DNA from: a virus
Lineage: Duplodnaviria; Caudoviricetes
Length of the DNA: 64,000 nt
Reading direction: 5' to 3' (one strand)
Virus record (IMG/VR): IMGVR_UViG_2918987250_000001
Span: 32,001-96,000 of that record
Both the position numbers and the translations under genes were made by a program. Positions within the stretch are counted from its first letter, which is position 1; each line of letters opens with the position of its first letter. Shown piece by piece: positions 1 to 64,000 of the stretch. The notes below the pieces were generated by a model. It did not search any database. It had not been told where the DNA came from and worked only from the letters and a program-made list of their open reading frames with translations.

Positions 1-804
1 GGTCTTGACCCCGCGGTGCCGCTCCAGCCGGTCGGCTGCGGCCTTCACGTCGCGCACGAGCTCGCCGATGGTCTTCGGGTGCAGGTCGCGTGCCGCGTTG
101 AACCACGCCCACGGCTCGGAGAGCTTCACGTTGCGGGTGACGGCGTTCATGATGTCGGCCGCATCCGCGCCGCCTTCCTCGTAGAGGGTCGGCGTCACCA
201 CGAGCGTCGGCAGGCTGAGCTCGTCCGCGAGCTTCAGCGCCTTGACGTTCTGCGTGTCCCAGTAGGGCGTGTCGATCGGCACCAGCGAGACGAACGTATT
301 AGAAGCGCTCAGAGCGTCGGCGCAGCGCTGCATGATCTGCGGTGCGTTCGCGTGATGCACGACGCTATGCGAGCAGCTAGACGCAATCGCAGCGTCAGCC
401 GAAGTCACATTCGCAAGCTCAGCGAACAAGTCTTCGAACGAGAGCTTGGGGACGTTGTAGAAGCGGTCCTCGGAGTTGGCCTTCGAGAGCAGCCGGTAGA
501 GCGCCATGAGCCCGGCCTGGCTCAGCACGTAGTAGGTGAGGAAGAACTCGGGCGGCGCCTTCTTGTCCTCCTTGGTCTTGCGCCAGGAGGGGTCGTCCAC
601 GAGCCGCAGCCGGCAGCCGATGACGGGCTTCAATCCCGCCTTGCCGGCCTTCTGGGAGAGCTCGATGAGGGCCGTGACCGACATCGTGTCGGTCACGCCC
701 ACAGCCTTCGCGCCGGCCCCGGCCGCGCGGTCAACGAGCTTGTCGATGGCGAGGATGCTCTCACCGATGGAGAAGTTTGACCGTGCGGCCAGGATCGCGT
801 GCAT
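1..804 (-). CDS. dnaE: DNA polymerase III alpha subunit, N-terminal PHP domain (runs off window edge)
   Basis: Manual translation from ATG at 804 (TAATG overlap with upstream gene): MHAILAARSNFSIGESILAIDKLVDRA...AVGVTDTMS...KAGLKPVIGCRL, the typical DnaE PHP start. Absent from the ORF track because it is truncated. Confidence 0.9.
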   Translation of the reverse strand, partial: MHAILAARSNFSIGESILAIDKLVDRAAGAGAKAVGVTDTMSVTALIELSQKAGKAGLKPVIGCRLRLVDDPSWRKTKEDKKAPPEFFLTYYVLSQAGLMALYRLLSKANSEDRFYNVPKLSFEDLFAELANVTSADAAIASSCSHSVVHHANAPQIMQRCADALSASNTFVSLVPIDTPYWDTQNVKALKLADELSLPTLVVTPTLYEEGGADAADIMNAVTRNVKLSEPWAWFNAARDLHPKTIGELVRDVKAAADRLERHRGVKT

Positions 805-1103
805 TAGCCTTCCAGCGCCTTCCAGTTGATGATGCGGACGTTCGTCAGCTTGCGGGTCTCGGCGAGCACCTGCTCGATGCTGAGCGCCTGCTCGGTGGTG
901 CGGATGTCGGGCACATCGACCCACGCCCGGTCATGGCGCTCGAAGCCCTCGGCGTCGTCGTGGACGAAGACGACCCAGGTGCGCCGCGGCTGGATCTCGG
1001 GCTTCTCGTTCGCCTTCTTCGCCGCCGCGGCCGCAGCGCGCCGCTCCTTGCGATTGCCCGGCTCGGGCTTGGGGGAGGCCGGAGGCGTGGTCTCGGTGGT
1101 CAT
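804..1103 (-). CDS. hypothetical protein
   Basis: 99-aa ORF, translationally coupled on both sides, phage-like codon usage. Confidence 0.7.
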   Translation of the reverse strand: MTTETTPPASPKPEPGNRKERRAAAAAAKKANEKPEIQPRRTWVVFVHDDAEGFERHDRAWVDVPDIRTTEQALSIEQVLAETRKLTNVRIINWKALEG

Positions 1104-1639
1104 GCTGCTTCCTTCAAAACGAGGCGGCCATTCTGCTCAGTGGCAGCGCCCAGGGCGGTGAGTGCCTGGAACGCCTGGGTTGCGTGGGCGGCCGCCGTGC
1201 CCTCGCTCCATCCCAGCTTCTTCTCGAACGCCACCTTCAGCGTCTTCCGGTCGATGCCCGCCTGCATGTTGAGCAGCAGGTGGCAGGTGACGCGGAGGAA
1301 CTGAGGGGACGCCGTGAACGGGTTCTCGCGCTTTGCCAGCGCTTCGGTCACGCGGATGCCGGCGCGCTCGATGCGGGTGAGGAGCTCCTCGACCTTCTTC
1401 GGCAGGCCGTCCGTCAGGACCGCGGTTGCGTGGCCGTCGGCCGGCGCGACGCGAGGCGCGCGCATGACCTTCGGCTTCTTCTCCTTGACCACGATGCCGA
1501 GCTCGGCCCGTCGCCGCGCGAGCTGCTCGGCGCCGGCCTGCTCGCAGTCGGCCGCGAACGGGCAGGCGATGCATTCGGGAGCTTCGGCGCGAAAGCTCAG
1601 GGCGAAGCCGTAGCAGCCGGGTCGCAGAGAAGTCAGCAC
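1100..1639 (-). CDS. hypothetical protein with N-terminal Cys cluster (C..CxxC..C)
   Basis: PGCYG...ECIACPFAADC; its GTG start lies inside a palindromic motif. Confidence 0.7.
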   Translation of the reverse strand: MLTSLRPGCYGFALSFRAEAPECIACPFAADCEQAGAEQLARRRAELGIVVKEKKPKVMRAPRVAPADGHATAVLTDGLPKKVEELLTRIERAGIRVTEALAKRENPFTASPQFLRVTCHLLLNMQAGIDRKTLKVAFEKKLGWSEGTAAAHATQAFQALTALGAATEQNGRLVLKEAA

Positions 1640-1651
1640 TTACTTACTTCC

Positions 1652-2293
1652 TTAGCCAAGAATTTGACGCGCGAGGCCCTTGACCTCGCCGTAGATGCGA
1701 TTGCGGTCCGTGCGTTCGCACCCCATCAGGTCGAACACGAGGGAGCCGGTGATGTGACCGGGAACGCCCGAGCGGATGCCCTGCGCGTTCGCGTGGTCGG
1801 AGCGGGCCTGGATCGCCGTCATCTCCTCGTAGAGGGCGAGCGGCGGATCAGCGAGCAGGCGCACGAAGGTCTGGGCGTCGGGCGAGAGCCGGGCCACGTT
1901 GTGCTCGAACTCCTGCCGGTCGCCGAAGGTCTCGTCCTGGAGCGGGGCGCCGTCGGCGATGATGTCGTGGAACGACGCGCCGTCCTCGCCAAGATCGTCG
2001 TCGATGTCCATGCCGACATGCCCGATCTGCTTGTCGATCCAGGCGTTGATGTGGTTCTGCATCCCGCGCTGAAGGTAGGCCCCGAAGGGCACGCCGAGGC
2101 TCGGGTCGAACTTGTCGCGGGCGATGCACCAGGCCACCGCCAGCTCGGAGCGCACGTCCTCGAGGAGCACGCTGCGCGCGCCGGCCGCGTGAGCACGGCG
2201 CAGGTAGCGGGGCGCGGCCTTCGCCACGACCTTCTCCCAGTCCTTCCAGCGGATCGGGTGCTGGTTGACGATCTGCGTGGTCATGGCGCTCAC
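1652..2293 (-). CDS. sigma-70 region 2-like protein (putative phage sigma factor)
   Basis: EDVRSELAVAWCIARDKFDPSLGVPFGAYLQRGMQNHI resembles sigma region 2.2-2.4 (DLIQ..G.L.A..RFDP.RG..F.TYA); SFHDIIAD resembles the region 3.2 linker. Confidence 0.6.
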   Translation of the reverse strand: MSAMTTQIVNQHPIRWKDWEKVVAKAAPRYLRRAHAAGARSVLLEDVRSELAVAWCIARDKFDPSLGVPFGAYLQRGMQNHINAWIDKQIGHVGMDIDDDLGEDGASFHDIIADGAPLQDETFGDRQEFEHNVARLSPDAQTFVRLLADPPLALYEEMTAIQARSDHANAQGIRSGVPGHITGSLVFDLMGCERTDRNRIYGEVKGLARQILG

Positions 2294-3504
2294 CCGAAAT
2301 AGCGCTGCGCGAGCTGGGAGGCCGCCTCGCGGTCGATGCGGCTCATGCGGTTCATGTAGCCCTGGCGCAGCCCGGCCTCGTAGTCGGAGCCGCGCACCGC
2401 AGCCAGGCGGCCGGCGGTGATGAGCTCGCGGGTCGAGATCGTCATGCCGATCCGGCCGCCCTTGAACGCCTCGCGGATGTCGTTGGCGAACTTGACCAGC
2501 TTCTCCGCGTCCGCCTTCTTCAGGCTCGCCTGCGACTGCACGATCGCCGTCTCGATCGAGGCTTCCATGTAGGGGACCTCCTCGACGATGTGCATGCGGG
2601 AGTAGTTCGCGGCGTTCTGGATCTGCGTGCCCTGGTAGAGGCCCGTCTCGTCGCCGCCGCCGTTGGTGTTGCCGGTCGCCACGAACCGGAAGTCGGGGTG
2701 CGGCTTAATCATCCGCATCTCGGGCGGCGCATCCTTGATGTAGAGCGGCTTGCCCTCGAGGATCGGCTGGTAGAGCGCGAGCACGGAGGGGAGGGCGAAG
2801 TCATACTCGTCGGCGCAGTAGACGTAGCCGTTGAGCATGGCGATGGTGAGCGGGCCGGGCTGGAACACCGTCTCGGTCGAGAGGACCTCGATGTCGTTGC
2901 CGGCCGCGTCCTTCGAGGCGCGCTTGACCGCCTGCACGACATACTGGCCGATGATGTGCGCCTCTTCGGTGTTCGCCGTGTGCTGGACGCGCATGAAGGG
3001 CCGCTTGGTGCGGGCGCAGGCCTGCTCGAAGAGGGTCGTCTTGCCGGAGCCGTGGTAGCCCCAGAAGTAGACGTTCATCCGCATCTCGAGGCCCATGAGG
3101 GCCGTCTTCACGAGCTCGAGGTTGAACACGTAGTTCCGGTCGATCTCGGGCACGAGCGCCAACGCCTCGGGCTGATGGCCCTTGTAGACGGCGATGAGGA
3201 TCGGCTCGTTGCGCTTGTTCTTGGTCGCGGGCACGTCGCCGGTCTCGAAGACCTTGGCGAGCGGCAGGCGTTCGATGTGGCCGGTCACAGCGGCTTCCTC
3301 GGCTTGAGCCTTCTTCTCGGCCAGGCGCTTGGCGGCAGCGGGCGAGAGGAGCGGGGCATCAGGGTAGGCGGCGCGGTAGCGCTCCACCGTCCACTCGGGG
3401 TGGCTCTCCTTCAGGTAGGCCTGGATGACGTGGACGCGGGCGCCGTCGAGCTCGCAGGTGATCTTGCCATCGTCTTTCGCGACGGGGGCGGCGGCAGTGC
3501 TCAT
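2290..3504 (-). CDS. CobS-like MoxR-type AAA+ ATPase
   Basis: Walker A GYHGSGKT, Walker B YCADEYD, HPDFRFVATGNT; adjacent to a vWA protein. Confidence 0.88.
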   Translation of the reverse strand: MSTAAAPVAKDDGKITCELDGARVHVIQAYLKESHPEWTVERYRAAYPDAPLLSPAAAKRLAEKKAQAEEAAVTGHIERLPLAKVFETGDVPATKNKRNEPILIAVYKGHQPEALALVPEIDRNYVFNLELVKTALMGLEMRMNVYFWGYHGSGKTTLFEQACARTKRPFMRVQHTANTEEAHIIGQYVVQAVKRASKDAAGNDIEVLSTETVFQPGPLTIAMLNGYVYCADEYDFALPSVLALYQPILEGKPLYIKDAPPEMRMIKPHPDFRFVATGNTNGGGDETGLYQGTQIQNAANYSRMHIVEEVPYMEASIETAIVQSQASLKKADAEKLVKFANDIREAFKGGRIGMTISTRELITAGRLAAVRGSDYEAGLRQGYMNRMSRIDREAASQLAQRYFG

Positions 3505-3641
3505 GCGTTGGGATCTCCGTTCCTGTGAGCGCGTCGCGCTCTCTCTGTGTGCATTGCTGTTATCGCTGATCGCGTCGCGGGAAGCAAGTCAGTCCTGACT
3601 TATCCCGCGACGCCCCGCAGCGATGCGGATGTGGTGAGCGC

Positions 3642-6059
3642 TTACGCCAGGAGGATCTTGCGCAGCTCGCCCATGACCGCCTTCGGCAGCGAGGCGGCAT
3701 CCTCCAGGAGGACGAACTTCTTGTAGTAGTGGCGCGGCGCGTCGTCCTCGATGCCGATGCCGATCGTCTCGATGCCCTTCTTCTCGACCGCATCGACGGT
3801 GAGCTTGAGATGCGCCCGCAGCGCGCGCATGTCGCCGTCAGCGGCCGGGTTGCCGTCGGAGAGCACGAGGAGCACCTTGCGCTTCTCCGGCCGCTGCAAG
3901 AGCCTCCAGGCTGCCCGCTCGACGCACTCGCCATCGACGTTGTTCGCCAGGAAGTCCTGGAACGGCGCGGCGGCGAACCGGCGCTTGACCTCGGAGGTCA
4001 TCCGCTCGTCGAACCCCTTGTAGATCGGCATGTAGAGCGGCTCGTAGCGGGTGAAGGGCACGCCTTCCTTGCGCGCCGCCTCCTGCGCCTCGCGGATCTC
4101 CGGCCCGTAGGGGTTCCACTTCGTCGTGAAGCCGAGCACCTCGTGCTTGATCGCGACCCGCTCGAGGGTCGAGGACAGCGCGTAGCCCGACTGCATCGCC
4201 GTGCGCATCTTGCTCCCGTCCATCGAGCCGGAGTTGTCGATCAGCAGCCCGACGGCCACATCCTTCGACTTGTTCTCGTGGAGCCGGCGGAACACGCGGT
4301 CGTCGCCGGCAACGAGGCGGTGCAGCCCGGCCTGGTGCAGGCGGCCCGTGCGGAAGCCCGGCACCTTCTGGACCTGGGAGCGTGCCTGCATCATCCGCTC
4401 GATGTCACGCTGCATCACGCCGACCGACTGCCGGGTGCGGTCGTCGAGCTCGGTGAGCCACGCATCGCGATAGACCCGCATGTCGGTCGGGAACGGCTCG
4501 ACCACGTCGAAATCGGTCGTGTAGATGCGGTAGGGCGAGGCGAGCGCCGCTTCCTTGGCCTCCTTGCCGATCTGCGCAGCCAACGCCTCCTCGAAGTCGC
4601 TCTCGCGGCAGGTGACGAGCACGACCGGGCCGCCCTGGTCCGGGTCCTCGTTGCCGTGTGCGCCCTCGACCTCTTCGTCGTTGGGCGTGCTCAGCGGGGC
4701 TTCTTCGGCCTCGTCCGCATCCGCACCGTCAGCCGCGCCCGGAGCGCCTGCCTCGCCGTCGCTACCCTCACCCTCATCGCTCTCTGAGCCACCAGCGCTC
4801 TCGCCGTCGGCGTCGTCGCCCGGCTCATCTGCCTCGCGATCTCCCTCCCCAGGCTCGTCCTCACCATCATCGTCGTCAGCACCGGCAGCGCCAACTTCGC
4901 CCGACTCGTCGTCCGCCTGGTCTCCTTCCTGATCGTCGCCATCGCCCTCGGGCGCACCGGCACCAGCATCCTCACCGTCAGCGTTCGGGTCCGCATCCGC
5001 TTCGTCGCCAGCAGCGGAGGCGCCATCCCCCGGCTCGCCGGAATCTTCGGGCTCACCCTCTTCGTCGTCGCCGCTCGCGCCTTCGCCCGGCTCGTCGTCC
5101 TCGGCTGCCGGCTCTCCACCAGCCTCATCGCCTTCAGCGTCAGCATCGTCGGCATCTTCCTCCTGCTCGTCGCCCAACGCGCTCTCGTCGCCAGCCTCAT
5201 CGCCGGCCGACGGCTCGTCGTCCTCGCCTTCCTTGTCCTCGGGCTCGGCGTCCTCGTTGCCGGCGCCCTTGCCCTCGTCTTCCGGGGTCTCACCCTCGCC
5301 GCCGTTGGCGCCCGACGGCTCGTTCTCGGGCTCCTCTTCGGGCGGCTCGGGCGGTGCAGGCGGGGGAGGGGGCGGCGGCGGCGCGGCCTTCTTCGGCGCC
5401 TTGAGCGCGTCGTCGATCTCGATCGCCAGGTCGTAGCAGTCGGCCGTGGACGCGAGCTTCGGCAGCCGGGGCTCGAACGGCTTCAGGCGGTTCCAGGCGT
5501 TCGCGAGCTCGGGGTGCTCGAAGTAGCCCGTCTCCTTGAAGAACTCGATGAAGGGGCGCTGTCCGGCCCAGGCGCGGAAGGCCGGCACCAGCAGGATCGC
5601 GAAGGCGCTGTTCCAGTCACCGGCGGCGACCGCCTTGTCGAGCGCGGGCTTGGTGATCTCGGCGATGAAGAACTTGTGGAGCTGCTCGAGGTTGTAGCCG
5701 GAGCCGGAGAAGCGCTTGCTCATGGCGCGCTCGATGAAGGTGTCCTCCAGAGCATTCCACATGATGCGCAGATGAGGCCGGCCCTTCTTCTCCTCGATGT
5801 CGATGCGACCATGCACCGAGAAGTCGGTCTCGAGGATGTGGGCGACCTCGTGGTCGATGAAGCCTTGGATCGCGAGGATCAGCTCCTTCGACGCATTGTC
5901 GGGCAGGTAGGGGATGTTGACGCTGAACGGCTTGTGCGTGACGCGGTCCGTCAGCACCTTCGCTTGCGTGCCGCGCTGCGTCACTTTCAGGCCCATGCCC
6001 GCGAGGAGCTGCGTGACCTTAACGACAACCTCTCGCAGGATCAGGATCTCGGTGTTCAC
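3642..6059 (-). CDS. CobT-like vWA domain protein with N-terminal HExxH and long acidic linker
   Basis: DHEVAH; MIDAS LLIDNSGSM; VLLVLSDGNP; ~270-aa Asp/Glu/Pro/Gly linker. Confidence 0.88.
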   Translation of the reverse strand: MNTEILILREVVVKVTQLLAGMGLKVTQRGTQAKVLTDRVTHKPFSVNIPYLPDNASKELILAIQGFIDHEVAHILETDFSVHGRIDIEEKKGRPHLRIMWNALEDTFIERAMSKRFSGSGYNLEQLHKFFIAEITKPALDKAVAAGDWNSAFAILLVPAFRAWAGQRPFIEFFKETGYFEHPELANAWNRLKPFEPRLPKLASTADCYDLAIEIDDALKAPKKAAPPPPPPPPAPPEPPEEEPENEPSGANGGEGETPEDEGKGAGNEDAEPEDKEGEDDEPSAGDEAGDESALGDEQEEDADDADAEGDEAGGEPAAEDDEPGEGASGDDEEGEPEDSGEPGDGASAAGDEADADPNADGEDAGAGAPEGDGDDQEGDQADDESGEVGAAGADDDDGEDEPGEGDREADEPGDDADGESAGGSESDEGEGSDGEAGAPGAADGADADEAEEAPLSTPNDEEVEGAHGNEDPDQGGPVVLVTCRESDFEEALAAQIGKEAKEAALASPYRIYTTDFDVVEPFPTDMRVYRDAWLTELDDRTRQSVGVMQRDIERMMQARSQVQKVPGFRTGRLHQAGLHRLVAGDDRVFRRLHENKSKDVAVGLLIDNSGSMDGSKMRTAMQSGYALSSTLERVAIKHEVLGFTTKWNPYGPEIREAQEAARKEGVPFTRYEPLYMPIYKGFDERMTSEVKRRFAAAPFQDFLANNVDGECVERAAWRLLQRPEKRKVLLVLSDGNPAADGDMRALRAHLKLTVDAVEKKGIETIGIGIEDDAPRHYYKKFVLLEDAASLPKAVMGELRKILLA

Positions 6060-6136
6060 TTGCTATTCCTTCTAAGTCAGTGCTGAGCTATTCTGTATAT
6101 CTCAAATAAATCGGCGATGCTAATAGGTTATCGCAC

Positions 6137-6388
6137 TCACTTCATGGGAATAAGCGAAGCCGAGTCACCCGAGATCGAGATTATGCAATCGCCGTGAACG
6201 GGGTGAATACCGGAGTAATGCTCCATGATGCCGATTGTGACGTGACGCATCTGGTCGAGGACGTAGGTCTGTTCGATCGCTTCGGCCTGATCCATGCGAA
6301 TGATGGTCGGATTGAACTGCTTCATGGGGGTCGAGATGGCCGGAGGAGCGGGATTGATCGTGGGGATCGAGGACGAAACCAGGGTCAT
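6137..6388 (-). CDS. small hypothetical protein
   Basis: ATG at 6388 (MTLVSSS...), preceded by a palindromic motif. Confidence 0.5.
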   Translation of the reverse strand: MTLVSSSIPTINPAPPAISTPMKQFNPTIIRMDQAEAIEQTYVLDQMRHVTIGIMEHYSGIHPVHGDCIISISGDSASLIPMK

Positions 6389-6510
6389 TTCTTGCTGCCT
6401 ATTGTTAAGTAAGTCACTACTGACTTGATTGATGTTCCAACGCGAACCACCCCTATTGTGGGGTGGTGACTTTCGAGCAGTCCTCAGCGCCCATTGTGGG
6501 CGCTGTGATC

Positions 6511-6960
6511 TCAAAGAGACTTGGGGACGGCACTCACACCGGTCTTGGGCCGGGCGATCTCCCGCAGCGCGTCCATCTGGCGCTCGTCGAACCGAACGGG
6601 TCCGCCGCCGAAGCTCTCGCGGAGCGTCTTGACGATCTCCATTTCGTCCCCGCTCACGGTGTTGCCGAAGGTCTTGTCGATGTCGTCGAGGGACACCGGC
6701 ATGTCTGGCTGCTGCACTGCGAGGCGGAAGAAGAACTGCGGATCAACACGCAGCGCCTTGGAGAGTGGCAGAACCTTGTTTAGTGGCACCTTCGTCTCAC
6801 CACGCTTGAACATGGAGAGGATGTTCGGCTTATCGTAGCCAGCCTGGAGAGCAATGTCGCGCTGACTAATGCCAAGATCGGATAAGGTGTCGATTTGCTT
6901 TTGCAAGAACCGCGACATGGTCGTGTTCTCGTAGGGCCGTTGTGTTATCTTCGTGACCAA
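6511..6960 (-). CDS. XRE-family HTH repressor (candidate immunity repressor)
   Basis: SQRDIALQAGYDKPNILSMFKRGETKVPL HTH; flanked by palindromic motifs at 6410 and 7118. Confidence 0.8.
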   Translation of the reverse strand: MVTKITQRPYENTTMSRFLQKQIDTLSDLGISQRDIALQAGYDKPNILSMFKRGETKVPLNKVLPLSKALRVDPQFFFRLAVQQPDMPVSLDDIDKTFGNTVSGDEMEIVKTLRESFGGGPVRFDERQMDALREIARPKTGVSAVPKSL

Positions 6961-7329
6961 TGTAATTCTCCTGAGCTGCTATGGGGTGCTCGGGGCTGTT
7001 GCATGTTCTGGCTCTGCATTCGATTTCTCTTCATTCGATGCAGAGACGATATAGCAGCTAGAGCGCGGGTTTCGTCGGTGCCGTGCGATATGGCAGAGAA
7101 AACCCGTGTTTGTCGGATAAGTCAACGCTGACTTGACAGGTTCCCTCAAAATTTCCGACGCGAAGGTGTGGCGCTGACACAACCTAAGATGCCTCATCGA
7201 ATTTTTCCATCGAATCCGCATCCGATTCTCGATTGGTTCCCTCGACCAACTCGTAACGCCTGTGCTCTAAGCCGAATCGCTCAGCGGCCAGCCGTGGAGA
7301 CAACACTTGTTCCAATCGGAGTGTGAGGA

Positions 7330-7629
7330 TTGCTGACAGCCTGCCAGGTGCGAATGGCCCGTGCCGCGCTGGGGCTTTCCCTTCACCAGCTCGCAGCTCT
7401 CTCCCATGTGTCCGAGAAGACCATCCGCCGCACGGAGGCCGCGATCGGCATTCCGCCGGTGAGCCGCGAGACGATGGTGCGCCTGCGTAAGGTGTTCGAG
7501 GACAACGGCTGCTCCTTCGACAGGGACCAAAGCCTCGACTGGGTGCTCGTAAAAGTCGATCGCGGCGCAGCCGGCCTGATGCGGCAGAATTTCCCCGACG
7601 GTGACGACCAGCCCGACGCGGGTGAGTAG
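7330..7629 (+). CDS. XRE-family HTH transcriptional regulator
   Basis: QVRMARAALGLSLHQLAALSHVSEKTIRRTE. Confidence 0.8.
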   Translation: MLTACQVRMARAALGLSLHQLAALSHVSEKTIRRTEAAIGIPPVSRETMVRLRKVFEDNGCSFDRDQSLDWVLVKVDRGAAGLMRQNFPDGDDQPDAGE

Positions 7630-7869
7630 GATCGCCGTCCTAAAGATCCGCTTTTGCCATGTTATGGAACTAAATGACGGGGCGCTTGCGGCCCGTTTTG
7701 CGTTGTGGCACCGTTACTTAGGGGATAGAGGCGCCAAGTTCCATAATCAAACTTATGCGAATGGCTCAGCCTGAAACGCGGAAGGCCCGGCAGCGGGTGA
7801 GCTGACCGGGCCTTCCAGGCGCTTAACGAGGGGCGTTGCGCGCCCTGGCGCCATCTAGCAGGCGATTGG

Positions 7870-8379
7870 TTAAGCGTCCATTACCGGACGCGGCAGGTCG
7901 AGCTTGAGCTTCAGACGAACGGTCGAGGCCGGCAGCCGGAGCCGTGTTGCGATGTCCGCTTCGGCCGCGGCGATGATCGCGTTGATCTCGTCTTCCTGCG
8001 TCGGCTCATCCTCGTCGGCCGGATCTTCGTCGTCATGATCCGCGACCGGCGCGGCCTCGTCTTCGTCCGGGCTCTCGGTGGTGAAGCTGGGCTTGACGCC
8101 GAAGGTCGGCGTGCCGTGCAGAAGGTGATGGGTCGTCGTCTTCAGTGCGTCGGCGAGCGCGGTGAGGTTATCCTGGACGGGCATGCCGTCTCCACGCTCC
8201 CATCGACTCACGGCAGCGCTGGTGATCTTCAGCGTTGTCGCCAGTTCACCCTGCGTCATCCTCAGCTTTCTGCGCCGCTCTTTGACACGCAGACCGAATT
8301 GCTTTCTCGAAACCACGGGAGACACCCTTGCTGGCGTTGTTGACCCGCCTTGAATTACACGGGAGTCAACGACATTCAA
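7870..8379 (-). CDS. XRE-family HTH regulator with acidic C-terminal region
   Basis: FGLRVKERRRKLRMTQGELA...SAAVSRWERG. Confidence 0.8.
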   Translation of the reverse strand: MNVVDSRVIQGGSTTPARVSPVVSRKQFGLRVKERRRKLRMTQGELATTLKITSAAVSRWERGDGMPVQDNLTALADALKTTTHHLLHGTPTFGVKPSFTTESPDEDEAAPVADHDDEDPADEDEPTQEDEINAIIAAAEADIATRLRLPASTVRLKLKLDLPRPVMDA

Positions 8380-8479
8380 GGGGCATCTCGGTTTATTTCA
8401 ACGGAATGAAACGGCAAGGCGCAACGCCATTGCGTCAACTGTCCGTTTTCCGGTAGGGCTTCCTGACTCGCCTAGAATC

Positions 8480-8716
8480 GTGCCACCACTCGTAACGCTA
8501 CGAGTCGCGGAGCTTGAAGGAATGCCTGACACCCAGTCTCACGCCCGCGTGAAGCGGTTGCGCGAAGCCCGCAAAGCCTCCGGCCAGCGGGAGATGAACG
8601 TATGGGTGCCGGCGCATGTCCAGAAGGCGATCGAGAAGGCCGTCGAGGAGGGACGCTTCCCGAGCCGGCGCCTGGCAATCGTGGACGCGCTCGAGCGGCA
8701 GTTCGTGGAGAAGTGA
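8480..8716 (+). CDS. small RHH-like/antitoxin-like DNA-binding protein upstream of repC
   Basis: ARVKRLREARKASGQREMNVWVP...; start may be the ATG at 8522. Confidence 0.6.
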   Translation: MPPLVTLRVAELEGMPDTQSHARVKRLREARKASGQREMNVWVPAHVQKAIEKAVEEGRFPSRRLAIVDALERQFVEK

Positions 8717-8732
8717 CGTGATGTAACCGGGC

Positions 8733-8812
8733 AAAGCAAAGGCCCCGGAGCTGGTAACTCCGAGGCCTTGGACCTTCATCGCTGGTTGGTGCCAGGGAAG
8801 AAAGTGATTCGC
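8733..8812 (-). ncRNA. putative counter-transcribed antisense RNA (ctRNA) of the repC replicon
   Basis: Minus-strand TTGACG (8842-8847)-17 bp-TTAGAA promoter and a GC hairpin with U-rich tail at 8738-8769, in the intergenic region upstream of repC where repABC/repC replicons encode their ctRNA; ends approximate. Confidence 0.55.
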
Positions 8813-8895
8813 ACCTCTTTCTAACCTCCCTGGACTCCTCTCGTCAATGACGCCCTCGCGGGCGAACGGTCCCGCTTTGCCTCCGCACAGGAGGT

Positions 8896-10032
8896 TTGAA
8901 GGTGGAGATGGTTCACTCGGGGAGCCGGCCGCTCACGCGCGCCGCGCTCGCCGGTCGGAGACGTGTGCTCGATGCCGAGCGGACGATCTCCCGCAAGGAG
9001 CTCCAGGCCGCCGGCCGGGAAGCTGCCAAGGCTCTACGCCTGCGCCCTGCCCTACGCTCAATGCTCTCGGCGCTCTGCGCGGTTTGGGGTGAGCAGCCCT
9101 GGAGCCGGCTGATCGTCTGGCCGTCCAATGAGCATCTCAGCTCGATGACCGGGTTGTCGGAGCGGGCGATCCGCTACGCTCTGCGCGACCTCGTGGCCCT
9201 GGAGCTCGTGACGCCGAAGGACTCGGCCAACGGCAAGCGCTACGCGATCCGGGCTCCCGACGGCACGATCGTGGACGCTTTCGGACTCGACCTGACGCCA
9301 CTCGTGGCAGGAATGGCGTCTTGGCGCCAAATCACCATGGAGGCGGCCGCCCAGGATGACCGCAGGCGGCGTTCGTTCGAGCTTTTGACCTGTCACCGCC
9401 GCGCGGTGTCGGAGGCGCTCACGGCCCTCCTGACGCGATTTCCCGAGATCGAGGTTTCGGACCTGGTCGCGGCCCACGAATCTCTTGAGAAAGCGTCACC
9501 GAAACGCCGCGGCGCCGGCGATCCCGAGGCTGTGCTCGAGGCATGGGGAGAACTGCGCCAGATGGCAGAGGAACGCTTCTATCAGGCCGCCTCTGCCGGC
9601 AATTCGTGCCGCCATATAGAACAAGACCCCGGATCTCCTGGTGAGACCTGTGCAAGGGCTCCGCGAGAGGAGCCTGGGACGACCCCTCCCCTTCTCCCCG
9701 ATCTCGTCGCGGCTGCCTGCCCGGTCGGCGCCGAGCTGCTCGGTGCGAATCTCACGGCGGAAGCCGACGTGCTCGACGCCGGCCGGCTGGCGCGGGCGGC
9801 GATCGGCGCGCACCCGTCGGCCTGGCAGGAGGCGTGCGAATCTCTCGGGGCGCTGCGCGCGGCCTGCCTGGCGCTGATCGTCGCCCAGAGGCTCGATGAC
9901 GGCGCCGGCGGCGCTGAGATTCGCATTCAGAAGCCCGGCGGCTACTTCCGGCAGCTCGTGCGCCTATATGGCGAGGGCCGCTACGCGCTCGAGGCCGAGC
10001 TCATGGCGATGCGCCGCCGCAAGATGACGTGA
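8896..10032 (+). CDS. repC: plasmid replication initiator RepC (repABC family)
   Basis: IVWPSNEHLSSMTGLSERAIRYALRDLVALELVTPKDSANGKRY...AFGLDLTPL and C-terminal IQKPGGYFRQL are RepC hallmarks. Confidence 0.9.
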   Translation: MKVEMVHSGSRPLTRAALAGRRRVLDAERTISRKELQAAGREAAKALRLRPALRSMLSALCAVWGEQPWSRLIVWPSNEHLSSMTGLSERAIRYALRDLVALELVTPKDSANGKRYAIRAPDGTIVDAFGLDLTPLVAGMASWRQITMEAAAQDDRRRRSFELLTCHRRAVSEALTALLTRFPEIEVSDLVAAHESLEKASPKRRGAGDPEAVLEAWGELRQMAEERFYQAASAGNSCRHIEQDPGSPGETCARAPREEPGTTPPLLPDLVAAACPVGAELLGANLTAEADVLDAGRLARAAIGAHPSAWQEACESLGALRAACLALIVAQRLDDGAGGAEIRIQKPGGYFRQLVRLYGEGRYALEAELMAMRRRKMT

Positions 10033-10036
10033 GAGC

Positions 10037-10255
10037 TTGATGACCAGGGAACAGAAAGAAGATCTGAAAAACCAGATCACCATCCAACTACTCGCCACGT
10101 ATCTGCGGGATAAAGATCCCGAGGCCTACGAGGAGTTCTTTCGCCCTCAGATCGAAAACGTGAAGAGGCAGATGCCTAACACCCCGGATGGGAAAGAGAT
10201 CGCGGGGCATGTCGAGACTTGCCTGACGCAGCACCCAATGAAGCATATGCCGTAG
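10037..10255 (+). CDS. hypothetical protein
   Basis: 72-aa ORF right after repC, lower GC. Confidence 0.55.
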   Translation: MMTREQKEDLKNQITIQLLATYLRDKDPEAYEEFFRPQIENVKRQMPNTPDGKEIAGHVETCLTQHPMKHMP

Positions 10256-10267
10256 GCCACTTGAAAC

Positions 10268-10295
10268 AAAAGGGCGGTCCCGAGAGGTGCCGCCC
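10268..10295 (-). terminator. intrinsic terminator (minus strand, downstream of tRNAs)
   Basis: GGGCGG..CCGCCC stem followed by TTTT on the minus strand. Confidence 0.6.
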
Positions 10296-10320
10296 ACCCA
10301 ATGCGCAGAAGGAAGATAAC

Positions 10321-10551
10321 GTGACCGATAAAGAACGCCTCGATGCCCAGGAGCGTGCGATCCAAATACTCGCGAACTTCAATTCACTCGCGGACGTGAG
10401 TTTCCGGGGCTATGTTGAGCAGCAGTTAAGGAAATGGCATGACGCCAGCGAAAACAATATGAACACTAGCGAGGCAGAGAAGGCAAAGACTGCCGCATTC
10501 CACGATGAAATTAACAGATTACTTACGCCTCGGAAGTCGGATTTCGTATGA
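10321..10551 (+). CDS. hypothetical protein
   Basis: GTG start at 10321 after AAGGAAG; lower GC. Confidence 0.5.
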   Translation: MTDKERLDAQERAIQILANFNSLADVSFRGYVEQQLRKWHDASENNMNTSEAEKAKTAAFHDEINRLLTPRKSDFV

Positions 10552-10553
10552 GT

Positions 10554-10628
10554 TGGTCGCGGTGACAGGAATTGAACCTGTGACCTGGGGCGTATGAGGC
10601 CCTCGCTCTACCGCTGAGCTACACCGCA
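10554..10628 (-). tRNA. tRNA-Met (anticodon CAT; elongator Met or Ile2)
   Basis: TGCGGTGTAGCTCAGCGGTAGAGCG-AGGGC-CTCATAC-GCCCC...GGTTCAATTCC...ACCA; cloverleaf with encoded CCA. Confidence 0.9.
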
Positions 10629-10631
10629 ACA

Positions 10632-10708
10632 TGGTGGCGACAGATGGAATCGAACCATCGCGGGCGCAGATTTTCAGTCTGCCGCTCTACCGACTGAGCT
10701 ACATCGCC
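10632..10708 (-). tRNA. tRNA-Phe (GAA)
   Basis: GGCGATGTAGCTCAGTCGGTAGAGCG-GCAGA-CTGAAAA-TCTGC...GGTTCGATTCC...CACCA. Confidence 0.92.
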
Positions 10709-10714
10709 TCTCAT

Positions 10715-10742
10715 AAAAAAGGGCGGCCCCGAAGGACCGCCC
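10715..10742 (-). terminator. intrinsic terminator between ligase and tRNAs
   Basis: GGGCGGTCC-TTCG-GGGCCGCCC-TTTTTT on the minus strand. Confidence 0.75.
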
Positions 10743-10822
10743 ACACACAGAAAGGAACCCAACCATCAGTCGGCTTCGCAAGAAGAGGGATAAGAGCCCC
10801 TCAGAGATAAGTCAACACTGAC

Positions 10823-12241
10823 TTACGCAGCCACGCGCAAATTTTCGTCCTTGTCGTCGCGGAAGCGGACGAAGCGCGGGTGCCGGAGCGAGCCGTCGGG
10901 CGTCACCTCGTGGAACTCGACCTCGCACAGCCGGAACGGGGTGAGGAAGCGGCGCCGGACCTTGCCGTTGACCGTCCAGGGTTCGCCGGCCGGCATCTTG
11001 CGGACCTCGGCATCCCAGAACGCCAGCTCGTCGTGCTTGTAGCCGCCGCCGACGGCGACCACGACCATCTCGCCGTTGTGCTCGCGCTCGACCAGGAAGC
11101 CCGCGAACTTGTCCTCGAGCGCACGGCCGGGCTCGCCGGTCTGCCAGCCGATGATGCGCAGGTCCTCGGTCTCCTCGGCCTTGATCTTCTGCCAGATGTG
11201 ACCCTTCTTCCGCACGTAGTGACCCTCGAGAGGCTTCACCATCGCGCCCTCGAGCTTGTTGCTCCGGTGCTCGTTGTAGACCTCGATGATCTCCTCGTGG
11301 CTGTTGATCTCGCGGAAGTCGGTGAGCCGGATCGGGGCGCCCTCGGGGGCGTGGGCGACGATGAACTTGAGGAACTTGCGCCGCACGCGCAGCGGCACCT
11401 TCCACTCGATCTGCGTCGGGTCGCGCATGAAGGCGTAGGGCACGGCGTCGAAAAGGTAGAGCAGCGCGTCCTTCGCCTCGTTGCCCTTGCGGCGCAGCTC
11501 GCCCGAGGTCTCGGCGTAGGAGCGCGTCATCATCTCGCCGTCGAGCGCGCAGCTCGGGCCGTCCTCGCCGCCGAGCCAGCGGTAGAAGTGCTCGGCCGGG
11601 CCGGAGCCGGCCACGAACAGGTTGTAGGCCTTGTCGTGCGCAGCCGCGACCATGTCGGCGAGGTAGGGGCCGGCCCAGTCGAGCTGCGGGAAGTGGTTGC
11701 CGACCCGCGAGAACGCCTTCGACACGCCGCCGGTGACGAGGCTCATGCCGCGGAATCCATCGAGCTTGGGCTCGACCGCGACCGGGAAGACCTTGATGCG
11801 CTTCTCCTCGTAGGCCCTGGAGAGCATCAGGTCGAAGGTCGGCACCGTGTTCGGCAGGACGCCGTTGATCGTCTTCTCGGAGATGCCGCAGCGCAGGTCC
11901 TTTGCCAGGATGCGCCAGAGCACCTGGGCGGCCGGGCCGTTGAACTCGGCGAAGAGCTTGTCCACTGCGGCCTTGGCCGCGTTGCCCGTCAGCTCGCGCG
12001 CCTTGAGCTTGTGCAGCGTGATCCAGGGCTCGGCCGTCTCCAGGTCGAAGGCCAGCTCGCCGGCGACCTTGGGCGGCTTGGGCGGCGTGATGCCGAAGGT
12101 GACGAACGGGTCGTAGGCGAGCCGCACGGTCTCCTTCACGAGCGGGTCGTCGATGTGCTGCCGGAGCAGATCCTCCTTGGCGTTGCGCGAGCTCGTCGCC
12201 GCGATCTGCTCGAGGAGGGTGAAAACGTCGAACGAGTTCAC
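10823..12241 (-). CDS. ATP-dependent DNA ligase
   Basis: Motif I EPKLDG, ALDGE, YLFD, EGAMVK, WQKIK; OB-fold SLRHPRFVRFRDDK. Confidence 0.93.
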   Translation of the reverse strand: MNSFDVFTLLEQIAATSSRNAKEDLLRQHIDDPLVKETVRLAYDPFVTFGITPPKPPKVAGELAFDLETAEPWITLHKLKARELTGNAAKAAVDKLFAEFNGPAAQVLWRILAKDLRCGISEKTINGVLPNTVPTFDLMLSRAYEEKRIKVFPVAVEPKLDGFRGMSLVTGGVSKAFSRVGNHFPQLDWAGPYLADMVAAAHDKAYNLFVAGSGPAEHFYRWLGGEDGPSCALDGEMMTRSYAETSGELRRKGNEAKDALLYLFDAVPYAFMRDPTQIEWKVPLRVRRKFLKFIVAHAPEGAPIRLTDFREINSHEEIIEVYNEHRSNKLEGAMVKPLEGHYVRKKGHIWQKIKAEETEDLRIIGWQTGEPGRALEDKFAGFLVEREHNGEMVVVAVGGGYKHDELAFWDAEVRKMPAGEPWTVNGKVRRRFLTPFRLCEVEFHEVTPDGSLRHPRFVRFRDDKDENLRVAA

Positions 12242-12251
12242 GATTGGTTCC

Positions 12252-12371
12252 TTAGATGAGGACGAAAGCGATTAAGAGGAGCCAGCCCCAGCCGTCGTGC
12301 CCGGTCAGCATGACGACGGCAGCCAGGACGAGGCTGATGAGGACAAGGAACGAGCGATCGGCGCGGCTCAT
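12252..12371 (-). CDS. small two-helix membrane protein (not in ORF track)
   Basis: MSRADRSFLVLISLVLAAVVMLTGHDGWGWLLLIAFVLI*, TGATG overlap with the upstream gene. Confidence 0.6.
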   Translation of the reverse strand: MSRADRSFLVLISLVLAAVVMLTGHDGWGWLLLIAFVLI

Positions 12372-13069
12372 CACGCAGCCGCCTTTGCGGCCTGCCGGGC
12401 GCGAGCCATCTCGAGGAGCGACATTCCCTTGCCGGCCGGTGCCGGTTCGGGAGCGGGCTTGGGGGCGGCCGGCGCGGGCGCAGGCGGCTTCGGAGCGGGT
12501 GCCGGCGTCTTGGGTGCCGGCGCGGGCTTCACGGGCTCAGCGGCCTTCGCAGCAGCCTTCGTGACCGCGGCCGACAGGTCGCCGCTGATCGCTGCCTTGG
12601 TGAGCTCGTCGTCCTCGGCCGGCTTGGGTGCGCTGGCCGGCTTCACGGGCGCGAGCGTGACCGAGGCCGCCTTGCGCGCCGACTTGCGGGCAGAGCCGGT
12701 GCCGGCCGCGTCGTTCATCGCGGCGATGGCCTGAGCCTCCGCGCCGCCGACGCCGAGTTCGTTCATCGTCTGTTCCCGAACGATGATCGGCCCGATCTGG
12801 TCGAGGATCTCCGGCCGCAGCGCGACCACCTTGGGCTCGCTCGCGTGGTAGTGGTCGTTGCCGGTGCGCTGGATGTCGCGGTTGATCCAGTAGATCGGAC
12901 ACTTGGAGCCGCGGATGCAGGCCTGGCAGCCGCGCCGCTCGTCCTGGATCTTGCCGCGCGCGAGCTGCTGCTCGAGGGCGAAGCAGTCGGCGATCTTGGT
13001 CTCGGCCCCGAAGATCGGGCAGACGATCAGCGCCTCGTTCTTGGGCGAGTAGGTCTTGATGAGCGTCAT
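12371..13069 (-). CDS. hypothetical protein (Cys-rich N-terminus, Pro/Ala/Lys-rich tail)
   Basis: CPIFG..DC..GCQAC..KCP; in operon. Confidence 0.7.
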   Translation of the reverse strand: MTLIKTYSPKNEALIVCPIFGAETKIADCFALEQQLARGKIQDERRGCQACIRGSKCPIYWINRDIQRTGNDHYHASEPKVVALRPEILDQIGPIIVREQTMNELGVGGAEAQAIAAMNDAAGTGSARKSARKAASVTLAPVKPASAPKPAEDDELTKAAISGDLSAAVTKAAAKAAEPVKPAPAPKTPAPAPKPPAPAPAAPKPAPEPAPAGKGMSLLEMARARQAAKAAA

Positions 13070-13071
13070 GG

Positions 13072-13296
13072 CTACCAGGATCCCCAGGTATCATTGACCG
13101 CGAGCTCGGCGTTCAGGGCGGCCTCTTCGGCCTCCTGCTGAGCGAGCACGGCGGATCGGTTGTGAAGGAGGGTGACGAGCTGACGCTGCGGCTCGCGCAG
13201 CGCGACGATGACTTCGGCGCGCGCCATCGAGGTTAGCGCCTCGAGAAGAGGCGGCATCCAGCGGCGCGTGTTGGGAACGGTGATCGCCTCCCTCAC
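13072..13296 (-). CDS. hypothetical protein ending in WGSW
   Basis: GTG start overlapping the upstream TGA (GTGA); ...LAVNDTWGSW*. Confidence 0.6.
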   Translation of the reverse strand: MREAITVPNTRRWMPPLLEALTSMARAEVIVALREPQRQLVTLLHNRSAVLAQQEAEEAALNAELAVNDTWGSW

Positions 13297-13820
13297 CACG
13301 ATCCCCAGTTCGGGTTGGCTGCGACTTCTTCCTCGACCGTCGGCGCGGCCGGATCGACGAAATCCTTGAAGACGTGCTTGGGCTGGTAGCCCTTGCGGAC
13401 GACCTTGCCGTCGCGATCGAACTCGGGGACCGGGTCGGGCTCCTTGACGCCGGACACGTCGAGATCGGGGGCGACGTGCAGCAGGTTCGCGGCGCCCATG
13501 TTGAAGCGCAGGTGAGGCCCGAGCGCCTTGGCGAACTCGGCCGCGTTGGCGCACTCGATGAGGTTGTCGCGGCCCGCGTCGTGCTCGTAGCCGCCGCGGT
13601 GGCTGCGCTTCTCGCTGTCCTTCATCTCGAAGGAGGTGACAGCCATTTCCGAGCGCTCGAAGGTCTCGACCTTCATTTGCCCGGTGGTGTTCTTCTTGCC
13701 CCAGCGCTGGACGAGAACGGCCCGGCCCTCGCCGTTCACGATGAGGACCTGGTGGTATTCCTTGGTGCCCTGTCGATGCAGCATCGACTTCTTGCGGATC
13801 GCGATCGGGTAGACCGTCAT
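13293..13820 (-). CDS. WGR-domain protein ending in WGSW
   Basis: KEYH...VQRWGKKNTTGQMKVETF...A..SF....EKRSHRGGY fits the WGR pattern. Confidence 0.72.
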   Translation of the reverse strand: MTVYPIAIRKKSMLHRQGTKEYHQVLIVNGEGRAVLVQRWGKKNTTGQMKVETFERSEMAVTSFEMKDSEKRSHRGGYEHDAGRDNLIECANAAEFAKALGPHLRFNMGAANLLHVAPDLDVSGVKEPDPVPEFDRDGKVVRKGYQPKHVFKDFVDPAAPTVEEEVAANPNWGSW

Positions 13821-13911
13821 GGCTCCTCTCTGTGTCTGTGTGCGCGTCAGTCGCTACAACGTGACTATAGCGAACGCTTCTCGGGATGTGAGTCAGTCCT
13901 GACTTATTCGT

Positions 13912-15045
13912 CTAGGCAGCTTCGAGGGTCTTCTGCCGGCGCAGCGCGGTGTAGGGGTTGCGCAGGCGCCATTCGACGGCGAGGCGCGAAGAGAACTCCT
14001 GCGCCTCCCAGATCGCGCGGCGCACGACCGCGGGCTTGGCATCGTTCGGGTCCTGGTCGAGCGGCAGCAGGGCGACGCGCGCCTTGAGGCCGATCTTGCG
14101 AATGGACTCGGCCGTCTTCGTCGCGGCGACCAGCGCGTCGGGCGTTCCGTCCCAGCAGATGATGACCTCCTCGAGCCCGTAGCTCTTGAGGATGAGGAGC
14201 TGGCCGAGCTGGTCCTTACCCTCGAGGTCGCCGGTGGAGAGGTGCTTGCCGAAGGACCCGACCGGCACGATGTCGCGCAGGTCGCTCTCCTCGTCGAGCG
14301 CCGCCTTGAGCGAGAACACGTCGAAGGCGCCCTCCCCCATCACGATCCGGCGCGCCCGCACCGCGTTCTGGCCGTTGAAGAGGAAGCGCCCGGTGCCCGG
14401 CAGCGCGGGTGGGAAGAGGTATTTCGGCTCCTGCGTGCCGATCACGTCGCGGCCCTGGAAGGTCACGAGCGTCCCGTCGAGGTCGTAGACCGGGATGATG
14501 AGACGCTGCTCCCACTTCTGGCCGCCGCGCTTGCCGTCGTCCTTGGTCCAGTTCCACCAGCCGTCATCGCAGTAGCGCAGGTGGAAATAGGCCGCGAGCT
14601 CGGGGCTGATGCCGCGATCGGCCAGATACTTGAGCGTCTGACCCTCGGGCGTCGGCAGCGCGAAGCTGTCGGGCAGCTTGATCTCGCCCGGCTCCACGAT
14701 CGCGGCCGTCGTGGTTCGTTTCGGGCGCCAGCCCTGGTCCACGCAAGCCTGCTTGACGTGCTTGAGGGTGTCGCCCCACTTCGCCGCGTTCTTGTCGCCG
14801 TGCAGATAGGCGTTGATGAAGTTGAGCTTGGTGAAGGTCGTGTCGCACACGAAGCACTTCCCCAGGCCGGAATCCGCGTTGAGGTAGACGCGGTAGCGGC
14901 TGTCCCGGCAGTGGTCCTGCGGGCAGTCGCGGCAGTTGATCTGCATGCCGCTCGAGCCTCGTGTGGGGCCGCGGTAGGCAAGCCCCTCGCGGTCGAACCA
15001 CTGTTCGAGGTCGAGCTCCTCGGCGAGCTCCTGGAAGTCGCTCAT
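13912..15045 (-). CDS. DNA primase (Zn finger + TOPRIM)
   Basis: CxxC..C / CFVC; LIIPVYD..G.LVTFQGR..KY; MGEGAFD; ICWDG..DA; DPND. Confidence 0.9.
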   Translation of the reverse strand: MSDFQELAEELDLEQWFDREGLAYRGPTRGSSGMQINCRDCPQDHCRDSRYRVYLNADSGLGKCFVCDTTFTKLNFINAYLHGDKNAAKWGDTLKHVKQACVDQGWRPKRTTTAAIVEPGEIKLPDSFALPTPEGQTLKYLADRGISPELAAYFHLRYCDDGWWNWTKDDGKRGGQKWEQRLIIPVYDLDGTLVTFQGRDVIGTQEPKYLFPPALPGTGRFLFNGQNAVRARRIVMGEGAFDVFSLKAALDEESDLRDIVPVGSFGKHLSTGDLEGKDQLGQLLILKSYGLEEVIICWDGTPDALVAATKTAESIRKIGLKARVALLPLDQDPNDAKPAVVRRAIWEAQEFSSRLAVEWRLRNPYTALRRQKTLEAA

Positions 15046-15314
15046 ACGAGGCTCGCGATGTCGAGGACGCTCTCGAGGCGGGTTTCGAGCGTCTTGATCC
15101 GATCCTTCGCCAAGTCCAGCTCGATCTGGCGCCGGCACTGAAGCTCCTGGTATTCATTGAGATCGACCGAGTTCGCCTCGCGCCAGGCAAGCCCGAGCTG
15201 GTTCTGGTCGATCGGCACCTCGTGCTCGACCATGAGCGCCATCACCGGCCGCGGCGGCGTGAACCACCGGCGCTGGGTGTAGCGAATCTCGAAACGGTAG
15301 CGTCCGGTCTTCAC
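15042..15314 (-). CDS. hypothetical protein
   Basis: GTG start overlaps the upstream stop; its stop overlaps the primase start. Confidence 0.55.
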   Translation of the reverse strand: MKTGRYRFEIRYTQRRWFTPPRPVMALMVEHEVPIDQNQLGLAWREANSVDLNEYQELQCRRQIELDLAKDRIKTLETRLESVLDIASLV

Positions 15315-15610
15315 GCGGCCTCCTCCAGTTCGGTCGCCTCGCAGGCGATCTCCATGACGACAGAGACCGCGTAGCGGCCGGCGAGACTGTCCGGCGCCAG
15401 GATCTCGATGATGTAGTCGAAGGCGGTCCAGCTCTCGGGCTCGGCCTCGATCTGCGCCTGAAGGATGGAGGCCGCGGCCTCCTCCCCGGTGAGCATGAAC
15501 GGGAACTCGCACTCGATCCCGCTGTCGTAGGGCTCGGCCGGCAGGTAGGCCGGGTTGAGCTTGATCTGCTGGCGCGGGCACTCGCGCCAGGTCACATCGA
15601 CGGTCGTCAT
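15311..15610 (-). CDS. hypothetical protein
   Basis: 99-aa coupled ORF. Confidence 0.6.
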   Translation of the reverse strand: MTTVDVTWRECPRQQIKLNPAYLPAEPYDSGIECEFPFMLTGEEAAASILQAQIEAEPESWTAFDYIIEILAPDSLAGRYAVSVVMEIACEATELEEAA

Positions 15611-16971
15611 GAACGGGTCACTCCCAGGACCTTGGACAGGAACTTCATGCGGGCGCGATCCTGCTGGATGCGCAGCACGACGCCCTCTTCGCCGTTACGG
15701 TGAGCCACGAACTCGATGCGGGCCTCGGAGACGGCCTTCTCTTCGCTCGTGGCGCTGATCGCGATCACCACGTCGGCGATGCGGATCTTGTTGAAGTCTT
15801 CGGCCACGTCGGTGGCCTTCACGGAGGTCGCCTTGGCGCCCTCGCGGTTCGTCTGCGTCGCAGTGAGAACCGCGGCGTTCTGCTCGAAGGCGATGGCGCG
15901 CAGATCGACCCAGATCGACTTCGAGTTGGAGATCTCGTTGTCCGAGCGGTGCTCGGGCTGCATGATGTCCGCGTAGTCCACGCAGATCAGATCGAAGACG
16001 ATCCCGCGCGCCCGGTAGCGCTCGATCAGACGCCGAAGCTGCGACGGCTTGAGCGTGCCCGTCGGGAACTCGTGGATGATGAGCTTGCCGGCCGTCTTCG
16101 CGGCCTTCTCGACAGCCTCCTCGACCTTGTAGGGGTTGTCGTTGAGCCCCTTCATCAGCACGTCGGAGAGGTTCGCGTCGATGCGGTCGGCGATGATGCG
16201 GCCGGCGACTTCGAGCGAGACGTAGAGGACGTTGTAGCCCGCGAGACTGGCGAACTTGCCGAACTCGCCGAGACCCATCGACTTGCCGCCCTTGGCCGGT
16301 GCCATCAGCGCCGAGAGCTCCTTGCGGCCCCAGCCCTTGTGGTAGAGGAGGTCGTCGATCTCCTTGATGCCGGTGCTGATGCCGTCGGGCTTGTAGAGCC
16401 CGGCCAGGATCGCCTTGCGGCGCTCGGTGCGGCTCGGCACGTCGGCGTAGTAGTCGATGCCGCCGTCGTCATCAGCGAGACCAACGAGCTTGGCCGCCTC
16501 GATGCGCTTGAAGACCTTCTCGTAGTCGCCCCGGTCCATGTCACCGACGGAGGCCAGGATCGCCTCTTCCATCGCCCGGTGCTTGGCGAAGGTGGAGATC
16601 TCGTCGAGGACGAAGTCGCGGTCGGAGATGTCGGCGGTCAGGATCTCCTTGATCTTGAGCTTGACATCCGCGACCTGGTCCTTGCGGATCTGCTTCAACG
16701 CAATGGCGTTCTGCACAAGACGGATGAGCGTCGTCTTGTCGGGCAGCATCTTATACTTGGCGAAATACTCCGTGGTGAGCCGGACGAGCGACGCCTCGGC
16801 CTCGTTCACGAAATACATCGGCATGATGAGGCCGTCGGCCCGCTGCGCGAACAGCGGGTCGCGGACCTGGAGCGCCGCGACCTTCGTCTGGAACTCCATG
16901 TCGAAGGTGAAGCCGGCCGGCGATGCGACCGGCTCGGCGTCCTCTTCCTCGATCGTGACGTGCGCGGTCAT
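15607..16971 (-). CDS. dnaB: DnaB-like replicative helicase
   Basis: ISTGIKEID, APAKGGKS, YVSLE, ICVDYAD, TATQTNR, HRNG. Confidence 0.9.
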   Translation of the reverse strand: MTAHVTIEEEDAEPVASPAGFTFDMEFQTKVAALQVRDPLFAQRADGLIMPMYFVNEAEASLVRLTTEYFAKYKMLPDKTTLIRLVQNAIALKQIRKDQVADVKLKIKEILTADISDRDFVLDEISTFAKHRAMEEAILASVGDMDRGDYEKVFKRIEAAKLVGLADDDGGIDYYADVPSRTERRKAILAGLYKPDGISTGIKEIDDLLYHKGWGRKELSALMAPAKGGKSMGLGEFGKFASLAGYNVLYVSLEVAGRIIADRIDANLSDVLMKGLNDNPYKVEEAVEKAAKTAGKLIIHEFPTGTLKPSQLRRLIERYRARGIVFDLICVDYADIMQPEHRSDNEISNSKSIWVDLRAIAFEQNAAVLTATQTNREGAKATSVKATDVAEDFNKIRIADVVIAISATSEEKAVSEARIEFVAHRNGEEGVVLRIQQDRARMKFLSKVLGVTRS

Positions 16972-16974
16972 GGC

Positions 16975-17262
16975 TTAGGCCCCGATCAGGCCATAGGCGA
17001 TGAACCCGCTCCCCTTCAGGAAAGTCAGCGCTGACTTACCCTTACCGTCAGACCCAGGCAGCTCGACCTTCACGGCGAACTGATCCGCAGCCACGAGCAC
17101 GCCGGTCTTGGTGGCGCCGTCGGGCAGCAGCAGGGCGATGCCCTTGCCGTAGTGCGCCTTCAGCTCGTCCTGGTGGTTCCAGGCCTTCGGGCGGTTCGGG
17201 CTGCGGGGAGCGGTCGGACCACGGCGTTCGAACTGCACGGGGCCGCGTGAGGGGTGCTTCAT
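16975..17262 (-). CDS. Hfq/Sm-like RNA-binding protein
   Basis: HQDEL...IALLLPDGATKTGVLVAADQFAVKV...TFLKG aligns by eye with Hfq Sm1 (LQD.FL...I.LVNG.KL.G....FD.F.VLL) and Sm2 (VYKH). Confidence 0.55.
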   Translation of the reverse strand: MKHPSRGPVQFERRGPTAPRSPNRPKAWNHQDELKAHYGKGIALLLPDGATKTGVLVAADQFAVKVELPGSDGKGKSALTFLKGSGFIAYGLIGA

Positions 17263-17319
17263 CGTCTCTCTCGTGATTGCTGCTCGCGAATGACTATAGC
17301 GAGCGCGTTTCGGGGTTTC

Positions 17320-18045
17320 TCAGCGAACGTCGTCAATCCGCGACATCACCACGTCGCCCCAGCGCGCACGCGCCTTGGACTCGGGGAGGACCTGGTCGTC
17401 GTAGATCAGGCCCTTGAGCGCGTAGACGATGTTGGAGCGCTTCCCGACCTGCTCGAGGATCCACTCGTGATGCGCATCCTGGATCGGGGAGCCGGCGTAG
17501 CGCTGGTTCTTGAAGCGCTCGTCCTTGCCGACGTAGAGGATGCCGGACTGCCGATCCTTCCAGGTGTCGGACACGGCCGTCAGCAGGTCGAAATTGTAGA
17601 GGTGCGTCGGCCGCGGGAGATACTCCTTGCGGCACTTGCGCAGGGACCAGTGCATCGCGATCCCGATGTAGAGATCGTAGGGCATGCACAGGCCGTCGGC
17701 CATCTGCCGGGCCTTCCAGAGGCCGGCGCGGTCGGTGTTGCGCTTGGACAGGTCGAAGGGGTCCTCGGCCTTCACGCCCTTCACGTAGTCGGCCTTCGCG
17801 CGGTCGAAGGTCGAGGCATACATCTGCTTGTAGACGCGCCGGTAGGCGTCGGTGAACAGGTAGGTCGCGTGGACCGGGTGCATGAAGCGGTAGTCGAACC
17901 ACTTCGCGCCCATGAGCCAGAGCTCGGGCTCGACCCACTCCTTCGGGAGCGCGTGCATGATGTCGTGGCAGGTCTCGAGGGGCAGGTCGATCCCGAAGAC
18001 CGCCTGCTCCTCTCCCGTTGCCGCTTCCTGTGTGTCGGTGGTCAT
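17320..18045 (-). CDS. conserved phage hypothetical protein upstream of dnaB
   Basis: 241-aa ORF with KWFDYRFMHP and LPRPTHLY; phage codon usage. Confidence 0.75.
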   Translation of the reverse strand: MTTDTQEAATGEEQAVFGIDLPLETCHDIMHALPKEWVEPELWLMGAKWFDYRFMHPVHATYLFTDAYRRVYKQMYASTFDRAKADYVKGVKAEDPFDLSKRNTDRAGLWKARQMADGLCMPYDLYIGIAMHWSLRKCRKEYLPRPTHLYNFDLLTAVSDTWKDRQSGILYVGKDERFKNQRYAGSPIQDAHHEWILEQVGKRSNIVYALKGLIYDDQVLPESKARARWGDVVMSRIDDVR

Positions 18046-18046
18046 T

Positions 18047-18895
18047 CTACGCCTTGATGAAGCGCTTCAGCCCGTCGTCGCTGATCGCGTTGTCGTTGCT
18101 CTCGTCATAGCGAGCGACGCTCGGATCTTCGTCGTTCTCGTAGGCCTCGAGCACGTCCTGGCAGAAGCCGGAGCGGACCACGTCGGCGCGCGTGAAGCGC
18201 ATCACCCCGACCGAGCGGACCTGCTTCTTGCGCAGGCGATCGACGGCATCGAGCAGCCCGGACGGGCCGGGGATGTCCTTCTGAGCGGCGTCGCCGTTGA
18301 CGACCACGCGGCAGCCCTCGCCGATGCGGGTGAGGAACATCTTCATCTGACCGGGCGTGGTGTTCTGCGCCTCGTCGAGCAGCACGTCGGCATGCTTGAA
18401 GGTGGAGCCGCGCAGCAGGGCCAGCGGCCGAGCCTCGATCGTGCCGTTCTTGATGTGGCACTCGACGGCGCCGGCGCCCAGGACCTCGACCAGCGCCTCG
18501 CGCACGGGCCGGAAGTAGGGCTCATACTTCTCGTCCAGCTCGCCCGGCAGGAAGCCGAGGCTCTCGCCGGCCTCAACCGCAGGCCGAGTGATGATGATGC
18601 GCTCGATCTCGCGGTCGCGCAGACGCTCGGCCATGCGGGCGGCAGCGAACCAGGTCTTGCCGGTGCCTGCCGGGCCGAGGGCGAAGGTGAGCGTGTTGGC
18701 GACCATCAGGGCGTCGAACTGGCGCTGAGCGTCGTTGAGCGGCTCCACGCGGGTCTCACGGGGACGGGTGGGCGTCCGGGGCCGGCGGCGCTCGTCCTCG
18801 ATCACGAGCTTGAGGAGAGGCCCGTGGTCCCCGCGCTTCCCCTGGGAGCGGGCATTACGGGCGTTACGGTTGAGGGCCTTCTTGGCGTTGCTCAC
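18047..18895 (-). CDS. phoH: PhoH-family ATPase
   Basis: GPAGTGKT, ITRPAVEAGESLGFLPG, RGSTF, DEAQN, FLTRIG, GD..Q.D; GTG start with GGAG RBS. Confidence 0.93.
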   Translation of the reverse strand: MSNAKKALNRNARNARSQGKRGDHGPLLKLVIEDERRRPRTPTRPRETRVEPLNDAQRQFDALMVANTLTFALGPAGTGKTWFAAARMAERLRDREIERIIITRPAVEAGESLGFLPGELDEKYEPYFRPVREALVEVLGAGAVECHIKNGTIEARPLALLRGSTFKHADVLLDEAQNTTPGQMKMFLTRIGEGCRVVVNGDAAQKDIPGPSGLLDAVDRLRKKQVRSVGVMRFTRADVVRSGFCQDVLEAYENDEDPSVARYDESNDNAISDDGLKRFIKA

Positions 18896-18970
18896 GGGTT
18901 CGACTCCAAGGTCGGTGGGGATCAAGAGCGTGCTAGATAAGTAAGCACTGACTTATCATAGCACGCAAGC

Positions 18971-19561
18971 TCAGAGCTTTGATGCGGCGTCGAAAAGAGC
19001 CTGGAGCTGCGTGGCGTTCAGGTTGAGCTCCTCGGAGATCGCCTGGACGTAGGGGTTGGTGATCTCCCAGAAGGTCGCCGAGTCCCAGTAGATCTCCACC
19101 GGCGGATAGGGGTGGCCCTTCACGGCGGCGAGCGCGTGGTCGATCAGGCCGGCGTTGAACAGCGCCGTCTTCGCCTGCGCGGCCGAGACCTGGCGCACCT
19201 TGGGCGCGGGCCGGTCGTAGAAGGTGCCGGTGCCGATCTCGCAAAGCTTCTGCTCGAAGGGCTTGTGCGGCCGGTCCTCGTCGCCCTCGTAGCCGAGAAT
19301 CTCGATCAGCGTGTGCCCGGCCTGCGGGAACAGGAGCGAGGGGTCGCGCACGATGGACTGGACGAGAAGACCGTCCTCGGTCGGCATCAGCACGCCCTTG
19401 AGGCTGCCCTCAGTCCAGCTCTCGGGGTTGCGGGCGAAGACATACCAGTCGAGGCCGTCGGAGACGCGCCGCGCGAACATGGCCGAGGGCGGTGCGCCGG
19501 CCGGAGGCTCGTCCGGCACGTAGCGCTCCCAGATGCCGTGATCGATGATCTCGTAGCCCAT
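18971..19561 (-). CDS. putative tail fibre assembly chaperone
   Basis: Follows the tail fibre gene; DGLDWY, RQVSAAQAKTAL, LFDAA motifs typical of fibre-associated proteins. Confidence 0.6.
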   Translation of the reverse strand: MGYEIIDHGIWERYVPDEPPAGAPPSAMFARRVSDGLDWYVFARNPESWTEGSLKGVLMPTEDGLLVQSIVRDPSLLFPQAGHTLIEILGYEGDEDRPHKPFEQKLCEIGTGTFYDRPAPKVRQVSAAQAKTALFNAGLIDHALAAVKGHPYPPVEIYWDSATFWEITNPYVQAISEELNLNATQLQALFDAASKL

Positions 19562-19580
19562 GTGATCCTCTGCTCTCGTG

Positions 19581-19606
19581 AAAAGGGCGGCCCCTGCGGA
19601 CCGCCC
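19581..19606 (-). terminator. intrinsic terminator after tail fibre gene
   Basis: GGGCGG...CCGCCC-TTTT. Confidence 0.55.
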
Positions 19607-19634
19607 GTAAGTCAGTGGTGACTTATGCCGCGGC

Positions 19635-22600
19635 TCAGACGTAGCCGCAAGTATACCAGTTGCCCCAGGCGTCGCTCATCTGGAGATAGCGCCAGCGGCC
19701 ACCCTTCCACGAGTCCACGATGAACTGGTTCGAGGTCGTGTAGCGGCTGGTAAGCACGCCGCCGCCGTAGGGCTCGGCGAAGCTCTGGTTGATGTTCCAC
19801 TCGTTCGTCAGGTCGCCCGCGTAGGCCAGGCGGATCGACTTGTTGTTGACCACGGCGCGGATGTGTTCGTGGATGTCGCCCATCTGCTGCGACCACAGCG
19901 AGCCGTTCGGCCGGACCGCGAGTGCCACGCTGTCGTTGTCCGAGTTGCGGAACTGGAGCTCCGCGTTGTTGCGGACCAGCATGCCCCAGCGGTAGATGCC
20001 GCCCCACACGAGCTGGACCTCGGGGTGCTCCTTGCCGATGACGAGGTTGCCCGACATCTGGTCACCGGTCTTGGCGACGCGGTTGTTGGCGTTGTTGGTG
20101 ATCGAACCGAGACGGTCCGAAAGCCACCCGCCCCACATCGCGCCGTGGACGTTGCCGTCGGTGGCGAGAATAGCGCTGCCGTCGCCAGCGTAGACGTTGC
20201 CACGCGCGACGACGCCGCCGCCGAGATCGACCCGCATCAGCCAGTTGCCGCCGGTGTAATCCCAAAGGTAGGCGTTCGCGTTCTCGCGAACCTGCCAGCC
20301 GAGCTCCCGCACGCCGGGGTAGAGCATATGGACGGTCGGATACGCCTTCTGAATGGTGAGATCGCCCGTCATCGTGTCGCCGGTCTTCACCAGACGGTTG
20401 GCGAACTCGTTGCGCGCGACAGTCAGGCGATCGTTTGCCCAGTCGCGACCGCGCGCGTCGGCCCACGCATAGGCCCGATCCTCGATGCGGTTGTTCAGAT
20501 CGCCGAACTGCTTGGTCCACAGCGAGCCGTCGGTGCCGAACGAGAAGCGCACGTCGCCGTCATCGCCGTTGCGCAGGACGAGGTAGGCGTCGTTGCGGGC
20601 GGTCATCTGCCAGTGCTGAACGCCGCCATACCAGAGGGAGAGCGACGGCCAGGTGCCAGCCCCGCCCACGCCGCCGTTGCCCTCGATGCGCACGGTGTGA
20701 CCGACGGTCGGGTTGATGCGCGCGGCCTTGGCCCCGAACTGGTCCGACAGGTAGCCGAACATCGGCGTCCAGATGTTGCCGTCGTCGTAGGAGCGCAGAC
20801 TCCAGCCGGCTCCGCTATTCAGGAAGCCGATCGTCCCGCCGTTGTTGTGGACGTAGCGCGTGCCCTCGTCGGTGTCGCGCATCTCGATGTAGGAGTTGGT
20901 CTGCCCCTCGCCCACGACGACGCGGCCTGCGGTGCGCAGGTTGCCCTCGACGTAGATCTGGCCGCCGCTGTGGCTGCGGAACAGCCCATCCGCCTCAAAG
21001 CCCCAATACTTGAACGGATCGGCCGTCGTGCCTGCGCCGACGCGGAACCGCATGTTGTGGGTGTTGAGGTCGGAGTAGACGTAGCCCTGCCCGTTCCCGA
21101 GCAGCACGCCGTTGACGCGCGGCGTGGTGCCCTCGCGCACGACCTTCGTGCCGTTCGCGACAATCTCGGCGCCGGGCATGATGTAGTTGGCGCCGTCGAA
21201 GTAGACGTAGCGGTCGCTACGGCCGGCGAAATAGAGCACACCGGTGCCGTCCCCGCGGTTCGCGCCCAGGTCGCGGAACGTCACGGTGGCGCCGACGGAC
21301 GCCTTGGTGTTCGGGTCGAAGTTGCCCGGATACCAGACGTTCTGCCCGTTGACGCGCGGCACGCCCTTGGTGTCCCAGACGCCGGCGCGGCTGTCGTAGA
21401 AGCCGTTGACCGTGCCGTCGTAGGTCGCGAGCCCGAGGCCATACCAGAGCTGCATCTTGACGTTATGCGCGGTGTAGCTCGCGCCGTCGGCGTTGCCGAT
21501 CATGAACCGATTGGTTCCGTGAGCGCTGGCAAGCCCGATGTCACCCGACGAGCTGATCCCCGGCGCCGAGATGGCGCCCGTGAAGGCCTGGCCGGCGACG
21601 TTCGCCTTGGTGCCGGGGTTGAAGTTGGCCGACGTGTGAATGGTCGCGCCCCCGATGGTCGGGGCGACGTTGAAGTCGTAGCGGTAGCCGTTCTCGGCTG
21701 CGATCGTGACGACGCCGGCCGTGCCCCAGCCGATGTAGCCGTGACGCGTGCCGTCCGCGTGACGGAACTCGACATAGCCGGAGCGCTCCGCGTTGCCCTC
21801 GTTGAGACGCGACAAGCCGGTGCCGGAGTTCTGCGCCGTGAAGCTGCCGATGGCCGAAACCGCGCCCGTGAAGGCCTGACCGGCGACGTTGGCCTTGGTG
21901 TTCGGGTCGAAGTTGCCCCGCGTGAAGACCTCCTGGCCGCGTGCGAAAAACTTGCCCGAGACCGTGGAATATTCCCAGATCGAGCCGGCTAGGCTGTCAT
22001 AGGTGCCGATGCTGCCCGCGTTGGCATACTGGTAGACGTTGCGGTCGGCCAGGACATAACGCCAAGACTGCCTCTCGGCCACCGAGGCGTCCTGCACGAG
22101 AGTCGTGTTGGCGTTGTGCTTCGCGCTCGGGTTGAAGTTCAGGCTCGTCCAGACGCGATACCAGGCACCCCAGACGGCACCCGACTGGTTGCGGACATAG
22201 ATTTCCGGGGTGCCGGCGTTGAGGCGCGTGGCGCGCTGCTGGACGTAACCGTTGTCGCTCTGGTGCCGCTGGACCTCGATGTAATACCAGCTCGCGTCCG
22301 GCGCGTTCACGAGCCCGTTGCCGTCATAGAAGCCGGCCACCTTGACGGTGTCGAGGTCGGTGCCGACCGCGAGGTTCGTCGCGCGGGTGTAGGTGAGCCG
22401 GTCCGAGCGCACCATGCCCGTCGCCGTCACGTCGCCCGAGACCGTGCCGCCCGCCTTGTCGAACTTGGTCGAGAGCGCCGCGTTCACGTCCGAGCGCAGG
22501 CCATCGAGCGCGCCCTGGAGCCCGGCCACGTCGCCGATGGCGATGCCGAGCGCCGCCTTCAGGCCGGCAGCCGTGATCGCGCCGGTGAGGCCCGCGACCG

Positions 22601-23420
22601 AGAGAACGGCGTCGGTCGGCGTCAGCAGCTCCTTCCAGTTGGCGAGCGTCGTCGCCGGCTCGCGCTGGAGGATGAAGCAGCGGTTGAGGTCCGAACGGAT
22701 CGCGATGTCGCCGCGCTCGGCGTCGAGCGCCAGCATTGCGGCCTGGGTCGCGACCGGGAAGGTGTCGGTGATCGCCACAGCCGGGATCGTCGAGGCGTCG
22801 AGCTTGCCGTCGGCGCCGAGCACCGGGAGCTGGCCTGCGGCGTTGCCGGCGTTGCGGGCCGCGGCCGTGCCGAGCTGCGCCTTCGTGGCGCGCGTGTCGA
22901 TGTCGGCCTGGAGCGCGCTGCGGGCGCCGGAGAGGTCGCTCGCCAGCTTGTCGGTCGCGGTCTTCATGTCGGCGCGCACCTGCGCGTCGGCCGCGGCGAA
23001 GTCGGTGCGAACAGCGGTGTCCTTGGCCGCTTCCTCGGTCTTCGTGGCGCGGGTCGCCACATCGGCCGCGAGCGCGTCGATCTGGGTCTTCACCGAGCCA
23101 TCGAGGCCGCCCAGCGCGTCAGCCAGCTCGGTCTTGGTCGCGCGCGTGTTCACGTCGTCCTGGAGCTCGGCCAGGCTCTCGGAGACGGAGCCGCCCATCG
23201 CGCCCAGCGCGTCCTGGAGCTCCTGGTGCGCCGTCGCGCCGATGGCATCGAGCGCCGCCTGGAGCTCGTTCACGTCCTCGATCTGGAGGACCGTGCGCAG
23301 CCACACGAGGATGTCGCCGACGCTGATGCGCACGTCGCCGTCGTTCTGGACCGCAGCCCAGAAGTCCTCCGACCCGAGCGCAACGACCGGGTTCTCTTCA
23401 CTCGCCTTGCGATATGCCAC
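19635..23420 (-). CDS. long tail fibre protein
   Basis: 1261 aa; N-terminal coiled coil, pyocin-knob-like GFY...NAP..WYYIEV, repeated NFDPNTK and KTGD.M.G.L modules. Confidence 0.85.
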   Translation of the reverse strand: MAYRKASEENPVVALGSEDFWAAVQNDGDVRISVGDILVWLRTVLQIEDVNELQAALDAIGATAHQELQDALGAMGGSVSESLAELQDDVNTRATKTELADALGGLDGSVKTQIDALAADVATRATKTEEAAKDTAVRTDFAAADAQVRADMKTATDKLASDLSGARSALQADIDTRATKAQLGTAAARNAGNAAGQLPVLGADGKLDASTIPAVAITDTFPVATQAAMLALDAERGDIAIRSDLNRCFILQREPATTLANWKELLTPTDAVLSVAGLTGAITAAGLKAALGIAIGDVAGLQGALDGLRSDVNAALSTKFDKAGGTVSGDVTATGMVRSDRLTYTRATNLAVGTDLDTVKVAGFYDGNGLVNAPDASWYYIEVQRHQSDNGYVQQRATRLNAGTPEIYVRNQSGAVWGAWYRVWTSLNFNPSAKHNANTTLVQDASVAERQSWRYVLADRNVYQYANAGSIGTYDSLAGSIWEYSTVSGKFFARGQEVFTRGNFDPNTKANVAGQAFTGAVSAIGSFTAQNSGTGLSRLNEGNAERSGYVEFRHADGTRHGYIGWGTAGVVTIAAENGYRYDFNVAPTIGGATIHTSANFNPGTKANVAGQAFTGAISAPGISSSGDIGLASAHGTNRFMIGNADGASYTAHNVKMQLWYGLGLATYDGTVNGFYDSRAGVWDTKGVPRVNGQNVWYPGNFDPNTKASVGATVTFRDLGANRGDGTGVLYFAGRSDRYVYFDGANYIMPGAEIVANGTKVVREGTTPRVNGVLLGNGQGYVYSDLNTHNMRFRVGAGTTADPFKYWGFEADGLFRSHSGGQIYVEGNLRTAGRVVVGEGQTNSYIEMRDTDEGTRYVHNNGGTIGFLNSGAGWSLRSYDDGNIWTPMFGYLSDQFGAKAARINPTVGHTVRIEGNGGVGGAGTWPSLSLWYGGVQHWQMTARNDAYLVLRNGDDGDVRFSFGTDGSLWTKQFGDLNNRIEDRAYAWADARGRDWANDRLTVARNEFANRLVKTGDTMTGDLTIQKAYPTVHMLYPGVRELGWQVRENANAYLWDYTGGNWLMRVDLGGGVVARGNVYAGDGSAILATDGNVHGAMWGGWLSDRLGSITNNANNRVAKTGDQMSGNLVIGKEHPEVQLVWGGIYRWGMLVRNNAELQFRNSDNDSVALAVRPNGSLWSQQMGDIHEHIRAVVNNKSIRLAYAGDLTNEWNINQSFAEPYGGGVLTSRYTTSNQFIVDSWKGGRWRYLQMSDAWGNWYTCGYV

Positions 23421-23445
23421 CGCTCTTGTTCCTTTGTGTCGGGGT

Positions 23446-24318
23446 CTAGTTCACGTCGCGTTCGGTCTGCCGAACGTCGCCGCTCTGGGTCTCGCGGATG
23501 TCATCGGACTGGGTGCGCCGGTAGGTGATCGGCGGCTCCATGGTCGCGCTCACGATGGCGAGGCTCGAGGCCGTGCCGGTGAGCTGCTTGCGGATGCGCT
23601 CGTCGCCGGTCATGAGGCCCTGGCCGCTCGTCGCGGCGACCAGGAGCTTCGCGACGGTGAGTGCCCCGGCCGGTGCGCTCAGAGCGTGCGCAGAGCCCGT
23701 GAGCTGCTTTTCGGTGAGCAGGGTCGCGAGCGTGTGCGCGGACCCGTCTGAGAGCGCTCCCAGCAGCTTCTCGGTGCGCATCGTCGCGACAGCAGCAGCA
23801 TGCCCGGCAGCGCGCGTCACGAACAGCTTCTCGATCAGCGGGTTCGCCGCGACCGATGCGTAGCCATGCACGGTCGGAGCGCCGAGGATCTTCTCGACGG
23901 TGAGACGCACGTCGGCCGACGGGATACCGCGGGCGGTCGCCGTCAGCTCCTTGGCGATGTGAATGGTTGCGGCGCCCTCGGCCTGGCCTGCCGCCCAAGT
24001 GCGCAGGTTCTTGCGCACGAGGAGCTGGCTCGCGACCGTGGACTTGCCCGTCATCACGCCGTCGAAGACGCGCGGGCTCATCTCGGCGTAGACGTGCGCG
24101 GAGCCGCGCGCCGTCTCGCCCTTGAGGATCTTCTCGACCCGCAGGCGCAGGTCGAAGCGAGGGGCGCCACCGGCGCGGCCCTCGAGCATGTCGAAGCGCT
24201 TCTCGACGAGAAGGCGCCCCCTCGCCTCGCAGTAGCCCAGGGCGGCGCCGGACAGCGCAAAGCGACTGCCGTTGAACCGGCGCGCCGCAATTCCCTGGAA
24301 GCTGGAGGCGAGCATCAT
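23446..24318 (-). CDS. hypothetical virion-associated repeat protein
   Basis: Repeated EK(I/L)L...G modules; in the tail fibre operon. Confidence 0.6.
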   Translation of the reverse strand: MMLASSFQGIAARRFNGSRFALSGAALGYCEARGRLLVEKRFDMLEGRAGGAPRFDLRLRVEKILKGETARGSAHVYAEMSPRVFDGVMTGKSTVASQLLVRKNLRTWAAGQAEGAATIHIAKELTATARGIPSADVRLTVEKILGAPTVHGYASVAANPLIEKLFVTRAAGHAAAVATMRTEKLLGALSDGSAHTLATLLTEKQLTGSAHALSAPAGALTVAKLLVAATSGQGLMTGDERIRKQLTGTASSLAIVSATMEPPITYRRTQSDDIRETQSGDVRQTERDVN

Positions 24319-24330
24319 CAGGCCGAAGGC

Positions 24331-24738
24331 TTAGTCTTCGGTGATCGAGAGGGAGCCGACCGGGAAGCTCACCGGGTTCGTGGTGTTGATGGTCTGCGTG
24401 CCACCCGTGAGCGGGCTCGTGTAGAGCAGGTTGCCGCCGTCCTGCTGCGAGAACAGGGCGAAGTGGGTGACGTTGGTGCCGCCCTTCGAGTTGCCGAAGT
24501 CCACGATCGCCGAGTTGGAGATCGTCTTGTTGGCGATGGCGCCGAAGGTGGCCTGCACGCGGCCGGCGTCGCGGATCGACTTCGTGACCTCAGTGCCGCC
24601 CGAGGCGTCGTCCAGCGGGTCGCCGTTCCAGAGGGCGACAAAGACGCCGCCGGGCGCGGCCGGGAAGGCGACGCCCTTGACGTAGTTCAGCAGTGCATTT
24701 TCGAGAAAGGCGCTCTTGCCGGCCATCGAGTTCTCCAT
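24331..24738 (-). CDS. small phage tail/structural protein
   Basis: SAFLENALLN...VFVALW.GDP....GTEV...THFALF..GGNLL. Confidence 0.7.
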   Translation of the reverse strand: MENSMAGKSAFLENALLNYVKGVAFPAAPGGVFVALWNGDPLDDASGGTEVTKSIRDAGRVQATFGAIANKTISNSAIVDFGNSKGGTNVTHFALFSQQDGGNLLYTSPLTGGTQTINTTNPVSFPVGSLSITED

Positions 24739-24793
24739 TGAGCCGGCGATGGCCGGCGATGCGCAGGGTTGGACTGCGCACCAGGATACTCGC

Positions 24794-25147
24794 TCAGGCG
24801 AGATAAGTCAGCACTGACTTACCGAAGGGGCGATAAAGAAACCACCACGCGGCCAGGTAGACGAGCACCGAGGCAATCGTGGGCGTGATCCACTGCCAGC
24901 GGTTCGAGCCGGACCAGGCGAAGAAGAGCGCGGTGCCGAGCCAGGCCAGGAAGGGGTTCCAGCCCCGGCGCTTCAGGTCGTGCTCCCGCTGCCCGGCCTC
25001 CCGGCCGTAGAAGAAGGCGGAGACGATGACGGCGCCGACCAGCGTGCCGTTGAGCTCGAACAGCGGGTAGAGACCGAGTCCGAGGAGCGCGGTGTAGAGG
25101 GCCGCGAGCAGAAAGTGGGTGATGAGAGGGAACTTCAGAAGAAACAT
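24794..25147 (-). CDS. membrane protein
   Basis: Four hydrophobic segments, FYGREAGQ.E. Confidence 0.65.
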   Translation of the reverse strand: MFLLKFPLITHFLLAALYTALLGLGLYPLFELNGTLVGAVIVSAFFYGREAGQREHDLKRRGWNPFLAWLGTALFFAWSGSNRWQWITPTIASVLVYLAAWWFLYRPFGKSVLTYLA

Positions 25148-25167
25148 GGTTTAGCTCCGGGAGTGAA

Positions 25168-25234
25168 ATCCAAGTCCATCGCGCTGTATATAGAATATAT
25201 CTTATAGATATACTTACTACATACAGGCCGATGG
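25168..25234. repeat. AT-rich element flanked by CCATCG..CTGT inverted arms (copy 1)
   Basis: ATCCAAGTCCATCGCGCTGTA is the exact reverse complement of 53289-53309. Confidence 0.85.
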
Positions 25235-25252
25235 CGTTCTACGTCCGGCTCC

Positions 25253-25570
25253 TCACTGAGGCGTCCGGGCGAAATTTGCGCGCACATCTTCGATCCAGGA
25301 CACGGCCCGGTCCCCGCACTGGGTCTTCGCCCGGTCCAGGATCTTGGCCTCCCCGATGATCCGCTTCACGTCGGCGCGGGTGAGCGCCCGGTCGGGGATC
25401 TCGGGGAAGGCCCGGTGCAGGCATTCGGCGACGCCCTCGGGCGCGGCCGGCAGCGTGACGCGGAAGGTGGGGCCGAACGGATCGACCGCGGCCGGTCCGT
25501 TAGAGGTTACGCAGGCGGCGAGCGTCGTCGCCATCAAGGCACTCGCGAGCGCCATCCTTACCCTGTTCAT
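25253..25570 (-). CDS. o-spanin (Rz1-like lipoprotein)
   Basis: Signal peptide with lipobox LAAC; overlaps the 3' end of the i-spanin gene. Confidence 0.75.
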   Translation of the reverse strand: MNRVRMALASALMATTLAACVTSNGPAAVDPFGPTFRVTLPAAPEGVAECLHRAFPEIPDRALTRADVKRIIGEAKILDRAKTQCGDRAVSWIEDVRANFARTPQ

Positions 25571-25940
25571 CGAGCATCCTCTTCAGCTTGGCGTTGTCGG
25601 CACGCTCACGCGCGAGGTCGCGGGTGAGGCGATCGGCCTGGGAGCGGTCGATCTTGTCGGAGCGGGCCTGGCGCTGATCCTCGGCGCTCTGAGCCCGGCT
25701 TGCGGCGAGCTCGGTGGCTTCGCGCGCACCCTGGATGTGCCCGGACCCAAAGGAAGCGCCGGCCACGATGAGCAAGGAGCCGAGCGCGATCAGACCGCGC
25801 CTGGCGAAGTTCGGGAGGAAGGCGAGGCCACCGAAGGCCAGCGCGATGAAGCCGAGCCCGGTGAGCACGGCGAGCATGGCCGGCGGCGAGAACGCCGCCC
25901 AGGCGTTGACCAGGCCGGGGAGACCGAAGCGATCGAGCAT
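25500..25940 (-). CDS. i-spanin (Rz-like)
   Basis: N-terminal TM segments then a coiled coil; follows the endolysin. Confidence 0.7.
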   Translation of the reverse strand: MLDRFGLPGLVNAWAAFSPPAMLAVLTGLGFIALAFGGLAFLPNFARRGLIALGSLLIVAGASFGSGHIQGAREATELAASRAQSAEDQRQARSDKIDRSQADRLTRDLARERADNAKLKRMLDEQGKDGARECLDGDDARRLRNL

Positions 25941-26443
25941 CACTTCAGGCCCTCGAGGCACTTGGCCCGCTCACGCTCGCGACGCAGCGTCAGGCCGCGG
26001 ACCGGCTGCATCTTGCCGTTCACGCGGGCCTTGTTCCACATCAGGATCGCGTCGCAGGCGCCCTTGTAGTCGCCCGCGTTGTAGCGGCGCACGATGGTGG
26101 AGCCGCAGAACCCGCCCGAGCCGATGTTGTAGGCGGTGCCGGTGAAGGCCACGAGCGTCAGATCGCTCATGGGCTTCTTCACGCACTGCTCGACCTTGCC
26201 TGCGAACTCGTCGAGGCGCTTGAGAAGCAGCTCGTCGCACTGGGCCTTGGTGTAGGTCTGACCCATCTTGGCGTTCTGGGTCTCGCCGTAGCAGTAGGTC
26301 GGGACGCCGACGATGTCCTTGTAGGTCTTCAGGCGAAGGCCCTCGTCCTGCCCGACATCCTTGACGGCCATGGTGCCGGCGACGGTGGCCGCGAGAACGA
26401 CCGCGCCGAAGAAGCCCCGCTTCTTGGTGACGAGGCGGCTCAC
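25940..26443 (-). CDS. GH24 lysozyme, probable SAR endolysin
   Basis: E-x8-D-x5-T triad (DEGLRLKTYKDIVGVPTYCYG), YNIG, GLTLRRERE; Gly/Ala-rich N-terminal hydrophobic helix. Confidence 0.92.
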   Translation of the reverse strand: MSRLVTKKRGFFGAVVLAATVAGTMAVKDVGQDEGLRLKTYKDIVGVPTYCYGETQNAKMGQTYTKAQCDELLLKRLDEFAGKVEQCVKKPMSDLTLVAFTGTAYNIGSGGFCGSTIVRRYNAGDYKGACDAILMWNKARVNGKMQPVRGLTLRRERERAKCLEGLK

Positions 26444-26685
26444 GACTGGGCCTCCTCATCCTTGGCCGGGATGCCGTCCAGCTCGTGCTGCTTCACGAGG
26501 CGAACCCACATCGACAGGGCCGTGAGCACGACGCCGATGACGGCGAAGTGGACGGGGTCGATCGGCGGCTTGCCGGCCAGCGTGTTGAAACCGACCTCGA
26601 GGCCGGCGAGCGCGACGCTCAGCGCATCGATGCGGATCGACCAAGCCCGCTTGAGGATCTTCTTCCAGTCGGGGTGCAGCTTCAT
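26440..26685 (-). CDS. putative holin
   Basis: 81 aa, two TM segments, WKKILKRAWS.., RLVKQ; directly upstream of the endolysin. Confidence 0.65.
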   Translation of the reverse strand: MKLHPDWKKILKRAWSIRIDALSVALAGLEVGFNTLAGKPPIDPVHFAVIGVVLTALSMWVRLVKQHELDGIPAKDEEAQS

Positions 26686-26718
26686 CGTGTTCTCTCCTGA
26701 TGAGTCAGCGCTGACTTA

Positions 26719-27066
26719 CTACGGCACCCAGAACTTGAAGATGCCGATGGCCGTGGAGACCATTCCGAGGACGCCGCCGATCAGGGCGCCGAGGCCGGCG
26801 ATGGCCGTCCAGCCGCCGCGGTAGCGGACGACCAGACCCTTAAGCTCGGCGATCTCGTTCTTGGCCGTGGTGAGTTCGGTCTTGGTCTTCTCGAGTTCGC
26901 CCTGCGTGCTGGCGAGCTTGAAGGAGGTCTCGACGAGCTGGAGCTTCACATCGACAAGCTCGCCGTTGACGGCCTTGATTTCATTGCGCGCCTCGGTGAC
27001 GGAGGCGACGAGGATTTCCATCCGGGCGATCAGGCCGGCGAGATGGGCGTTGGGGTCGGCCGGCAT
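26719..27066 (-). CDS. coiled-coil protein with C-terminal TM (lysis cassette)
   Basis: Heptad repeats then a hydrophobic C-terminus. Confidence 0.65.
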   Translation of the reverse strand: MPADPNAHLAGLIARMEILVASVTEARNEIKAVNGELVDVKLQLVETSFKLASTQGELEKTKTELTTAKNEIAELKGLVVRYRGGWTAIAGLGALIGGVLGMVSTAIGIFKFWVP

Positions 27067-27135
27067 GGTTGTCTCCCGAGGAGATAAGTCAGTGATGACT
27101 TATTATTGCACGGGAACCACGAGCGGCGAAACCCG

Positions 27136-27495
27136 TTACGCGGGCCACGGCACTCCGTGATGTTCGAGGATCTGCTTCATCTCGACATGGCTCTTGGCGC
27201 CGTCGATGGCGAGATTGACCCGCTGGCGCTCGAGTTCGATCGTCAGGGCGAGCGCGTCCGAGGCCTCGACGATGGTCCGCGCCAGCCAGTAGGGCGCCAC
27301 ACCCCGCAGATCGGCCTCGGCGACGATGTAGGCCGACTCCTCCTCACGCAGCACCTTGTGCGCCTCGACCAGCTTCAGGGCGTCGGTGCGCGCGAGCGCG
27401 CTGTGCCGGGCCGCGTCCTGCTGGCCGGCGAAGTGCTCGATCGCGCTGGCGCGGGCGGCGAGCTTCAGGGCGTTGAGCGAGCGTCCGAAAATCAT
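27136..27495 (-). CDS. hypothetical tail-associated protein
   Basis: Coupled ORF downstream of J. Confidence 0.6.
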   Translation of the reverse strand: MIFGRSLNALKLAARASAIEHFAGQQDAARHSALARTDALKLVEAHKVLREEESAYIVAEADLRGVAPYWLARTIVEASDALALTIELERQRVNLAIDGAKSHVEMKQILEHHGVPWPA

Positions 27496-27929
27496 GCCGT
27501 CACCGTGAGCGTGAGCGTTGCGGGCAGGTAGGGGAAGGGCTCGCAGGTGAGCGTGTAGTCGCCCGGCGAGGTGAACCCGACGACGAGATCCCCGCCCTCG
27601 TGCTCGTGGGAGCCGCTCTCAGGCCCCTCGTAGGTGATCGTGCAAGCCGGGAGCCCCGGAAGGGTCGCTTCGGTCTCCACGGGCACGCTGGCCGGCCCGA
27701 AGACCCCGTCGAACACAGGACGCTTCGTGACGATGGGCTCGCCCGAGCTCGTGTCCACGTAGTCGAGCATGCGGTCGGCGTCGGCGAAGAGGACGGACTG
27801 CCCCTTCGGGCAGTTCTCCTCGCTCGCCTTCCAGCCCTGAATGCCGGTGCCGTGGATCCGACCCTGCGCGTCGTAGAACGCGAAGGGCCGGAGTTCGAGG
27901 TAGCCGGGGTGGATGTCGTGCTTAGTCAT
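27492..27929 (-). CDS. hypothetical tail-associated protein
   Basis: Directly downstream of J. Confidence 0.6.
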   Translation of the reverse strand: MTKHDIHPGYLELRPFAFYDAQGRIHGTGIQGWKASEENCPKGQSVLFADADRMLDYVDTSSGEPIVTKRPVFDGVFGPASVPVETEATLPGLPACTITYEGPESGSHEHEGGDLVVGFTSPGDYTLTCEPFPYLPATLTLTVTA

Positions 27930-27941
27930 GTCAGCGCTGAC

Positions 27942-30900
27942 TTACTTCGTAAGCTCGATAATGGAAAGGTTCATCCCCTCGGCGTAACCGGTCGAGGATT
28001 CGATCGTGTAGGAGTGGTAGCCCGGCCCCGGCTGGTGGACCACCTCGATCGGCGTGGTGCCCCAGTAGTAGTTCAGGAACCGGTCCATCCAGAAGTTCTG
28101 GGCGACCGTGGCGATGATCCAACGCCGGCTGCCGTCGTTGTCCGGGTTGAAGTAGATGTGCAGGTAGCCGGCGGACCGCGAGCCCCAGTTGGTGTTCGGG
28201 TTGTTCTGAGCGATGCCCCGGATCTGGAGCTTGGCCTCGTGCGAGCGCACGCCAACGCCGAGCACCTGCGCGCCGCCCGCACCCCAAGAGCCGGCAAGGG
28301 CCTGCGAGACCGCGCCGTTCTTGATGTTCGCCATATCGACTTCGAGGTAGCCGATCTTGGCCGAGGTGATGGCGCCGTTCTCGATCTTGGCGTTGTTGAT
28401 ACTGGCGTCGTCGATCATCGCGCGGGTGACGCGCAGGTCGCGGATGTAGGCGGCCGCAATCGAGGCGCCGTGCTGATCGACCTGCATGACGTGGTTGCCG
28501 TCGGGCGCGCGGATGATGAGGCCGTGCCGGCCGTCGTCACCCTCGCCCCAGAAGCGGCCGATGTTGCCGATCGACACCATCTCCGTGCCGGACGGTGCGA
28601 AGACGCGCATCATCCGGGTCGGCACGTCGAGCGAGAACCGCGGCGAGCCGATGTAGATCGCGCTGGAAACCGTGATGGTGCCCGCACCGATCTTGTCGGC
28701 CGTGACCTGATGGGCGCCGATGTGCTCAGCCTTGATGGCGCCGGCGGCGATCTTGTCGGCCTGGATGGCGCCGGCCGAGATCTCGTTGGCCGTGATCGTG
28801 CCCGTCTGAATGCGCGTGCCATCGATGATGGTCGAGCCCTTCAGGACGTTCAGCCCGAGGTAGCCGGAGTAGAACGCCATCGGCACAGCGTCCGGGTGCG
28901 CGTAGTCCCGGTTCCAGCCGCCGTTGCCGTCGTTCGACCAGTCGAGGTAGCCCCGACCCTTGAACCAGGTGACACCGAGCCAGCCGTTCCAGCCGACGGA
29001 GCCGGCGGCGATGGCCGTGTGCTGCTGGTTGCCGTTGTCATCGACCCAGGCGATGTGGCCCGAGGTCCAGGACAGCAGGCTGTCGGACTTGCGCGCCGTG
29101 AACTCGATGCCGAGGATCGTGAGCCCGCGGGCGCCGACCTTCAGCGAGTTGGCGGCGATCGAGTTGGCGGCGATGTAGCCGCCGTTCATCTGCGTGTTGT
29201 TGGGGCCGCCCAGCCAGGTCGTGAGCGAGTTTCCGCCCCCGATCTGGATGCGGTCGGCATAGATCGAGTTCGCGGCGATGTAGTCGCCCGTCAGGGTGTA
29301 GAAGGCGATCTGGTTGGCCGTGATCGTGTGCGCGGCGATCTTGTCGGCCGTGATGGTGCCGGCGATGACCTTTTCGGCATGCAGCGAGTTGGTCGCGACG
29401 ATGCCGCCGTCGATCACCGTCGAGGAGTTCGGGCTCCACGGCGAGAAAGCGCTCTGGTTGGCGTGCGCGTTGCCGAGGTAGAGGCCGGTCCAGAAGGTGT
29501 AGGGATCGACGCCACCATTCCAGGTGGTCCGGCAGATCGGCACCATCGTGACAGCGGTCGCCGGCGCGACGCCGAACACGGCCGAGCGCGGCCAGTTCGA
29601 GAGCACGCCGTTGGCGCCATTGGTCTCGAGCGTGTTGCCCCAGGCGATGCCGACTTCCTGGCCGGCCGCGTTGAGGAACTGGATCGCGACGGTCGCCTGG
29701 CAGCGGTGGACCGAGACGTAGGCCGAGAGCTCGTAGCGCCGGCCCGGCACGCACGGATAGTTGTTGACCCAGTCCGTCTGCGTGCGACGGCGCAGCACGT
29801 AGTCCGCGACCGAGCCGAAGCCCGGCGTGCCCGGACGGTGGACCATCGCCGAGCCCATGCCGGTCGGCGCCCAGTCACCGTTCCGGGAGACCGTCGGGGC
29901 GACACCGTCGCTCCACCAGTTCGCGACCCAGCCGCCGAGATTGTTCGTGAAGTCGGAGCCGAACAGCAGGTTGCCGTTACCGAGGCCCACGCCGATCTTG
30001 TCGGCCGTGATGGCGCCGGCCGCGATCTGCGCCGCCTGGATGGCGCCGGCCATGATCTGAGCGGACGTGATCGAATTGGCGACGATCCGGTCGGCCTGGA
30101 TCGAGTTCGCGCGGATCTCGTTGCCGGTGAGCGTGCCGAAGGCGATGTTCTCGGCAGCGATCGTCCGGGCGGCGATCTGGCCCGCGGTGATCGAGTAGGC
30201 GACGATATGCCGGGCCTCGATCGCGCTCGCGCTGACATGGATGGCGCGGATCGCGTTCGCGCCGATCTGGTCGGCCGTGATCGAGTTGGCGATCAGACGG
30301 TCGGCGTGAACCGAGCCAGCCTGGATCTGGGCGGACGTGATCGTGCCGGCGACGATGTGCCAGGCCGCGATCTGGTTGGCGGCGATGTTGGTCGCCGTCA
30401 GCGAGTAGGCCGCGACCTCGTAGGCGGTGATCGCGCCAGCGGCGATGTTGCCGGCCTGGATCGAGCGGAACGCGAGGTTCTCACCCGTGATGGTGCGAGC
30501 GGCGATCTCGCCGGCCGTGATCGTCCCCGCGATCAGGTTCGACGCGGAGATCGTGCGGCCCGCGATGCGGTCGCCCGTGATCGCACCGGCCATGATCTCG
30601 CCGGCGGTGATGGTGCCGGCCACGAGGTTGGCAGCCGTGATGGACCGGGCCGCGATGTTGGTGCCGGTGATGGTGTTGGCGGCGATGAGGTTGCCCGTCA
30701 GCGTGCCGACGGCGATCTGGTCGGCCGTGATGGCGCGCGCGGCGATCTGCTGAGCGGTGATCGAGTAGGCGATCAGGCGATCGGCATGGACCGAGCCGGC
30801 CTGGATCTGCGGCGACGCGATGGCGCCGTCGGTGATCTGGACGCGGGTGATCTTGCCGGCGAGCTTGCCGACGCCGACGGACGCGATCTGTCCATCGACC

Positions 30901-33900
30901 ACCTGGCCGATGAGCTTCGAGGCCTCGATGCCGGCGAGCTGGGCGGCCGTGAGCTGGCCCGCGAGCTGCGCGGCGTTGATGCTCTCGATCTGCGCAGCCG
31001 TCAGCTTGCCGATCAGCTTCGTGGCTTCGATCGCCTCGAGCTGGGCGGCCGTCAGCCTGCCGATCAGCTTCGTTGCCTCGATGGCCTCGAGCTGGCTCGC
31101 CTTGAGCTGACCGATGAGCTGGTTGACGCCCAGGCTCTCGATCTGGTCGGCGACGACCTTGCCGATGAGCTTGTTGGTCGAGATCGCCTCGAGCTGCTCG
31201 TCGGAGAGCTGGCCGGCGACCTTCGCGGCGTCGATCGCCGCGATCATCTCGTCGGTGATGAGGCCCTTGATGTCATCGACCGACACCTCGGCGATGACGA
31301 GCTCCCACTTGCCGTTCGTCAGCCGGTAGAGCTTGCCGTCTTCCTCGTTGGCGATGATCGTCGGGCCGTCGTAGCCGGCGACCGGCGGCAGACCCTTGGA
31401 CGTGCCGATGAGCGTCAGCCCGCGAGCAAAGCTCGTCTGGTCGAGAATGCCGGCCGCGATCTCCTGCTTGGTGATCTGCGGGGCGACGGCGCGGGCCGGG
31501 CCGACGAAGACCTTGCTCTCGGCATCCGACGTGTTGACCGTGCGGGCGAAGTAGAAGCGCTCGCCCGAGACCTGGAGCGTCGTGTCCCAGAAGGACTGCT
31601 GCCCCTTGCCGGCGCGGCCGATCAGCCGGCGCTCGCCGGCCACGGTGTCGGCCGCCCACAGTTCGACGTAGGCGAGATCGACCTGCTTCGGGTCCACCCA
31701 CGACAGGGAGACGGCGCCGAAGGTAGCCTCGGCCTCGAACTTCGTGACCGGGTCGGGCGGGACCTCGTTCTTGGCGAGGACGATCTCCTCGATCTCGGAC
31801 CAGCCGCTCGGGTAGCCCGAGGTGTTGAGCGCGCGCACGCGCACCTGGAGGATCTCGCCGGCCGGCAGGCGCGAGCGCTCCCACTTGGCGTCCAGCACCG
31901 GGTCGCGCGCCCAGGAGAGGTCCTGCTTGCGCTTGAACTCGATCTCGTAGCTCGCGAAGTTCGGGCTCGGGTTCGCATCCCACTCGGCGATCACGCGGGC
32001 GCTCGTGAAGTCAGCGCTGACTTCACTAATCGTGCGCAGCTTGAGCCCGGTCGGGATCTCGGGCGCGACGTTGTCGATGACCTTGTTGGTGACGAGCACC
32101 CGCTGCTCGGGGCTGATATTCAGCCCTTCCTTGCCGAAGGCGTCGTAGGCGGCGAAGCGGACGTAGTAGTAGGTGTCCTTCAGCACCGGCAGGTTGATGA
32201 GCGTGTTCGGCCCGTCGTAGGTCGGCCGGGTCTTGAGCGGGTCGAAGCCCTGGTCGCGCTCCAGCCACACGAGGCCACCCATCCAGTCGAGATCGGCCGG
32301 GCGGTCGTAGGAGACGAACACGCTCTCGGTCGTCGGACGCACGTCCGGGATAATCATCTCCGGCGCCGGGTTCTCGCAGACGAGCGAGGCCGGCAGGCTC
32401 TCGCGCGAGATCGCGTCGCGGGCGCGGACCTGGACCCAGAACTTGCGGCGCGGGCCGCCGTCGGCGACGTTGCGGTCGAAGCCGTAGGTGAAGGTCGCGC
32501 TCGTCGAGAGGTGGTCCGACAGGAGCTCGCGGCTCTCCAGGTCGAAGACGCGGACCACGTAGTCGATCTCGTAGGGGATCGTGCCCTCGGGCCAGGCGAC
32601 ATCCCAGTCGAGGACGCAGTCGCGCGAGGAGAACCGACCGCCCTCGCCGCCGCGGACGCGCAGGTTGGTGATGGACGGGCCGGCCAGGCCCTCCCAGCCC
32701 TTGATCGTGAAGGCCTTCTCGGTGGCCTCGGAGCGCAGATTGCCCGCGCCGACGGCCGTGACGTAGACGGTGTAGTCGCCCGAGCGCAGGTCGATCAGCG
32801 TCATCGACGGCGCGGTCGTGGTGCCGAGATCCTGCTCGCCGTCCGGGCCGGCGAGGAAGACGCTGTAGGCGCTCGAGAGCCAGTCGTTGGCCGGCGACCA
32901 GGAGATCGTGGTCTCCGTGACCGGCACGCCGTTGCGGAACGTCTGGTGCTCGCGCACGTCGATGTTCGTGACCGGGCGGATGGTCGTCTTCGGGCGCGTG
33001 TAGCGGATCGGGTCGAGGACGATGCCTTCCTCGACGCGGGCATACTTCTGGGGATCGTGGAACAGCGCCGCGATCTTGAAGGTGTTCTTCTTGGGCTCGG
33101 TGACGAGCAGCACGCGATACTGGCGCGGGGCGACATCGGTGCCGGTGATCGCCCACATGGCGCCGGGCACGATCGGGCCGGACAGGTCGCTCTCGAGGAT
33201 GGCGACGAGGTTGTTCTCGGCCCAGCCGACGATGGCGCGGGTCTCGAGCTCGCCCGAGGCCAGCACGACGGACAGCCGGTAGCTGGAGCCGGCCAGCGGC
33301 ACGAACGCCTTGTCGAGCGTGATGCGGCGCCCGTCGCGGTCGGCCACACGGCCACCGATGCGGGTCTGAGCCTTGCGCGGATCGGCAACCGCGATGATGT
33401 CGCCGGGCTTGATCGGGTCCTTGGCGAGCGCGTCGAGACCCATCTCGAACTCGACCGTCTCGGTCGCCGTGTGCTCGGTGTCGAGCGTCCAGCGGCCGAT
33501 GCGGTGCGCCATGCCGCGGCTCGTGCAGCCGTGCGCCTGGATGTCGGTCGAGCGCCAGCCGAAGCGGTCGAGCGCCTCGTCGTGCTGCACGACTTCGATC
33601 GCCGGGCGGTAGTAGTCCTCGGGATCGTTCCACGAGACCATCGCGACCGAGTTGCGGGTCTTCTTGGCCGTGCGGGAATACTTGAAGGCGCCGCCGAGCA
33701 CGTTGGCCGGGGCGAGGATCTTCGTGTAGTCGGCCGGCATGTCGGCGACAGCGAAGACCTGCCCGACCGACCAGAAGGCCATGCCGCGGAAGCTCGTCGT
33801 GATCTGCTGGAGCACCTTGAAGGCGTCGTCACGCGAGTTGATGACGCCGTTGTAGGTGTAGCGGGGTTCCTTGCCGCCCTTGCCGTCGTCCACGAGCTCA

Positions 33901-34949
33901 TCGCACCAGCGCGCGATGGCGTAGAGGCCGAACTTGTCCACCTTCGAGGCGTCGATGAACTCGCCCAGACCGTAGCGGTTGTTCGTGAGCAGGTCGTAGA
34001 AGATCCACGCCGGGTTGTTGGTCCAGGCGCGCTTGAAGCCGCCCTGCCAGAAGCCGTCGTAGGTGCGGGTCTCCGGGTTGTAGTTGTCCGGGACCTGGAT
34101 GATGAGGCCCTTGACGTGGAAGAACCGGCTCGGGATCGACGTGCCGAAGTTCTGCGCGTCCACGACGAGCTTCACGAGCGCCGTGTTCGGGTAGGTGAAC
34201 TTGCCCTCGACGATCTGGGTGTAGCTCTCCCAGACCAGCGAGTTCTGGTGCCACTCGACGTTGGCGTCGGGGTTGATCTTGCGGACGCGGATCGACCACG
34301 GGAAGCCGTAATCCGGCAGCTCGATCACCGACGCCTTCTGGTAGGGCGAGGTGGTCTTCTGCTGCTGAAACAGCTCGCGCTTGACCGCTTCCCACTGGCC
34401 GCCGTTGGGCCGGCGCTCGATCACGTAGTCGAGGTCGGTCGGCAGGAGCGAGCCGTTGTTCTGGTCCTGGATCACCAGGCTCGGGATCGAGGCGATGATG
34501 CGGACAGCCGTGGTGTTGCGGTCGGCGATGACGCGCACGGGCGGCTGCTGGGCCGACTTCACCTCGACGTTGACGGCGAAGGTGGTCTCCGCGGTCGCCG
34601 TGCCGGTGAGCATCTCCTGATCGGGCAGGCCGGTGCGCTGCTCCCAGTCCACGCCCTTGAAGTTGTAGCTGTCGTCCGAGGCGTTCTGGAGCGGCGTCTG
34701 GTCGAAGTAGATCGACTTGGCCCCGTTCACGAGGCCGACGATCTCGCCCTCGCCCAGGACCTCGATGATCTTGGCCTTGGCGTTGGAGCGCAGGGTGTTG
34801 TTGGCATCGGACTTCTGCGAGCCCTTGCCGCCCTTGCCGCCGCCACCCATGAGGCCGCCGGAGCCGACGATCTCGTTGAAATCGGTCGGGACGTTCGAAA
34901 AGTCAGTGCTGACTGACTCGTGAGGACGTGCGTCTTCCATCTCGCTCAT
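27942..34949 (-). CDS. tail tip / host-specificity protein J with long repeat extension
   Basis: GGGGKGG, EVLGEGEIVGL, YPNTA, WTNNPAWIFYDLL..RYG, FN3 domains; 2335 aa. Confidence 0.93.
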   Translation of the reverse strand: MSEMEDARPHESVSTDFSNVPTDFNEIVGSGGLMGGGGKGGKGSQKSDANNTLRSNAKAKIIEVLGEGEIVGLVNGAKSIYFDQTPLQNASDDSYNFKGVDWEQRTGLPDQEMLTGTATAETTFAVNVEVKSAQQPPVRVIADRNTTAVRIIASIPSLVIQDQNNGSLLPTDLDYVIERRPNGGQWEAVKRELFQQQKTTSPYQKASVIELPDYGFPWSIRVRKINPDANVEWHQNSLVWESYTQIVEGKFTYPNTALVKLVVDAQNFGTSIPSRFFHVKGLIIQVPDNYNPETRTYDGFWQGGFKRAWTNNPAWIFYDLLTNNRYGLGEFIDASKVDKFGLYAIARWCDELVDDGKGGKEPRYTYNGVINSRDDAFKVLQQITTSFRGMAFWSVGQVFAVADMPADYTKILAPANVLGGAFKYSRTAKKTRNSVAMVSWNDPEDYYRPAIEVVQHDEALDRFGWRSTDIQAHGCTSRGMAHRIGRWTLDTEHTATETVEFEMGLDALAKDPIKPGDIIAVADPRKAQTRIGGRVADRDGRRITLDKAFVPLAGSSYRLSVVLASGELETRAIVGWAENNLVAILESDLSGPIVPGAMWAITGTDVAPRQYRVLLVTEPKKNTFKIAALFHDPQKYARVEEGIVLDPIRYTRPKTTIRPVTNIDVREHQTFRNGVPVTETTISWSPANDWLSSAYSVFLAGPDGEQDLGTTTAPSMTLIDLRSGDYTVYVTAVGAGNLRSEATEKAFTIKGWEGLAGPSITNLRVRGGEGGRFSSRDCVLDWDVAWPEGTIPYEIDYVVRVFDLESRELLSDHLSTSATFTYGFDRNVADGGPRRKFWVQVRARDAISRESLPASLVCENPAPEMIIPDVRPTTESVFVSYDRPADLDWMGGLVWLERDQGFDPLKTRPTYDGPNTLINLPVLKDTYYYVRFAAYDAFGKEGLNISPEQRVLVTNKVIDNVAPEIPTGLKLRTISEVSADFTSARVIAEWDANPSPNFASYEIEFKRKQDLSWARDPVLDAKWERSRLPAGEILQVRVRALNTSGYPSGWSEIEEIVLAKNEVPPDPVTKFEAEATFGAVSLSWVDPKQVDLAYVELWAADTVAGERRLIGRAGKGQQSFWDTTLQVSGERFYFARTVNTSDAESKVFVGPARAVAPQITKQEIAAGILDQTSFARGLTLIGTSKGLPPVAGYDGPTIIANEEDGKLYRLTNGKWELVIAEVSVDDIKGLITDEMIAAIDAAKVAGQLSDEQLEAISTNKLIGKVVADQIESLGVNQLIGQLKASQLEAIEATKLIGRLTAAQLEAIEATKLIGKLTAAQIESINAAQLAGQLTAAQLAGIEASKLIGQVVDGQIASVGVGKLAGKITRVQITDGAIASPQIQAGSVHADRLIAYSITAQQIAARAITADQIAVGTLTGNLIAANTITGTNIAARSITAANLVAGTITAGEIMAGAITGDRIAGRTISASNLIAGTITAGEIAARTITGENLAFRSIQAGNIAAGAITAYEVAAYSLTATNIAANQIAAWHIVAGTITSAQIQAGSVHADRLIANSITADQIGANAIRAIHVSASAIEARHIVAYSITAGQIAARTIAAENIAFGTLTGNEIRANSIQADRIVANSITSAQIMAGAIQAAQIAAGAITADKIGVGLGNGNLLFGSDFTNNLGGWVANWWSDGVAPTVSRNGDWAPTGMGSAMVHRPGTPGFGSVADYVLRRRTQTDWVNNYPCVPGRRYELSAYVSVHRCQATVAIQFLNAAGQEVGIAWGNTLETNGANGVLSNWPRSAVFGVAPATAVTMVPICRTTWNGGVDPYTFWTGLYLGNAHANQSAFSPWSPNSSTVIDGGIVATNSLHAEKVIAGTITADKIAAHTITANQIAFYTLTGDYIAANSIYADRIQIGGGNSLTTWLGGPNNTQMNGGYIAANSIAANSLKVGARGLTILGIEFTARKSDSLLSWTSGHIAWVDDNGNQQHTAIAAGSVGWNGWLGVTWFKGRGYLDWSNDGNGGWNRDYAHPDAVPMAFYSGYLGLNVLKGSTIIDGTRIQTGTITANEISAGAIQADKIAAGAIKAEHIGAHQVTADKIGAGTITVSSAIYIGSPRFSLDVPTRMMRVFAPSGTEMVSIGNIGRFWGEGDDGRHGLIIRAPDGNHVMQVDQHGASIAAAYIRDLRVTRAMIDDASINNAKIENGAITSAKIGYLEVDMANIKNGAVSQALAGSWGAGGAQVLGVGVRSHEAKLQIRGIAQNNPNTNWGSRSAGYLHIYFNPDNDGSRRWIIATVAQNFWMDRFLNYYWGTTPIEVVHQPGPGYHSYTIESSTGYAEGMNLSIIELTK

Positions 34950-34953
34950 CGGC

Positions 34954-35595
34954 CTACTGCTGCGTCCAAGTCGTCACGTCACCCATCGGAATGTCTTCGG
35001 CGTCGATGCTGGTCGAGCCGGGGATCGAGCCCGTCATCACTTCCCCGTAGATCAGCGCGACCGGGTTGCCCTGCGCCTGCGCGTTGCCGGGGCCGTTGAG
35101 CGAGAAGGAATCCTCCTTCTTGACCTCGTCCTTGGCCTCGTCCTTCTTCGCCATCATCTGCGCGGCGCCGGAGACGGCCATGCCGAGACCGAGCATCGCC
35201 ACCGTGCCCCACATGCCGCCGCCGGCCAGGCCCGCGAGCGGGGCGGCGAGCGTGCCGCCCGAGGCGAAGATCGCGATGCCGACGAGGGCGACGCCGAGGA
35301 TCATCTTGAGCATGCCGCCGCCCTTGCCGCCGCTCTTCTTCGAGCCGGCCACGACCGGCACGAGGTGCAGGTCGGCATTGCCGAGGCGGAACTCGTTGAT
35401 GTCGCCCTCACCCAGCCGCAGGCCGGACTTGCGCTTGCCGCGGATGACCTCGTAGGCGCCCTTCTTCAGCTCCTCGAGGAAGCCGGGCACCTGGAGCGCG
35501 ATCCCGCGGATGCACTCACCTACGGTCGCGGCGTCGAGCTTGAACTCGGGGCCGAACATGCGCTTGAGGCGGCCGTAGAGGATGACCCTACGCAT
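34954..35595 (-). CDS. tail assembly protein I
   Basis: MRRVILYG.L...FG; LHLVPVVAGS; QGNPVALIYGE. Confidence 0.88.
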   Translation of the reverse strand: MRRVILYGRLKRMFGPEFKLDAATVGECIRGIALQVPGFLEELKKGAYEVIRGKRKSGLRLGEGDINEFRLGNADLHLVPVVAGSKKSGGKGGGMLKMILGVALVGIAIFASGGTLAAPLAGLAGGGMWGTVAMLGLGMAVSGAAQMMAKKDEAKDEVKKEDSFSLNGPGNAQAQGNPVALIYGEVMTGSIPGSTSIDAEDIPMGDVTTWTQQ

Positions 35596-36403
35596 GGGAG
35601 CGTTCCTGTTCTTCGAGGTAGCGGTCGAGGCTCTCGTGGCGCAGCCACTTCTCGACGGCGCGCAGCCAGACGCCGATCGGCTCGCGGCGCGAGACACGGG
35701 TCGGCAGGTGATGCAGGATGAGGTTCGAGCCGACGTAGATGCCGCCGTGGTTGAGCGTTGCGAACTTGTGCCCGAGCTTCATCAGGAAGCAGTCGCCGGG
35801 CAGGACCTCGCTCTGCTTGATCTCGCGGAAGCCGACGTTGCGGAAATCGTCGTAGAGGGAGCGGTGCGTCGCCTCGACGCTCGCATCCCACCAGCCGTCC
35901 GCGCGGGCCTGCGGGCGCAGCTCCACGGGCTCGAGCATCCACTCGCTCGTGACGCCCTGGCGCGCGAGCTCGTCCTTGCCGGCGGCGAAGGTGTGGCGCA
36001 CGAGCTCGTAGCAGTCGGTGACGCCGTGCCGGAACGGGCGCTCAAGGATCGGCCCCTGATCGACGGTGTCGCCCCAGATGATCGGGTCGGCGCATTCCTC
36101 GCCGTTGGTCGGGATGATGACCCACGGCAGATCCATGGAGATCTGGCCGATCATGTCGCTCTCGGACGGGAACAGCGGCCCGTCCGGGTGCGAGTGGATG
36201 ACGGCCTGGATCTCGCGGCCCTCTTCGCGCAGCTTCTTCTGGATGAAGGCGGCGATGACGAAGTCGCGCTCGGGGTCGGTCGCATAGTTGATGCAGGGCA
36301 GGTAGGCGCCATCCACGAGCAGACCGCAGGCCTCCTTGGGGTAGTCGCGTAGAGCATGCGCCTGGGCGGCTTCGCGCGCCGCCAACGGGAGAACGAAGCT
36401 CAC
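35588..36403 (-). CDS. tail tip protein K (JAB/MPN + NlpC/P60)
   Basis: YPKEACG, IHSHP....PS..D, GVTDCY, NHGGIY...ILHH. Confidence 0.9.
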   Translation of the reverse strand: MSFVLPLAAREAAQAHALRDYPKEACGLLVDGAYLPCINYATDPERDFVIAAFIQKKLREEGREIQAVIHSHPDGPLFPSESDMIGQISMDLPWVIIPTNGEECADPIIWGDTVDQGPILERPFRHGVTDCYELVRHTFAAGKDELARQGVTSEWMLEPVELRPQARADGWWDASVEATHRSLYDDFRNVGFREIKQSEVLPGDCFLMKLGHKFATLNHGGIYVGSNLILHHLPTRVSRREPIGVWLRAVEKWLRHESLDRYLEEQERSHA

Positions 36404-37113
36404 GACTGCCGCACCCGCGCCATGCCGGGGAAAGACCAGGTCGGCAGGCTGTTGCCCTTGCCGAAGCGCTTCTCGCAGTCCGACAGGCGCCGGCCGCAGG
36501 CGTCCTTGGACGGGTCGTTGGTCGGCTCGCCCATGCGGGTGAAGCAGGCGCCGCCCGTGTAGGGGCAGCTCGCCTTGGAATAGTCGAACGCGCCGCCCTT
36601 GAAGGCGCGGTAGCGGGCAAGGCAGGTGTCGCGGAGCATCTGCCGGCCCGGCAGCTTGCGGCCCTGCTGGTCGAAGGCGGCCGAGAGCTCGAACTCGATG
36701 TAGACCGGGTTCTCGTCCGAGAGCTGCTCGATCTCGAAGGTGTCCGGGCCGTAGAAGGCCTGCGGGTCGGCCTCCTCGGCGCCGTCGAGATACTGGGCGT
36801 AGGTGCGCACGCGCTGGACCGGGCAGCCGATCAGCCCGTCGCCGAACGTGTTGACGAGGCCCTGGATGACCTCGTTGGTGTTGGAGAAGCGGATCTTGGG
36901 CTGGGGCAGCGCGCCCTGGGCGCTGGTCTCGTAGTTGTCGAAGTCGAAATCGACGGCCGTGTATTCCACGCCGCCGAACTTGACGTTGCCGTCGGCGTGC
37001 GCCGCCTGGGCGAAGTAGTAGACCCGGCCACCGATCGCAGTCGCGTCCATGCGGAACAGGAACACCTGGTTCCCGAACGAGCCGCTCTGAACATTTGCGT
37101 GGATCGACGACAT
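36400..37113 (-). CDS. minor tail protein L
   Basis: RVRTYAQYLD, FELSAAFD, LPGRQ..C, C..C..RF Fe-S cysteines. Confidence 0.9.
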   Translation of the reverse strand: MSSIHANVQSGSFGNQVFLFRMDATAIGGRVYYFAQAAHADGNVKFGGVEYTAVDFDFDNYETSAQGALPQPKIRFSNTNEVIQGLVNTFGDGLIGCPVQRVRTYAQYLDGAEEADPQAFYGPDTFEIEQLSDENPVYIEFELSAAFDQQGRKLPGRQMLRDTCLARYRAFKGGAFDYSKASCPYTGGACFTRMGEPTNDPSKDACGRRLSDCEKRFGKGNSLPTWSFPGMARVRQS

Positions 37114-37137
37114 GGATGCCCTCAAAGGAAGGCATCC

Positions 37138-37166
37138 ATAATAAGTCAGCGCTGACTTACCTACAA
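37138..37166 (-). promoter_or_regulatory. sigma70-type promoter with palindromic operator as spacer (upstream of L)
   Basis: TTGTAG-GTAAGTCAGCGCTGACT(17)-TATTAT. Confidence 0.65.
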
Positions 37167-37167
37167 G

Positions 37168-37509
37168 CTAGACCAAAAGGAACGACTGGCGCAGCGTGCA
37201 TTCGAAGGTGTTCGGGGTCTTCTCGCTCCGCTGCCAGTCCTTGCAGGTCGCCTTGATCCGCTGGCCGTTGGCGCGGGTGAAGTAGAACGGCTGCGTTCCG
37301 CCGTGCTCTTCCATGAACCGCTCCAGCGCGTCGGCCTGCTCGACGGTGAGGACCTCCCACGACAGGGAGACCACCTTGCGAATGTGGTTCATCCCGTCAT
37401 GGCCGGCCTGGGTGTAGCCCTCGCCGAACTCCGACTCGAGGAGCTTCAGCTCGGGCTTGTTGGTGGCCTCGGACGGCCGGGGCTGGGGATCGAAGGTCTT
37501 GAGTGCCAT
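37168..37509 (-). CDS. distal tail protein M
   Basis: FGEGYTQ...GMN; F...HGG.PFYF; C..W. Confidence 0.88.
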   Translation of the reverse strand: MALKTFDPQPRPSEATNKPELKLLESEFGEGYTQAGHDGMNHIRKVVSLSWEVLTVEQADALERFMEEHGGTQPFYFTRANGQRIKATCKDWQRSEKTPNTFECTLRQSFLLV

Positions 37510-37530
37510 GTCGTGTCAGTCCTAACTTGC

Positions 37531-40500
37531 TTACTGGTTGAGCATGTTGCCGGGGCGCATCTGCGAGCGAAGCTCGTTCGCGACGATGCCCCGGATCATC
37601 CCTTCAGCGGCCTTGGCCGTCTGCTGGGCGAGATCCGCGTTCTGTTCGGGCGTTCCCCCGCTCGCGTTGACGGTGATCGCAGGGGCGATCGTGACGATGT
37701 TGGGCGCGGACGCTCCACCCATCGCCGCCATCTGCGCCTTGGTGAACACCCCCTCCCCGCGCTGGGCGATGATCGGCACCTCGTCGTGACCGATGACGCC
37801 GCCCGTGTGGAAGCGGGGCGCGCCGGAGAAGACCGACGGCGAGACGTTGCGGGTCATCGAGAAGCCGTCGCCCACCACGCCACCGGTGTGCATCGCGCCG
37901 AACAGCATGCTCAAACCGCCAGCGCCCTTGCTGGCGCCTCCGGTAGCCGCCGCCGTGCCAGCCTTGAGAAGCCCACCCATGCCGCCGCCGGCGCCGCCCT
38001 TCGCGCCGCCGAACATCTGGCTCATCATATACTTAAGGCCCATCTTGGTGATGTCCTTCGCGATGCTCTGGAAGAGCGAAGCGAAGTCGGCCTTACCCGT
38101 GGTGATGAAGTCGGCGAGGCCGTCGGCGGCGCTGTCCATCCAGCCCGTCATGGCCTTTTCCATGTTGTTGCCGAGGTCGGCCCACTCCTTCATCTGCCGC
38201 TGGACCGGCGAGGCGTTGGCGAGCTTGGCGCGCTCGGCCGCGATGCGCCGGGAGGCGTTCACCTCAGCCTGCGCGCGCGCCTCGGTCCCCTCCTCCGTCA
38301 TGGAGACGAGACCGTTCTGGCGCCGGACCTCGGCCTCGTAGGCAGCCTGGCGCGCCTGGTCGGCCGTCATGTTCTCGCGCTCGACCGCCTCGGTCTTCTT
38401 GCGCTCGGCCTGGAGCATCTCCGAGACCTCGACATCGCGCAGCTTGCGCATGCTGTCGGCCTGGCTCTGCGCGAGCGCGGAGACCTTGTCCTCGGTGAAG
38501 TCCTTGTGGCCGTCGGCCTGGAGACGCTTGGCCGCCTCGAGCACGCGCTCGTTCTCGGCCATCTTCCGGTAGTAGCTGTCCGACAGGGAGACATCGGTGC
38601 CGTTGGCCGCGTTGCGCTTCAGCGCAGCCGCCCGCTCGGCGAGCTCGATGCTCTCACGCTCGCGCGCCTCTTCGTTGGACGCGATCCGGGACCGGTCCTT
38701 CTGGTTCTTGGCGCGCTTGGCCTCGGCCTCGTCGAGGAGCTCGGCCGCCTGCAATGCCTTCTTGTAGCGCTCGCTCTCCGGGCTCTTGTCCGCGCCGTAG
38801 TCGCCGCGCTCGATCTGCTTGCGCAGCGCCGAGACACGCTTGCCGTAGCCGTCGGCGACGGACTCGGCCTCCTTCATGTTCTCGGTGAGCGTCTTCACCG
38901 CGTCCACGAGGCCGTTGTCGAACTCCGCCTGGTTGCGGCTCTGGATGAGCTTGCGCGCCTCGTCGAGCTTGCGCGCCTCGATCGGCGCGATGTTCTCCGG
39001 GATCGCCTGGACCGGGTCGTTGGCGTTGCGCGGCCGGTAGCTGCTGTCGCGCTGGACCGTGTTGCGGTCGCCCTGCGTGTCCCACTGGCCGTTCCAGATG
39101 TTGCGCGACTTCTGGGCGCCCTTGCCCGACTGGAGCGCCTCCCAGGTGCCCTGGAGCGCCTGGACGATCTTTTCGGAGAAGCCGTTGGCGACGAGCTCAG
39201 CCTCGAGGTCGCCACCGCCCGTGTTGCGGCGGTAGTCCTGCTTGGCGAGCTTCCACGCGGCCATGTCCTGGTTCTCGGGCGTGAAGGGCTGGCCTTCCAT
39301 CCCGAGGGACTTCCAGGTGTCGTAGACGATCTGGTAGCGGCCGGCGGCCGAGGAGCGCTTACCGTCCTTGGTGCGCTCGTAGATGCGCGGGTGCTGGTCG
39401 TAGCTGTCGAAGGTGGCGCCGCCCGACGGCGTGTAGCGGACGTTGTAGCGCCCACCCGACTCCGGCCCGGAGATCGCGTTCAAGAAGACGCGCGCGGCTG
39501 CCGACAGGTTCTTGGAGACGGCATCCATCGTGCCGGCGCCACCGACGCCGGTCGAGCCCGCGCCGGTGACGGCGCCTGCGATGTTCGGGAAGCTGACGCT
39601 GCCCGCGCCCGCGCCGATCCCCTTGAAGGCATTGGCGACGCCCTCGGCCTTCTCCTTGAGGGTGTCGAGCGTCTGGGCGGCCGTGGTGCCGAAGGAGGTG
39701 CGGATCGAGTTGCCGGCCGCGACCGCAGCCTCGCCGACGGCGTTGACCGTCGTGCGCATGGCGATCATGGCGCGCTCCATCGGGGTCGCACCGTTGCCGA
39801 CGCCCGCGTAGCCGCCCGAGTTGAGCTTGATGATGAGCTTGTCGTAGGCCGTGGCGTTGCGGTTCTGGGCCTCGAAGAGGTCCTGCTCGGCCTTCAGGCG
39901 AAGCGAGGACACGTCCTTGTCGAACGCCTGCTTGCCGGCCAGCAGCTCGTCCAGCTTCGACTTCTCGGCCTGGGCCTGGATGAGCTGCGCGATGAGCTCC
40001 TGGACCTTGCCGTTATCGACCGGGCCGAACTTGCCGTCCGCGAGCTTCGTCTGGAGCTCGTAGACCTCGGCCGACATGCCAGCCAGCGCCGCGCGCGAGC
40101 CGGCGATCCCCGCCTTGAGGTTGTCGAGCGCCTTGCCGCCCTTCTCGAGGAGCTTCTGCTCATCGACGAGCTTGGACGTGATCGGCACGCCGCGGGCGCG
40201 CGCCTCTTCGGCCTCGCGCTGAGCGCGCAGGGTCTCGAGCTGGCGCTTGGCGCCGTCCACCACGGCCTGCTGCTGCTGGAGCTCGATGCCGGTCTTGCCG
40301 ACAGCCGCCTTCTGGGCCTCTTCCAGGCCGCGCTGGTAGATCGTGATCTGGTCGTCGAGGACGGCGAGCGCGCGCGCCTTGGTCTGGTTCTTGTAGTCCT
40401 CCTCGAGCTTCGACGTAGAGCGCTTGGCCGCGGTCTCGCGGGCGAGCGCGTCACGCTGCGTCTCCTCGGCCTTGGTCGCCTCGAGGTCGCGCATACGGCG

Positions 40501-42171
40501 CACCTGGGTCGCCTGGTTGGCGAGCGCGTCGAGGCGGGTCCGGGCCAGCCGCTCGCCGGCGGCGACCTCGGCGTTGAACGAAGCGTCGCGGAGGAGCTGC
40601 TCGGCCTTGGCGAGCTCCTTCTCCTTGGCGCTGATCTCGCCGCCATAGACCACGTCGCCCGTGCGCCGGGCGTTTCCGGCCGGGGCCGCGGTTCCATTGA
40701 GGCGGTCGCGGCGCGCCTTCAGGCGATCGAGCTCGGCGCCGGCCTCGGCGACCGACTTGCGGAAGATGTCGAGGCTCTGCTTCGAGGCAGCGCCGCCGAA
40801 CTTCTCCACGTCGTCGCGCGCCTCGCGCGCCTTCTGGCCGAACACGTCGAAGTAGTAGGCCGCGGCCATGATGCCGGCGCCGGCAATCGCCAGGATCGGG
40901 GCGAGCTCGGCGACCATGACCACGAGGCCGCGCACACCGATGCCGGCGCCGCGGGCGATGGCCGAGAAGCCTTCCATGTGGGTGCCGGCGCCCGCGAACG
41001 CCGTCTGGGCGAGGGCGAACTCGGCCCGCATCGCGCCCAGCTCACGCCGGAACACGCCGGCCTGGGTTGCGGCCACGTTGAGCGAGGAGGCCATGGCGTT
41101 GAGCGCCTGGAAGGTCTTGGTCGCACCGAAGGCATAGACCAGCACCGTGCCGGCCTCGAGGATCTCGCCCCGGAACTCGACCACCTTGCGGATGGCACCG
41201 TCGATGAAGCCCACGAGCGAGGCCAGGCCCGAGCCGACCTGCTGCGACAGGCCGCCGGCCAGGAGGTTGCCCTGCTTGTCGTAGAGGCCCTTGATCTGCG
41301 GGCTCTCCATGAGAGCGATCAGGTCGCGCGCGCCCTTCTTGGCAGCGTCGAAGAAACCGGCCTCGCCGGTGTTCTCGGCCAAATTCTGCATGCCCGTGGC
41401 GAGACGCGCCATCAGGCCGTTCCAGGTGTCCATCTGGGCCTGGGCCGCGCCGCCGAAGGTGCGCTCGAACTCGGCGTTGAGGCCTTCCAGGGCGCGCTTG
41501 GACTCGACGGTGCCGGTGGAGATCGCCTTGACGAGCTGGCCGTAGGTGACGCCCATCGAGCGGGCGAGAAGCTCGGTCGCGCGCGGCACGGCCTCGCCGA
41601 GCTGCTGGCGCAGCTCTTCCATCTGGATCACGCCCTTGCCGGCCATCTGCGTGATGGCGAGCGAGGCGCGCTTCATCACCTCCTCGGAGCCACCGAAGGA
41701 GGCCACGGCGTCCACCAGGCCCTTCATGCCGCCCTTGAGCGGGTCGATGCCGGCCGCCTTCATCTGGGTGAAGACGCCGGTGATGGCCTGGAGCGAATAG
41801 GGGGTGGTGCGGGCGAACTCGCGCAGGTCGCGGAGCTGCTGGTTGGCGTCCTTGAGCGGGTCGGCCGCGGTGGACATGCCGCGCAGCAGCGTGCGCAGGC
41901 GCTCGAACTCGGCGTTGACCTTGATGATCTCGGAGGCCCAGCCGGTCGTGGCCGAGCGCACGAAGTTGATCGCGGACGAAGCCTGGCCGAGCACGACGGT
42001 CACGTCGCGCAGGGTGCCGAGGAAGCTGCCGCTCGCGCCCTGGAGCGCGTTGATCGACGTGACGCCCTGGCCGACCTGACGTTCGAACGTCTGGATCGAC
42101 TGGCCGGCACGCAGCATCCGGGTCGTAAAGGAGCCGTCATCGAGCTCCAGCTCAACCCGGATCGCGGTCAT
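37531..42171 (-). CDS. tape measure protein with internal lysozyme-like domain
   Basis: Tape-measure domain (FARTTPY, QM.GKG.I.MEELRQQLGE); lambda-H-like C-terminus; SSAAGRYQ..DTW...FTPENQD. Confidence 0.92.
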   Translation of the reverse strand: MTAIRVELELDDGSFTTRMLRAGQSIQTFERQVGQGVTSINALQGASGSFLGTLRDVTVVLGQASSAINFVRSATTGWASEIIKVNAEFERLRTLLRGMSTAADPLKDANQQLRDLREFARTTPYSLQAITGVFTQMKAAGIDPLKGGMKGLVDAVASFGGSEEVMKRASLAITQMAGKGVIQMEELRQQLGEAVPRATELLARSMGVTYGQLVKAISTGTVESKRALEGLNAEFERTFGGAAQAQMDTWNGLMARLATGMQNLAENTGEAGFFDAAKKGARDLIALMESPQIKGLYDKQGNLLAGGLSQQVGSGLASLVGFIDGAIRKVVEFRGEILEAGTVLVYAFGATKTFQALNAMASSLNVAATQAGVFRRELGAMRAEFALAQTAFAGAGTHMEGFSAIARGAGIGVRGLVVMVAELAPILAIAGAGIMAAAYYFDVFGQKAREARDDVEKFGGAASKQSLDIFRKSVAEAGAELDRLKARRDRLNGTAAPAGNARRTGDVVYGGEISAKEKELAKAEQLLRDASFNAEVAAGERLARTRLDALANQATQVRRMRDLEATKAEETQRDALARETAAKRSTSKLEEDYKNQTKARALAVLDDQITIYQRGLEEAQKAAVGKTGIELQQQQAVVDGAKRQLETLRAQREAEEARARGVPITSKLVDEQKLLEKGGKALDNLKAGIAGSRAALAGMSAEVYELQTKLADGKFGPVDNGKVQELIAQLIQAQAEKSKLDELLAGKQAFDKDVSSLRLKAEQDLFEAQNRNATAYDKLIIKLNSGGYAGVGNGATPMERAMIAMRTTVNAVGEAAVAAGNSIRTSFGTTAAQTLDTLKEKAEGVANAFKGIGAGAGSVSFPNIAGAVTGAGSTGVGGAGTMDAVSKNLSAAARVFLNAISGPESGGRYNVRYTPSGGATFDSYDQHPRIYERTKDGKRSSAAGRYQIVYDTWKSLGMEGQPFTPENQDMAAWKLAKQDYRRNTGGGDLEAELVANGFSEKIVQALQGTWEALQSGKGAQKSRNIWNGQWDTQGDRNTVQRDSSYRPRNANDPVQAIPENIAPIEARKLDEARKLIQSRNQAEFDNGLVDAVKTLTENMKEAESVADGYGKRVSALRKQIERGDYGADKSPESERYKKALQAAELLDEAEAKRAKNQKDRSRIASNEEARERESIELAERAAALKRNAANGTDVSLSDSYYRKMAENERVLEAAKRLQADGHKDFTEDKVSALAQSQADSMRKLRDVEVSEMLQAERKKTEAVERENMTADQARQAAYEAEVRRQNGLVSMTEEGTEARAQAEVNASRRIAAERAKLANASPVQRQMKEWADLGNNMEKAMTGWMDSAADGLADFITTGKADFASLFQSIAKDITKMGLKYMMSQMFGGAKGGAGGGMGGLLKAGTAAATGGASKGAGGLSMLFGAMHTGGVVGDGFSMTRNVSPSVFSGAPRFHTGGVIGHDEVPIIAQRGEGVFTKAQMAAMGGASAPNIVTIAPAITVNASGGTPEQNADLAQQTAKAAEGMIRGIVANELRSQMRPGNMLNQ

Positions 42172-42514
42172 GTTCGTGCCCTTCCCATCGCCTTGAGTTC
42201 AGCGAGGCCGGCGCGATCGAGCTGCTCTTCCTGTGCGATCTCGGCGATGGCGTCGGGCGACTGCCGGACGATGGTTCCCACCTGCCTCTGCAACCGTTCG
42301 ATGAGCGCCCCGTAGGCCTCACCGCTCGATGCAGCCGACATCACCTGGAGGAGCCGAAGGTCGAGTTCGGCCTGAAGGCGGTCGATGTTCTTGGAGAAGA
42401 GCCAGAAGGTCTTGAGCGGCATGCTCATGACCTCCCGGAAGCTCATCCCGTAGTGCTTGGAGACGCGCGAGACGAGAAAGCCGAAATCGACCGCCTCTAC
42501 GCCTGCGCCGCGGG
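42168..42514 (-). CDS. tail assembly chaperone T (C-terminal part of the GT frameshift product)
   Basis: The -1 frame after the slippery site reads ARGAGVEAVDFGFLVSRVSKHYGMSFREVM..., in frame with ORF 42168..42446. Confidence 0.8.
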
Positions 42515-42856
42515 CTTTCCCTCGGCGACCGCCTGGGCCTCGGCCTCGCCCTGCACCTGGTTGGTGCCGTCGTGACCCTGGGCCACGCCCACGAGCTTGT
42601 TCAGGTTGACCAGCGGCACCTTGCCGAGGAGCTCGATGTCCATGGTCGGGAAGGCCCGGACGATGATCTCCTTCAGGCCCTTCACCTCGGCCTCGAGATC
42701 GCCACCCTTGCCGAGCGCGGCGAGCAGCTTGGTGTTCTTGACGAAGTCGTCCACCGACACGGGCACGAGCTTGTGCTCCTTGCCGCCGAGCAGGACGGTC
42801 ACGTCGGGGAAGTTATCGACCGCGTCGAGGTCGATCAGGTTGGTCTGCGAGGCCAT
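42497..42856 (-). CDS. tail assembly chaperone G
   Basis: Between tail tube and tape measure genes; ATG at 42856. Confidence 0.8.
   Translation of the reverse strand: MASQTNLIDLDAVDNFPDVTVLLGGKEHKLVPVSVDDFVKNTKLLAALGKGGDLEAEVKGLKEIIVRAFPTMDIELLGKVPLVNLNKLVGVAQGHDGTNQVQGEAEAQAVAEGKPAAQA
42515..42521 (-). other. -1 programmed ribosomal frameshift site G GGA AAG
   Basis: Lambda-type GGGAAAG heptamer encoding Gly-Lys near the end of G. Confidence 0.85.
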
Positions 42857-42947
42857 GGTGTCCTGGGTGTTTCCGAGGGGTTGCGACTTGCCCCAGGCGA
42901 TCCGGGGCAAGTCAGTGGTGACTTATCTTGCCCCGCAGGGCAAGAGG

Positions 42948-43478
42948 TTAGGCAGCGGAGACGGTCTCGTCGCCGGCGATGAACAGCGTGCCGTCCGTCG
43001 CGTTCGGGTAGCCCTTGAACGTGCAGTTGAAGATCCGCTCGTTCTCGAGCTGGTAGGCGAACTGGAGGCCGCCCGCGGTCGCTGCCAGCGGAATGGTGAA
43101 GTCGTCCGACAGGTCGTCGAGCGCATTCGCCTTCGGATGGAAGCGCAGCTCCTTGGCGATCTTCAGGAGCGAGGTGCCGACGGCGTTCGGGACCACGACC
43201 TTCTTGCGGTTCGGGTCGGCCTTGTCCGCCACCAGCTTCGCGCCCGGCATGATCTTGACCATGTTGTCGAGCGTGGTCTCGGCGAGCGGCACCTTCGCCG
43301 TCACCGTGCGGCCCATGATGACCTCGTCGATCGGCGACTTGCCGAACTGGTCCACCTGGACCTCGTGGGTTTCGGTCGCGACTTCCACCTCGACGCCACC
43401 CTTGGTGTAGCCGAGATCGGTGTCGCCGAAGAAGACAAGGCAGACGCCCAGCTTCACGTTCTTGGTGTCAGAGGCCAT
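42948..43478 (-). CDS. major tail tube protein
   Basis: MASDTKNVKLG...DLGYTKGGVEV...VDQFG; position. Confidence 0.85.
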   Translation of the reverse strand: MASDTKNVKLGVCLVFFGDTDLGYTKGGVEVEVATETHEVQVDQFGKSPIDEVIMGRTVTAKVPLAETTLDNMVKIMPGAKLVADKADPNRKKVVVPNAVGTSLLKIAKELRFHPKANALDDLSDDFTIPLAATAGGLQFAYQLENERIFNCTFKGYPNATDGTLFIAGDETVSAA

Positions 43479-43559
43479 CGTAAACTCTCCTGCGCTGAGC
43501 CCGTCAGTCGGTTTTGGATCCAAACCTGCTCACGCAAAGTGAGTCAGTGCTGACTTATT

Positions 43560-43958
43560 CTAGCGGAGCACGTAGGAGGCGTCCATATTGATCGACCACT
43601 CCTTCCCGTTTCCTTCGGAGCGCGGATAGATGATCGGCAGGGTCTTGGGCCGCATGTGGTTGATGAAGAGCACCTCGCGGCCTTCCTTATCGACCAGACC
43701 GTGCCGGTAGAGCGTGAGCGCATCCATCACCCGCTTTGCCAGCCGGTCGCCATCCTCGGCCTTCTGGGCGCGCACGATCGCCTGGACCTTGCCGCGGAAG
43801 TAGCCCGGCAGCTCGTGGTCGATGTCGATGCCCTGGAGCGGCAGCTTCAGGAGCACGCCGGTGCGGCAGTCGGCCGGCATCTGGTCCTCGAAGATGTCGA
43901 TGCCGGGCGTGCCGATGCCGCGCAGCTCGAGGAAGTCGGCGAGGAGATCGAGGCGCAT
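43560..43958 (-). CDS. tail terminator / minor capsid-like protein
   Basis: Position; IDHELPGY motif. Confidence 0.7.
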   Translation of the reverse strand: MRLDLLADFLELRGIGTPGIDIFEDQMPADCRTGVLLKLPLQGIDIDHELPGYFRGKVQAIVRAQKAEDGDRLAKRVMDALTLYRHGLVDKEGREVLFINHMRPKTLPIIYPRSEGNGKEWSINMDASYVLR

Positions 43959-44410
43959 CAGATGCTCTTTCCGTTGATGCCGCGCAGGACGGCCTGGATC
44001 AGGGAGGGGCGAAGCTTGCCCTCGACGGCCTCGACGGCGCGCTCGAGGAACTTCTCGCCGATGAAGCGGCCGGGGTTGGCGTCGCGCTTGGCGATCGTGC
44101 CCTTGCCGGGGTTCATCGAGCCGTAGTTCTCGTGGATCTGCATGGCGTATTCGTCCACGTTCACGCCGTTGACGATGCCGCCGACCTCGATGTCGATCTT
44201 GAGCCGCTTGCGGAAGGTGCTCTGGTAGGAGATGCGCTTGCGGATCGCCTGCTCGAGGTTGTGCTTGTCCACGGGCGCGTTGAGCACCGCCTCCTCGATG
44301 ATCTTGTCGGCGTTGCGGTGCATCACCTTGCGGGCGTTGTCGGGCACCTTCTCACCGATGTTGAGGAGCTCGGCGAGCAGGCTCTTGGTGCCTGCCACCT
44401 GCATCTTCAT
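43958..44410 (-). CDS. HK97 gp10-like neck/tail-completion protein
   Basis: APVDKHNLEQAI, YAMQIHE, KFLERA; the real start is near 44410, not the ORF-track start. Confidence 0.75.
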   Translation of the reverse strand: MKMQVAGTKSLLAELLNIGEKVPDNARKVMHRNADKIIEEAVLNAPVDKHNLEQAIRKRISYQSTFRKRLKIDIEVGGIVNGVNVDEYAMQIHENYGSMNPGKGTIAKRDANPGRFIGEKFLERAVEAVEGKLRPSLIQAVLRGINGKSI

Positions 44411-44412
44411 CC

Positions 44413-44790
44413 TCACAGCTCGTTCCCCCGGTCGTCGGCGTCCCAGAACACGAGGGCGACCTCGTAGTGGTCGAGCTTGCCGAAGGTGTCGAAGCGCGGC
44501 GTGACAGCCTCGATACGCAGCACGGTCTCGGCCACGACGAAGCGATCTCCCCTCCCCGGCTTGGCCGCGACCTGGAACAGGATCTTGGCGGCGGCGACCT
44601 CCTCCTCCGCGTTGCCGCGGCTGGCCGAGGAATCCGTGCGCACGCTCGTCTTCTCGATCTTGGGCGTCAGGCTCAGCACATCGACCCGGCAGCGGATCGC
44701 GCTCTCGGAGTAGCGCGGCTCGCCCCGGCGCGTGGAGCCGATCAGACGGGTGAGGAAGCCGGTGTTGTTGCCGACCAGGGAGAAGCTCAT
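44413..44790 (-). CDS. head closure/adaptor protein
   Basis: KTSVRTDSSASRG; position. Confidence 0.65.
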   Translation of the reverse strand: MSFSLVGNNTGFLTRLIGSTRRGEPRYSESAIRCRVDVLSLTPKIEKTSVRTDSSASRGNAEEEVAAAKILFQVAAKPGRGDRFVVAETVLRIEAVTPRFDTFGKLDHYEVALVFWDADDRGNEL

Positions 44791-44796
44791 GGGGCT

Positions 44797-45570
44797 CTAG
44801 CTCCGGTGCTGCTCGGGCACGCGCAGGACGGCCTCGGCGTTGGGGTGGAAGATGTCGTTGCGAATCTCGCCGTAGGCCGGCAGCGCCGTGTTCGAGCCGA
44901 GCGCGACGAGCTGGCCGTGGACGCCGGCCTTGGCGTGAGCGTGCTCGATCTGCGCGGTGCCGATGCCGTGGGCGGCCAGCACCGTGAGCGTGACCTCGTT
45001 GAAGACCGACAGGAGCGCCTGGCGCCAGGTCGAGCGCACGAACAGGCGCGAGGGCCACTTGCCGTTGCGCCGGTCCCGGAAATGGAAAGCCGGGGCCTCG
45101 CGCGAGGAGAACTGGTGCTCCAGCAGCGCCCGGCGCAGCGAGGTGCCGGCCGCCTGGGCGTTGAGGCGCGCGTGCAGGAAGGTCTGCCGAATGGCCTGCT
45201 GAAGCTGCGCGATGTCGCGCTCGATCTGAATGGTGATCTCGCGCAGGAGATAGCTCGCCGTCGCGCTCAGCGTCTCGCTGGCAGCGTCCTCGAGTTCGAG
45301 CGTGTCGTCGCTCCCCAGGTCGTCGTTTGCCGCTGAGAGAGCGTCTGACGCGATCTCCCCGAACGCTGCCTTCACGGCCTCGGTCTCCTTCTCGAGGAAG
45401 AGCCGCGACAGGTCGTAGGCGCGCGTCGCCGCGCGGGCGATGACGGAGGCGTTGCCGGCGTCGCGGGCGCCGATCGCTTCGGCGTAGATGATGGACAGGC
45501 CGTCCACGAAGGTCTGGTAGCGGGCACCCGCGGCGTCGGCCGCGGGCGTCATCTTCTGGGTCGTAATCAC
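44797..45570 (-). CDS. hypothetical head-associated protein
   Basis: FRDRRNGKW, IFHPN; head-completion cluster. Confidence 0.6.
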   Translation of the reverse strand: MITTQKMTPAADAAGARYQTFVDGLSIIYAEAIGARDAGNASVIARAATRAYDLSRLFLEKETEAVKAAFGEIASDALSAANDDLGSDDTLELEDAASETLSATASYLLREITIQIERDIAQLQQAIRQTFLHARLNAQAAGTSLRRALLEHQFSSREAPAFHFRDRRNGKWPSRLFVRSTWRQALLSVFNEVTLTVLAAHGIGTAQIEHAHAKAGVHGQLVALGSNTALPAYGEIRNDIFHPNAEAVLRVPEQHRS

Positions 45571-46379
45571 GAGCGGCTGATCCGGGCGCGGATCTCGATG
45601 AAGCCGGACAGGTGCTCCAGCGTCTCGCGCGAGACGCCGAGATCCAGCGGCTTGCCCGAGCGGAACATCGCCGAGCTCTCACCCGTGGTCTTCGACAGGA
45701 GCCCGGAGGCGCGGTGATCCTCGGCCGTGCCGACGGTGAGGATGGCGTTGGCCTCCTGCACCTGCGCGCGGGCGAGCGCCTTGCGGAACTGCGGGTTGAA
45801 GCGCTCGAAGTCGTCGGGCGTCATCGCCTGCCACTCGCGCGGCGCGACGTGCTCGATCGGCCCGGAGATGGCGTTGAAGTTGACCTCGTCGCCGTCGTCG
45901 TAGCCGGCCGGGTAGACCCGGTAGCCGAAGCGCGTGAGCCGGTTGTAGGCCTCGATCAGCGCCGGCTCGCGCTGGCTCTGCTCGGCCATGACCCATGCGT
46001 CGAGCCGCGGCAGGTCCTCGGCGACCACGAGCAGACGCTCGTAGGTGGCGAAGGAGTTGACGAGGTGGCGCAGCCGCAGCGCGGCCCGGATCATGTAGCT
46101 GTGGCGCAGGTCGAACGCGCCGTCGGCCGTGGTGAGCTCGACCTCGAGGGTGCGCACGCCGACGGCCTCGCCGGGCGCGAGCACGTTGGCTGCGGCCGGC
46201 ACGACGTAGACGAGCTCCTCGTCCTCGAGCGAGGCCGTGGGGATCTCAGGCCCATGCAGAATGCGGCCGTCCTCATCGAGGACGGTCACGATGATCCCGG
46301 TCGGCGTCACCGCGACGCCCGAGGCGTTCTGGAACGGGACCGTGAGAGTGGTGGCGATGCCGGCCGGGAGGTTCTTCAT
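45567..46379 (-). CDS. putative head-tail connector protein
   Basis: LVNSF.T; AQVQEA; GLLSKTTGESS. Confidence 0.65.
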   Translation of the reverse strand: MKNLPAGIATTLTVPFQNASGVAVTPTGIIVTVLDEDGRILHGPEIPTASLEDEELVYVVPAAANVLAPGEAVGVRTLEVELTTADGAFDLRHSYMIRAALRLRHLVNSFATYERLLVVAEDLPRLDAWVMAEQSQREPALIEAYNRLTRFGYRVYPAGYDDGDEVNFNAISGPIEHVAPREWQAMTPDDFERFNPQFRKALARAQVQEANAILTVGTAEDHRASGLLSKTTGESSAMFRSGKPLDLGVSRETLEHLSGFIEIRARISRS

Positions 46380-46385
46380 CGGAGC

Positions 46386-47135
46386 TTACGCCTCGCTGTC
46401 CGCGCCGGGGCCGGCGTCGGAGTTCTGCGGGTCGCGGTCGGCCGGCGGCGTGGCGTTGGCCTTCTCCGCCTCGACAGCCAGGCGCGCCTTCTCGGCTTCC
46501 GCCTCAGCCTCAGCCTGCTTGGCGGCGTTCTCGGCCTCGAGCGCCTCGCGAGCGGCCTTCTGCTCGTCGGTCTCGGCCGGCTCGCTGCCGGTGCCGGTCT
46601 CGTCGGTCTCGACGACCTCGTCGGGCGCGTCCGTCTTGGTCGCGTCCTCGCGCACCAGGGCGCCGGAAGCCTCGAGCTGCGCCTTGCGCTTCAGCTCTTC
46701 CTTCAGGATGACCTGGATCGCCTTGTTGATCGACGTGGCCTTGAGGCCGAGCGGCTCCATCACGGCGCGCAGGCCGATGATGCCCCTGGCCTCGGCGATC
46801 TTCTCCAGGTCCTCCTTGGTGTGGAAGACGATCTCGGAGGTGTCGGCCTTCGCCGGGGCGGCCGGGGCCGGTGCGTCGGTGGCGCGGGCGAGCTCGACCA
46901 GCATGGGCGCGGCCATCGACATGGTGCCGTTGGTGAGCATCTGGTGCTGGAGCGCCGGGTTCACGCCGGTCTCTTCGCCGATCTCATCGACCGTCACGAG
47001 CGAGAGCGAGGCGCCGATGATCGCGATGTGGCGCGCGTTGACGGACTCGACCGAGATCCCGCCCTCGAACAGGGTGGTCCCGATTTCGCCGGTGAAGCCG
47101 TCCCAGCCGGGCTGGGTGATCTTGATGCGCGGCAT
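46386..47135 (-). CDS. hypothetical protein (acidic, Ala-rich)
   Basis: MPRIKITQPGWDGFTG..G..F..G.S; downstream of capsid gene. Confidence 0.65.
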   Translation of the reverse strand: MPRIKITQPGWDGFTGEIGTTLFEGGISVESVNARHIAIIGASLSLVTVDEIGEETGVNPALQHQMLTNGTMSMAAPMLVELARATDAPAPAAPAKADTSEIVFHTKEDLEKIAEARGIIGLRAVMEPLGLKATSINKAIQVILKEELKRKAQLEASGALVREDATKTDAPDEVVETDETGTGSEPAETDEQKAAREALEAENAAKQAEAEAEAEKARLAVEAEKANATPPADRDPQNSDAGPGADSEA

Positions 47136-47139
47136 GGGC

Positions 47140-47400
47140 TTATTCGCCTCCAATCATCTGCTGGAGCTCGCCGGAATTGTCGGCCAGGGCGAGCTGGGTG
47201 AAGCCGCCGACCAGCCGGTCGCCGACGAAGATCTGCGGGACGGGGAACTTGTCGGCCCCGAGGCGCTCGACGAGCGCGGCGCGCGCGGCGCTGTCCTGGG
47301 TGAGGTCCGTGTAGGAGTGGTCGTAGGCGCGGGTCTCGCAGAGAGCCTTCGCGCGGGCGCACCAGACGCAGTCCGGCTGGCCGAAGATGCGGATCTGCAT
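47140..47400 (-). CDS. glutaredoxin
   Basis: CVWC active site, VPQIFV, VGGF. Confidence 0.9.
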   Translation of the reverse strand: MQIRIFGQPDCVWCARAKALCETRAYDHSYTDLTQDSAARAALVERLGADKFPVPQIFVGDRLVGGFTQLALADNSGELQQMIGGE

Positions 47401-47426
47401 CTGGGGTCCTTGGGTTCGAGGCACAG

Positions 47427-47454
47427 AAAAGGGGCGAGGATTGCTCCCCGCCCC
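47427..47454 (-). terminator. intrinsic terminator after major capsid gene
   Basis: GGGGCG..CGCCCC-TTTT. Confidence 0.65.
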
Positions 47455-47457
47455 TCA

Positions 47458-47486
47458 ATAGTAAGTCAGTGGTGACTTACCTTCAA
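47458..47486 (-). promoter_or_regulatory. sigma70-type promoter with palindromic operator as spacer
   Basis: TTGAAG-GTAAGTCACCACTGACT(17)-TACTAT. Confidence 0.6.
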
Positions 47487-47488
47487 GC

Positions 47489-48391
47489 TTAGACGTTCGT
47501 GATGCCCTTCAGGCGAGCCACGGAGTGAGTGGCCTTGAGGGCGGTGCCGCAATACCACTTCAGACGCCAGCGCTGGGCGTCCTTGCCCTGGAGCTTGCCG
47601 ATCTCCTCGACCCGCAGGCCGGCCGACGCGCCGCCGTAGAGACCGTGGATGCCGTCCACCTCGTTCAGACGCAGAGCGTAGATCGAGCAGGTCGTCTCGT
47701 TGGTGCCCTGGACCTCGTCGGCGGTCATGAAGTCGTTGATGATGATCGGCGTGCCATCGAACGCCGGCAGGGCCTTGCCGAAGTCCTTGACGATGATGGT
47801 GCCGGCGTCGTTGCCGCCCATGGCGCGCAGGAGCGCCTTGATCGAACGCCAGGTGCCACGACGCATCATGAGCACGTCACAGCCGTTCTTGACCACGTCA
47901 CGCAGCTCGTCGAGCATGGTGAAGGAGACCGCGGCGCCGTCCTTGCCGGCGATGAGGGTCTGCTTGGCCGGGACCAGCTTCTTGACGCCGTCGAACTCCT
48001 TGCGGTTCACGCTGGAGTCGCCGTTGACCAGGGTGCGGCGGAACTGGCGACCGATACCCTTCGCCTTGGCGGCGAGCTGGATCGCGAGCTGGTCGTGGGT
48101 GTCGGACTGGGTCTCGACGAGGAAGTTGTCCAGATCGACGTGGCCCGCGAGAATGCGCAGCTTGGCCTGCACTTCCTCGAACGTGGCCGCGCCTTCCTTG
48201 ATGTCCTCGTAGGGATCCAGGAAGTCGCCTTCGGAGAGCGTGCTCTCGCGAATGTAGTCGTAGGCCTTACCGTTGACCTGCATGAACGGGAACAGAGCAA
48301 AAAGCTCGTCCACGTCGATGATCTCTTCGATGACGCCGCGCTCGAGCTGATTGACGCTCAGCTTCGCGGCCTCTTCCACAAGCAGGGGCAT
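47489..48391 (-). CDS. major capsid protein
   Basis: 300 aa; MPLL..EAAKLS...LERGVIEE, EFDG, R.KWYCG.AL; follows the scaffold gene. Confidence 0.88.
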   Translation of the reverse strand: MPLLVEEAAKLSVNQLERGVIEEIIDVDELFALFPFMQVNGKAYDYIRESTLSEGDFLDPYEDIKEGAATFEEVQAKLRILAGHVDLDNFLVETQSDTHDQLAIQLAAKAKGIGRQFRRTLVNGDSSVNRKEFDGVKKLVPAKQTLIAGKDGAAVSFTMLDELRDVVKNGCDVLMMRRGTWRSIKALLRAMGGNDAGTIIVKDFGKALPAFDGTPIIINDFMTADEVQGTNETTCSIYALRLNEVDGIHGLYGGASAGLRVEEIGKLQGKDAQRWRLKWYCGTALKATHSVARLKGITNV

Positions 48392-48522
48392 TTCTTTTCT
48401 CCTGAAGACTGCCCGTGCCGGGCCAAGTCAGTGGTGACTGACAATAGTATGACCCGGCACGGGCGGTGCTGCCAAGAGAAAACAGTCAGCACTGACTTAC
48501 TTTTTTGCCCCTGACAAGGGCG

Positions 48523-49500
48523 TTACGCGCGAGCGGCGTCCTTCGCGGCCTGGAGCGCGGCGCGAATACGGGCCGTTCCCTTCAGCTCGGACGGGTCGTT
48601 GCCGTTGGTCTTGCCGGCCTTGGTGTCGTCGGTGGTGTTCGACTTCACGCCCGGTGCCATCTTCGAGCGCAGGACGTGATCCTTCTCGGGATCGGCCTGC
48701 ACCAGCTTCTCGACAGCCGCGTCGAAGCCCAGATGGTTGCCGGCGGCGTCCACCAGCGGCGTGCGGTTCTCGGCGCCGCGCGGCTTGTCGTAGGCGACGA
48801 CCTTGGTGCCGACGGTGTCGAAGTGCGCGCCGTAGATGGTGCGGGCCTTGGACGGCGTGAGCACGGTGCTCTCGCGGATGAAGTTCGAGCCCGAGAACGC
48901 GGCGCCGACGGTCAGCTCCGAGATCGTGGACTGGGCGGCCGAGAGCTCGGTGTCCTTGGCGGCGATCAGCTCGTCCTTGGCGGTGAGCGCCTGGGTGTGC
49001 TGCTCGGTCATGGACGCCTTCACCCGGTCGAACTCACCGCGGGCCTCGGCCTGGCTCAGCTCGTCGGCAGCGCGGGCCTCCTCAGCGGCGCGACGCTCGG
49101 CCAGCATCTCCTGCACCTGCTCGGGCGTCACCTGGCCGAAGAGGTTCAGACGCTCCTGCGCGGTGCGCGCGGCCGCCTTGTGCTTCATCGTGTCCTTGAG
49201 CAGGCGCGCCACCTCGTCGGTGATGGGATCGCCGATCTTCGGCTCGCCCGGCGTCGCGTCCGGCTGGGTGTTCGCGGGCGGGTTCGCCGGGTCGGCCGGC
49301 GGATTGGCAGGCGGGTTGGCCGGGGGATCAGCGGGCGGGTTCGCCGGAGCGCCGCCACCACCGCCCTCGCCCGGCGCGTCGAACACGGGACGCGGGCCGA
49401 AGGGCACGGAGAAGATGGAGTGCAGCGGGAAGCTGCGGGCCGGGGCTTCGTAGACGACGCCTTCGATGCCGGCGCGGGTGTTGGTCTTGGTCACTGTCAT
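48523..49500 (-). CDS. capsid scaffolding protein
   Basis: Pro-rich N-terminus, coiled coil, YDKPRGA..RTPLVD; between portal and capsid genes. Confidence 0.75.
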   Translation of the reverse strand: MTVTKTNTRAGIEGVVYEAPARSFPLHSIFSVPFGPRPVFDAPGEGGGGGAPANPPADPPANPPANPPADPANPPANTQPDATPGEPKIGDPITDEVARLLKDTMKHKAAARTAQERLNLFGQVTPEQVQEMLAERRAAEEARAADELSQAEARGEFDRVKASMTEQHTQALTAKDELIAAKDTELSAAQSTISELTVGAAFSGSNFIRESTVLTPSKARTIYGAHFDTVGTKVVAYDKPRGAENRTPLVDAAGNHLGFDAAVEKLVQADPEKDHVLRSKMAPGVKSNTTDDTKAGKTNGNDPSELKGTARIRAALQAAKDAARA

Positions 49501-49553
49501 GCTCCTTGCGCCACAGTCTCTCGGGCGCGCGGGGTGGGTGCCGGGCCTGGGGA

Positions 49554-51161
49554 TCAGGCCGCGGTCTTCTTCTGGGTCTTGTCCGTCACCTGCCCCTGGC
49601 GCTTTTCCTTGGGCGCCTTGGTCTTCTCGGTGGACTTGGACTTCGAACCCGAAGCGGGGAAATTCGTGGGCGGCCCGGCGTCGGGAGGCGAGGTCGCCTC
49701 CATCATCTTCCGGGCCTGCTCGATCGGATCGGCCGGCCAGTCCTCGAGCTCCTTCTCGAGCTTCTCGCGGACCGCGGCCTTGATGCCGGGGAACAGCTTG
49801 TCCATGACCTGACGCATCTGCTCGGAGCGGATGCCGCGCGGGGCGTCGATCAGGGCGAGACGCTCGGCGACGGTGAACTCGTCGAAGAGGGAGCGCACGT
49901 CGAAGGTCTCGGGGTAGGCGACCAGGTCCTCCTTGGGCGCCTCGGCGCCGTTCCAGAGGGCGACGAGCTCGGCGATCTTGTTCTCGGTCTGCTGGAGCGA
50001 CTGGGCCTTCGAGGTGAGCAGGCTGTTGAGCTTGTCGAAGTCGTAGGCCTTGGCGACGCCCGACGAGTTGTCGATGCCGACCGAGTTGTCCTGCTTGGTG
50101 CGCTCACCGGCGGCGCCGGCCGTGTGGTAGATCTCGGCGATCACCTTGTTGATGACCTCCATGATGAGCTGCGCCTGCTTGGGATCGGGCGACAGGTATT
50201 CCGGCGCGCCACCCTCGCTGTCGTAGAGGAAGGTGCGCTTGGTGCCGGCCTCGATCAGGGCGTCGTAGTCCTTCTCGCCCGGCAGCACGGACTGGGCCGG
50301 CATCGCGAGCTGGGAGAAGGTCTGATCCTGGATGATGGCGTCGAGGTTCGAGAGGTAGTTGGCCGTGGCCCGGTCCAGGTAGGCGATCTCGTCGATCAGG
50401 CCGGCGGCCGTGTAGAGGTTCTCGCCGAGCAGGTGGTCCGAGAAGAAGCACGGGACGCGGCCGATCGCGACCGGGCCGGTGCCCGTGATCTCGACACGCG
50501 CGGTCCCGCGCCGGTCCTCGCGCACCTCGAAGAGCATCCACTCCTCGCGCGTCCAGAGCCGGTAGCGCACCTTCACCTTGCCGGTGGCCGTGATCGGGTT
50601 CTTGTCGTCGCGGTAGGTCTCGGCGACGAGGATCCAGAGGAGCTCGCCGTCGTCGTCGTGGAAGCCCATGTCCAGGATGTTCTGGGGCTTGACGATGTAG
50701 GCGTAGACGCGCGCGCCCTGGGCCTTCTCGTCAGCGAGCGAGACGGCGGCGTCGGTCTTCGTGGAGTCCACGAACACGGCAACGCGCCCGAGCTGCGACG
50801 TGGCGCCGGAGACGAGGCGGACGAACTGGTCGATGTTGAGGTTGGAGCGCGTGCAGCGCTTCCAGAAATCCTTGAGGAACTCGGGCGCATCCTCGGAGCG
50901 GATGATCTTGCCCTTGAACAGATACTTCTGGACGAGCTCGACGATCTCGCGGGTGTGGTTGAAGCGGTAGGCCCGCGCCACGCGATCGTTGAACTCCTTC
51001 CGCCCCTCCTTGAGATACTTGAAGATGTTCGCCTTGAACCACGCGCGCGAGCCTTCATAGGTCGCTTCGAGGAAGTTCCAGTGCTTGATCTTCTCGTCGT
51101 ATTCAGGGTGGCGGCGCTTCAGGAACTCCTGGAGCACCTTCTGACTGGCTCCAGAGAGCAT
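49554..51161 (-). CDS. portal protein
   Basis: RHPEY..W..L..TYEG; R..RAY.FN; after terL. Confidence 0.88.
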   Translation of the reverse strand: MLSGASQKVLQEFLKRRHPEYDEKIKHWNFLEATYEGSRAWFKANIFKYLKEGRKEFNDRVARAYRFNHTREIVELVQKYLFKGKIIRSEDAPEFLKDFWKRCTRSNLNIDQFVRLVSGATSQLGRVAVFVDSTKTDAAVSLADEKAQGARVYAYIVKPQNILDMGFHDDDGELLWILVAETYRDDKNPITATGKVKVRYRLWTREEWMLFEVREDRRGTARVEITGTGPVAIGRVPCFFSDHLLGENLYTAAGLIDEIAYLDRATANYLSNLDAIIQDQTFSQLAMPAQSVLPGEKDYDALIEAGTKRTFLYDSEGGAPEYLSPDPKQAQLIMEVINKVIAEIYHTAGAAGERTKQDNSVGIDNSSGVAKAYDFDKLNSLLTSKAQSLQQTENKIAELVALWNGAEAPKEDLVAYPETFDVRSLFDEFTVAERLALIDAPRGIRSEQMRQVMDKLFPGIKAAVREKLEKELEDWPADPIEQARKMMEATSPPDAGPPTNFPASGSKSKSTEKTKAPKEKRQGQVTDKTQKKTAA

Positions 51162-51196
51162 CCTCGCGCCTCGTCCAAGTGTGGCTGTCTGGCTCC

Positions 51197-51225
51197 ATGA
51201 TAAGTCAGTGGTGACTTACCTTCAA
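51197..51225 (-). promoter_or_regulatory. sigma70-type promoter with palindromic operator as spacer (upstream of portal)
   Basis: TTGAAG-GTAAGTCACCACTGACT(17)-TATCAT. Confidence 0.65.
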
Positions 51226-51226
51226 G

Positions 51227-52510
51227 CTAGACAGAAACACCCAGCACCTTGATCTTGCGGACGGGGAACTTGAAGTCGATGCAGTAGCCCAGCGCGTCGG
51301 CCGGGTGCTCGACGCCGGCAGACTTGTCCACCTCGCGCGAGCCCGGCTTGTAGATCGTCTGCTCGAAGGCCGAGATCGTGTGCTTGCAGCCCCGGTCCAC
51401 CCGCAGCTTGATCGTGCCGTCGGCCGCCTTGAGCATCCGGTTCACCGCGTTGACGCGATCCGACACGGGCGGGTGCTTGCGCTTATACTGGAGCTTGCGG
51501 AAGCCGCCCTGGCGCAGGATGTCGAGGTCGCTCTCGCCGCGGCCGTGCCCGCGCTGCGCGCCGGCCGGGTCGGGGAAGATGATGACCTGCTTCTGCTGCT
51601 TGAAGAAGCGCCGATCGAGCTCCGTGCAGACCTCGGCCGTCGAGGAGCCGAACAGGATCGCCTCGCCGACGATCCAGACCTCGCCGTTGTCCTGCGGCTG
51701 CATGATGACCGAGGACATCGGGTCGATGTTGAAGTCCTGGCCCACCCAGATCGGCAGGTGCGGGTTGAAGGCGTAGTCGCCGACATGCTGGTTGCGGTCG
51801 AAGGCGTAGTAGACCCGGCCCGACATCGTCTCGAAGGACGCCTCGAACTCCTGACGGAAGCTCTTCTCGTCGAGGTTCTGGCGCGCGGCCGCGATCTCCT
51901 CGACCGGGATGAACGGCGAGGTGATGGTCGGGAACTGCCAGCTCTTGTGGTCGTTGCGGCGCAGCCGGCCCTTGCTGTCGCGGTAGGTCTCCCCGCGCTG
52001 GCCCTTCATGTAGACATCGTAGAGCCAGTTGTAGGCCTTCGGCGTCCCGATGATGATGGCCTTGCCGCGCGTCGAGGTGAGCGTCGGGTAGAGGACCTTG
52101 AACCAGGTGTCCGGCTCGATGTCCTGGGCCTCGTCGATGATGACCAGGTTGAGCGCGACGCCGCGCAGCGAGTCCGGCTTGTCCGCGCCCTTGAGCACGA
52201 TGCGTGAGCCGTTCACGAGCCGGATGGTGAGCCGGGTCTCGTTGACCGAGCGGATCCACTTGGCCGGGATCGAGTCCTTGATCTCGTCCCACATGATGCC
52301 GCGGGCCATCCCGTAGGTCGGCGCCACATACCAGATGAGCTGCTTGGGCTTGGCGGCAGCGGCCTGGACCGCGAGGATGCGCGCGAGCTGCGTCTTGCCC
52401 CAACGACGGCCGGCAACGACCACACGCACGCGGCGCGGGTCGTTGAAGACCTTCGACTGCCCCTTGTGGAGCGTGAACGTGTTGGGCGCGACGGTGAGCA
52501 GGCTACTCAT
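51227..52510 (-). CDS. terL: terminase large subunit
   Basis: AGRRWGKT, LRG, IIDEA, GTPK, FRQEFEASF, GQDFN, HPADALGY. Confidence 0.95.
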   Translation of the reverse strand: MSSLLTVAPNTFTLHKGQSKVFNDPRRVRVVVAGRRWGKTQLARILAVQAAAAKPKQLIWYVAPTYGMARGIMWDEIKDSIPAKWIRSVNETRLTIRLVNGSRIVLKGADKPDSLRGVALNLVIIDEAQDIEPDTWFKVLYPTLTSTRGKAIIIGTPKAYNWLYDVYMKGQRGETYRDSKGRLRRNDHKSWQFPTITSPFIPVEEIAAARQNLDEKSFRQEFEASFETMSGRVYYAFDRNQHVGDYAFNPHLPIWVGQDFNIDPMSSVIMQPQDNGEVWIVGEAILFGSSTAEVCTELDRRFFKQQKQVIIFPDPAGAQRGHGRGESDLDILRQGGFRKLQYKRKHPPVSDRVNAVNRMLKAADGTIKLRVDRGCKHTISAFEQTIYKPGSREVDKSAGVEHPADALGYCIDFKFPVRKIKVLGVSV

Positions 52511-53198
52511 CGTCGTCGTCCTCGATCACCGCCTCGTCGTCATCCTCGCCGGCGAGCGCGGCGATGGCCGCGTCGTCGCTCTCGTCGAGGATCTCGGCGT
52601 CGTCCTGCTCCTGGGCGTCGCGGCGCGCCTTGACCTCGGCATCGGTGAGGTCGCGGATCGTGAGGGCCGGCAGCTCCTTGTCATCGACCTCGCCATGCGC
52701 ATCGAGCAGGGTGAAGCGCTCGTCGCGGGCGGCGATGAGGATCTTCATCGTCCGCTCGAGGGTCTTGATGTTCTTCTCCTCGGTGGCGAACGGCCGGTCT
52801 TCCTTCTTGGCGTTGGCGATCAGCGCCATGGCCTGCCGGGCGATGGTCTCGGTCCAGAGCAGGTGCTCGCCCTTGGCCTTGTCGATCTTCTCCTTGCGCT
52901 CGCGCGTGAGCTCCTCGGCCGAGCGCTCGACGGCCTTCTTGGCCGCCTCGGTGGAGGCGGCCTTGACCTCGTGCGCCCGCGAGCCCCGGCGGATGCCGGC
53001 GCGCTTGATGCGCTTCATCAGCGTCTCGGGCTTGATCGAGAACCGGGAGCAGATCTCGGCAGCACTCGCGGTGCCGAGCTCCCAGATGTCCACGATCTGA
53101 GCCCACTCGGCCGGGGTGAGACGACGCGCGGAACCGGCCGCATCCTCGTCACCGAGGGCAGCATCGTCTTCCGGGTCCTTCGTCACCTCAGTCAGCAC
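52503..53198 (-). CDS. terS: terminase small subunit
   Basis: N-terminal HTH, overlaps the terL start, acidic tail. Confidence 0.75.
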   Translation of the reverse strand: MLTEVTKDPEDDAALGDEDAAGSARRLTPAEWAQIVDIWELGTASAAEICSRFSIKPETLMKRIKRAGIRRGSRAHEVKAASTEAAKKAVERSAEELTRERKEKIDKAKGEHLLWTETIARQAMALIANAKKEDRPFATEEKNIKTLERTMKILIAARDERFTLLDAHGEVDDKELPALTIRDLTDAEVKARRDAQEQDDAEILDESDDAAIAALAGEDDDEAVIEDDDDE

Positions 53199-53235
53199 TG
53201 ACTTACTCCTCCGGGCATGGCTCGGGCATCCGGTG

Positions 53236-53309
53236 CCATCGCCCTGTTATATGTATTATATAGATACTACTCTAATAGTAATAGTATCTACAGCGCGATG
53301 GACTTGGAT
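53236..53309. repeat. AT-rich element flanked by CCATCG..CTGT inverted arms (copy 2, inverted relative to copy 1)
   Basis: TACAGCGCGATGGACTTGGAT at 53289-53309; internal TAGATACTA/TAGTATCTA inverted repeat. Confidence 0.85.
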
Positions 53310-53317
53310 CCGGCTCA

Positions 53318-53587
53318 TCACACCGATGATCCGGGGCGGAACTCCCGGTAAGCCTTCAGCGTCGGAGCGATGTAGAGCTTCCGCTTCTCTCCATACTTCC
53401 GGGAGAGGAAGCCGTGCTGCTCCAGATACCGGATGGAGAACTGAAGGGCCTGGGGCGTCACCGCCGGCCCGTAGCTCAGCGACGCCTTGAGGTCGTGAAA
53501 GGCGATGTCGCTGCCGGCGTCGGCCGCGGCGAGCACCAGACCCATGATCTCGTGCTGCTTGTCGGTGCCGGCGAAGGTCTCAGGCAT
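53318..53587 (-). CDS. small winged-helix protein
   Basis: TDKQHEIM...ALQFSIRYLEQHGFLSRK. Confidence 0.65.
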   Translation of the reverse strand: MPETFAGTDKQHEIMGLVLAAADAGSDIAFHDLKASLSYGPAVTPQALQFSIRYLEQHGFLSRKYGEKRKLYIAPTLKAYREFRPGSSV

Positions 53588-54536
53588 CGAACGGCACCTT
53601 CAGCTTCTCGGTCGGCTTCTGCCAGTCGAAGGCGGACAGCGGCAGGCGCTCCGGCATCTCCCGGCCGTGGTCGGGGTTCATCCAGACGCCGTAGAGCGGC
53701 GAGGCGAGCGTCATCTGGGCGATCGACTTCAACACCTCGCGCGGGGTCATGGCAGCGACACGCTCCCGGCCCTTGCCGCGGTTGTTGCCGGTCTTCTCGA
53801 GCGCCGAGTGCCGGTAGTAGAAGGCGCGGGCGTCGGCGACGATCACCTCGGCCTGCTCCGCGGGCAGGCGCGCCAGCTCCTCGACCATCCCCTCGAAGTC
53901 GCCGGGGCTGCTCTCGAAGTGGCTGCGGAAGAACTTGAGCCCCTTGTCGAACCGGTTGGCGTTCATCGGCTTGACGAACCGGAACCCTGCCTTCTGGCCG
54001 AAGTGGTTGAACTTCGACATCGACGACTGGATCTCCATGATCCGGTTGCCCTCGAGGCGCGAGACCAGGTTCATCATCCGGTAGCCGGCGCCGATCCCGC
54101 GGAACATCGTGTCGATCACGAAGCGGGAGATGACGCGGAAGTTCTGGTTGATGAAGAGGTAGCGGTCGGTGTTGGTGATGACCGTGTCGCCACCGCCCGG
54201 CTTGATCTTCGGGAACGCGACGTGGCGCTCCTTCAGCAGGCCCTTCGGGTTGGCCGTGACCAGGACGCCGATCGTCTGGCCGTCGAGCGTGAGCTTCCAG
54301 AAGCGCGGCCCGATGGAGAGGTTCTCGGCCTTGTAGTGCAGGTCGTGCAGGAGGTCCCAGTCGGCCTTGGTGCCCCGCTCCACGAACATCTGGTCGATCA
54401 GCGAAAACCGGGGCGCAGGGCTCTCGATGCGCTCGATCAGCGTCTCTGGTGCTTCGAACGCGCGGACGCGCTCACCGGGCAACGTCGCGAAGCCCAGCGC
54501 ATCTCCGGCGTCGAAGTTGATCGTGTCGAGCGACAT
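53580..54536 (-). CDS. GNAT-superfamily (Mom-like) acetyltransferase, candidate DNA-modifying enzyme
   Basis: LHY near the N-terminus; ISRFVIDTMFRGIGAG acetyl-CoA motif A; M.KFN.F..KAGF. Confidence 0.75.
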   Translation of the reverse strand: MSLDTINFDAGDALGFATLPGERVRAFEAPETLIERIESPAPRFSLIDQMFVERGTKADWDLLHDLHYKAENLSIGPRFWKLTLDGQTIGVLVTANPKGLLKERHVAFPKIKPGGGDTVITNTDRYLFINQNFRVISRFVIDTMFRGIGAGYRMMNLVSRLEGNRIMEIQSSMSKFNHFGQKAGFRFVKPMNANRFDKGLKFFRSHFESSPGDFEGMVEELARLPAEQAEVIVADARAFYYRHSALEKTGNNRGKGRERVAAMTPREVLKSIAQMTLASPLYGVWMNPDHGREMPERLPLSAFDWQKPTEKLKVPFDA

Positions 54537-54622
54537 CAGTGCGTTCCCGACGCTGCAAGGCCGATGGTGATGAGGAGAGCGAGCCCGGCGAGCCAGGCCC
54601 AGTCGAGGGCGCGAAGGTGCAT
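54536..54622 (-). CDS. 28-aa single-TM peptide (not in ORF track)
   Basis: MHLRALDWAWLAGLALLITIGLAASGTH*, TGATG overlaps on both sides. Confidence 0.55.
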   Translation of the reverse strand: MHLRALDWAWLAGLALLITIGLAASGTH

Positions 54623-54987
54623 CAGGCGTTCGGGTCCGGCCGGGTCCAGCGGGTGACGACCGGGCAGGACACGCCCTCGCGGCCGCGCAGCACGTCCCGG
54701 AGCTCCGGCGGCAGGTCATCCGCGCGCAGGTCCTCGAGGATCACCGTGCCGATGAGGAGCCCGCGCAGCATCGCCACCGCCGACGGCTTCATGGCGAGCT
54801 GCTCGAGCGAGGTCTCGACGAAGTGGGTGCCGGGGAGCTGCGCGGAGTAGGCCAGCCCCTTGCGACGCACCACGACCACGGAAACGGGCACCGGCACGGA
54901 GATCTTCTCGACCGGGATGCTGCCGACCGGGATATACGCCGCGGTGACGCTGCCGAAGTTGAGCCCGGAAAGGACGGAGTCGCTCAC
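54622..54987 (-). CDS. hypothetical protein
   Basis: GTGA-coupled start. Confidence 0.55.
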   Translation of the reverse strand: MSDSVLSGLNFGSVTAAYIPVGSIPVEKISVPVPVSVVVVRRKGLAYSAQLPGTHFVETSLEQLAMKPSAVAMLRGLLIGTVILEDLRADDLPPELRDVLRGREGVSCPVVTRWTRPDPNA

Positions 54988-55361
54988 GACACGACCTCCC
55001 AGTCCTGGGCCAGCAGGTCGGACTGCGAGCACAGCCACGGCACCCGGTTCTTGCAGGCCGTGAACATGAAGACGTAGGGCAGGCTCATCTTCGAGTGGGC
55101 GTCCGGCACCTGGAGCTCGAGATACATCCCCTTGCCGTTCCAGCCGGCGCGGGCGACACGCAGGCCGGCCCGGAGCGCGGCGACAGCCTGCCCGATGTTG
55201 AGCGCGCCGTTCTTCTCGACCGCGGCGTCCTCGAAGGAGACCTTCGTCACCTTGCGCACGAGCCCGAGCTCCTCGACGGGCGGCCGAGCGTTGCGCGGGG
55301 CGAACGTGATGCTGCCGATCGTCAGATCGCCGCCGGCCTTGACCTTCATGTCCACGTTCAT
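54984..55361 (-). CDS. DUF2829 / Tad2-like anti-Thoeris sponge protein
   Basis: IGQAVAAL.AG.RVARAGWNGKGMYL...PY......VPW..SQSDLLAQDW. Confidence 0.8.
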   Translation of the reverse strand: MNVDMKVKAGGDLTIGSITFAPRNARPPVEELGLVRKVTKVSFEDAAVEKNGALNIGQAVAALRAGLRVARAGWNGKGMYLELQVPDAHSKMSLPYVFMFTACKNRVPWLCSQSDLLAQDWEVVS

Positions 55362-56014
55362 GCTGCTGCCTTCTCGACTTCGACGCGCTCGCGGAAGCGC
55401 TTGGTGAGGGTGAGGGAGGGACCGAGCTCTTCCTTGAGGTCGGTGTGGGTGGTCGCGACCATCAGGGTCTTGCCGGAGCGGCGCGCGATCTTCTGGACGT
55501 TGGAGGCGACGACCTTCGCGGTGACGCGGTCGAGGACGGCGCCGAACTCGTCGGCAATCCAGACATCGGCGCCGGATTCCAGCACCTTCGCGAGCTTGAG
55601 GCGGTAGCGCTGGCCGTCGGAGAGCTCGGACGGCTTGCGGATGTAGATCCAGGCGTCGGAGATGCCGGCGAGCGCGAGGAGGTAGGTCGCCTCCTGGGTG
55701 TTCTTGCCGACCTGCTCGATCACCGGGCGCTCGTCGAGGCTGACGCCGTCGATGTCGGCGACGACCTTGCCCTCGGCGCGCATCATCGCCGTGAGCTCAC
55801 GCAGCAGCAGCGACTTGCCCGAGCCCGACTGGCCCTGGATGTAGACGACATCGCCGGCCCGGATCTCGACCTGGAGCCCGTCGTAGATGACGAACTCCTT
55901 GTCGGAGAGGCCCAGGCCGAAGCTCTCGGCGATCTCGAGCACGCGCGGGGTGCGCTCCACCGACGAGGTGAAGCTCTTGGAGATCGTGTAGGTGTTCTGG
56001 GTGATGATGGTCAT
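55358..56014 (-). CDS. soluble ABC-family ATPase
   Basis: GQSGSGKS, LSDGQRYR, IADEF, VATTH; no permease partner nearby. Confidence 0.88.
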   Translation of the reverse strand: MTIITQNTYTISKSFTSSVERTPRVLEIAESFGLGLSDKEFVIYDGLQVEIRAGDVVYIQGQSGSGKSLLLRELTAMMRAEGKVVADIDGVSLDERPVIEQVGKNTQEATYLLALAGISDAWIYIRKPSELSDGQRYRLKLAKVLESGADVWIADEFGAVLDRVTAKVVASNVQKIARRSGKTLMVATTHTDLKEELGPSLTLTKRFRERVEVEKAAA

Positions 56015-56484
56015 TCGTCGTCCGGCTGCTCGGCGTCGAGGTCGATGAAGACCGGCTGGTCAGACGCCTCGAAGGCGGCCGCGGTCGGGCTGTCGATGCG
56101 CGAGAGCACCTCGACCTTGCCCTCGCAGAGGTCGGTGAGGCTCCGCTCCAGCACCTTCAGGGAGCCGAGCATCCGGGCGGCGCCGTCGGCGACCGAGAGC
56201 CCGATGGGGAGCGAGACGTGCGCCTCGAACACCTTGTCGGCCTCGTTCCAGACGATCGCCGCGATGCCGCGGCAGAGACCCTGCTCGAAATCCTCGGCCA
56301 GGCCGGTGGCGACCTTCAGCGCCTCCTCGTCCACGGCGTCGGGCGCGACCTCTTCGATCTCGTCCTCGGCCGGCGGCGGCTCGTAGGGCGCGCGCGTGAA
56401 GATGTGGAACACCTTCGGGGCGTCCGGGTCGGCCGGCACCTCGGTGAAATACTTCTTGCGGATCTCGTCCAGGGCGTCGCTCAT
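56011..56484 (-). CDS. hypothetical acidic protein
   Basis: Coupled to the ABC ATPase gene. Confidence 0.6.
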   Translation of the reverse strand: MSDALDEIRKKYFTEVPADPDAPKVFHIFTRAPYEPPPAEDEIEEVAPDAVDEEALKVATGLAEDFEQGLCRGIAAIVWNEADKVFEAHVSLPIGLSVADGAARMLGSLKVLERSLTDLCEGKVEVLSRIDSPTAAAFEASDQPVFIDLDAEQPDDE

Positions 56485-56507
56485 GGGCGTGTCAGTCCTG
56501 ACTTACC

Positions 56508-57185
56508 TCAGATGCCGAACTCGGTGAGGAACGCCATGAAGGCTTCCGCACCCTTCTTGCCGGTCTCCGTCTGGATACGGCTCATGAAGGCCTTCACGCG
56601 CCGGCTGTCGGCGACCGTGACCTTGGAGAAGCCGAAGGCCTCGGCGACGCGCTGGGGCGCCTCGTCCACGGCGATGGCCGCGGCCTCGTTCTCTTCCTTC
56701 TGCTCCTCGACCGCCTCGGCGATGTCGTCCACGAAGGCGTCATCGAGCGTGGCCGCGAGGTCGTCGGTCATGAAGGAGAGCTCCTTCTCGTCGAACCCGA
56801 GCCAGTCCATCTCGAGCCCGGCGTCGGAGAGCGCCGTGAGGCCCTCGCGCACGAGGTCGGTGTCGTAGATCTGGTGCTGGACCCGGTTGTCCGAGAGGCG
56901 CAGCGCGTCGGCCTCGGCATCGGTGATGCCGTGCATGACGACGACCGGCACGGTCTTGCGCCCGAGCTCGATCGCAGCCAGGCGGCGCCCGTGGCCGGCG
57001 ATGATCTCGCCATCCTCGCGCACGACGATCGGCTGCGTCCAGCGGCCGGAGCCCTTGATCGCGGCAGCGAGCTTCTTCGTGCTGTCCTTGGAGTGCTTCT
57101 TCGCGTTCTTGGCGTAGGGCACCAGGCGCTCAACCGGCCAGTGCTCGACGACCATCTCACCGGGCGGGGTCTTAGGCGTCGTCAC
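56508..57185 (-). CDS. ParB/Srx N-terminal domain protein
   Basis: LVPYAKNAKKH, PIVV, IIAGHGRRLAA, LRLSDNR. Confidence 0.88.
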   Translation of the reverse strand: MTTPKTPPGEMVVEHWPVERLVPYAKNAKKHSKDSTKKLAAAIKGSGRWTQPIVVREDGEIIAGHGRRLAAIELGRKTVPVVVMHGITDAEADALRLSDNRVQHQIYDTDLVREGLTALSDAGLEMDWLGFDEKELSFMTDDLAATLDDAFVDDIAEAVEEQKEENEAAAIAVDEAPQRVAEAFGFSKVTVADSRRVKAFMSRIQTETGKKGAEAFMAFLTEFGI

Positions 57186-57360
57186 GGGACCATTCCTTCA
57201 GCATGTCGTAGAGATCGGCATCGCTCGGTTCGGTCTCATCGACCGTGGGCTCGAAGTTCTCTCCGGCCCGGCACCCGAGGCATTCCCGCTTGATGCGGGT
57301 CGGGTCGAAGTGCTCGCACTGGGAGCACTCATCGAAGCGAGGCTCGATCCTGATCTTCAC
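57172..57360 (-). CDS. small Cys-rich (CxxC..CxxC) protein
   Basis: ECSQCEHF...ECLGC. Confidence 0.6.
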   Translation of the reverse strand: MKIRIEPRFDECSQCEHFDPTRIKRECLGCRAGENFEPTVDETEPSDADLYDMLKEWSRDDA

Positions 57361-58073
57361 AGGGGCGCTCCGAAGCCGTCGTCCTCGCTGGGCTCGTCGT
57401 CTTCGACGGCCGGCGCAGCAGTCGCGCCCGAGAGCAGGAGGAAGCAGAGAGCGTCGCCGGCATTCATGAGGGCGGTGGCGCCCTCGAAACCCTGGCGCTT
57501 GGCCGTCCGGGTGATGAGGTCCGTCAGGCGCTCCGCATCGGCGAGCGGCACCTGGAAGCGCATCATCGCGTGGGTCTTGGGAGCGGCCGCCGCGGGAGCG
57601 ACTTCTTCCGGCTCGCTCGTTTCGGACTCGGTCTCGAGCAAATCGAGATCATCGAGCGCTATAGAAGACGACGAGAAGATCGACGTGATCTCCTCATCAG
57701 AGAAAGGCATCGTGTCCTGGATTTCCTCCCCGTTCACCAGCGTCTTGAGAAGAGCAGCCAGCTCGCTCGCGTCGTCCTCGCCGTAGCGGGCGTTGTCGAT
57801 GAGCCCGATCTTCTTGGCCTGATCGTCTGCGATCGGCCCGACGTTGATGACGGGGATCTCCTTCAGTCCCAGATCCAGGCAGACCTTCCAGCGGTGCTCG
57901 CCCCCGATAATCTCGAGGTCGCCGCCGGCCTCCCGCACCACGACGGGCTTGAACAGTCCGTGCTGACGAACGGACGCGGTGAGACGCGCCTCGTTGTCGG
58001 GGCTCATGTGGTTGGTGTTCCACGGATTCGGCCGCAGGGCCGTCGGCGGAAGGGTCAGGGCCTTGGGATACAT
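57357..58073 (-). CDS. ParB/Srx N-terminal domain protein
   Basis: LRPNPWNTN, KPVVVR, IIGGEHRW; likely start ATG at 58073. Confidence 0.88.
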   Translation of the reverse strand: MYPKALTLPPTALRPNPWNTNHMSPDNEARLTASVRQHGLFKPVVVREAGGDLEIIGGEHRWKVCLDLGLKEIPVINVGPIADDQAKKIGLIDNARYGEDDASELAALLKTLVNGEEIQDTMPFSDEEITSIFSSSSIALDDLDLLETESETSEPEEVAPAAAAPKTHAMMRFQVPLADAERLTDLITRTAKRQGFEGATALMNAGDALCFLLLSGATAAPAVEDDEPSEDDGFGAPL

Positions 58074-58137
58074 GGGAGGACGTGGTAAGTCAGCGCTGAC
58101 TGACTTGTCAATGCCTATCGGAGCGAAATGAGCGCCT

Positions 58138-59829
58138 ATGACTGAACTGGTCCGCATGGGTGTGGGCGTCGTGAACGCCCGCATCGAGAGCCCCTCGAAG
58201 GCCGTGAAGGCTCTCGTCCACAAGACCCTCTCCTACGTCGTCGAGGGCGCCGAGTTCTCCGGGGCCGGCAACGGGCAGTGGGACGGGCGCTCCTCCTTCT
58301 TCTCCAACCTGAAGCACACCTTCCCGGCCGGCTTCGCGCACATGGTCCACGCCGAGCTCAAGCGGGCCGGCCACAAGGTCCACATCGTCAAGCACCCGCT
58401 GCCGGAGCCGCTCGGGCCTGAGAACCCGATCGTGGATGAGTTCGGCAACGACGACCCGCGCTACGACTACCAGATGCGGACGGTGAACCAGCTCATCCGT
58501 CACGGCCGCGGCATCGCCCAGGTCGCCACCGGCGGCGGCAAGTCGAAGATCGCCAAGCTCGCGGTCGCCCGCATCCGGCGCCCGACCCTGTTCCTGACGA
58601 CCCGCGGCGTGCTCATGCACCAGATGGCCGACGGCTTCCGCGACGCCGGCTTCACCGTCGGGCTGATCGGCGACGGCGAGTGGTCCCCGGTGCGCGGCGT
58701 CAACTGCGCGATGGTGCAGACGCTCGTGGCCCGGCTCGAGGAGACCGATGTCGCCAAGGAGCTCTTGAAGGCTGTCGAGCGCCGGGCCGCGGCCGAGGAG
58801 CGGGCCAAGAATGCGCTCAAGGCGAAGATGAAGCGCGAGAAGGCCAAGAACGCCGAGATCTACCGGGCGCTCGACGCGCTGGGCGCCCAGCAGGAGGCGG
58901 CTCGGCCGTCCGACGAGCAGATGGCGAAGGAGGCTCAGAGCCGCGCCGTGACCCAGATGGCGACCCGCGCCCGGACCATCAAGTTCCTCGAGCTGATCGA
59001 GCTGGTGATCGGCGAGGAGGCGCACGAGGTCGGCGGCACCAGCTACAACGAGATCATGCGCCACTGCACCAAGGCGCGCTACCGCCTGGCGCTCACCGCG
59101 ACCCCGTTCATGCGCGCCGACGCGGCCGACAACATGCGCCTGATGGGTGCCTTCGGCCCGATCCTGATCCAGGTCACGGAGAAGGAGCTGATCGACAAGG
59201 GCATCCTGGCGAAGCCCTTCTTCCGCTTCGTCGAGACGCGGGACACCAAGAAGCTGTTCAAGACGACCGACTTCCAGCGCGCCTACAAGGCCGGCTACGT
59301 CGAGAACGAGGTCATGCACGCCGAGATCATCCGGGAGGCCAAGATCGCGGCCTCGCTCGGGCAGCCGGTGATGACGCTGATCCAGCGCACCGCGCACGGC
59401 GAGATCCTCGCGACGAAGATGGCCGCGGCCGGGCTGCGGGTCGAGTTCCTGAAGGGCGAGGACAACCAGAAGGCCCGCAAGCGCGCGCTCGCCCAGCTCA
59501 AGGCCGGCGCGATCGACGTGCTGATCGGGACGACCATCCTCGATGTCGGCGTGGACGTGCCGGCCGTCGGGATCGTGCAGCTCGCCGGCGGCGGCAAGGC
59601 CGAGGTCGCGCTGCGGCAGCGGATCGGCCGCGGGCTTCGCGCCAAGAAGGGCGGCCCGAACATCTGCTTCGTGTCCGACTACTCGGCCCACCCCAACGCG
59701 CACCTCGCCGGCCACGCGCGGGAGCGCCGCTCGATCATCGAGAGCACGCCCGGTTTCGTCGAGGGAATCCTCAAGCCCGGCAGCCAGCACCCCTGGCACA
59801 TGCTTTCGGCGTCAAAGCTCGCAGCCTGA
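58138..59829 (+). CDS. superfamily 2 helicase (DExH-like, Walker B variant EEAH)
   Basis: YDYQ, ATGGGKS, IGEEAH, LTATP, DVGVDVP, QRIGRGLR. Confidence 0.9.
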   Translation: MTELVRMGVGVVNARIESPSKAVKALVHKTLSYVVEGAEFSGAGNGQWDGRSSFFSNLKHTFPAGFAHMVHAELKRAGHKVHIVKHPLPEPLGPENPIVDEFGNDDPRYDYQMRTVNQLIRHGRGIAQVATGGGKSKIAKLAVARIRRPTLFLTTRGVLMHQMADGFRDAGFTVGLIGDGEWSPVRGVNCAMVQTLVARLEETDVAKELLKAVERRAAAEERAKNALKAKMKREKAKNAEIYRALDALGAQQEAARPSDEQMAKEAQSRAVTQMATRARTIKFLELIELVIGEEAHEVGGTSYNEIMRHCTKARYRLALTATPFMRADAADNMRLMGAFGPILIQVTEKELIDKGILAKPFFRFVETRDTKKLFKTTDFQRAYKAGYVENEVMHAEIIREAKIAASLGQPVMTLIQRTAHGEILATKMAAAGLRVEFLKGEDNQKARKRALAQLKAGAIDVLIGTTILDVGVDVPAVGIVQLAGGGKAEVALRQRIGRGLRAKKGGPNICFVSDYSAHPNAHLAGHARERRSIIESTPGFVEGILKPGSQHPWHMLSASKLAA

Positions 59830-59845
59830 TCCCTATAGAGAGCCC

Positions 59846-60052
59846 ATGAGCACGAAGTCCCGCCTTGTCGATCCCGTCCACCTCTTCGATGAGCGCGGGC
59901 ACGCCCTCTCCTCCTACGACGTGCAGGAGGAGAGGATCCGCGTGCTCGAAGCCGAGAATACCCGGCTGAAGGGCGAGCTGGCGCGCATCAACGCGATCAT
60001 CGCCAAGTCCCGCGCCGCCCGCACCCGCGAAATCCCGCCCCGTCTGCACTGA
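59846..60052 (+). CDS. hypothetical protein
   Basis: ATG at 59846; coiled coil. Confidence 0.55.
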   Translation: MSTKSRLVDPVHLFDERGHALSSYDVQEERIRVLEAENTRLKGELARINAIIAKSRAARTREIPPRLH

Positions 60053-60118
60053 GCAGGCGGGTTTTCTTCACCGTTCACCAAGGGCGATGTGCGCCCAGAG
60101 AGATAAGTCAGCACTGAC

Positions 60119-60709
60119 ATGACCTTTGCACTCGACATCCCCCGCTACATCGCCCTGTGCGGCAATCCCGGCTCCGGCAAGAGCACCGTCCAGGAGATCC
60201 TGCGCGCGAATTACGGCGTCGAGCCCGTCGATGACGGCTTTGCCCTGCGCAAGATCGCGGTCGAGCAGTTCGGGCTCACCTGGGACCAGGTGATGACCCA
60301 GGAGGGCAAGCGCGAGACCGTCACGGTCGCCGGCAAGGCCTGGATCGTGCGCGACCTGCTGGGCCAGCTCGGCAACCGCATCGAGGACCTGCTCGGCCCT
60401 CACGGCATCCCGTTCCTGTCCGAGCGCCAGGTGGCCGACAAGCCCGGCTGCTTCTCCTTCGGCAGCGTCCGGCGCGACCAGGGCCGGTTCTACCAGGACC
60501 GCGGCGGCGTCGTGATCGGCGTGCGCAGCCCGAAGGCCGGCCCGTCGGAGTTCGAGTTCGACCGCTTCGACGAGGCCTGCGTGGATCTCTGGATCGACAA
60601 CGACGGCGAGGACCTGCGCCGGCTTGAATGGTCGGTCTGGACCGCGATCAAGGAGCTCGAGGCGCGGCGCCGGGTCTTCGTGACCCAGATCACGGAGCGC
60701 GCCGCCTGA
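60119..60709 (+). CDS. P-loop kinase (dNMP-kinase-like)
   Basis: ALCGNPGSGKST, RDLLGQLG, IDNDG. Confidence 0.7.
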   Translation: MTFALDIPRYIALCGNPGSGKSTVQEILRANYGVEPVDDGFALRKIAVEQFGLTWDQVMTQEGKRETVTVAGKAWIVRDLLGQLGNRIEDLLGPHGIPFLSERQVADKPGCFSFGSVRRDQGRFYQDRGGVVIGVRSPKAGPSEFEFDRFDEACVDLWIDNDGEDLRRLEWSVWTAIKELEARRRVFVTQITERAA

Positions 60710-60766
60710 TGGTCGCCTGGTTCGACTTCTGGCTCCGGGCGGCGACGACCGCCCACGGCCTCACCT

Positions 60767-61558
60767 GTGCCTACTGGCTCGCGATCTCGAGCGAGGCCAC
60801 CGATCTCACCTTGGAGCAGACCCGTGTTCGGCCCGACCAGCATTAACGGCACCCACGCGCCTCTCAACCACCTCGAAGTGCGCTGCGATGCGACGGACCG
60901 GCTTCTGGGCTGGCTCACCGGCATCGAGGCGGCGAAGGTGCCGGCGACCGAGCCGCTGGTGTTCGAGGGCGCCAGCGACGACGAGATGGTGATCGAGGAC
61001 GAGCACGGCGTGAGCATGCTCGGGATCGCCACCGAGATCCGGGTGGATGAGTTCTCGGCGATCTTCCCGCGCCACAACGACTTCGCCGGGCTCGAGGCAA
61101 TCCACCAGGCGGTGCCAAGCTACGCCAAGCGCACGCACATCAAGGCTGATGACAGCCTGAAGTGCCTCTACACTTGGACCGCGGCCGTGGTGACGCCCGA
61201 GGAGCACGAGGAGCTATTCGATTTCGACAACTTCCTCCCCTACGGCGAGGAGAACCGCGAGCTGATCGAGGACGAGCTCGACTTCCATGCCCGGAAGATC
61301 GGCGCCGGTGGCGACGCCATGATCGACGACCTCATGTCCGAGCCGGGCCTGATGACGGGCAAGTTCATGACCGGGGTCGGCACCATCCGTCCGGCCGGCA
61401 TCGTCAGGGCCGAGGACCTGATCGCCAACACGATCTCGGCCAAGAGCCTGGCTGCGACGAGCACCTCCTTCTCGGCGGCGATGAAGGCCGCGGGCCGGGC
61501 GCTGGAGCGGGCGAAGGATGTCACCTTCCCCACGCTGATGCCGAAGATCGGGCCGTAG
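60767..61558 (+). CDS. hypothetical protein (start uncertain)
   Basis: Phage-like codon usage from about 60870 onward. Confidence 0.55.
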   Translation: MPTGSRSRARPPISPWSRPVFGPTSINGTHAPLNHLEVRCDATDRLLGWLTGIEAAKVPATEPLVFEGASDDEMVIEDEHGVSMLGIATEIRVDEFSAIFPRHNDFAGLEAIHQAVPSYAKRTHIKADDSLKCLYTWTAAVVTPEEHEELFDFDNFLPYGEENRELIEDELDFHARKIGAGGDAMIDDLMSEPGLMTGKFMTGVGTIRPAGIVRAEDLIANTISAKSLAATSTSFSAAMKAAGRALERAKDVTFPTLMPKIGP

Positions 61559-61626
61559 GTTCGGGGTCCGTTCCCCTAGCCGTTAATGGTCTAGTTACCT
61601 ATCCATGGCCGTTATCCGCTAAAGCG

Positions 61627-61658
61627 CCATGTCTCCATGGCGCCAAGGCACCAAGAGG
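61627..61658. repeat. four tandem 8-bp repeats (CCAWGNNN) upstream of parA; candidate operator/centromere
   Basis: CCATGTCT CCATGGCG CCAAGGCA CCAAGAGG. Confidence 0.5.
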
Positions 61659-62321
61659 ATGACGGCCATGCAGACCCTCGCCGTGCTCTCCCAGAAGGGA
61701 GGCGTAGGCAAATCCACGATCGCTCGCCTCATGGCGACCGCCTATGCCGGCGCCCAGTGGCGCGTGAAGATCGCCGACTTCAACGTGAAGCAGCTCACCA
61801 GCGTGGACTGGTCCGCGAGCCGCATGGCCGCCGAGATCCAGCCCGAGGTGCCGGCCGAGGCCTTCTCCAGCGTCAAGCAGGCGCTCCGGCAGAACCTCCA
61901 CTACGACCTCATGGTCTTCGACGGGAAGCCCGACTCCGACGTGACCAGCCTGGAGATCGCCCGCGAGAGCGACGTGATCCTCCTGCCGGCCGGCGTGAGC
62001 GGTGACGACCTGCGCCCGCAGGTGAAGTTCGCCCACGAGCTCGTGTCCCGCGGCGTGGACCGGGCGCGCATCCACTTCGTCATCAACAAGACCCTCGAGA
62101 GCGCAGCCTCGATCTCCGACGCCCGCGGCTTCATCGAAGCGGCCGGCTACCGGGTGCTCGCGACGGATCTACCCTCCAAGACGGGCTACCAGCTCGCGCA
62201 GAACATGGGCCGCGCCATCTCCGAGAGCGCCTTTGCCACCCTGAACGAGCGGGCCGATGCTCTGGCCCAAGAGGTCGTGGATCTCATGACCACGCACGCC
62301 GGCACGAAGAGGGTCGCCTGA
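61659..62321 (+). CDS. parA: ParA partition ATPase (short, type Ib)
   Basis: SQKGGVGKST, IADF, MVFDGKP; no N-terminal HTH. Confidence 0.9.
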   Translation: MTAMQTLAVLSQKGGVGKSTIARLMATAYAGAQWRVKIADFNVKQLTSVDWSASRMAAEIQPEVPAEAFSSVKQALRQNLHYDLMVFDGKPDSDVTSLEIARESDVILLPAGVSGDDLRPQVKFAHELVSRGVDRARIHFVINKTLESAASISDARGFIEAAGYRVLATDLPSKTGYQLAQNMGRAISESAFATLNERADALAQEVVDLMTTHAGTKRVA

Positions 62322-62578
62322 TGGTCACGGCTCCCCCTCCCCCGCGCACGCTCGCCAATGCGGGTCGTCTCAAGCCCGAGAGCGCCCCGGCGCCGGCGGA
62401 AGCGCCCAAGAACCTGTCCACGTCCAACCAGGGCAAGTGGGTGCCGCTCACCTTCAAGGTCACGGAGGACGAGCGCTACGCCTACCGGCTCGAGGCTGCG
62501 AAACGGCGCATGAACCTCAAGGAGCTATTCGAGGCCGCGCTCAAGACCTACCGCGAGCAATACCCGCTCCAGGAGTGA
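62321..62578 (+). CDS. ParG-like ribbon-helix-helix partition protein
   Basis: Flexible N-terminus, VPLTFKV.....AYRLEAAKRRMNLKEL; coupled to parA. Confidence 0.7.
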   Translation: MVTAPPPPRTLANAGRLKPESAPAPAEAPKNLSTSNQGKWVPLTFKVTEDERYAYRLEAAKRRMNLKELFEAALKTYREQYPLQE

Positions 62579-62582
62579 CGCC

Positions 62583-62807
62583 ATGCACATGACCCACGCC
62601 GACCTGTGCGCGATCTACGCGAGGATGACGCCCGCGGAGCGGGCGGAAGCCCAAGCGGAGGCGCGCTCCAAGGGTGTTGAGGTTCACGAGCTCCTGGCCC
62701 GAGCGGTCGAGAGCCTCATCCAAGGGTATGATCGCCAGACCGTCGCGGTGCTGAAATCCTGGCATACGAGCGCCGAGCGACCGAGCGCCGTGGTGTCGAG
62801 CGTCTGA
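62583..62807 (+). CDS. hypothetical protein
   Basis: GGAG RBS, 74 aa. Confidence 0.5.
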   Translation: MHMTHADLCAIYARMTPAERAEAQAEARSKGVEVHELLARAVESLIQGYDRQTVAVLKSWHTSAERPSAVVSSV

Positions 62808-62880
62808 GCGACCGAGAGCCGAGCGACTGAGCGCCAAGGGTCCGATCACCGGGAGTTCCGGGGCCTATCCCAAGGGTCCG
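62767..62880. repeat. degenerate 7-8 bp (C/T)GAGCG(A)C repeats plus CCAAGGGTCCG x2
   Basis: Visible tandem array after the par cassette. Confidence 0.55.
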
Positions 62881-62977
62881 GGAATATGTGCTGCCGAGAC
62901 CCGAGGCATAGCCCTCGAGCAGACGCGATTTATCTAAGACTTCGTAACTTTACGCTAACTTTTCCGCAAAACACTAT

Positions 62978-63005
62978 GCGAGCGCGCTAATGTTAACGCG
63001 CTCGC
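62978..63005. terminator. hairpin downstream of the 63014..63709 gene
   Basis: GCGAGCGCG-N10-CGCGCTCGC. Confidence 0.5.
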
Positions 63006-63013
63006 TTCTAATG

Positions 63014-63709
63014 TTATGCGAAGTCTTCAAACATTAGATCATTGCACACTGCGAGAAACTGCTTTAACAGTGCGAACTCTTCGAAGCGATAATAGACGAT
63101 ATGTGCATTTGCGGTGCGTTGCGCTTCGCTTACATCATGCGTCTTATTCGCTAGATGCTTGACGATAGCGACGTGATAATCTTGCGCATCTTTGGTGCAA
63201 GCGAGCACTTCGACATAAACGTCTTGCATGATAAGCGCAGTGTAGCGCTCTGACATAGCGTCAACGTTATCGAGTTGCGTCGCGTCAGTGCGCATGTCAG
63301 AGAAAGCGTTAAACGCTTCTTCGTTAAAGCTGCAATCTATGCGATATTGCGCTTCGACGTTGCTAAGCGCGCGCTCTAGCGTGTGATGCACCGACGAAAG
63401 CAACACATTGATGCTTGACGCTTCGCTGTCGTTTTCGACGTAGCACGTCTCACAGATAAACGCGATGTGTTCAGCGTCGCTGAAAGTCACCGCAAAATAG
63501 TTGCTGTCGTTTTCGTTAGAGAACGTCGCGACAGAGCACAAGTCGTTATAGTCTTGAAGCGACAGCATCACAGGTGTTTTTGTGTCGTTGAGCTTGTTAT
63601 GAATGAAGCGCGCGAAGTCTAGCGCGACAACATCACGTTGCGCTTTCAGCGGTGCATCAGCGATCTCGAAAGAGACAGCATTCATCTCATGAATATCAGC
63701 GAGCGTCAT
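63014..63709 (-). CDS. hypothetical protein lacking Gly and Trp (GG/CC-depleted region)
   Basis: 231-aa ORF with 0 G, 0 W and 2 P; own promoter. Confidence 0.75.
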   Translation of the reverse strand: MTLADIHEMNAVSFEIADAPLKAQRDVVALDFARFIHNKLNDTKTPVMLSLQDYNDLCSVATFSNENDSNYFAVTFSDAEHIAFICETCYVENDSEASSINVLLSSVHHTLERALSNVEAQYRIDCSFNEEAFNAFSDMRTDATQLDNVDAMSERYTALIMQDVYVEVLACTKDAQDYHVAIVKHLANKTHDVSEAQRTANAHIVYYRFEEFALLKQFLAVCNDLMFEDFA

Positions 63710-63745
63710 AGCGTGTGCTTTCTGTGGTGCGTTGTTGACTAGAGA

Positions 63746-63774
63746 GTTTTACTGTCGTGCTTGTGCGGTGTCAA
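63746..63774 (-). promoter_or_regulatory. sigma70 promoter overlapped by the palindromic operator
   Basis: TTGACA-17 bp-TAAAAC; operator at 63772-63789. Confidence 0.6.
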
Positions 63775-63786
63775 GTCAGCGCTGAC

Positions 63787-64000
63787 TTATTTCTGCGCTT
63801 CAAGCACTTTCTTCGCGCGATCAATGCGCATCACATGCGTGTGACGCTCGCGCTTGAAGCGCTCGACGTTTGCAAGATGCGCTTTATGCGTCACGTCTAG
63901 TTCAGCGGAAATCTCAGCTAGACGCTTTTGCGATGCGTCAAGCATCGCTTGCGCGCGCTCGACTGTAAGCGCATTCTTGCGCTTGATATTGTTCGCTTCG
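63787..64000 (-). CDS. C-terminal part of a hypothetical coiled-coil protein
   Basis: EANNIKRKNALTVERAQAML...KKVLEAQK*; no G, P or W in 70 aa. Confidence 0.65.
   Translation of the reverse strand, partial: EANNIKRKNALTVERAQAMLDASQKRLAEISAELDVTHKAHLANVERFKRERHTHVMRIDRAKKVLEAQK

Follow-up and report, generated by a model that had tools for sequence, protein, structure and literature searches.

We analyzed a window of 64,000 nucleotides (IMGVR_UViG_2918987250_000001:32001-96000) from a 117,522-bp virus genome, in which an 18-bp palindrome, TAAGTCAG-NN-CTGACTTA, recurs in early, replication, and structural modules alike. Two arms enclose an unspecified 2-nt center; the extended consensus reads aga-TAAGTCAG-YR-CTGACTTA-tct, and the sequence shared around the copies ends at ~24 bp. 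At ≤2 mismatches over the 16 specified bases, 26 copies were found in the window, two of them exact, whereas 100 dinucleotide shuffles yielded none; adding the 3-mismatch copies at 48424 and 56488 gives a total of 28, close to the about 29 counted in the preliminary description, and the whole genome carries 44 copies at ≤3 mismatches (shuffles: 0). The overall density is 1 per 2.3-2.7 kb; sites are absent from the replication region and from a single 11-kb stretch of small genes (11.4 kb after 63772..63789). The copies in the window, for which no strand is assigned, are the following:

1629..1646, 2 mismatches, 5 nt past the stop of a sigma-like gene; holds the GTG start of ORF 1100-1639
3585..3602, 1 mismatch, separates CobT-like and CobS-like genes; a promoter-like element, CCCGCG-N9-GCGATAAC, lies 3 nt downstream of its end
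6073..6090, 2 mismatches, CobT-like gene start 13 nt downstream
6410..6427, 2 mismatches, between the stop of the HTH gene and the adjoining small gene
7118..7135, 2 mismatches, lies in the divergent control region that precedes the HTH gene, overlapping a plus-strand GAAAACCCGTG-N8 promoter-like element directed at an HTH_31 gene
10808..10825, 1 mismatch, final 3 nt form the ligase stop codon
13889..13906, 1 mismatch, 5 nt past the stop of a primase-like gene; ends 3-4 nt upstream of CCCGAG-N8-GCTATAGT
17021..17038, 1 mismatch, within ORF 16975-17262
18938..18955, 1 mismatch, begins 1 nt past a -10-like GCTATG; PhoH-like gene downstream
19608..19625, 1 mismatch, 9 nt past the stop of a 1261-aa gene
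24804..24821, exact, last codons of ORF 24794-25147
26701..26718, 1 mismatch, adjoins the preceding stop codon; next start 15 nt on
27085..27102, 1 mismatch, intergenic
27927..27944, 2 mismatches, takes in the 2335-aa tail gene's stop as well as the following gene's ATG
32007..32024, 2 mismatches, within the 2335-aa tail gene
34899..34916, 2 mismatches, within the 2335-aa tail gene, in its 5' end
37142..37159, exact, 8 nt past a stop codon; preceded by CTTGTA-GG
42908..42925, 2 mismatches, intergenic
43540..43557, 1 mismatch, its first base is the last of a sense promoter predicted as TGGACG-17-TAGAAT
47462..47479, 1 mismatch, flanked by the capsid gene stop and a terminator hairpin; slot also filled in G003, G001, G002, and RHEph10
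48424..48441, 3 mismatches, capsid gene start 32 nt downstream
48482..48499, 2 mismatches, preceding stop codon 23 nt before
51201..51218, 1 mismatch, lies between TerL and portal genes and takes up the 17-nt spacer of a sense promoter predicted there (TTGAAG-17-TATCAT)
53188..53205, 1 mismatch, holds the GTG start of a TerS-like gene
56488..56505, 3 mismatches, flanked by the second ParB-like gene and its neighbor
58086..58103, 1 mismatch, divergent region between the first ParB-like gene (minus) and a helicase gene (plus); slot filled in all relatives examined
60104..60121, 2 mismatches, holds the ATG of plus-strand gene 60119-60709
63772..63789, 1 mismatch, final 3 nt form the stop of a 138-aa minus-strand ORF

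The copies are strongly biased toward gene borders: 35 of the 44 are intergenic, compared with 11.8% of positions (binomial p = 7e-25), and four relatives show similar intergenic enrichment. Copies had also been described inside genes, and those at 17021, 24804, 32007, and 34899 do lie within called ORFs, yet such placement is the exception. The same description holds up at the borders themselves, where (i) the last three bases of the motif supply the stop codons of the ligase (10823), the 2335-aa tail gene (27942), and the 138-aa ORF (63787); (ii) the start codons at 1639, 53198, and 60119 fall within copies; (iii) the copies at 48424 and 48482 are both upstream of the capsid gene; and (iv) the HTH gene (6511-6960) has a site on each side, at 6410 and 7118.

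The arms are symmetric, the flanks are partly so, and the half-sites are spaced one helical turn apart. Polarity is confined to the center, where RR:YY on the sense strand stands at 39:12 and CA:TG at 38:13, strand composition being a partial explanation. Judged from sequence, a protein-binding site that is read as DNA by a symmetric dimer fits these features best.

The palindrome is a family trait of SSU5/RHEph10-like phage-plasmids, the relatives carrying 20-46 copies at matching gene junctions in lineage-specific sequence. More specifically, relatives at ~69% nucleotide identity over just 6-28% of the genome have 25-46 copies; Rhizobium phages B1VFA, N1_15, X66, and Y2_11 have 27-42; Rhizobium phage RHEph10 has 37 copies of the variant TCARTCAATATTGAYTTA; and SSU5 has ~20 of the variant TAAGTAAGTACTTACTTA. 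At orthologous gene ends compared between G000 and G003, a site was present in both at 13, in one only at 7, and in neither at 35 (p = 7e-7), and sharing was likewise detected against RHEph10 (p = 2e-4) and SSU5 (p = 0.006). The lytic relative ZY21 has 0 sites. It shares 37 proteins, including two ParB-like proteins and the slot of a winged-helix protein (both described below), and is without an HTH homolog, RepC, and ParA; RepC and ParA are encoded by the element studied here.

Sites are associated with promoters on the sense strand. Across seven genomes, 56 of 114 consensus-like sense-strand promoters touched a site versus 12 of 91 on the antisense strand, with the palindrome's own CTGACT and TA adding to some of these predictions. 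Three registers were preferred, namely, in the promoter spacer, just past the -10 box (over the start site), and on the -35 box. Conversely, only 55 of 235 sites (about a quarter) touched a recognizable promoter. In this genome, 12 of ~17 GAAACCCGAG-N8-GCTATAAC promoters adjoin a palindrome copy; at GCTATAAC promoters, the start site is overlain by a copy in eight cases (3 of these 8 being taken from a separate listing of copies), and four copies are centered near -40. A TA-NNN-T element beside the site was equally common on the antisense side (84 versus 59) and is therefore palindrome flank rather than a -10 box. The phage itself encodes a possible reader of the GAAACCCGAG-N8-GCTATAAC promoter class:

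1652..2284, minus strand, phage sigma-factor-like gene with sigma-70 region 2

The gene proposed earlier as the best candidate for the binder, together with the element in front of it, is located as follows:

6511..6918, minus strand, candidate binder, 135-aa Xre/Cro-C1-type HTH protein with a helical C-terminal extension (149 aa with the TTG start at 6960)
7040..7066, minus strand, promoter-like element GAAACCCGCG-N8-GCTATATC in front of the HTH gene

That proposal is indirectly supported by the structural comparison and by the distribution of the gene. The protein gives a weak Pfam match to HTH_3. Its predicted structure (model m02990653b723) superposes at 1.8-2.4 Å on the DNA-binding domains of P22 c2, 434 Cro, and lambda repressor; the superposed part is the N-terminal 65 residues, a Cro/C1-type five-helix DNA-binding domain, and Foldseek returned probabilities of ~1.0 to 3jxb, 2cro, and 1lmb over 63-68 residues, with E-values of only 0.02-0.09. 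According to the entry titles, the P22 c2 structure was solved on a synthetic operator. Operators of P22 c2 are 18-bp palindromes. The HTH protein lacks both an S24 peptidase and a lambda-type C-terminal domain. A divergent HTH gene lies opposite, with a site between the two, and the candidate gene runs in the same direction as the lytic genes in this genome and in two relatives. HTH homologs were found in 17 of 18 other motif-bearing genomes tested, and the homolog is missing together with the motif in ZY21. The exception is SSU5, which has no detectable HTH homolog (best E = 1.8) despite its variant sites; either another protein is the binder in SSU5 or the gene has been wrongly assigned this role. 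Phages whose arms are identical differ in recognition-helix residues, and single genomes mix half-site variants, so that covariation of helix and motif is suggestive at best. Overall, the HTH protein is the most probable binder of the palindrome, with a chance of about one in two.

We consider it roughly 60% probable that the palindromes are genome-wide operators of a phage-encoded dimeric prophage repressor of the P1 C1, L5, and phiC31 kind. In the plasmid-prophage state, such a repressor would sit at most transcription-unit boundaries, occupying promoter spacers, start sites, or -35 boxes and their neighborhood, and where it is bound in short gaps behind stop codons, it could block read-through. 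With sites at most unit boundaries, a single protein might thus hold roughly 100 kb of lytic genes silent. We infer binding, repression, and the roadblock from what is observed directly, namely, where the sites are placed, how they are conserved, and which genes co-occur with them. The genome-wide repressor network suggested in the preliminary description is accordingly upheld in part: a dimer-type palindrome and three promoter registers fit it, but only the minority of sites noted above touches a promoter. Moreover, it is not obvious what purpose the conserved site between the capsid stop and the terminator would serve for a repressor.

Alternatively, the sites might be bound or loaded by another conserved core protein, which would silence genes by spreading or sliding in the manner of KorB or Noc, serve a dispersed centromere, or take part in DNA packaging. 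The proteins concerned are the following:

57357..58073, minus strand, ParB_N protein whose linker is acidic and whose C-terminal domain is beta-alpha-alpha (ribbon-helix-helix-like)
56508..57185, minus strand, second ParB_N protein, a paralog
53318..53587, minus strand, 89-aa winged-helix-like protein just upstream of TerS; slot kept in SSU5 and ZY21

Unlike the HTH protein, the ParB-like and winged-helix proteins reach the motif-bearing SSU5. In every case, the first ParB-like gene has a site immediately upstream; its product resembles ParB, Noc, and KorB structures in the N-terminal domain, where the GGEHR and DNxRYG motifs are kept, and the tail is modeled as beta-alpha-alpha, its strand bearing an invariant His and Arg. 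KorB operators take variable positions relative to promoters, as the sites do here. However, the N-terminal domain is followed by acidic helices with no ParB-type HTH, and the tail strand is near-identical in G003 and RHEph10 despite their differing motifs. As to the winged-helix protein, one recognition helix pairs with several motif variants. The ParB-loading alternative raised earlier is weakened further by ZY21, which retains both ParB-like proteins and the winged-helix slot yet has no site, and we judge binding by any of these core proteins to be unlikely. KorB of plasmid RK2 (ParB family, acting with KorA) and SopB of the phage-plasmid N15 likewise have palindromic sites scattered over the replicon, at variable promoter distances and with effects on expression; the ParB-like proteins here differ in being without the ParB HTH domain and in persisting in the site-free ZY21.

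The promoter data could also be read in the opposite sense, the palindrome being a promoter part bound by a phage protein, either an activator or a dual regulator, that stands in for the -35 box or aids it, such that every copy would initiate a transcription unit instead of silencing one. Late promoters of P1 bear a palindrome for Lpa. Copies located 10-60 nt upstream of gene starts, the strong sense-strand association with -10-like and -35-like elements, and the polarity of the center relative to transcription are all consistent with activation, as are the four copies centered near -40 at GCTATAAC promoters, where activators classically bind. In contrast, the eight copies over the start sites of these promoters are in a repressing position, the adjoining TA-NNN-T is flank and no -10 box, and the copies fall into no single temporal class, being found in early, replication, and structural modules. 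At one conserved copy, 47462..47479, the terminator begins within 6 nt. Finally, lytic ZY21, which would still need promoters, lost the motif along with the plasmid and immunity module. We therefore regard activation as quite unlikely.

Exploitation by the phage of sites belonging to a host DNA-binding protein is very unlikely. The motif core is retained in phages whose hosts span 41% to 66% G+C, and a single exact copy 17 nt upstream of aroC is conserved in several Bradyrhizobium species, both of which would suit a host protein. Nevertheless, the exact motif occurs at 88 loci in 596 Gbp of genomes, where ~139 would be expected by chance, and host-type chromosomes carry 1-4 near-copies per 4-9 Mb, a density ~1000-fold below that of the phage; the equal abundance on the chromosome that would mark a host regulator site is thus not seen. 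In addition, the motif sequence differs between phage lineages, and ZY21 is without sites.

Somewhat less probable still is a transcript hairpin serving processing, stability, or an RNA-binding protein. Such a hairpin would account for a perfect inverted repeat right behind stop codons, and once ahead of a terminator, as well as for the mild strand polarity at the center. However, changes in the arms comprise 153 that are one-sided and break pairing, 25 that keep a wobble, and only 6 that are compensatory, and the inner pair is broken in 101 of 174 sites, i.e., in over half of the copies. The stem is AT-rich although the genome has 66% G+C, and a two-base center is too small for a loop. Because one-sided degeneracy is tolerated, we set the RNA hairpin aside. 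Spread of a selfish REP- or MITE-like small repeat within the genome, for which the numerous short palindromic intergenic copies might speak, is scarcely credible given that sequence sharing stops so close to the palindrome, that identical gene junctions are filled in genomes at 30-60% protein identity, and that neither target duplications nor a transposase is present.

Returning to the operators of a dimeric prophage repressor, the principle of dispersed operators for one repressor is already known from other phages. The gp71 repressor of L5 and Cluster A phages has >20 genome-wide sites, in promoters and in short intergenic spaces, and this one protein can silence the prophage (PMC9283540). 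Each L5 site is an asymmetric 13-mer that a monomer contacts via two domains and that is active in one orientation only (PMC9283540). The stoperator comparison drawn earlier is thus apt for the layout, i.e., dispersed sites at promoters and in short intergenic gaps, but not for the kind of site and protein: here, an 18-bp palindrome implies a dimer, the candidate is a plain Cro/C1-type HTH protein with a helical tail, and the prophage is a plasmid in a proteobacterial host. P1 is likewise a phage-plasmid, of ~100 kb, in which each lytic operon is guarded by a scattered operator of the C1 repressor. Its operators are asymmetric 17-mers and C1 is not known to be Xre-type, in contrast to the palindrome and the Xre-type candidate here, and we saw no sequence or protein homology between the P1 C1 system and this phage-plasmid. 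The operators of P22 c2, 434, and lambda are 14-18-bp palindromes in which one helical turn separates the half-sites, resembling the sites described here in geometry as their proteins resemble the candidate in N-terminal fold; these phages have few operators, clustered in one immunity region, whereas the 44 copies here are dispersed. By site type, the nearest match is found in Streptomyces phage phiC31, in which ~18 copies of a 17-bp inverted repeat (CIRs), intergenic and among early and late genes, are bound by the repressor. The present system differs from phiC31 in phage group, host, and protein, in the larger number of copies, and in that its sites are common to a large family in which their sequence drifts.

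The 18-bp palindrome is a real and conserved feature of this genome. In the window, TAAGTCAG-NN-CTGACTTA has 2 exact matches and 26 matches at ≤2 mismatches, and dinucleotide-preserving shuffles of the window gave no motif copies; the full 117,522-bp virus record, judged complete, contains 44 copies at ≤3 mismatches, of which the window accounts for 28. Our gene calls placed 146 of 158 genes on the minus strand. The copies are strongly biased to intergenic positions (35 of 44, versus 11.8% of positions; p = 7e-25), and likewise in four relatives. The preliminary description had correctly located the copies that give stop codons, hold start codons or lie inside ORFs; copies inside genes do exist, but they are the minority. 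The palindrome centre is polar, with sense-strand ratios (RR:YY, 39:12; CA:TG, 38:13) that exceed the prediction from strand composition. Matches to the reversed-pattern control probably reflect TCAGTCAG-type variants aligned in a shifted register.

Besides the usual siphovirus modules, the genome carries genes for a RepC-type replication protein, ParA, three HTH proteins, two ParB_N proteins and a sigma-like protein. Its gene order matches that of Rhizobium phage RHEph10, and it has 42 proteins in common with Salmonella phage SSU5; it is therefore an alpha-proteobacterial SSU5-like phage-plasmid. Such phage-plasmids are common: enterobacterial members include pHCM2- and pMT1-related plasmids, and soil alpha-proteobacteria harbour relatives. 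Exact motif matches were found in 109 IMG/VR stretches. Four relatives (only ~69% nucleotide identity over 6-28% of this genome's length) still have 25-46 copies with identical arms, RHEph10 has 37 of the variant TCARTCAATATTGAYTTA (versus ~1 in shuffles), SSU5 carries ~20 copies of TARGTAAGTACTTACYTA, and the Rhizobium phages B1VFA, N1_15, X66 and Y2_11 carry 27-42 copies. The gene junctions holding copies are the same across relatives. At orthologous gene ends compared with the motif-bearing relative G003, a site was present in both genomes at 13, in one only at 7 and in neither at 35 (p = 7e-7), and the association was also found against RHEph10, SSU5 and a further relative, G001. One such shared slot lies between the capsid stop codon and a terminator, where the copy is conserved. 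In every lineage, the major capsid gene is followed by a G+C-rich hairpin and T-run, consistent with a rho-independent terminator and always preceded by a palindrome copy:

Window 47400-47461: capsid terminator hairpin
G003, near 69240-69314: capsid terminator hairpin
RHEph10, 489-530: capsid terminator hairpin

The copies also bear a defined relation to promoters. Across seven genomes, a copy was touched by 56 of 114 consensus-like sigma-70 promoters in sense orientation versus 12 of 91 in antisense, the fair control for promoter contact being this contrast between strands; random placement of sites (37 contacts observed versus 6.6 ± 2.4 expected) exaggerates the effect, since some promoter matches are made up in part of palindrome bases. 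Contacts favour three registers: the spacer, the position immediately past the -10 box, and the -35 box, whose hexamer is then the palindrome arm CTGACT. Only 55 of 235 copies touch a consensus-like promoter, the others lying in short gaps after stop codons. A TA-NNN-T at the 3' end was rejected as a -10 box, since it is equally frequent in antisense and hence belongs to the palindrome flank. A promoter-like class, GAAACCCGAG-N8-GCTATAAC, was found at ~17 places, all intergenic and in sense orientation, with none outside the early and replication half:

Window 3561, 7040-7066, 13866 and 17295, sense strand: GAAACCCGAG-N8-GCTATAAC elements
Genome 2160-49295 and 109332-116105, sense strand: GAAACCCGAG-N8-GCTATAAC elements

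The palindrome covers the start site in 8 of these ~17 elements, beginning 1 or 5 nt past GCTATA; in 4 its centre falls near -40, its end being 3-6 nt upstream of CCCG. The Caulobacter housekeeping -10 sequence is GCTANAWC; the upstream box of the class is unusual, and the phage sigma-like protein (window 1652-2284) may read these elements.

We favor the reading, with a probability of roughly 0.6, that the palindromes are the operator set of a prophage repressor, and we tentatively assign the HTH protein at 6511-6918 as the binder. This 135-aa protein has a weak Pfam HTH_3 match and a good structural model (pLDDT 81), in which residues 1-65, followed by further helices, superpose on operator-bound P22 c2, 434 Cro and lambda repressor at 1.8-2.4 Å. 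Copies lie on both sides of its gene; the one at 7118, which overlaps a rightward promoter-like element, separates it from a divergent HTH_31 gene. Homologs were present in 17 of 17 other motif-bearing genomes tested. The choice of this protein as best candidate in the preliminary description (there 6511-6960) is indirectly supported by its fold, the flanking copies, the homologs and its absence from the motif-free phage ZY21 (see below). SSU5 is the exception: it has the sites with no detectable HTH homolog. We also compared motif wording with the reading residues of HTH helix 3, the winged-helix recognition helix and the ParB-tail strand over ~90 loci. Helix 3 reads x-N-x-N-[FM] in TAAGTAAG-type genomes versus x-[KRS]-x-N-[IV] in TAAGTCAG-type genomes; although suggestive, this co-variation was discounted as evidence, because half-site types are mixed within genomes, identical helices occur with different motif variants, and phylogeny is a confounder. 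In Rhizobium phage RHph_N1_15 (MN988506.1:61890-62207), the candidate-repressor homolog carries an in-frame TAA while 40 motif copies are retained, and this phage may be a clear-plaque-type derivative.

The main rival reader remains the first ParB-like protein (57357-58073), whose structural model shows a ParB N-terminal domain joined through an acidic linker to a conserved beta-alpha-alpha tail resembling ribbon-helix-helix proteins (T-H-x-x-x-R-F-x-V ... N-A-G-D-A-L). Both ParB_N proteins (the second at 56508-57185) are without the ParB HTH; ~360 relatives were found in IMG/VR, most on ~110-kb contigs, and a Pfam search of the ParB tail and of the 89-aa winged-helix-like protein near TerS returned no family. 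The lytic Pseudomonas phage ZY21 (Nickievirus) has 37 proteins in common with this genome (TerL, 54%) and retains both ParB-like proteins and the winged-helix slot, yet it has no RepC, ParA, HTH homolog or motif copy, nor any over-represented palindrome of any kind. This pattern makes the ParB-like and winged-helix proteins less likely readers and favours a component of the immunity/plasmid module; it likewise weakens the earlier suggestion of ParB-like loading sites, as both proteins persist in a genome with zero sites.

It is also conceivable, though in our judgment improbable, that the copies are polar multi-purpose sites rather than plain operators. In one version, a single regulator would repress at start sites, activate from about -40 at the phage's GAAACCCGAG-N8-GCTATAAC elements and halt elongation after stop codons. 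In another, the conserved ParB_N protein with a ribbon-helix-helix tail would be the true reader, acting as a nucleotide-dependent clamp; the HTH protein would then be a mere lineage-specific accessory, thereby explaining SSU5. To our knowledge, clamp action of this kind has not been described for phages.

An RNA hairpin was rejected on pairing statistics pooled over 174 copies from five genomes: one-sided arm changes that break pairing (153) outnumber changes that retain a wobble pair (25) and compensatory ones (6). At least one inner pair is broken in 101 of the 174 copies, a pattern that would be unlike a selected hairpin and would fit a dimeric protein tolerating one weak half-site. The flanks are partly symmetric (aga...tct), widening the site to ~24 bp.

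A host regulon, the site then being equally abundant on the chromosome, was rejected on a GTDB-wide scan and on five chromosomes: 596 Gbp of reference genomes hold 88 exact-motif loci versus ~139 expected by chance (our own arithmetic), nearly all single copies, and five chromosomes bearing an exact match have 1-4 near-copies each. Multi-copy contigs among these matches look like related elements. Several Bradyrhizobium species share an exact palindrome copy at one conserved locus per genome, 17-20 nt ahead of the aroC (chorismate synthase) start:

L186:6690-6707: aroC-upstream copy
L137, L138, L141, L146, L150, L182 and L188: orthologous loci

Under the preferred operator reading, the layout is like the dispersed operators of P1 C1, and phiC31, which has inverted-repeat sites, is nearest in site type. 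The layout also matches the dispersed operators and stoperators of L5, whose stoperator, however, is a 13-mer without symmetry to which a monomer binds (PMC9283540). The likening to P1 C1 operators and stoperators in the preliminary description therefore holds for layout but not for an L5-type site, the present one being palindromic.

In the literature, we found no paper describing the motif for SSU5-like phages or for rhizobial ones, or how SSU5-like phage-plasmids silence ~100 kb of lytic genes. What this analysis adds is the contrast with ZY21, the registers of copies at promoters, and SSU5 as an exception. One operator word with a candidate repressor offers a handle on lysogeny control and immunity groups and is useful for annotating transcription units of SSU5-like genomes; motif and HTH protein, both lost in lytic ZY21, could together predict temperate relatives. 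Two cultured Rhizobium phages, RHEph10 and B1VFA, have the same system, making it testable at the bench.

Upstream of repC, a 78-aa ORF (window 8480-8716) with no Pfam or PHROG match has an end resembling ribbon-helix-helix proteins (CopG/Arc-like) and could possibly be a copy-number control gene. The longest copy-free stretch is 11.4 kb (genome 95772-107205; window 63790-64000 onward), spanning a GG/CC-poor island and a series of small genes; copy-free gaps of 9-10 kb in G003 and RHEph10 may be its counterpart.

What the first reader, a model, noticed from the sequence alone, without database searches (positions are those of the whole stretch)
53318..58073. Packaging-linked ParB-ParB-ABC ATPase-GNAT operon: candidate DNA base-modification system behind the GG/CC avoidance
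Seen: one tightly coupled minus-strand operon runs into terS/terL: ParB-N, CxxC protein, ParB-N, acidic protein, ABC ATPase with no permease, DUF2829, small ORFs, GNAT, wHTH. Established: Mu Mom is a GNAT-fold enzyme that modifies phage DNA, and ParB-like domains occur next to terminases with DNA-modifying enzymes in many phages. Inference: the operon adds an acyl-type modification during late replication or packaging. The GG/CC-free early genes and promoters in the same genome point to G in GG (or C in CC) as the target rather than Mom's adenine. Modifier plus modification-free genomic zones would be an integrated anti-restriction system that I do not recognise as characterised.
Basis: partly seen in the sequence, partly recalled or inferred. 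Interest (0 to 1): 0.88.

Follow-up and report, generated by a model that had tools for sequence, protein, structure and literature searches.

The report
Phage acyltransferase operon and CC-free island
A family of plasmid-like phages carries an untested enzyme set that probably tags its own DNA at CC sequences, and it keeps its earliest genes and a class of promoters free of CC and GG, even giving up glycine and tryptophan, which points to the probable target of an uncharacterised DNA modification.

Summary
The operon is real. ParB-ParB-ABC ATPase-GNAT-wHTH before terS/terL is core in SSU5/RHEph10/nickie-like phage-plasmids (967 plasmid records hit). The Tad2-like, acidic and small ORFs are cargo. 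ABC+GNAT was already predicted to acylate DNA (cited in PMC7824862) but is untested. The fold is GNAT, no closer to Mom than to other GNATs.

The GG/CC island is real: 30 CC against about 245 expected. About 59 of 89 operon-bearing relatives have a CC-word-free island, and the banned word differs by lineage. The island ends at a conserved site that published terminal-repeat lengths place at the virion end. Internal promoters are purged too. Change of the banned word tracks GNAT divergence (rho 0.36) but not five neighbouring genes. Strand bias favours C over G.

Against: about a third of operon carriers lack a clear island, one Methylobacterium clade relaxed it with the operon intact, gene trees are congruent, and no modified base has been shown.

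Best reading (about 0.5): a phage self-mark on CC words, with start-up DNA kept free of it. This scan noted both the operon and the island before, on other genomes.

The parts
57357..58073 (-). ParB-N protein 1 (core; no HTH matched)
   Evidence: PF02195 E 3e-14, phrog_723; present in all 89 scored loci
57172..57360 (-). 62-aa CxxC-CxxC miniprotein (seen in alphaproteobacterial members)
56508..57185 (-). ParB-N protein 2 (core)
   Evidence: PF02195 E 6e-7, phrog_930
56011..56484 (-). acidic protein, variable (83% to L001, 37% to L003, no match in most relatives)
55358..56014 (-). stand-alone ABC ATPase (core) with intact Walker A, signature, Walker B and H-loop
   Evidence: PF00005, phrog_293; invariant columns
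54984..55361 (-). Tad2-like (DUF2829) protein; cargo, absent from many island-bearing relatives
   Evidence: PF11195 E 4e-22
54622..54987 (-). 121-aa ORF, unknown, matched only in the Methylobacterium clade
54536..54622 (-). 28-aa hydrophobic micro-ORF coupled to the GNAT start
53580..54536 (-). GNAT acyltransferase (core; candidate writer) with invariant HY, beta3-beta4 insert and a helical insertion
   Evidence: phrog_886; 947 homologues; model pLDDT 84; GNAT fold Z 10-11.8
53318..53587 (-). small winged-helix-like protein (core)
   Evidence: phrog_900; the fold was not modelled here
51227..53198 (-). terminase small and large subunits, adjacent and co-oriented
58088..58101 (.). operator-like palindrome AGTCAG-NN-CTGACT before the operon; further copies at 56491 and 53190; about 30 in the genome
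58138..59829 (+). divergent SF2 helicase, always next to the operon (used as anchor)
62905..62942 (-). conserved bipartite site (AAGTCTTAGA, then a GGG..TGCC-like box about 20 nt on) at the island edge; inferred end of the terminal repeat
   Evidence: PMC12509600
62925..64000 (.). GG/CC-free island, only ACC/GGT tolerated. It continues beyond the window to genome 97300, where G000:C1:96323-96943 (minus strand) encodes a 206-aa Gly/Trp-free winged-helix protein, a 31% paralogue of a normal gene at genome 99189-100163
63014..63709 (-). 231-aa island protein with no Gly and no Trp
63787..64000 (-). 138-aa island protein with no Gly or Trp (starts beyond the window, genome 96203)
7011..7070 (-). 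example of the CC(C)G-N~10-GCTATA promoter class with a GG/CC-free core; others at 13871 and 17300

Best explanation
The core operon is a post-replicative DNA-marking machine. The GNAT puts an acyl or aminoacyl group on the phage's own DNA at a short CC-containing word (here BCC, with ACC weakly hit). The ABC ATPase and the two ParB-N proteins load or activate it late in infection, near packaging. The mark would shield virion DNA from host nucleases but would hinder host RNA polymerase until the DNA has been copied. So the phage has purged the target word from (a) the genes at the tip of its long terminal repeat, which must be read from marked DNA straight after injection, including a recoded copy of a winged-helix DNA-binding protein, and (b) the cores of a class of internal promoters. 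The marked base is more likely C than G, because CC on the template strand is the strictest ban. Shown: anatomy, fold, conservation, island, lineage-specific words, promoter purge, statistical co-variation. Inferred: terminal position, DNA as substrate, the base, the acyl donor, timing, and the roles of ABC and ParB.
For: GNAT fold with motif A. Its nearest Atlas structures outside its own family include ABC-GNAT fusions (TM 0.68), and a fused ABC-GNAT sits in the same slot in one family clade. That pair is a predicted base acylator (PMC7824862). ParB-N proteins activate another phage DNA modifier (PMC13229309). No N6/N4 or C5 methyltransferase in the genome. About 59 of 89 operon-bearing loci have an island beyond anything seen on the control side, with enzyme-like words: all CC, BCC, VCC, YCC, CC[GT]. 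Word distance tracks GNAT distance (rho 0.51; partial 0.36-0.44 given helicase or terL, the reverse -0.09 and -0.17). On a fixed tree, word change correlates with GNAT rate excess (rho 0.36, p 0.004) but not with ABC, ParB1, ParB2, helicase or terL. Internal promoters far from the ends are purged in three genomes (2, 4 and 5 GG/CC against 42-76 expected). Synonymous, junction and intergenic GG/CC are lost too, so the ban is on nucleotides. Eleven flanking genes lack GG on the coding strand only, against 0 of 814 controls; an oppositely oriented island gene obeys the same rule. The island edge matches published terminal-repeat lengths.
Against: No modified base has been shown. 19 of 89 operon carriers show no island and about 11 only a weak one, SSU5 among them. 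A Methylobacterium clade regained 16-18 GG and about 50 CC in the island gene with an intact operon (GNAT dN/dS 0.31), and L001 has the same GNAT insert as that clade yet a strict island. Gene trees are congruent: 12-13 label changes on every gene. Mantel p-values ignore kinship, and the branch test is about 0.05 after 12 comparisons and weaker on all loci (rho 0.19-0.23). L103 bans the same word (VCC) as L223 although its ABC-GNAT is a distant fused form. Unrelated ABC-GNAT phages (Jace, P12024S) show no island. One nickie gene shows the opposite strand bias. The promoter purge has no host-promoter control.
Confidence: 0.5

Rival explanations
1. The island is a T5-like leading terminal repeat purged of sites for a host defence, or for another phage enzyme; the operon, DNA modifier or not, is linked to it only by shared ancestry.
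For: The island lies at the inferred virion end. T5-like phages resist restriction only if the sites lie outside the terminal repeats (PMC10644984). The operon is core, so co-occurrence is expected. Congruent trees, the relaxed clade and L103 fit. Several core genes remain of unknown function.
Against: Internal promoters are purged as well. Words differ between close relatives on one host genus (Acinetobacter, Methylobacterium). Rate coupling is seen for the GNAT only. I know of no host defence with a two-base target (own knowledge). rIIA/rIIB and Tad2 were tested as drivers and fail.
Confidence: 0.22
2. The GNAT acylates a protein or tRNA (packaging motor, host factor, Gly-tRNA), and ParB/ABC regulate packaging; there is no DNA mark.
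For: The top fold matches are generic protein and small-molecule GNATs, tied with Mom. Canonical acyl-CoA motif A. Gly-free proteins would escape a Gly-tRNA block.
Against: Synonymous and non-coding GG/CC are purged on both strands, which a tRNA or protein target cannot explain. GNAT-word co-variation.
Confidence: 0.14
3. The constraint is on RNA: early transcripts avoid GG to escape a GG-specific RNase or RNA-modifying toxin, and the operon is unrelated.
For: Coding-strand GG is the strictest ban, and flanking genes lose only GG. Ribosome-binding sites in the island avoid GG.
Against: The core island also lacks CC on the coding strand and in non-transcribed DNA, including the promoter spacer upstream of the -10 box.
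Confidence: 0.08
4. The same self-mark model, but on G of GG, or a structural rather than enzymatic constraint on terminal DNA.
For: GG and CC are one duplex word, so sequence alone cannot separate them; one nickie gene has the opposite bias.
Against: A polymerase-blocking G mark would make coding-strand CC the strictest ban, and the reverse is seen. Lineage-specific words argue against DNA structure.
Confidence: 0.06

Closest known systems
Predicted ABC ATPase-GNAT nucleobase acylation system (Iyer et al. 2013, as cited in PMC7824862; COG2401/MK0520-type annotation)
   Same: ABC ATPase coupled to a GNAT in phages; split here, fused in one family clade, in Jace and in P12024S
   Different: That system has no known target or product. 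Here there are two ParB-N proteins and a wHTH, and the island and promoters suggest a target word. I could not read the 2013 paper itself.
Phage Mu Mom (6-NcmdA; PMC13219725)
   Same: GNAT fold (8bv8, Z 11.3, rmsd 3.2, 141 aligned), an HY pair near the N-terminus, a helical insertion, a proposed post-replicative sequence-specific mark
   Different: No sequence match to any PDB chain; the fold score ties with generic GNATs; Mom is one enzyme, uses Gly-tRNA and marks A in SAS, while the evidence here points to CC words and an ATPase/ParB-assisted machine.
ParB-dependent phage thymine dioxygenases (PMC13229309)
   Same: ParB-N proteins without a DNA-binding domain next to a DNA modifier, often near terminases
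   Different: Different catalytic fold and base; one ParB rather than two
TmcA/NAT10 cytidine N4-acetyltransferases
   Same: ATPase plus GNAT acting on cytidine in a CC context (own knowledge); weak Foldseek hits, E 2e-4 to 4e-4
   Different: RNA substrate, helicase-type ATPase, TM only 0.28-0.29; a lead only
T5/BF23 terminal repeats with pre-early genes (PMC10644984)
   Same: Long direct terminal repeat with early genes and purged target sites
   Different: There the purge concerns host restriction sites; here a two- or three-base word is removed at the cost of Gly, Trp and Pro, and internal promoters are purged too

Membership tests
ABC ATPase-GNAT predicted DNA acylation system | ABC ATPase with intact motifs and no permease | tested here: met
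ABC ATPase-GNAT predicted DNA acylation system | GNAT adjacent to or fused with the ABC ATPase, related to the fused family | tested here: met
   same operon in the 89 scored loci; Atlas TM 0.68 to ABC-GNAT fusions; fusion in the same slot; sequence-profile link to Jace gp86 weak, E 0.04
ABC ATPase-GNAT predicted DNA acylation system | acylates a DNA base | not testable with these tools
   never shown for any member in the papers found
Mom family | GNAT fold | tested here: met
Mom family | sequence homology to Mu Mom | tested here: inconclusive
   a 120-sequence profile finds no PDB chain at E<=1, but the profile is shallow; Mom ties with other GNATs by fold
Mom family | catalytic H58/Y59, R111, S124 and HTH-like insertion | tested here: inconclusive
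   invariant H67-Y68 and R138 and a helical insert lie at plausible positions; 13 residues after R138 is G, and S only in some lineages; no residue-level superposition available
Mom family | single stand-alone enzyme | tested here: not met
   found with ABC and two ParB-N genes throughout the family
Mom family | adenine in SAS as target, Gly-tRNA as donor | not testable with these tools
   the purged words in the island are CC words
ABC transporter | permease or substrate-binding partner | tested here: not met
   none in the operon; only a 28-aa hydrophobic ORF
ParABS partition ParB | HTH DNA-binding domain and a linked ParA | tested here: not met
   only ParB_N matches; ParA lies apart at 61629-62321 with its own small partner
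Tad2-like (PF11195) | Pfam match above cut-off | tested here: met
   78.9 bits against 25; signal-molecule binding not tested
SSU5/RHEph10/nickie-like phage-plasmids | shared core and synteny, plasmid functions (ParA, RepC orthologue) | tested here: met
T5-like site-purged terminal repeat | island inside a long direct terminal repeat | tested here: inconclusive
   strongly implied for B1VFA and V1VFA-S by a 333-nt offset against a 334-nt published difference; not read from raw reads; inferred for this genome by synteny

The most novel reading that the evidence does not exclude
A widespread phage family marks cytosine in CC words of its own DNA with a new acyl group, using an ATP-driven ParB/ABC/GNAT machine. 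The mark silences host transcription, so the phage starts from a mark-free terminal sector encoding a recoded winged-helix activator, which may read the single fixed CC kept upstream of otherwise CC-free promoters. The enzyme's specificity could then be read from the genome, lineage by lineage.
Probability: 0.3. Interest if true: 0.9.

Novelty: new variant of a known kind. Interest (0 to 1): 0.72.

Why it matters
The ABC-GNAT module was predicted in 2013 to modify DNA, and I found no report of its target. The island supplies a specific guess (base, word, lineage variants) that can be tested at once in cultured phages (V1VFA-S, B1VFA, RHEph10, nickie, SSU5, Cyrano). The operon is in nearly a thousand sequenced phage-plasmids of Klebsiella, Escherichia, Acinetobacter and others. 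If true, it is a new DNA base modification, a set of natural specificity variants useful as tools, and a case where a phage's own mark forces proteins to evolve without Gly, Trp and Pro.

Tried and rejected
rIIA/rIIB as driver: present here, in pAMS5a and RHEph10 and absent from the relaxed M. oryzae plasmid, but rIIA was also not found in V1VFA-S and nickie, which have strict islands. Tad2-like gene as driver: missing from several strict-island phages. A GNAT residue (W128 or M133) explaining relaxation: W128 fails, since L021 and L001 are strict with W; M133 was not resolved. A longer banned word in the relaxed clade: only GGCC and CCGG remain low, which may be lag in decay. Islands in unrelated ABC-GNAT phages Jace and P12024S: none. 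Fused-form relatives L192 and L196: no island in the DNA held, but the loci are too short to judge. Parsimony on gene trees did not separate the GNAT from the backbone. The fold search could not place the GNAT nearer Mom than other GNATs. PADLOC and NCBIfam gave no match for the GNAT or island proteins. The island protein has no named look-alike in the Atlas. Iyer 2013 and the 2020 ABC classification paper were not held. The raw count of loci with the degenerate 9-mer (64 of 89) is inflated by chance hits; only the roughly 44 cases at an island edge are used.
Full report
Setting. The window is bases 32001-96000 of a 117,522-bp virus record, 66% G+C. Its closest relatives are Methylobacterium plasmids pAMS5a and H33R-06 unnamed2, then Rhizobium phages V1VFA-S and RHEph10, Pseudomonas phage nickie and Salmonella phage SSU5. 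It is an SSU5/RHEph10/nickie-like phage-plasmid with its own ParA and a RepC orthologue.

The operon. Comparison separates core from cargo. Helicase (divergent), ParB, ParB, ABC, GNAT, wHTH, terS, terL recur in SSU5, V1VFA-S, RHEph10, BUCTxx99, JGB6 and nearly all family loci long enough to judge. The GNAT hits 31 phage and 967 plasmid records. The CxxC, acidic, Tad2-like and two small ORFs come and go. The ABC domain keeps all catalytic motifs and has no permease. The 318-aa protein folds confidently (pLDDT 84) as a GNAT with a basic beta3-beta4 insert and a helical insertion. Mu Mom scores Z 11.3, tied with many unrelated GNATs, and no PDB sequence matches. Its nearest predicted structures outside its own family include ABC-GNAT fusions, and one family clade has such a fusion in the same slot. 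A GNAT coupled to an ABC ATPase was already predicted to make an uncharacterised acyl modification of a DNA base (PMC7824862). ParB-N proteins are shown activators of another phage DNA modifier (PMC13229309). So 'candidate DNA modifier' is reasonable but not new.

The island. GG/CC is ordinary (O/E about 0.7-0.9) everywhere except from window 62925 to genome 97300. There 30 CC remain on both strands against about 245 expected, 26 of them ACC. The three proteins have no Gly or Trp. One (genome 96323-96943, just beyond the window) is a 31% paralogue of a normal gene 3 kb away. Its 41 homologues, 40-78% identical, have no Trp and mostly no Gly, and it ends in a winged helix (Z 7-8, a common fold). 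V1VFA-S and nickie have over 1.1 kb with no GG and no CC at all, pAMS5a nearly so over 1.5 kb, and RHEph10 nearly so. Of 89 non-redundant operon-bearing loci, about 59 have an island scoring -28 or lower, while the operon side never passes -20. The banned word differs: all CC, BCC, VCC, YCC, CC[GT], and CCT in SSU5.

Where the island lies. In about 44 loci the purge stops at a conserved site, AAGTC[TC]TAG followed by a second box. B1VFA and V1VFA-S have published terminal repeats of 3,605 and 3,939 bp (PMC12509600). Stepping those lengths back from the site lands on homologous bases within 1 nt. The indel on the island side is 333 nt, against 806-810 on the other side. The island is therefore very probably the tip of the terminal repeat, within the first few kb to enter the cell whichever end leads. 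This is inference from published lengths, not from reads.

Is the operon behind it? For: a promoter class scattered through the genome has 2 GG/CC in 12 cores against 42-52 expected, and pAMS5a and even the relaxed M. oryzae element show the same. That fits a genome-wide self-mark better than a defence met only by leading DNA. No methyltransferase is encoded. Word distance follows GNAT distance better than helicase or terL distance. On a fixed tree, branches where the word changes show excess GNAT change (rho 0.36, p 0.004 among island-bearing clades; 0.19-0.23 over all loci), and none of five neighbouring genes does.

Against: the trees are congruent and the statistics are modest once kinship and multiple tests are allowed for. 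About a third of carriers have a weak island or none. A Methylobacterium clade has refilled the island gene with synonymous GG/CC while the operon stays intact under purifying selection, and L001 shares its GNAT insert yet is strict. L103 bans VCC with a distant fused enzyme, as L223 does with a split one. Jace and P12024S have ABC-GNAT and no island. The operon is not sufficient, and the link is about even odds.

Which base? Flanking genes lose GG on the coding strand only (11 genes against 0 of 814 controls). L078's reversed island gene has 0 GG and 10 CC on its coding strand. Here the few Gly codons in a flanking gene are all GGT, the tolerated word. If the cost is to RNA polymerase, template CC is the strictest ban and C is the marked base. 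A nickie gene shows the opposite bias, and an RNA-level GG ban gives the same asymmetry, so this is a lean, not a result.

Verdict. The operon belongs with the predicted ABC-GNAT DNA-acylation systems and is not a Mom member on present evidence. What is new is the terminal-repeat island, the promoter purge and the lineage-specific word, which make the old prediction directly testable. Earlier notes of this scan reported the operon, the island and the sufficiency problem in other genomes; they are leads, not support. The terminal-repeat placement and the GNAT rate test were done here.

Noticed in passing
whole genome; window 3587, 13891, 17023, 24806, 53190, 56491, 58088, 63774 and others: About 30 copies of the palindrome AGTCAG-NN-CTGACT in intergenic DNA, often over the transcription start; a likely repressor operator network.
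   Followed up: partly
window 7055, 13871, 17300; genome 2165-29359 and 109337: Promoter class with one fixed CC(C)G about 10 nt upstream of GCTATA and no other GG/CC; the fixed CC may be an activator site, in the manner of T4 MotA boxes (own knowledge).
   Followed up: partly
genome 97300-99200 (L011:3300-5200): GC-rich spacers full of CCATGG-like repeats and a repeated CCGTTCCTA motif flank the island genes here and in relatives; the opposite composition to the island, perhaps terminal-repeat processing or injection signals.
   Followed up: no
L017:43134-45899 (Gordonia/Rhodococcus phage Jace): ParB, fused ABC-GNAT, aspartate decarboxylase and a gene that by eye resembles a CoA transferase, close to terS; suggests a beta-alanyl or related acyl donor in that lineage.
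   Followed up: no
L103:7437-9124; also L170, L192, L196, L134: A family clade has a fused ABC-GNAT (37-39% to P12024S and Jace) in place of the split pair.
   Followed up: partly
L009:5167-9242: rIIA/rIIB-like pair, patchy in the family.
   Followed up: yes
L016 (Xanthomonas phage JGB6): Many core genes are annotated in pieces (terminase, capsid, ribonucleotide reductase, helicase), typical of sequencing error; whether modified bases contribute is unknown.
   Followed up: no
L007:42465-42788 and L015:34063-34743: Island genes are missed (nickie) or seem annotated on the wrong strand (RHEph10 gp097) in public records.
   Followed up: no
L023:7593-10309 and L025:19505-21297: The relaxed M. oryzae element carries a TcmP + Gp37/Gp68 pair and two methyltransferase-domain genes not seen in this genome; they might bear on its relaxed island.
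   Followed up: no

Follow-up and report, generated by a model that had tools for sequence, protein, structure and literature searches.

What keeps a stretch of phage DNA almost free of the dinucleotides GG and CC, and what does this reveal about the element that carries it? The window analysed here, 64,000 nucleotides long, corresponds to positions 32001-96000 of a 117,522-bp IMG/VR virus record that is classed as linear, and the closest relatives of the element are circular plasmids. Its terminase large subunit (TerL) was 63% identical to that of the Rhizobium phage RHEph10, 57.5% to that of SSU5 (over 99% of its length), 56% to that of nickie and 90% to that of a Methylobacterium oryzae plasmid, and we therefore assigned the element to the SSU5-like phage-plasmids. 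The genome length lies within the range of SSU5-like genomes (~100-120 kb with an SSU5-type terminase and virion module), and the sequence similarities suggest that the host is probably a Methylobacterium. Background on the SSU5 supergroup, the AB group, RHEph10-pLM21S1 and the Nickievirus phage-plasmids can be found in PMC7969092. A plasmid partition module was present, with ParA (E 2.6e-24, below the curated cut-off) and a small partner, as in pAMS5a. CCAAGGG repeats lie 3' of this cassette, at the island boundary (window positions 62660-62880), and are a candidate centromere.

The first-pass annotation had described a near-absence of GG and CC between window position 62915 and the window end. 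We recovered exactly ten sites (seven GG and three CC) at the positions it gave, against 131 expected from composition, and all other 1-kb bins of the window had observed/expected (O/E) ratios of 0.66-0.90. The whole island covers genome positions 94915-97303 (2389 bp), extending 1303 bp past the window end, and contains 30 GG/CC sites for about 320 expected (O/E 0.09, versus 0.78 in the remaining genome). Generic palindrome avoidance, already dismissed in that annotation, was likewise rejected here, O/E values below 0.55 being confined to GG/CC within the island. This purge, which we call tier 1, affects both strands and reaches into the non-coding flanks. Its imprint on the proteins was as previously described, both for the 231-aa ORF (Table 1) and for the 70-aa fragment, which is devoid of Gly, Pro and Trp; the start of the 138-aa ORF lies 203 bp past the window end. 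When the three island proteins were re-coded with the codon usage of the genome, each gene acquired 58-81 GG+CC versus 4-6 observed, so that the constraint bears on DNA and not on amino-acid composition alone. Low G+C as a cause was rejected by both the composition-based expectation and the re-coding, and UV-dimer avoidance was ruled out, TT not being depleted (O/E 1.16). None of the 25 listed strain substitutions in the island creates a GG or CC versus 5.1 expected (0 of 2000 simulations; the list is partial). The purge is real, under ongoing purifying selection and family-wide.

Table 1. Coordinates of the features discussed in the text (window positions unless marked as genome positions).
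Feature	Position	Strand	Remark
GG/CC-free promoter window (tier 3, CCCG-N10/11-GCKATA class)	3523..3579	-	
GG/CC-free promoter window (tier 3)	7011..7067	-	
GG/CC-free promoter window (tier 3)	13826..13883	-	
GG/CC-free promoter window (tier 3)	17254..17312	-	
GG/CC-free window (tier 3) 5' of PhoH-like gene	18920..18986	-	gene named by eye
Terminase large subunit and putative small subunit	51227..53198	-	3' of operon
GNAT-fold protein with RGxGxG motif, candidate DNA acyltransferase	53580..54467	-	model and motif
Stand-alone ABC ATPase of the candidate modification operon	55358..56014	-	PF00005, phrog_293
ParB-N-like protein 2 of the operon	56508..57185	-	
ParB-N-like protein 1, first gene of the operon	57357..58073	-	operon runs into terS/terL
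parA and small partner (plasmid partition cassette)	61668..62578	+	adjoins island
In-window part of the island (tier 1, both strands)	62915..64000	.	GG/CC counts
231-aa acidic ORF (pI 4.5; Gly 0, Trp 0, Pro 2), accessory	63014..63709	-	without family match
Palindrome AAGTCAGCGCTGACTT, candidate operator	63773..63788	.	one of ~42 genome copies
138-aa basic ORF (Gly 0, Trp 0, Pro 1), accessory	63787..64000	-	3' part in window; genome 95787-96203
Conserved 206-aa winged-helix core gene	genome 96323-96943 (L001 4324-4944)	-	past window end
Tier-2 gene, 98 aa, GG-free on coding strand only	genome 97635-97931		past window end
Tier-2 gene, 204 aa, GG-poor on coding strand only	genome 98252-98866		past window end
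Long paralog of the core gene, normal composition	genome 99189-100115		outside island

In other strains, the boundary and the 206-aa gene are kept and the 231- and 138-aa ORFs are absent or replaced. The predicted structure of this core protein (pLDDT 92) consists of a helical domain and a C-terminal winged helix; residues ~86-205 matched winged helix-turn-helix proteins of the MarR, PadR, ArsR and H1 types (best Z 8.0, rmsd 2.9-3.5, 80-83 residues aligned), with no single family standing out. Its 41 nearest homologs contain 0.2% Gly, 0.2% Pro and no Trp. A long, Gly/Pro-rich paralog sits 2.2 kb from the core gene. Over the last 190 residues, 54 of 101 short homologs are without Gly, Pro and Trp, and at least 12 such residues are found in each of the 66 long paralogs; the fold thus tolerates Gly and Pro and does not need their loss. 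Homology to the core family held for the island genes of the Rhizobium elements and was probable for that of Acinetobacter (E 4e-8); it was not demonstrated for those of nickie, SSU5, Cupriavidus and Stenotrophomonas.

The island ORFs had no usable match in PHROGs, Pfam, PADLOC, PDB sequences or the ESM Atlas, and an Rfam search of the island gave no credible match. Two of the products of the presumed early genes, the 231-aa one and the 204-aa one (L001 6253-6867, pI 4.2), are acidic ORFans and possibly DNA mimics or anti-defence proteins. We also observed a near-consensus sigma70 promoter within the island, TTGACG-16-TATACT (L001 5119-5146, plus strand), directed away from the core gene and with no clear ORF downstream; it could drive a small RNA, for which Rfam had no match.

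The few surviving sites were informative. It had been proposed that only GGTG and CGGAAA are tolerated, and that the survivors mark a context exempt from recognition. The former did not hold: GGTA, GGTC and GGTT are present as well, and what the survivors share is a T five bases before GG (29 of 30) and a T after it (26 of 30). The latter stood in its principle but not in its wording, the exempt context being T-N4-GG-T and not GGTG. This context was realised 26 times among 142 one-step neighbours (versus 0.23 elsewhere, i.e., the neutral rate), V-N4-GG-T in none of 435 cases and T-N4-GG-V in 3 of 461. T-N4-GG-T also ends 10 of the 33 GG/CC-free windows found outside the island, nearly all of them distant from it, versus a background of 3-7%, and the exemption thus appears to act genome-wide. 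The surviving sites are recent gains: orthologs at 65-78% identity use other codons at these places. The pattern TYTKYGGT, chosen post hoc, was over-represented beyond the neutral expectation (16 in the island versus 8 elsewhere); this enrichment counts against the explanation that we favor below, because pure tolerance does not account for it. We disfavored the idea that the survivors are explained solely by a Chi-like or island-specific binding site, the context being tolerated at distant promoters too.

Two further tiers of depletion were recognized beyond the island. In the two tier-2 genes, coding-strand GG is absent (98-aa gene) or reduced to five copies (204-aa gene) and CC is normal; GG spanning codon junctions occurs 0 times versus 10.5 in the former and once versus 21.8 in the latter. 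The one-strand depleted zones take in the promoters of these genes. In both promoters, GCGCACAAA-N15-TAWAAC replaces the canonical -35 box (L001 5990-6017 and 6906-6934, minus strand), an arrangement that resembles activator-dependent middle promoters and has a similar counterpart in one relative (L024).

Tier 3 corresponds to short windows dispersed through the genome. Apart from the island, the sequence contains 33 GG/CC-free runs that reach 48 bp or more, versus 6.7 expected, four control dinucleotide pairs giving 0-1. Most of these runs lie directly 5' of genes, including by eye those for ThyX, SSB, CobS and PhoH. Two fall within SbcC-like and DNA-polymerase-like genes and possibly represent internal promoters or origins; in each, the run is broken by a single site (genome 18588-18758, 170 bp, and genome 32342-32448, i.e., window 342-448, 107 bp, respectively). 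When 12 promoters were defined by the motif CCCG-N10/11-GCKATA alone, their cores contained 7 GG/CC versus 70 in shuffled sequences. Around the -10 box, the coding strand is depleted of GG between about -40 and +40 (0 versus 13.1 in -20..0 and 5 versus 16.5 in -40..-20), and of CC mainly between 0 and +20.

Two other repeated elements were observed in the genome. About 42 copies of the palindrome AAGTCAGC-N-CTGACTT (up to 2 mismatches), many of which overlap promoters, make it a candidate repressor operator or stoperator. Between genome positions 97.3 and 101.8 kb (L001 5350-9730), G+C-rich spacers between early genes contain 23 of the 36 genomic CCATGG copies together with repeats such as GCCGTTCC(T/G)AATTT, and the islands of pAMS5a and of the M. 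oryzae plasmid are bordered by CCATGG-rich spacers of a similar kind; a packaging or injection signal and deliberately dense targets are candidate roles for them.

A purged island of the GG/CC type was seen in about 20 relatives, which come from alpha-, beta-, and gamma-proteobacteria. Islands of 0.8-1.7 kb were found in pAMS5a, pRlX6, RHph_Y2_11, V1VFA-S, nickie, Faunimonas and about 10 metagenomic contigs, some of them nearly perfect (1 site in 1682 bp in pAMS5a, 0 in 1279 bp in V1VFA-S, 3 in 1275 bp in nickie). They surround the core gene or a positionally equivalent gene and, irrespective of gene orientation, start ~200 bp ahead of the start codon (extending from about -200 to +700). The banned word has a GG core with lineage-specific flanks. 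When 1830 degenerate motifs were screened without bias at the syntenic gene, the control stretch scoring half as high, a word with this core emerged in Acinetobacter (GG, 5 versus 91), Cupriavidus (HGGM, 0 versus 54), Moellerella (SGGB/VGGB) and SSU5 (MGGB, 0 versus 51). MGGB likewise ranked first in close kin of SSU5 from Klebsiella (2 versus 57) and E. coli (1 versus 52), and in nickie and Rhizobium, as in Acinetobacter, all GG is banned. One lineage tolerates ACGGT only (16 of 16 sites). The elements of Methylobacterium-type hosts differ among themselves, with a full purge, the T-N4-GG-T exemption or coding-strand-only depletion, which points to a phage determinant. One-strand patches in the relatives sit at promoters and 5' ends and follow the direction of transcription (16 concordant versus 2 discordant in a hand tally).

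The purge is less complete in some members. The M. oryzae clade (L023 4900-5700, L031 1850-2700) has the core gene and the intact operon described below, with a GNAT that is itself intact and 75% identical, and shows coding-strand GG depletion only, which suggests a natural variant of weaker or narrower specificity. Stenotrophomonas and Xanthomonas members have only short patches (0.13-0.4 kb), and no island was present within at most 10 kb on either side of the GNAT gene in the IMG/VR relatives L017-L021. The recurrence of the island, its promoter-linked satellites and the lineage-specific words across the SSU5-like family nevertheless bears out the earlier proposal that something acts on GG/CC, and the purged genes look, as presumed from sequence, like the first to be expressed.

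The best candidate for a modifier is the ParB-ParB-ABC-ATPase-GNAT operon, located directly upstream of the terminase in every relative whose packaging region was retrieved. Its ABC ATPase matched PF00005 (E 1e-13) and phrog_293 (E 3e-47), and the same operon was present in the relatives retrieved, among which none lacking it was found; since the family inherited both operon and island from its ancestor, their co-occurrence does not amount to an independent correlation. The GNAT gene was detected in exactly 31 INPHARED records, the same as those of the close TerL relatives, and in 967 plasmid records, mostly from Klebsiella, Escherichia, Acinetobacter, Enterobacter, Yersinia, and Salmonella. 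The AF2 model of the GNAT (pLDDT 87; invariant motif R123-G124-x-G126-x-G128) matched 140 chains at Z of at least 8, the best 50 of which are all of GNAT type. Mu Mom (Z 10.5, rmsd 3.8, 150 residues aligned) was tied with generic GNATs, and TmcA/NAT10, which matched weakly (Foldseek E 1.5e-4 to 4.5e-4, TMq about 0.3), with small-molecule GNATs. At the sequence level Mom was not matched, a 75-sequence profile giving no match among PDB sequences at E≤1. The target of Mom is adenine; in the present element GG/CC is the word avoided, and none of the A-centred dinucleotides shows a purge. In the GNAT tree the motif classes occupy different branches, which is not evidence of co-evolution because kin share motif labels. 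Compared with the consensus of relatives with a full purge, the GNAT of the window carries P51S, M138L, A193G, and Q250A (numbered from the ATG at 54467), four candidates for the origin of the T-N4-GG-T exemption.

We also considered unrelated phages with comparable genes. No clear early island was seen in Jace, which has a related ABC ATPase with an adjoining ParB (best LLR 19 versus 23 for the control), nor in P12024S, which has an ATPase-GNAT fusion (LLR 29, within a long gene, versus 23). In P12024S a 686-aa gene contains a KGG-poor stretch (1 versus 34; L045 30796-32004), borderline and possibly compositional.

Taken together, we consider it reasonably probable, judging from these sequence patterns, that virion DNA bears a mark at a word with a GG/CC core, probably at the C of CC, and that the DNA read first is kept free of the mark. 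The island would be an immediate-early transcription unit, recoded by selection to lose the target of the phage's own hypermodification. Late in lytic growth, the terminase-linked operon would acylate packaged DNA at this word, probably protecting it from restriction. In the next infection the mark would hinder the unaided host RNA polymerase, and therefore the first unit, encoding the winged-helix regulator and read before any phage protein is made, would have to lack the target on both strands, the genes that follow it on the template strand (no CC), and the promoters of replication genes over the ~55 bp where the polymerase opens DNA and starts. The winged-helix product, or replication, would then lift the constraint for the remaining gene bodies, and sites skipped by the enzyme (T-N4-GG-T in this element) would drift back in. 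Under this model the C of CC is somewhat favored as the marked base, since the template strand loses CC and keeps GG. Template-strand adducts are those that usually block elongation. A more specific version, in which the ParB/ABC/GNAT machine acylates cytosine in CC-containing virion words to produce a new base used as a timer, and the winged-helix product licenses transcription of marked DNA, is offered tentatively, being possible rather than probable. Several observations count against the proposed mechanism: the partial depletion in the M. oryzae clade despite an intact GNAT, the short patches of the Stenotrophomonas/Xanthomonas members and the lack of a clear island in Jace and P12024S. 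To our knowledge, moreover, host RNA polymerase can read through the major-groove marks known so far (T4 glc-hmC, Mu 6-NcmdA).

The most credible alternative, although an unlikely one, is that a host defence reads GG/CC (a type I-F CC or Cas9 NGG PAM, a modification-dependent or nicking nuclease, or a DNA-modifying toxin) and that the island, as the first DNA to enter or to be opened, escapes until a counter-defence is made. The purging of restriction sites from first-injected phage DNA is known (PMC12455610), the 231- and 204-aa proteins are acidic like DNA mimics, and the relative Nican01 was called "DTR (long)" (PMC11256456), so that a leading region may exist. However, the GG core is constant across alpha-, beta-, and gamma-proteobacterial hosts while its flanks differ among elements of Methylobacterium-type hosts, and scattered ~55-bp promoter windows or whole-gene purges of one strand would not shield a target-rich genome. 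The unrelated phages Jace and P12024S, from different hosts, are without a clear island, and PADLOC returned no match for the island proteins.

It is quite unlikely that the word-free island serves a DNA transaction (terminase cutting, duplication of a terminal repeat, circularisation or initiation of replication) or reflects a physical property of GG/CC steps. The two-stranded purge of tier 1 into non-coding flanks would suit such a role, as would the distance of the island from the packaging operon (a few kb to ~10 kb in the relatives examined), the long DTR reported for one relative, Nican01 (PMC11256456), and the flanking CCATGG-rich spacers. Yet the position of the island follows one gene family, whose promoter and ORF anchor it in any orientation, the satellites track promoters and transcription direction, and a physical property would not yield lineage-specific words.

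Selection at the RNA level, whereby early messages would evade a GG-reading ribonuclease or an RNA-modifying toxin (of phage or host) through the avoidance of GG, appears very unlikely. It would explain why the stronger rule is always the absence of coding-strand GG, the only rule obeyed by tier-2 genes, but not why tier 1 and the +0 to +20 segment of promoters are purged of coding-strand CC as well, nor why GG is missing upstream of the -10 box, which is untranscribed. Still less probable is a phage-made mark deposited by another enzyme, with the ParB/ABC/GNAT operon acting on proteins or small molecules. The fold matches of the GNAT are mostly protein and small-molecule acetyltransferases, and the operon is nearly unchanged in the partially purged clade (3 clade-specific residues in the GNAT, 0 in the ABC ATPase); on the other hand, a crude motif scan found no DNA methyltransferase signature among the 157 called genes, and the operon has a late location, is present family-wide and corresponds to the predicted DNA-acylation type (PMC7824862). 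Finally, despite the abrupt drop in G+C from 66% to 52%, recent foreign insertion or mutational bias is hardly credible and the assembly chimera that the first-pass annotation had kept in view is refuted, a single contig from an independent sample crossing the left boundary with 2 differences, orthologous islands occurring in complete genomes, and the adjoining Gly/Pro-rich paralog showing that the fold does not need the loss of these residues.

If the timer reading is true, the genome sequence records the specificity of the enzyme, the strand and the exemptions, lineage by lineage. A predicted phage DNA-modification system would gain a named word in each: MGGB/VCCK in the culturable phage SSU5, HGGM in Cupriavidus, and GG/CC of any context in nickie and in the Rhizobium phages. 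A protective mark in elements such as the plasmid records carrying the GNAT would bear on how mobile elements cross restriction and CRISPR barriers. The case further illustrates DNA-level selection strong enough to strip three amino acids (Gly, Pro, and Trp) from a protein family, and suggests a general route by which unknown modification motifs and the affected strand may be read from genome sequence alone.

The element family, the predicted enzyme type and the avoidance of host restriction sites in early regions (PMC12455610) are already known; our literature search found no description of the island, its tiers, the modification, the target word or the terminus coordinates. With the SSU5-like family the element shares its size of 117 kb, the order helicase, ParB-ParB-ABC-GNAT and terS-terL, and the parA cassette; as an alphaproteobacterial relative, however, it does not belong to the curated enterobacterial SSU5 supergroup. 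A purged island is not mentioned for this family in the corresponding parts of PMC7969092.

A pair formed by a GNAT and an ABC ATPase has been predicted to acylate a DNA base, yielding a modification that is uncharacterised (PMC7824862, in a section summarising Iyer et al.). The present operon resembles this predicted system ("MK0520-type" in record annotations) in the location of the GNAT beside a stand-alone ABC ATPase, in a phage and in a packaging-linked operon, and differs from it by the split into two genes and the two ParB-N partners; that section proposes neither target motif nor base, whereas our data predict one. TmcA and NAT10, among the top Foldseek matches, are likewise ATPase-coupled GNATs, acylating cytosine N4, although their substrate is RNA and their ATPase is of the helicase type. 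NAT10 acts in a CCG context. Mu Mom is a late GNAT-fold enzyme that acylates the exocyclic amine of a base in double-stranded DNA (PMC13219725, PMC7261163). It works alone, on adenine and with Gly-tRNA, whereas the operon described here is multi-gene. We know of no target-free island in Mu. Phages T7 and T5 avoid restriction sites in their first-injected region. Restriction-site avoidance in first-injected DNA (PMC12455610) likewise produces a bounded early region without a word that is common elsewhere; in contrast, the purge described here concerns a word of 2-4 nucleotides, has cost a protein family three amino acids, is partly one-stranded and linked to promoters, and tracks the phage lineage.
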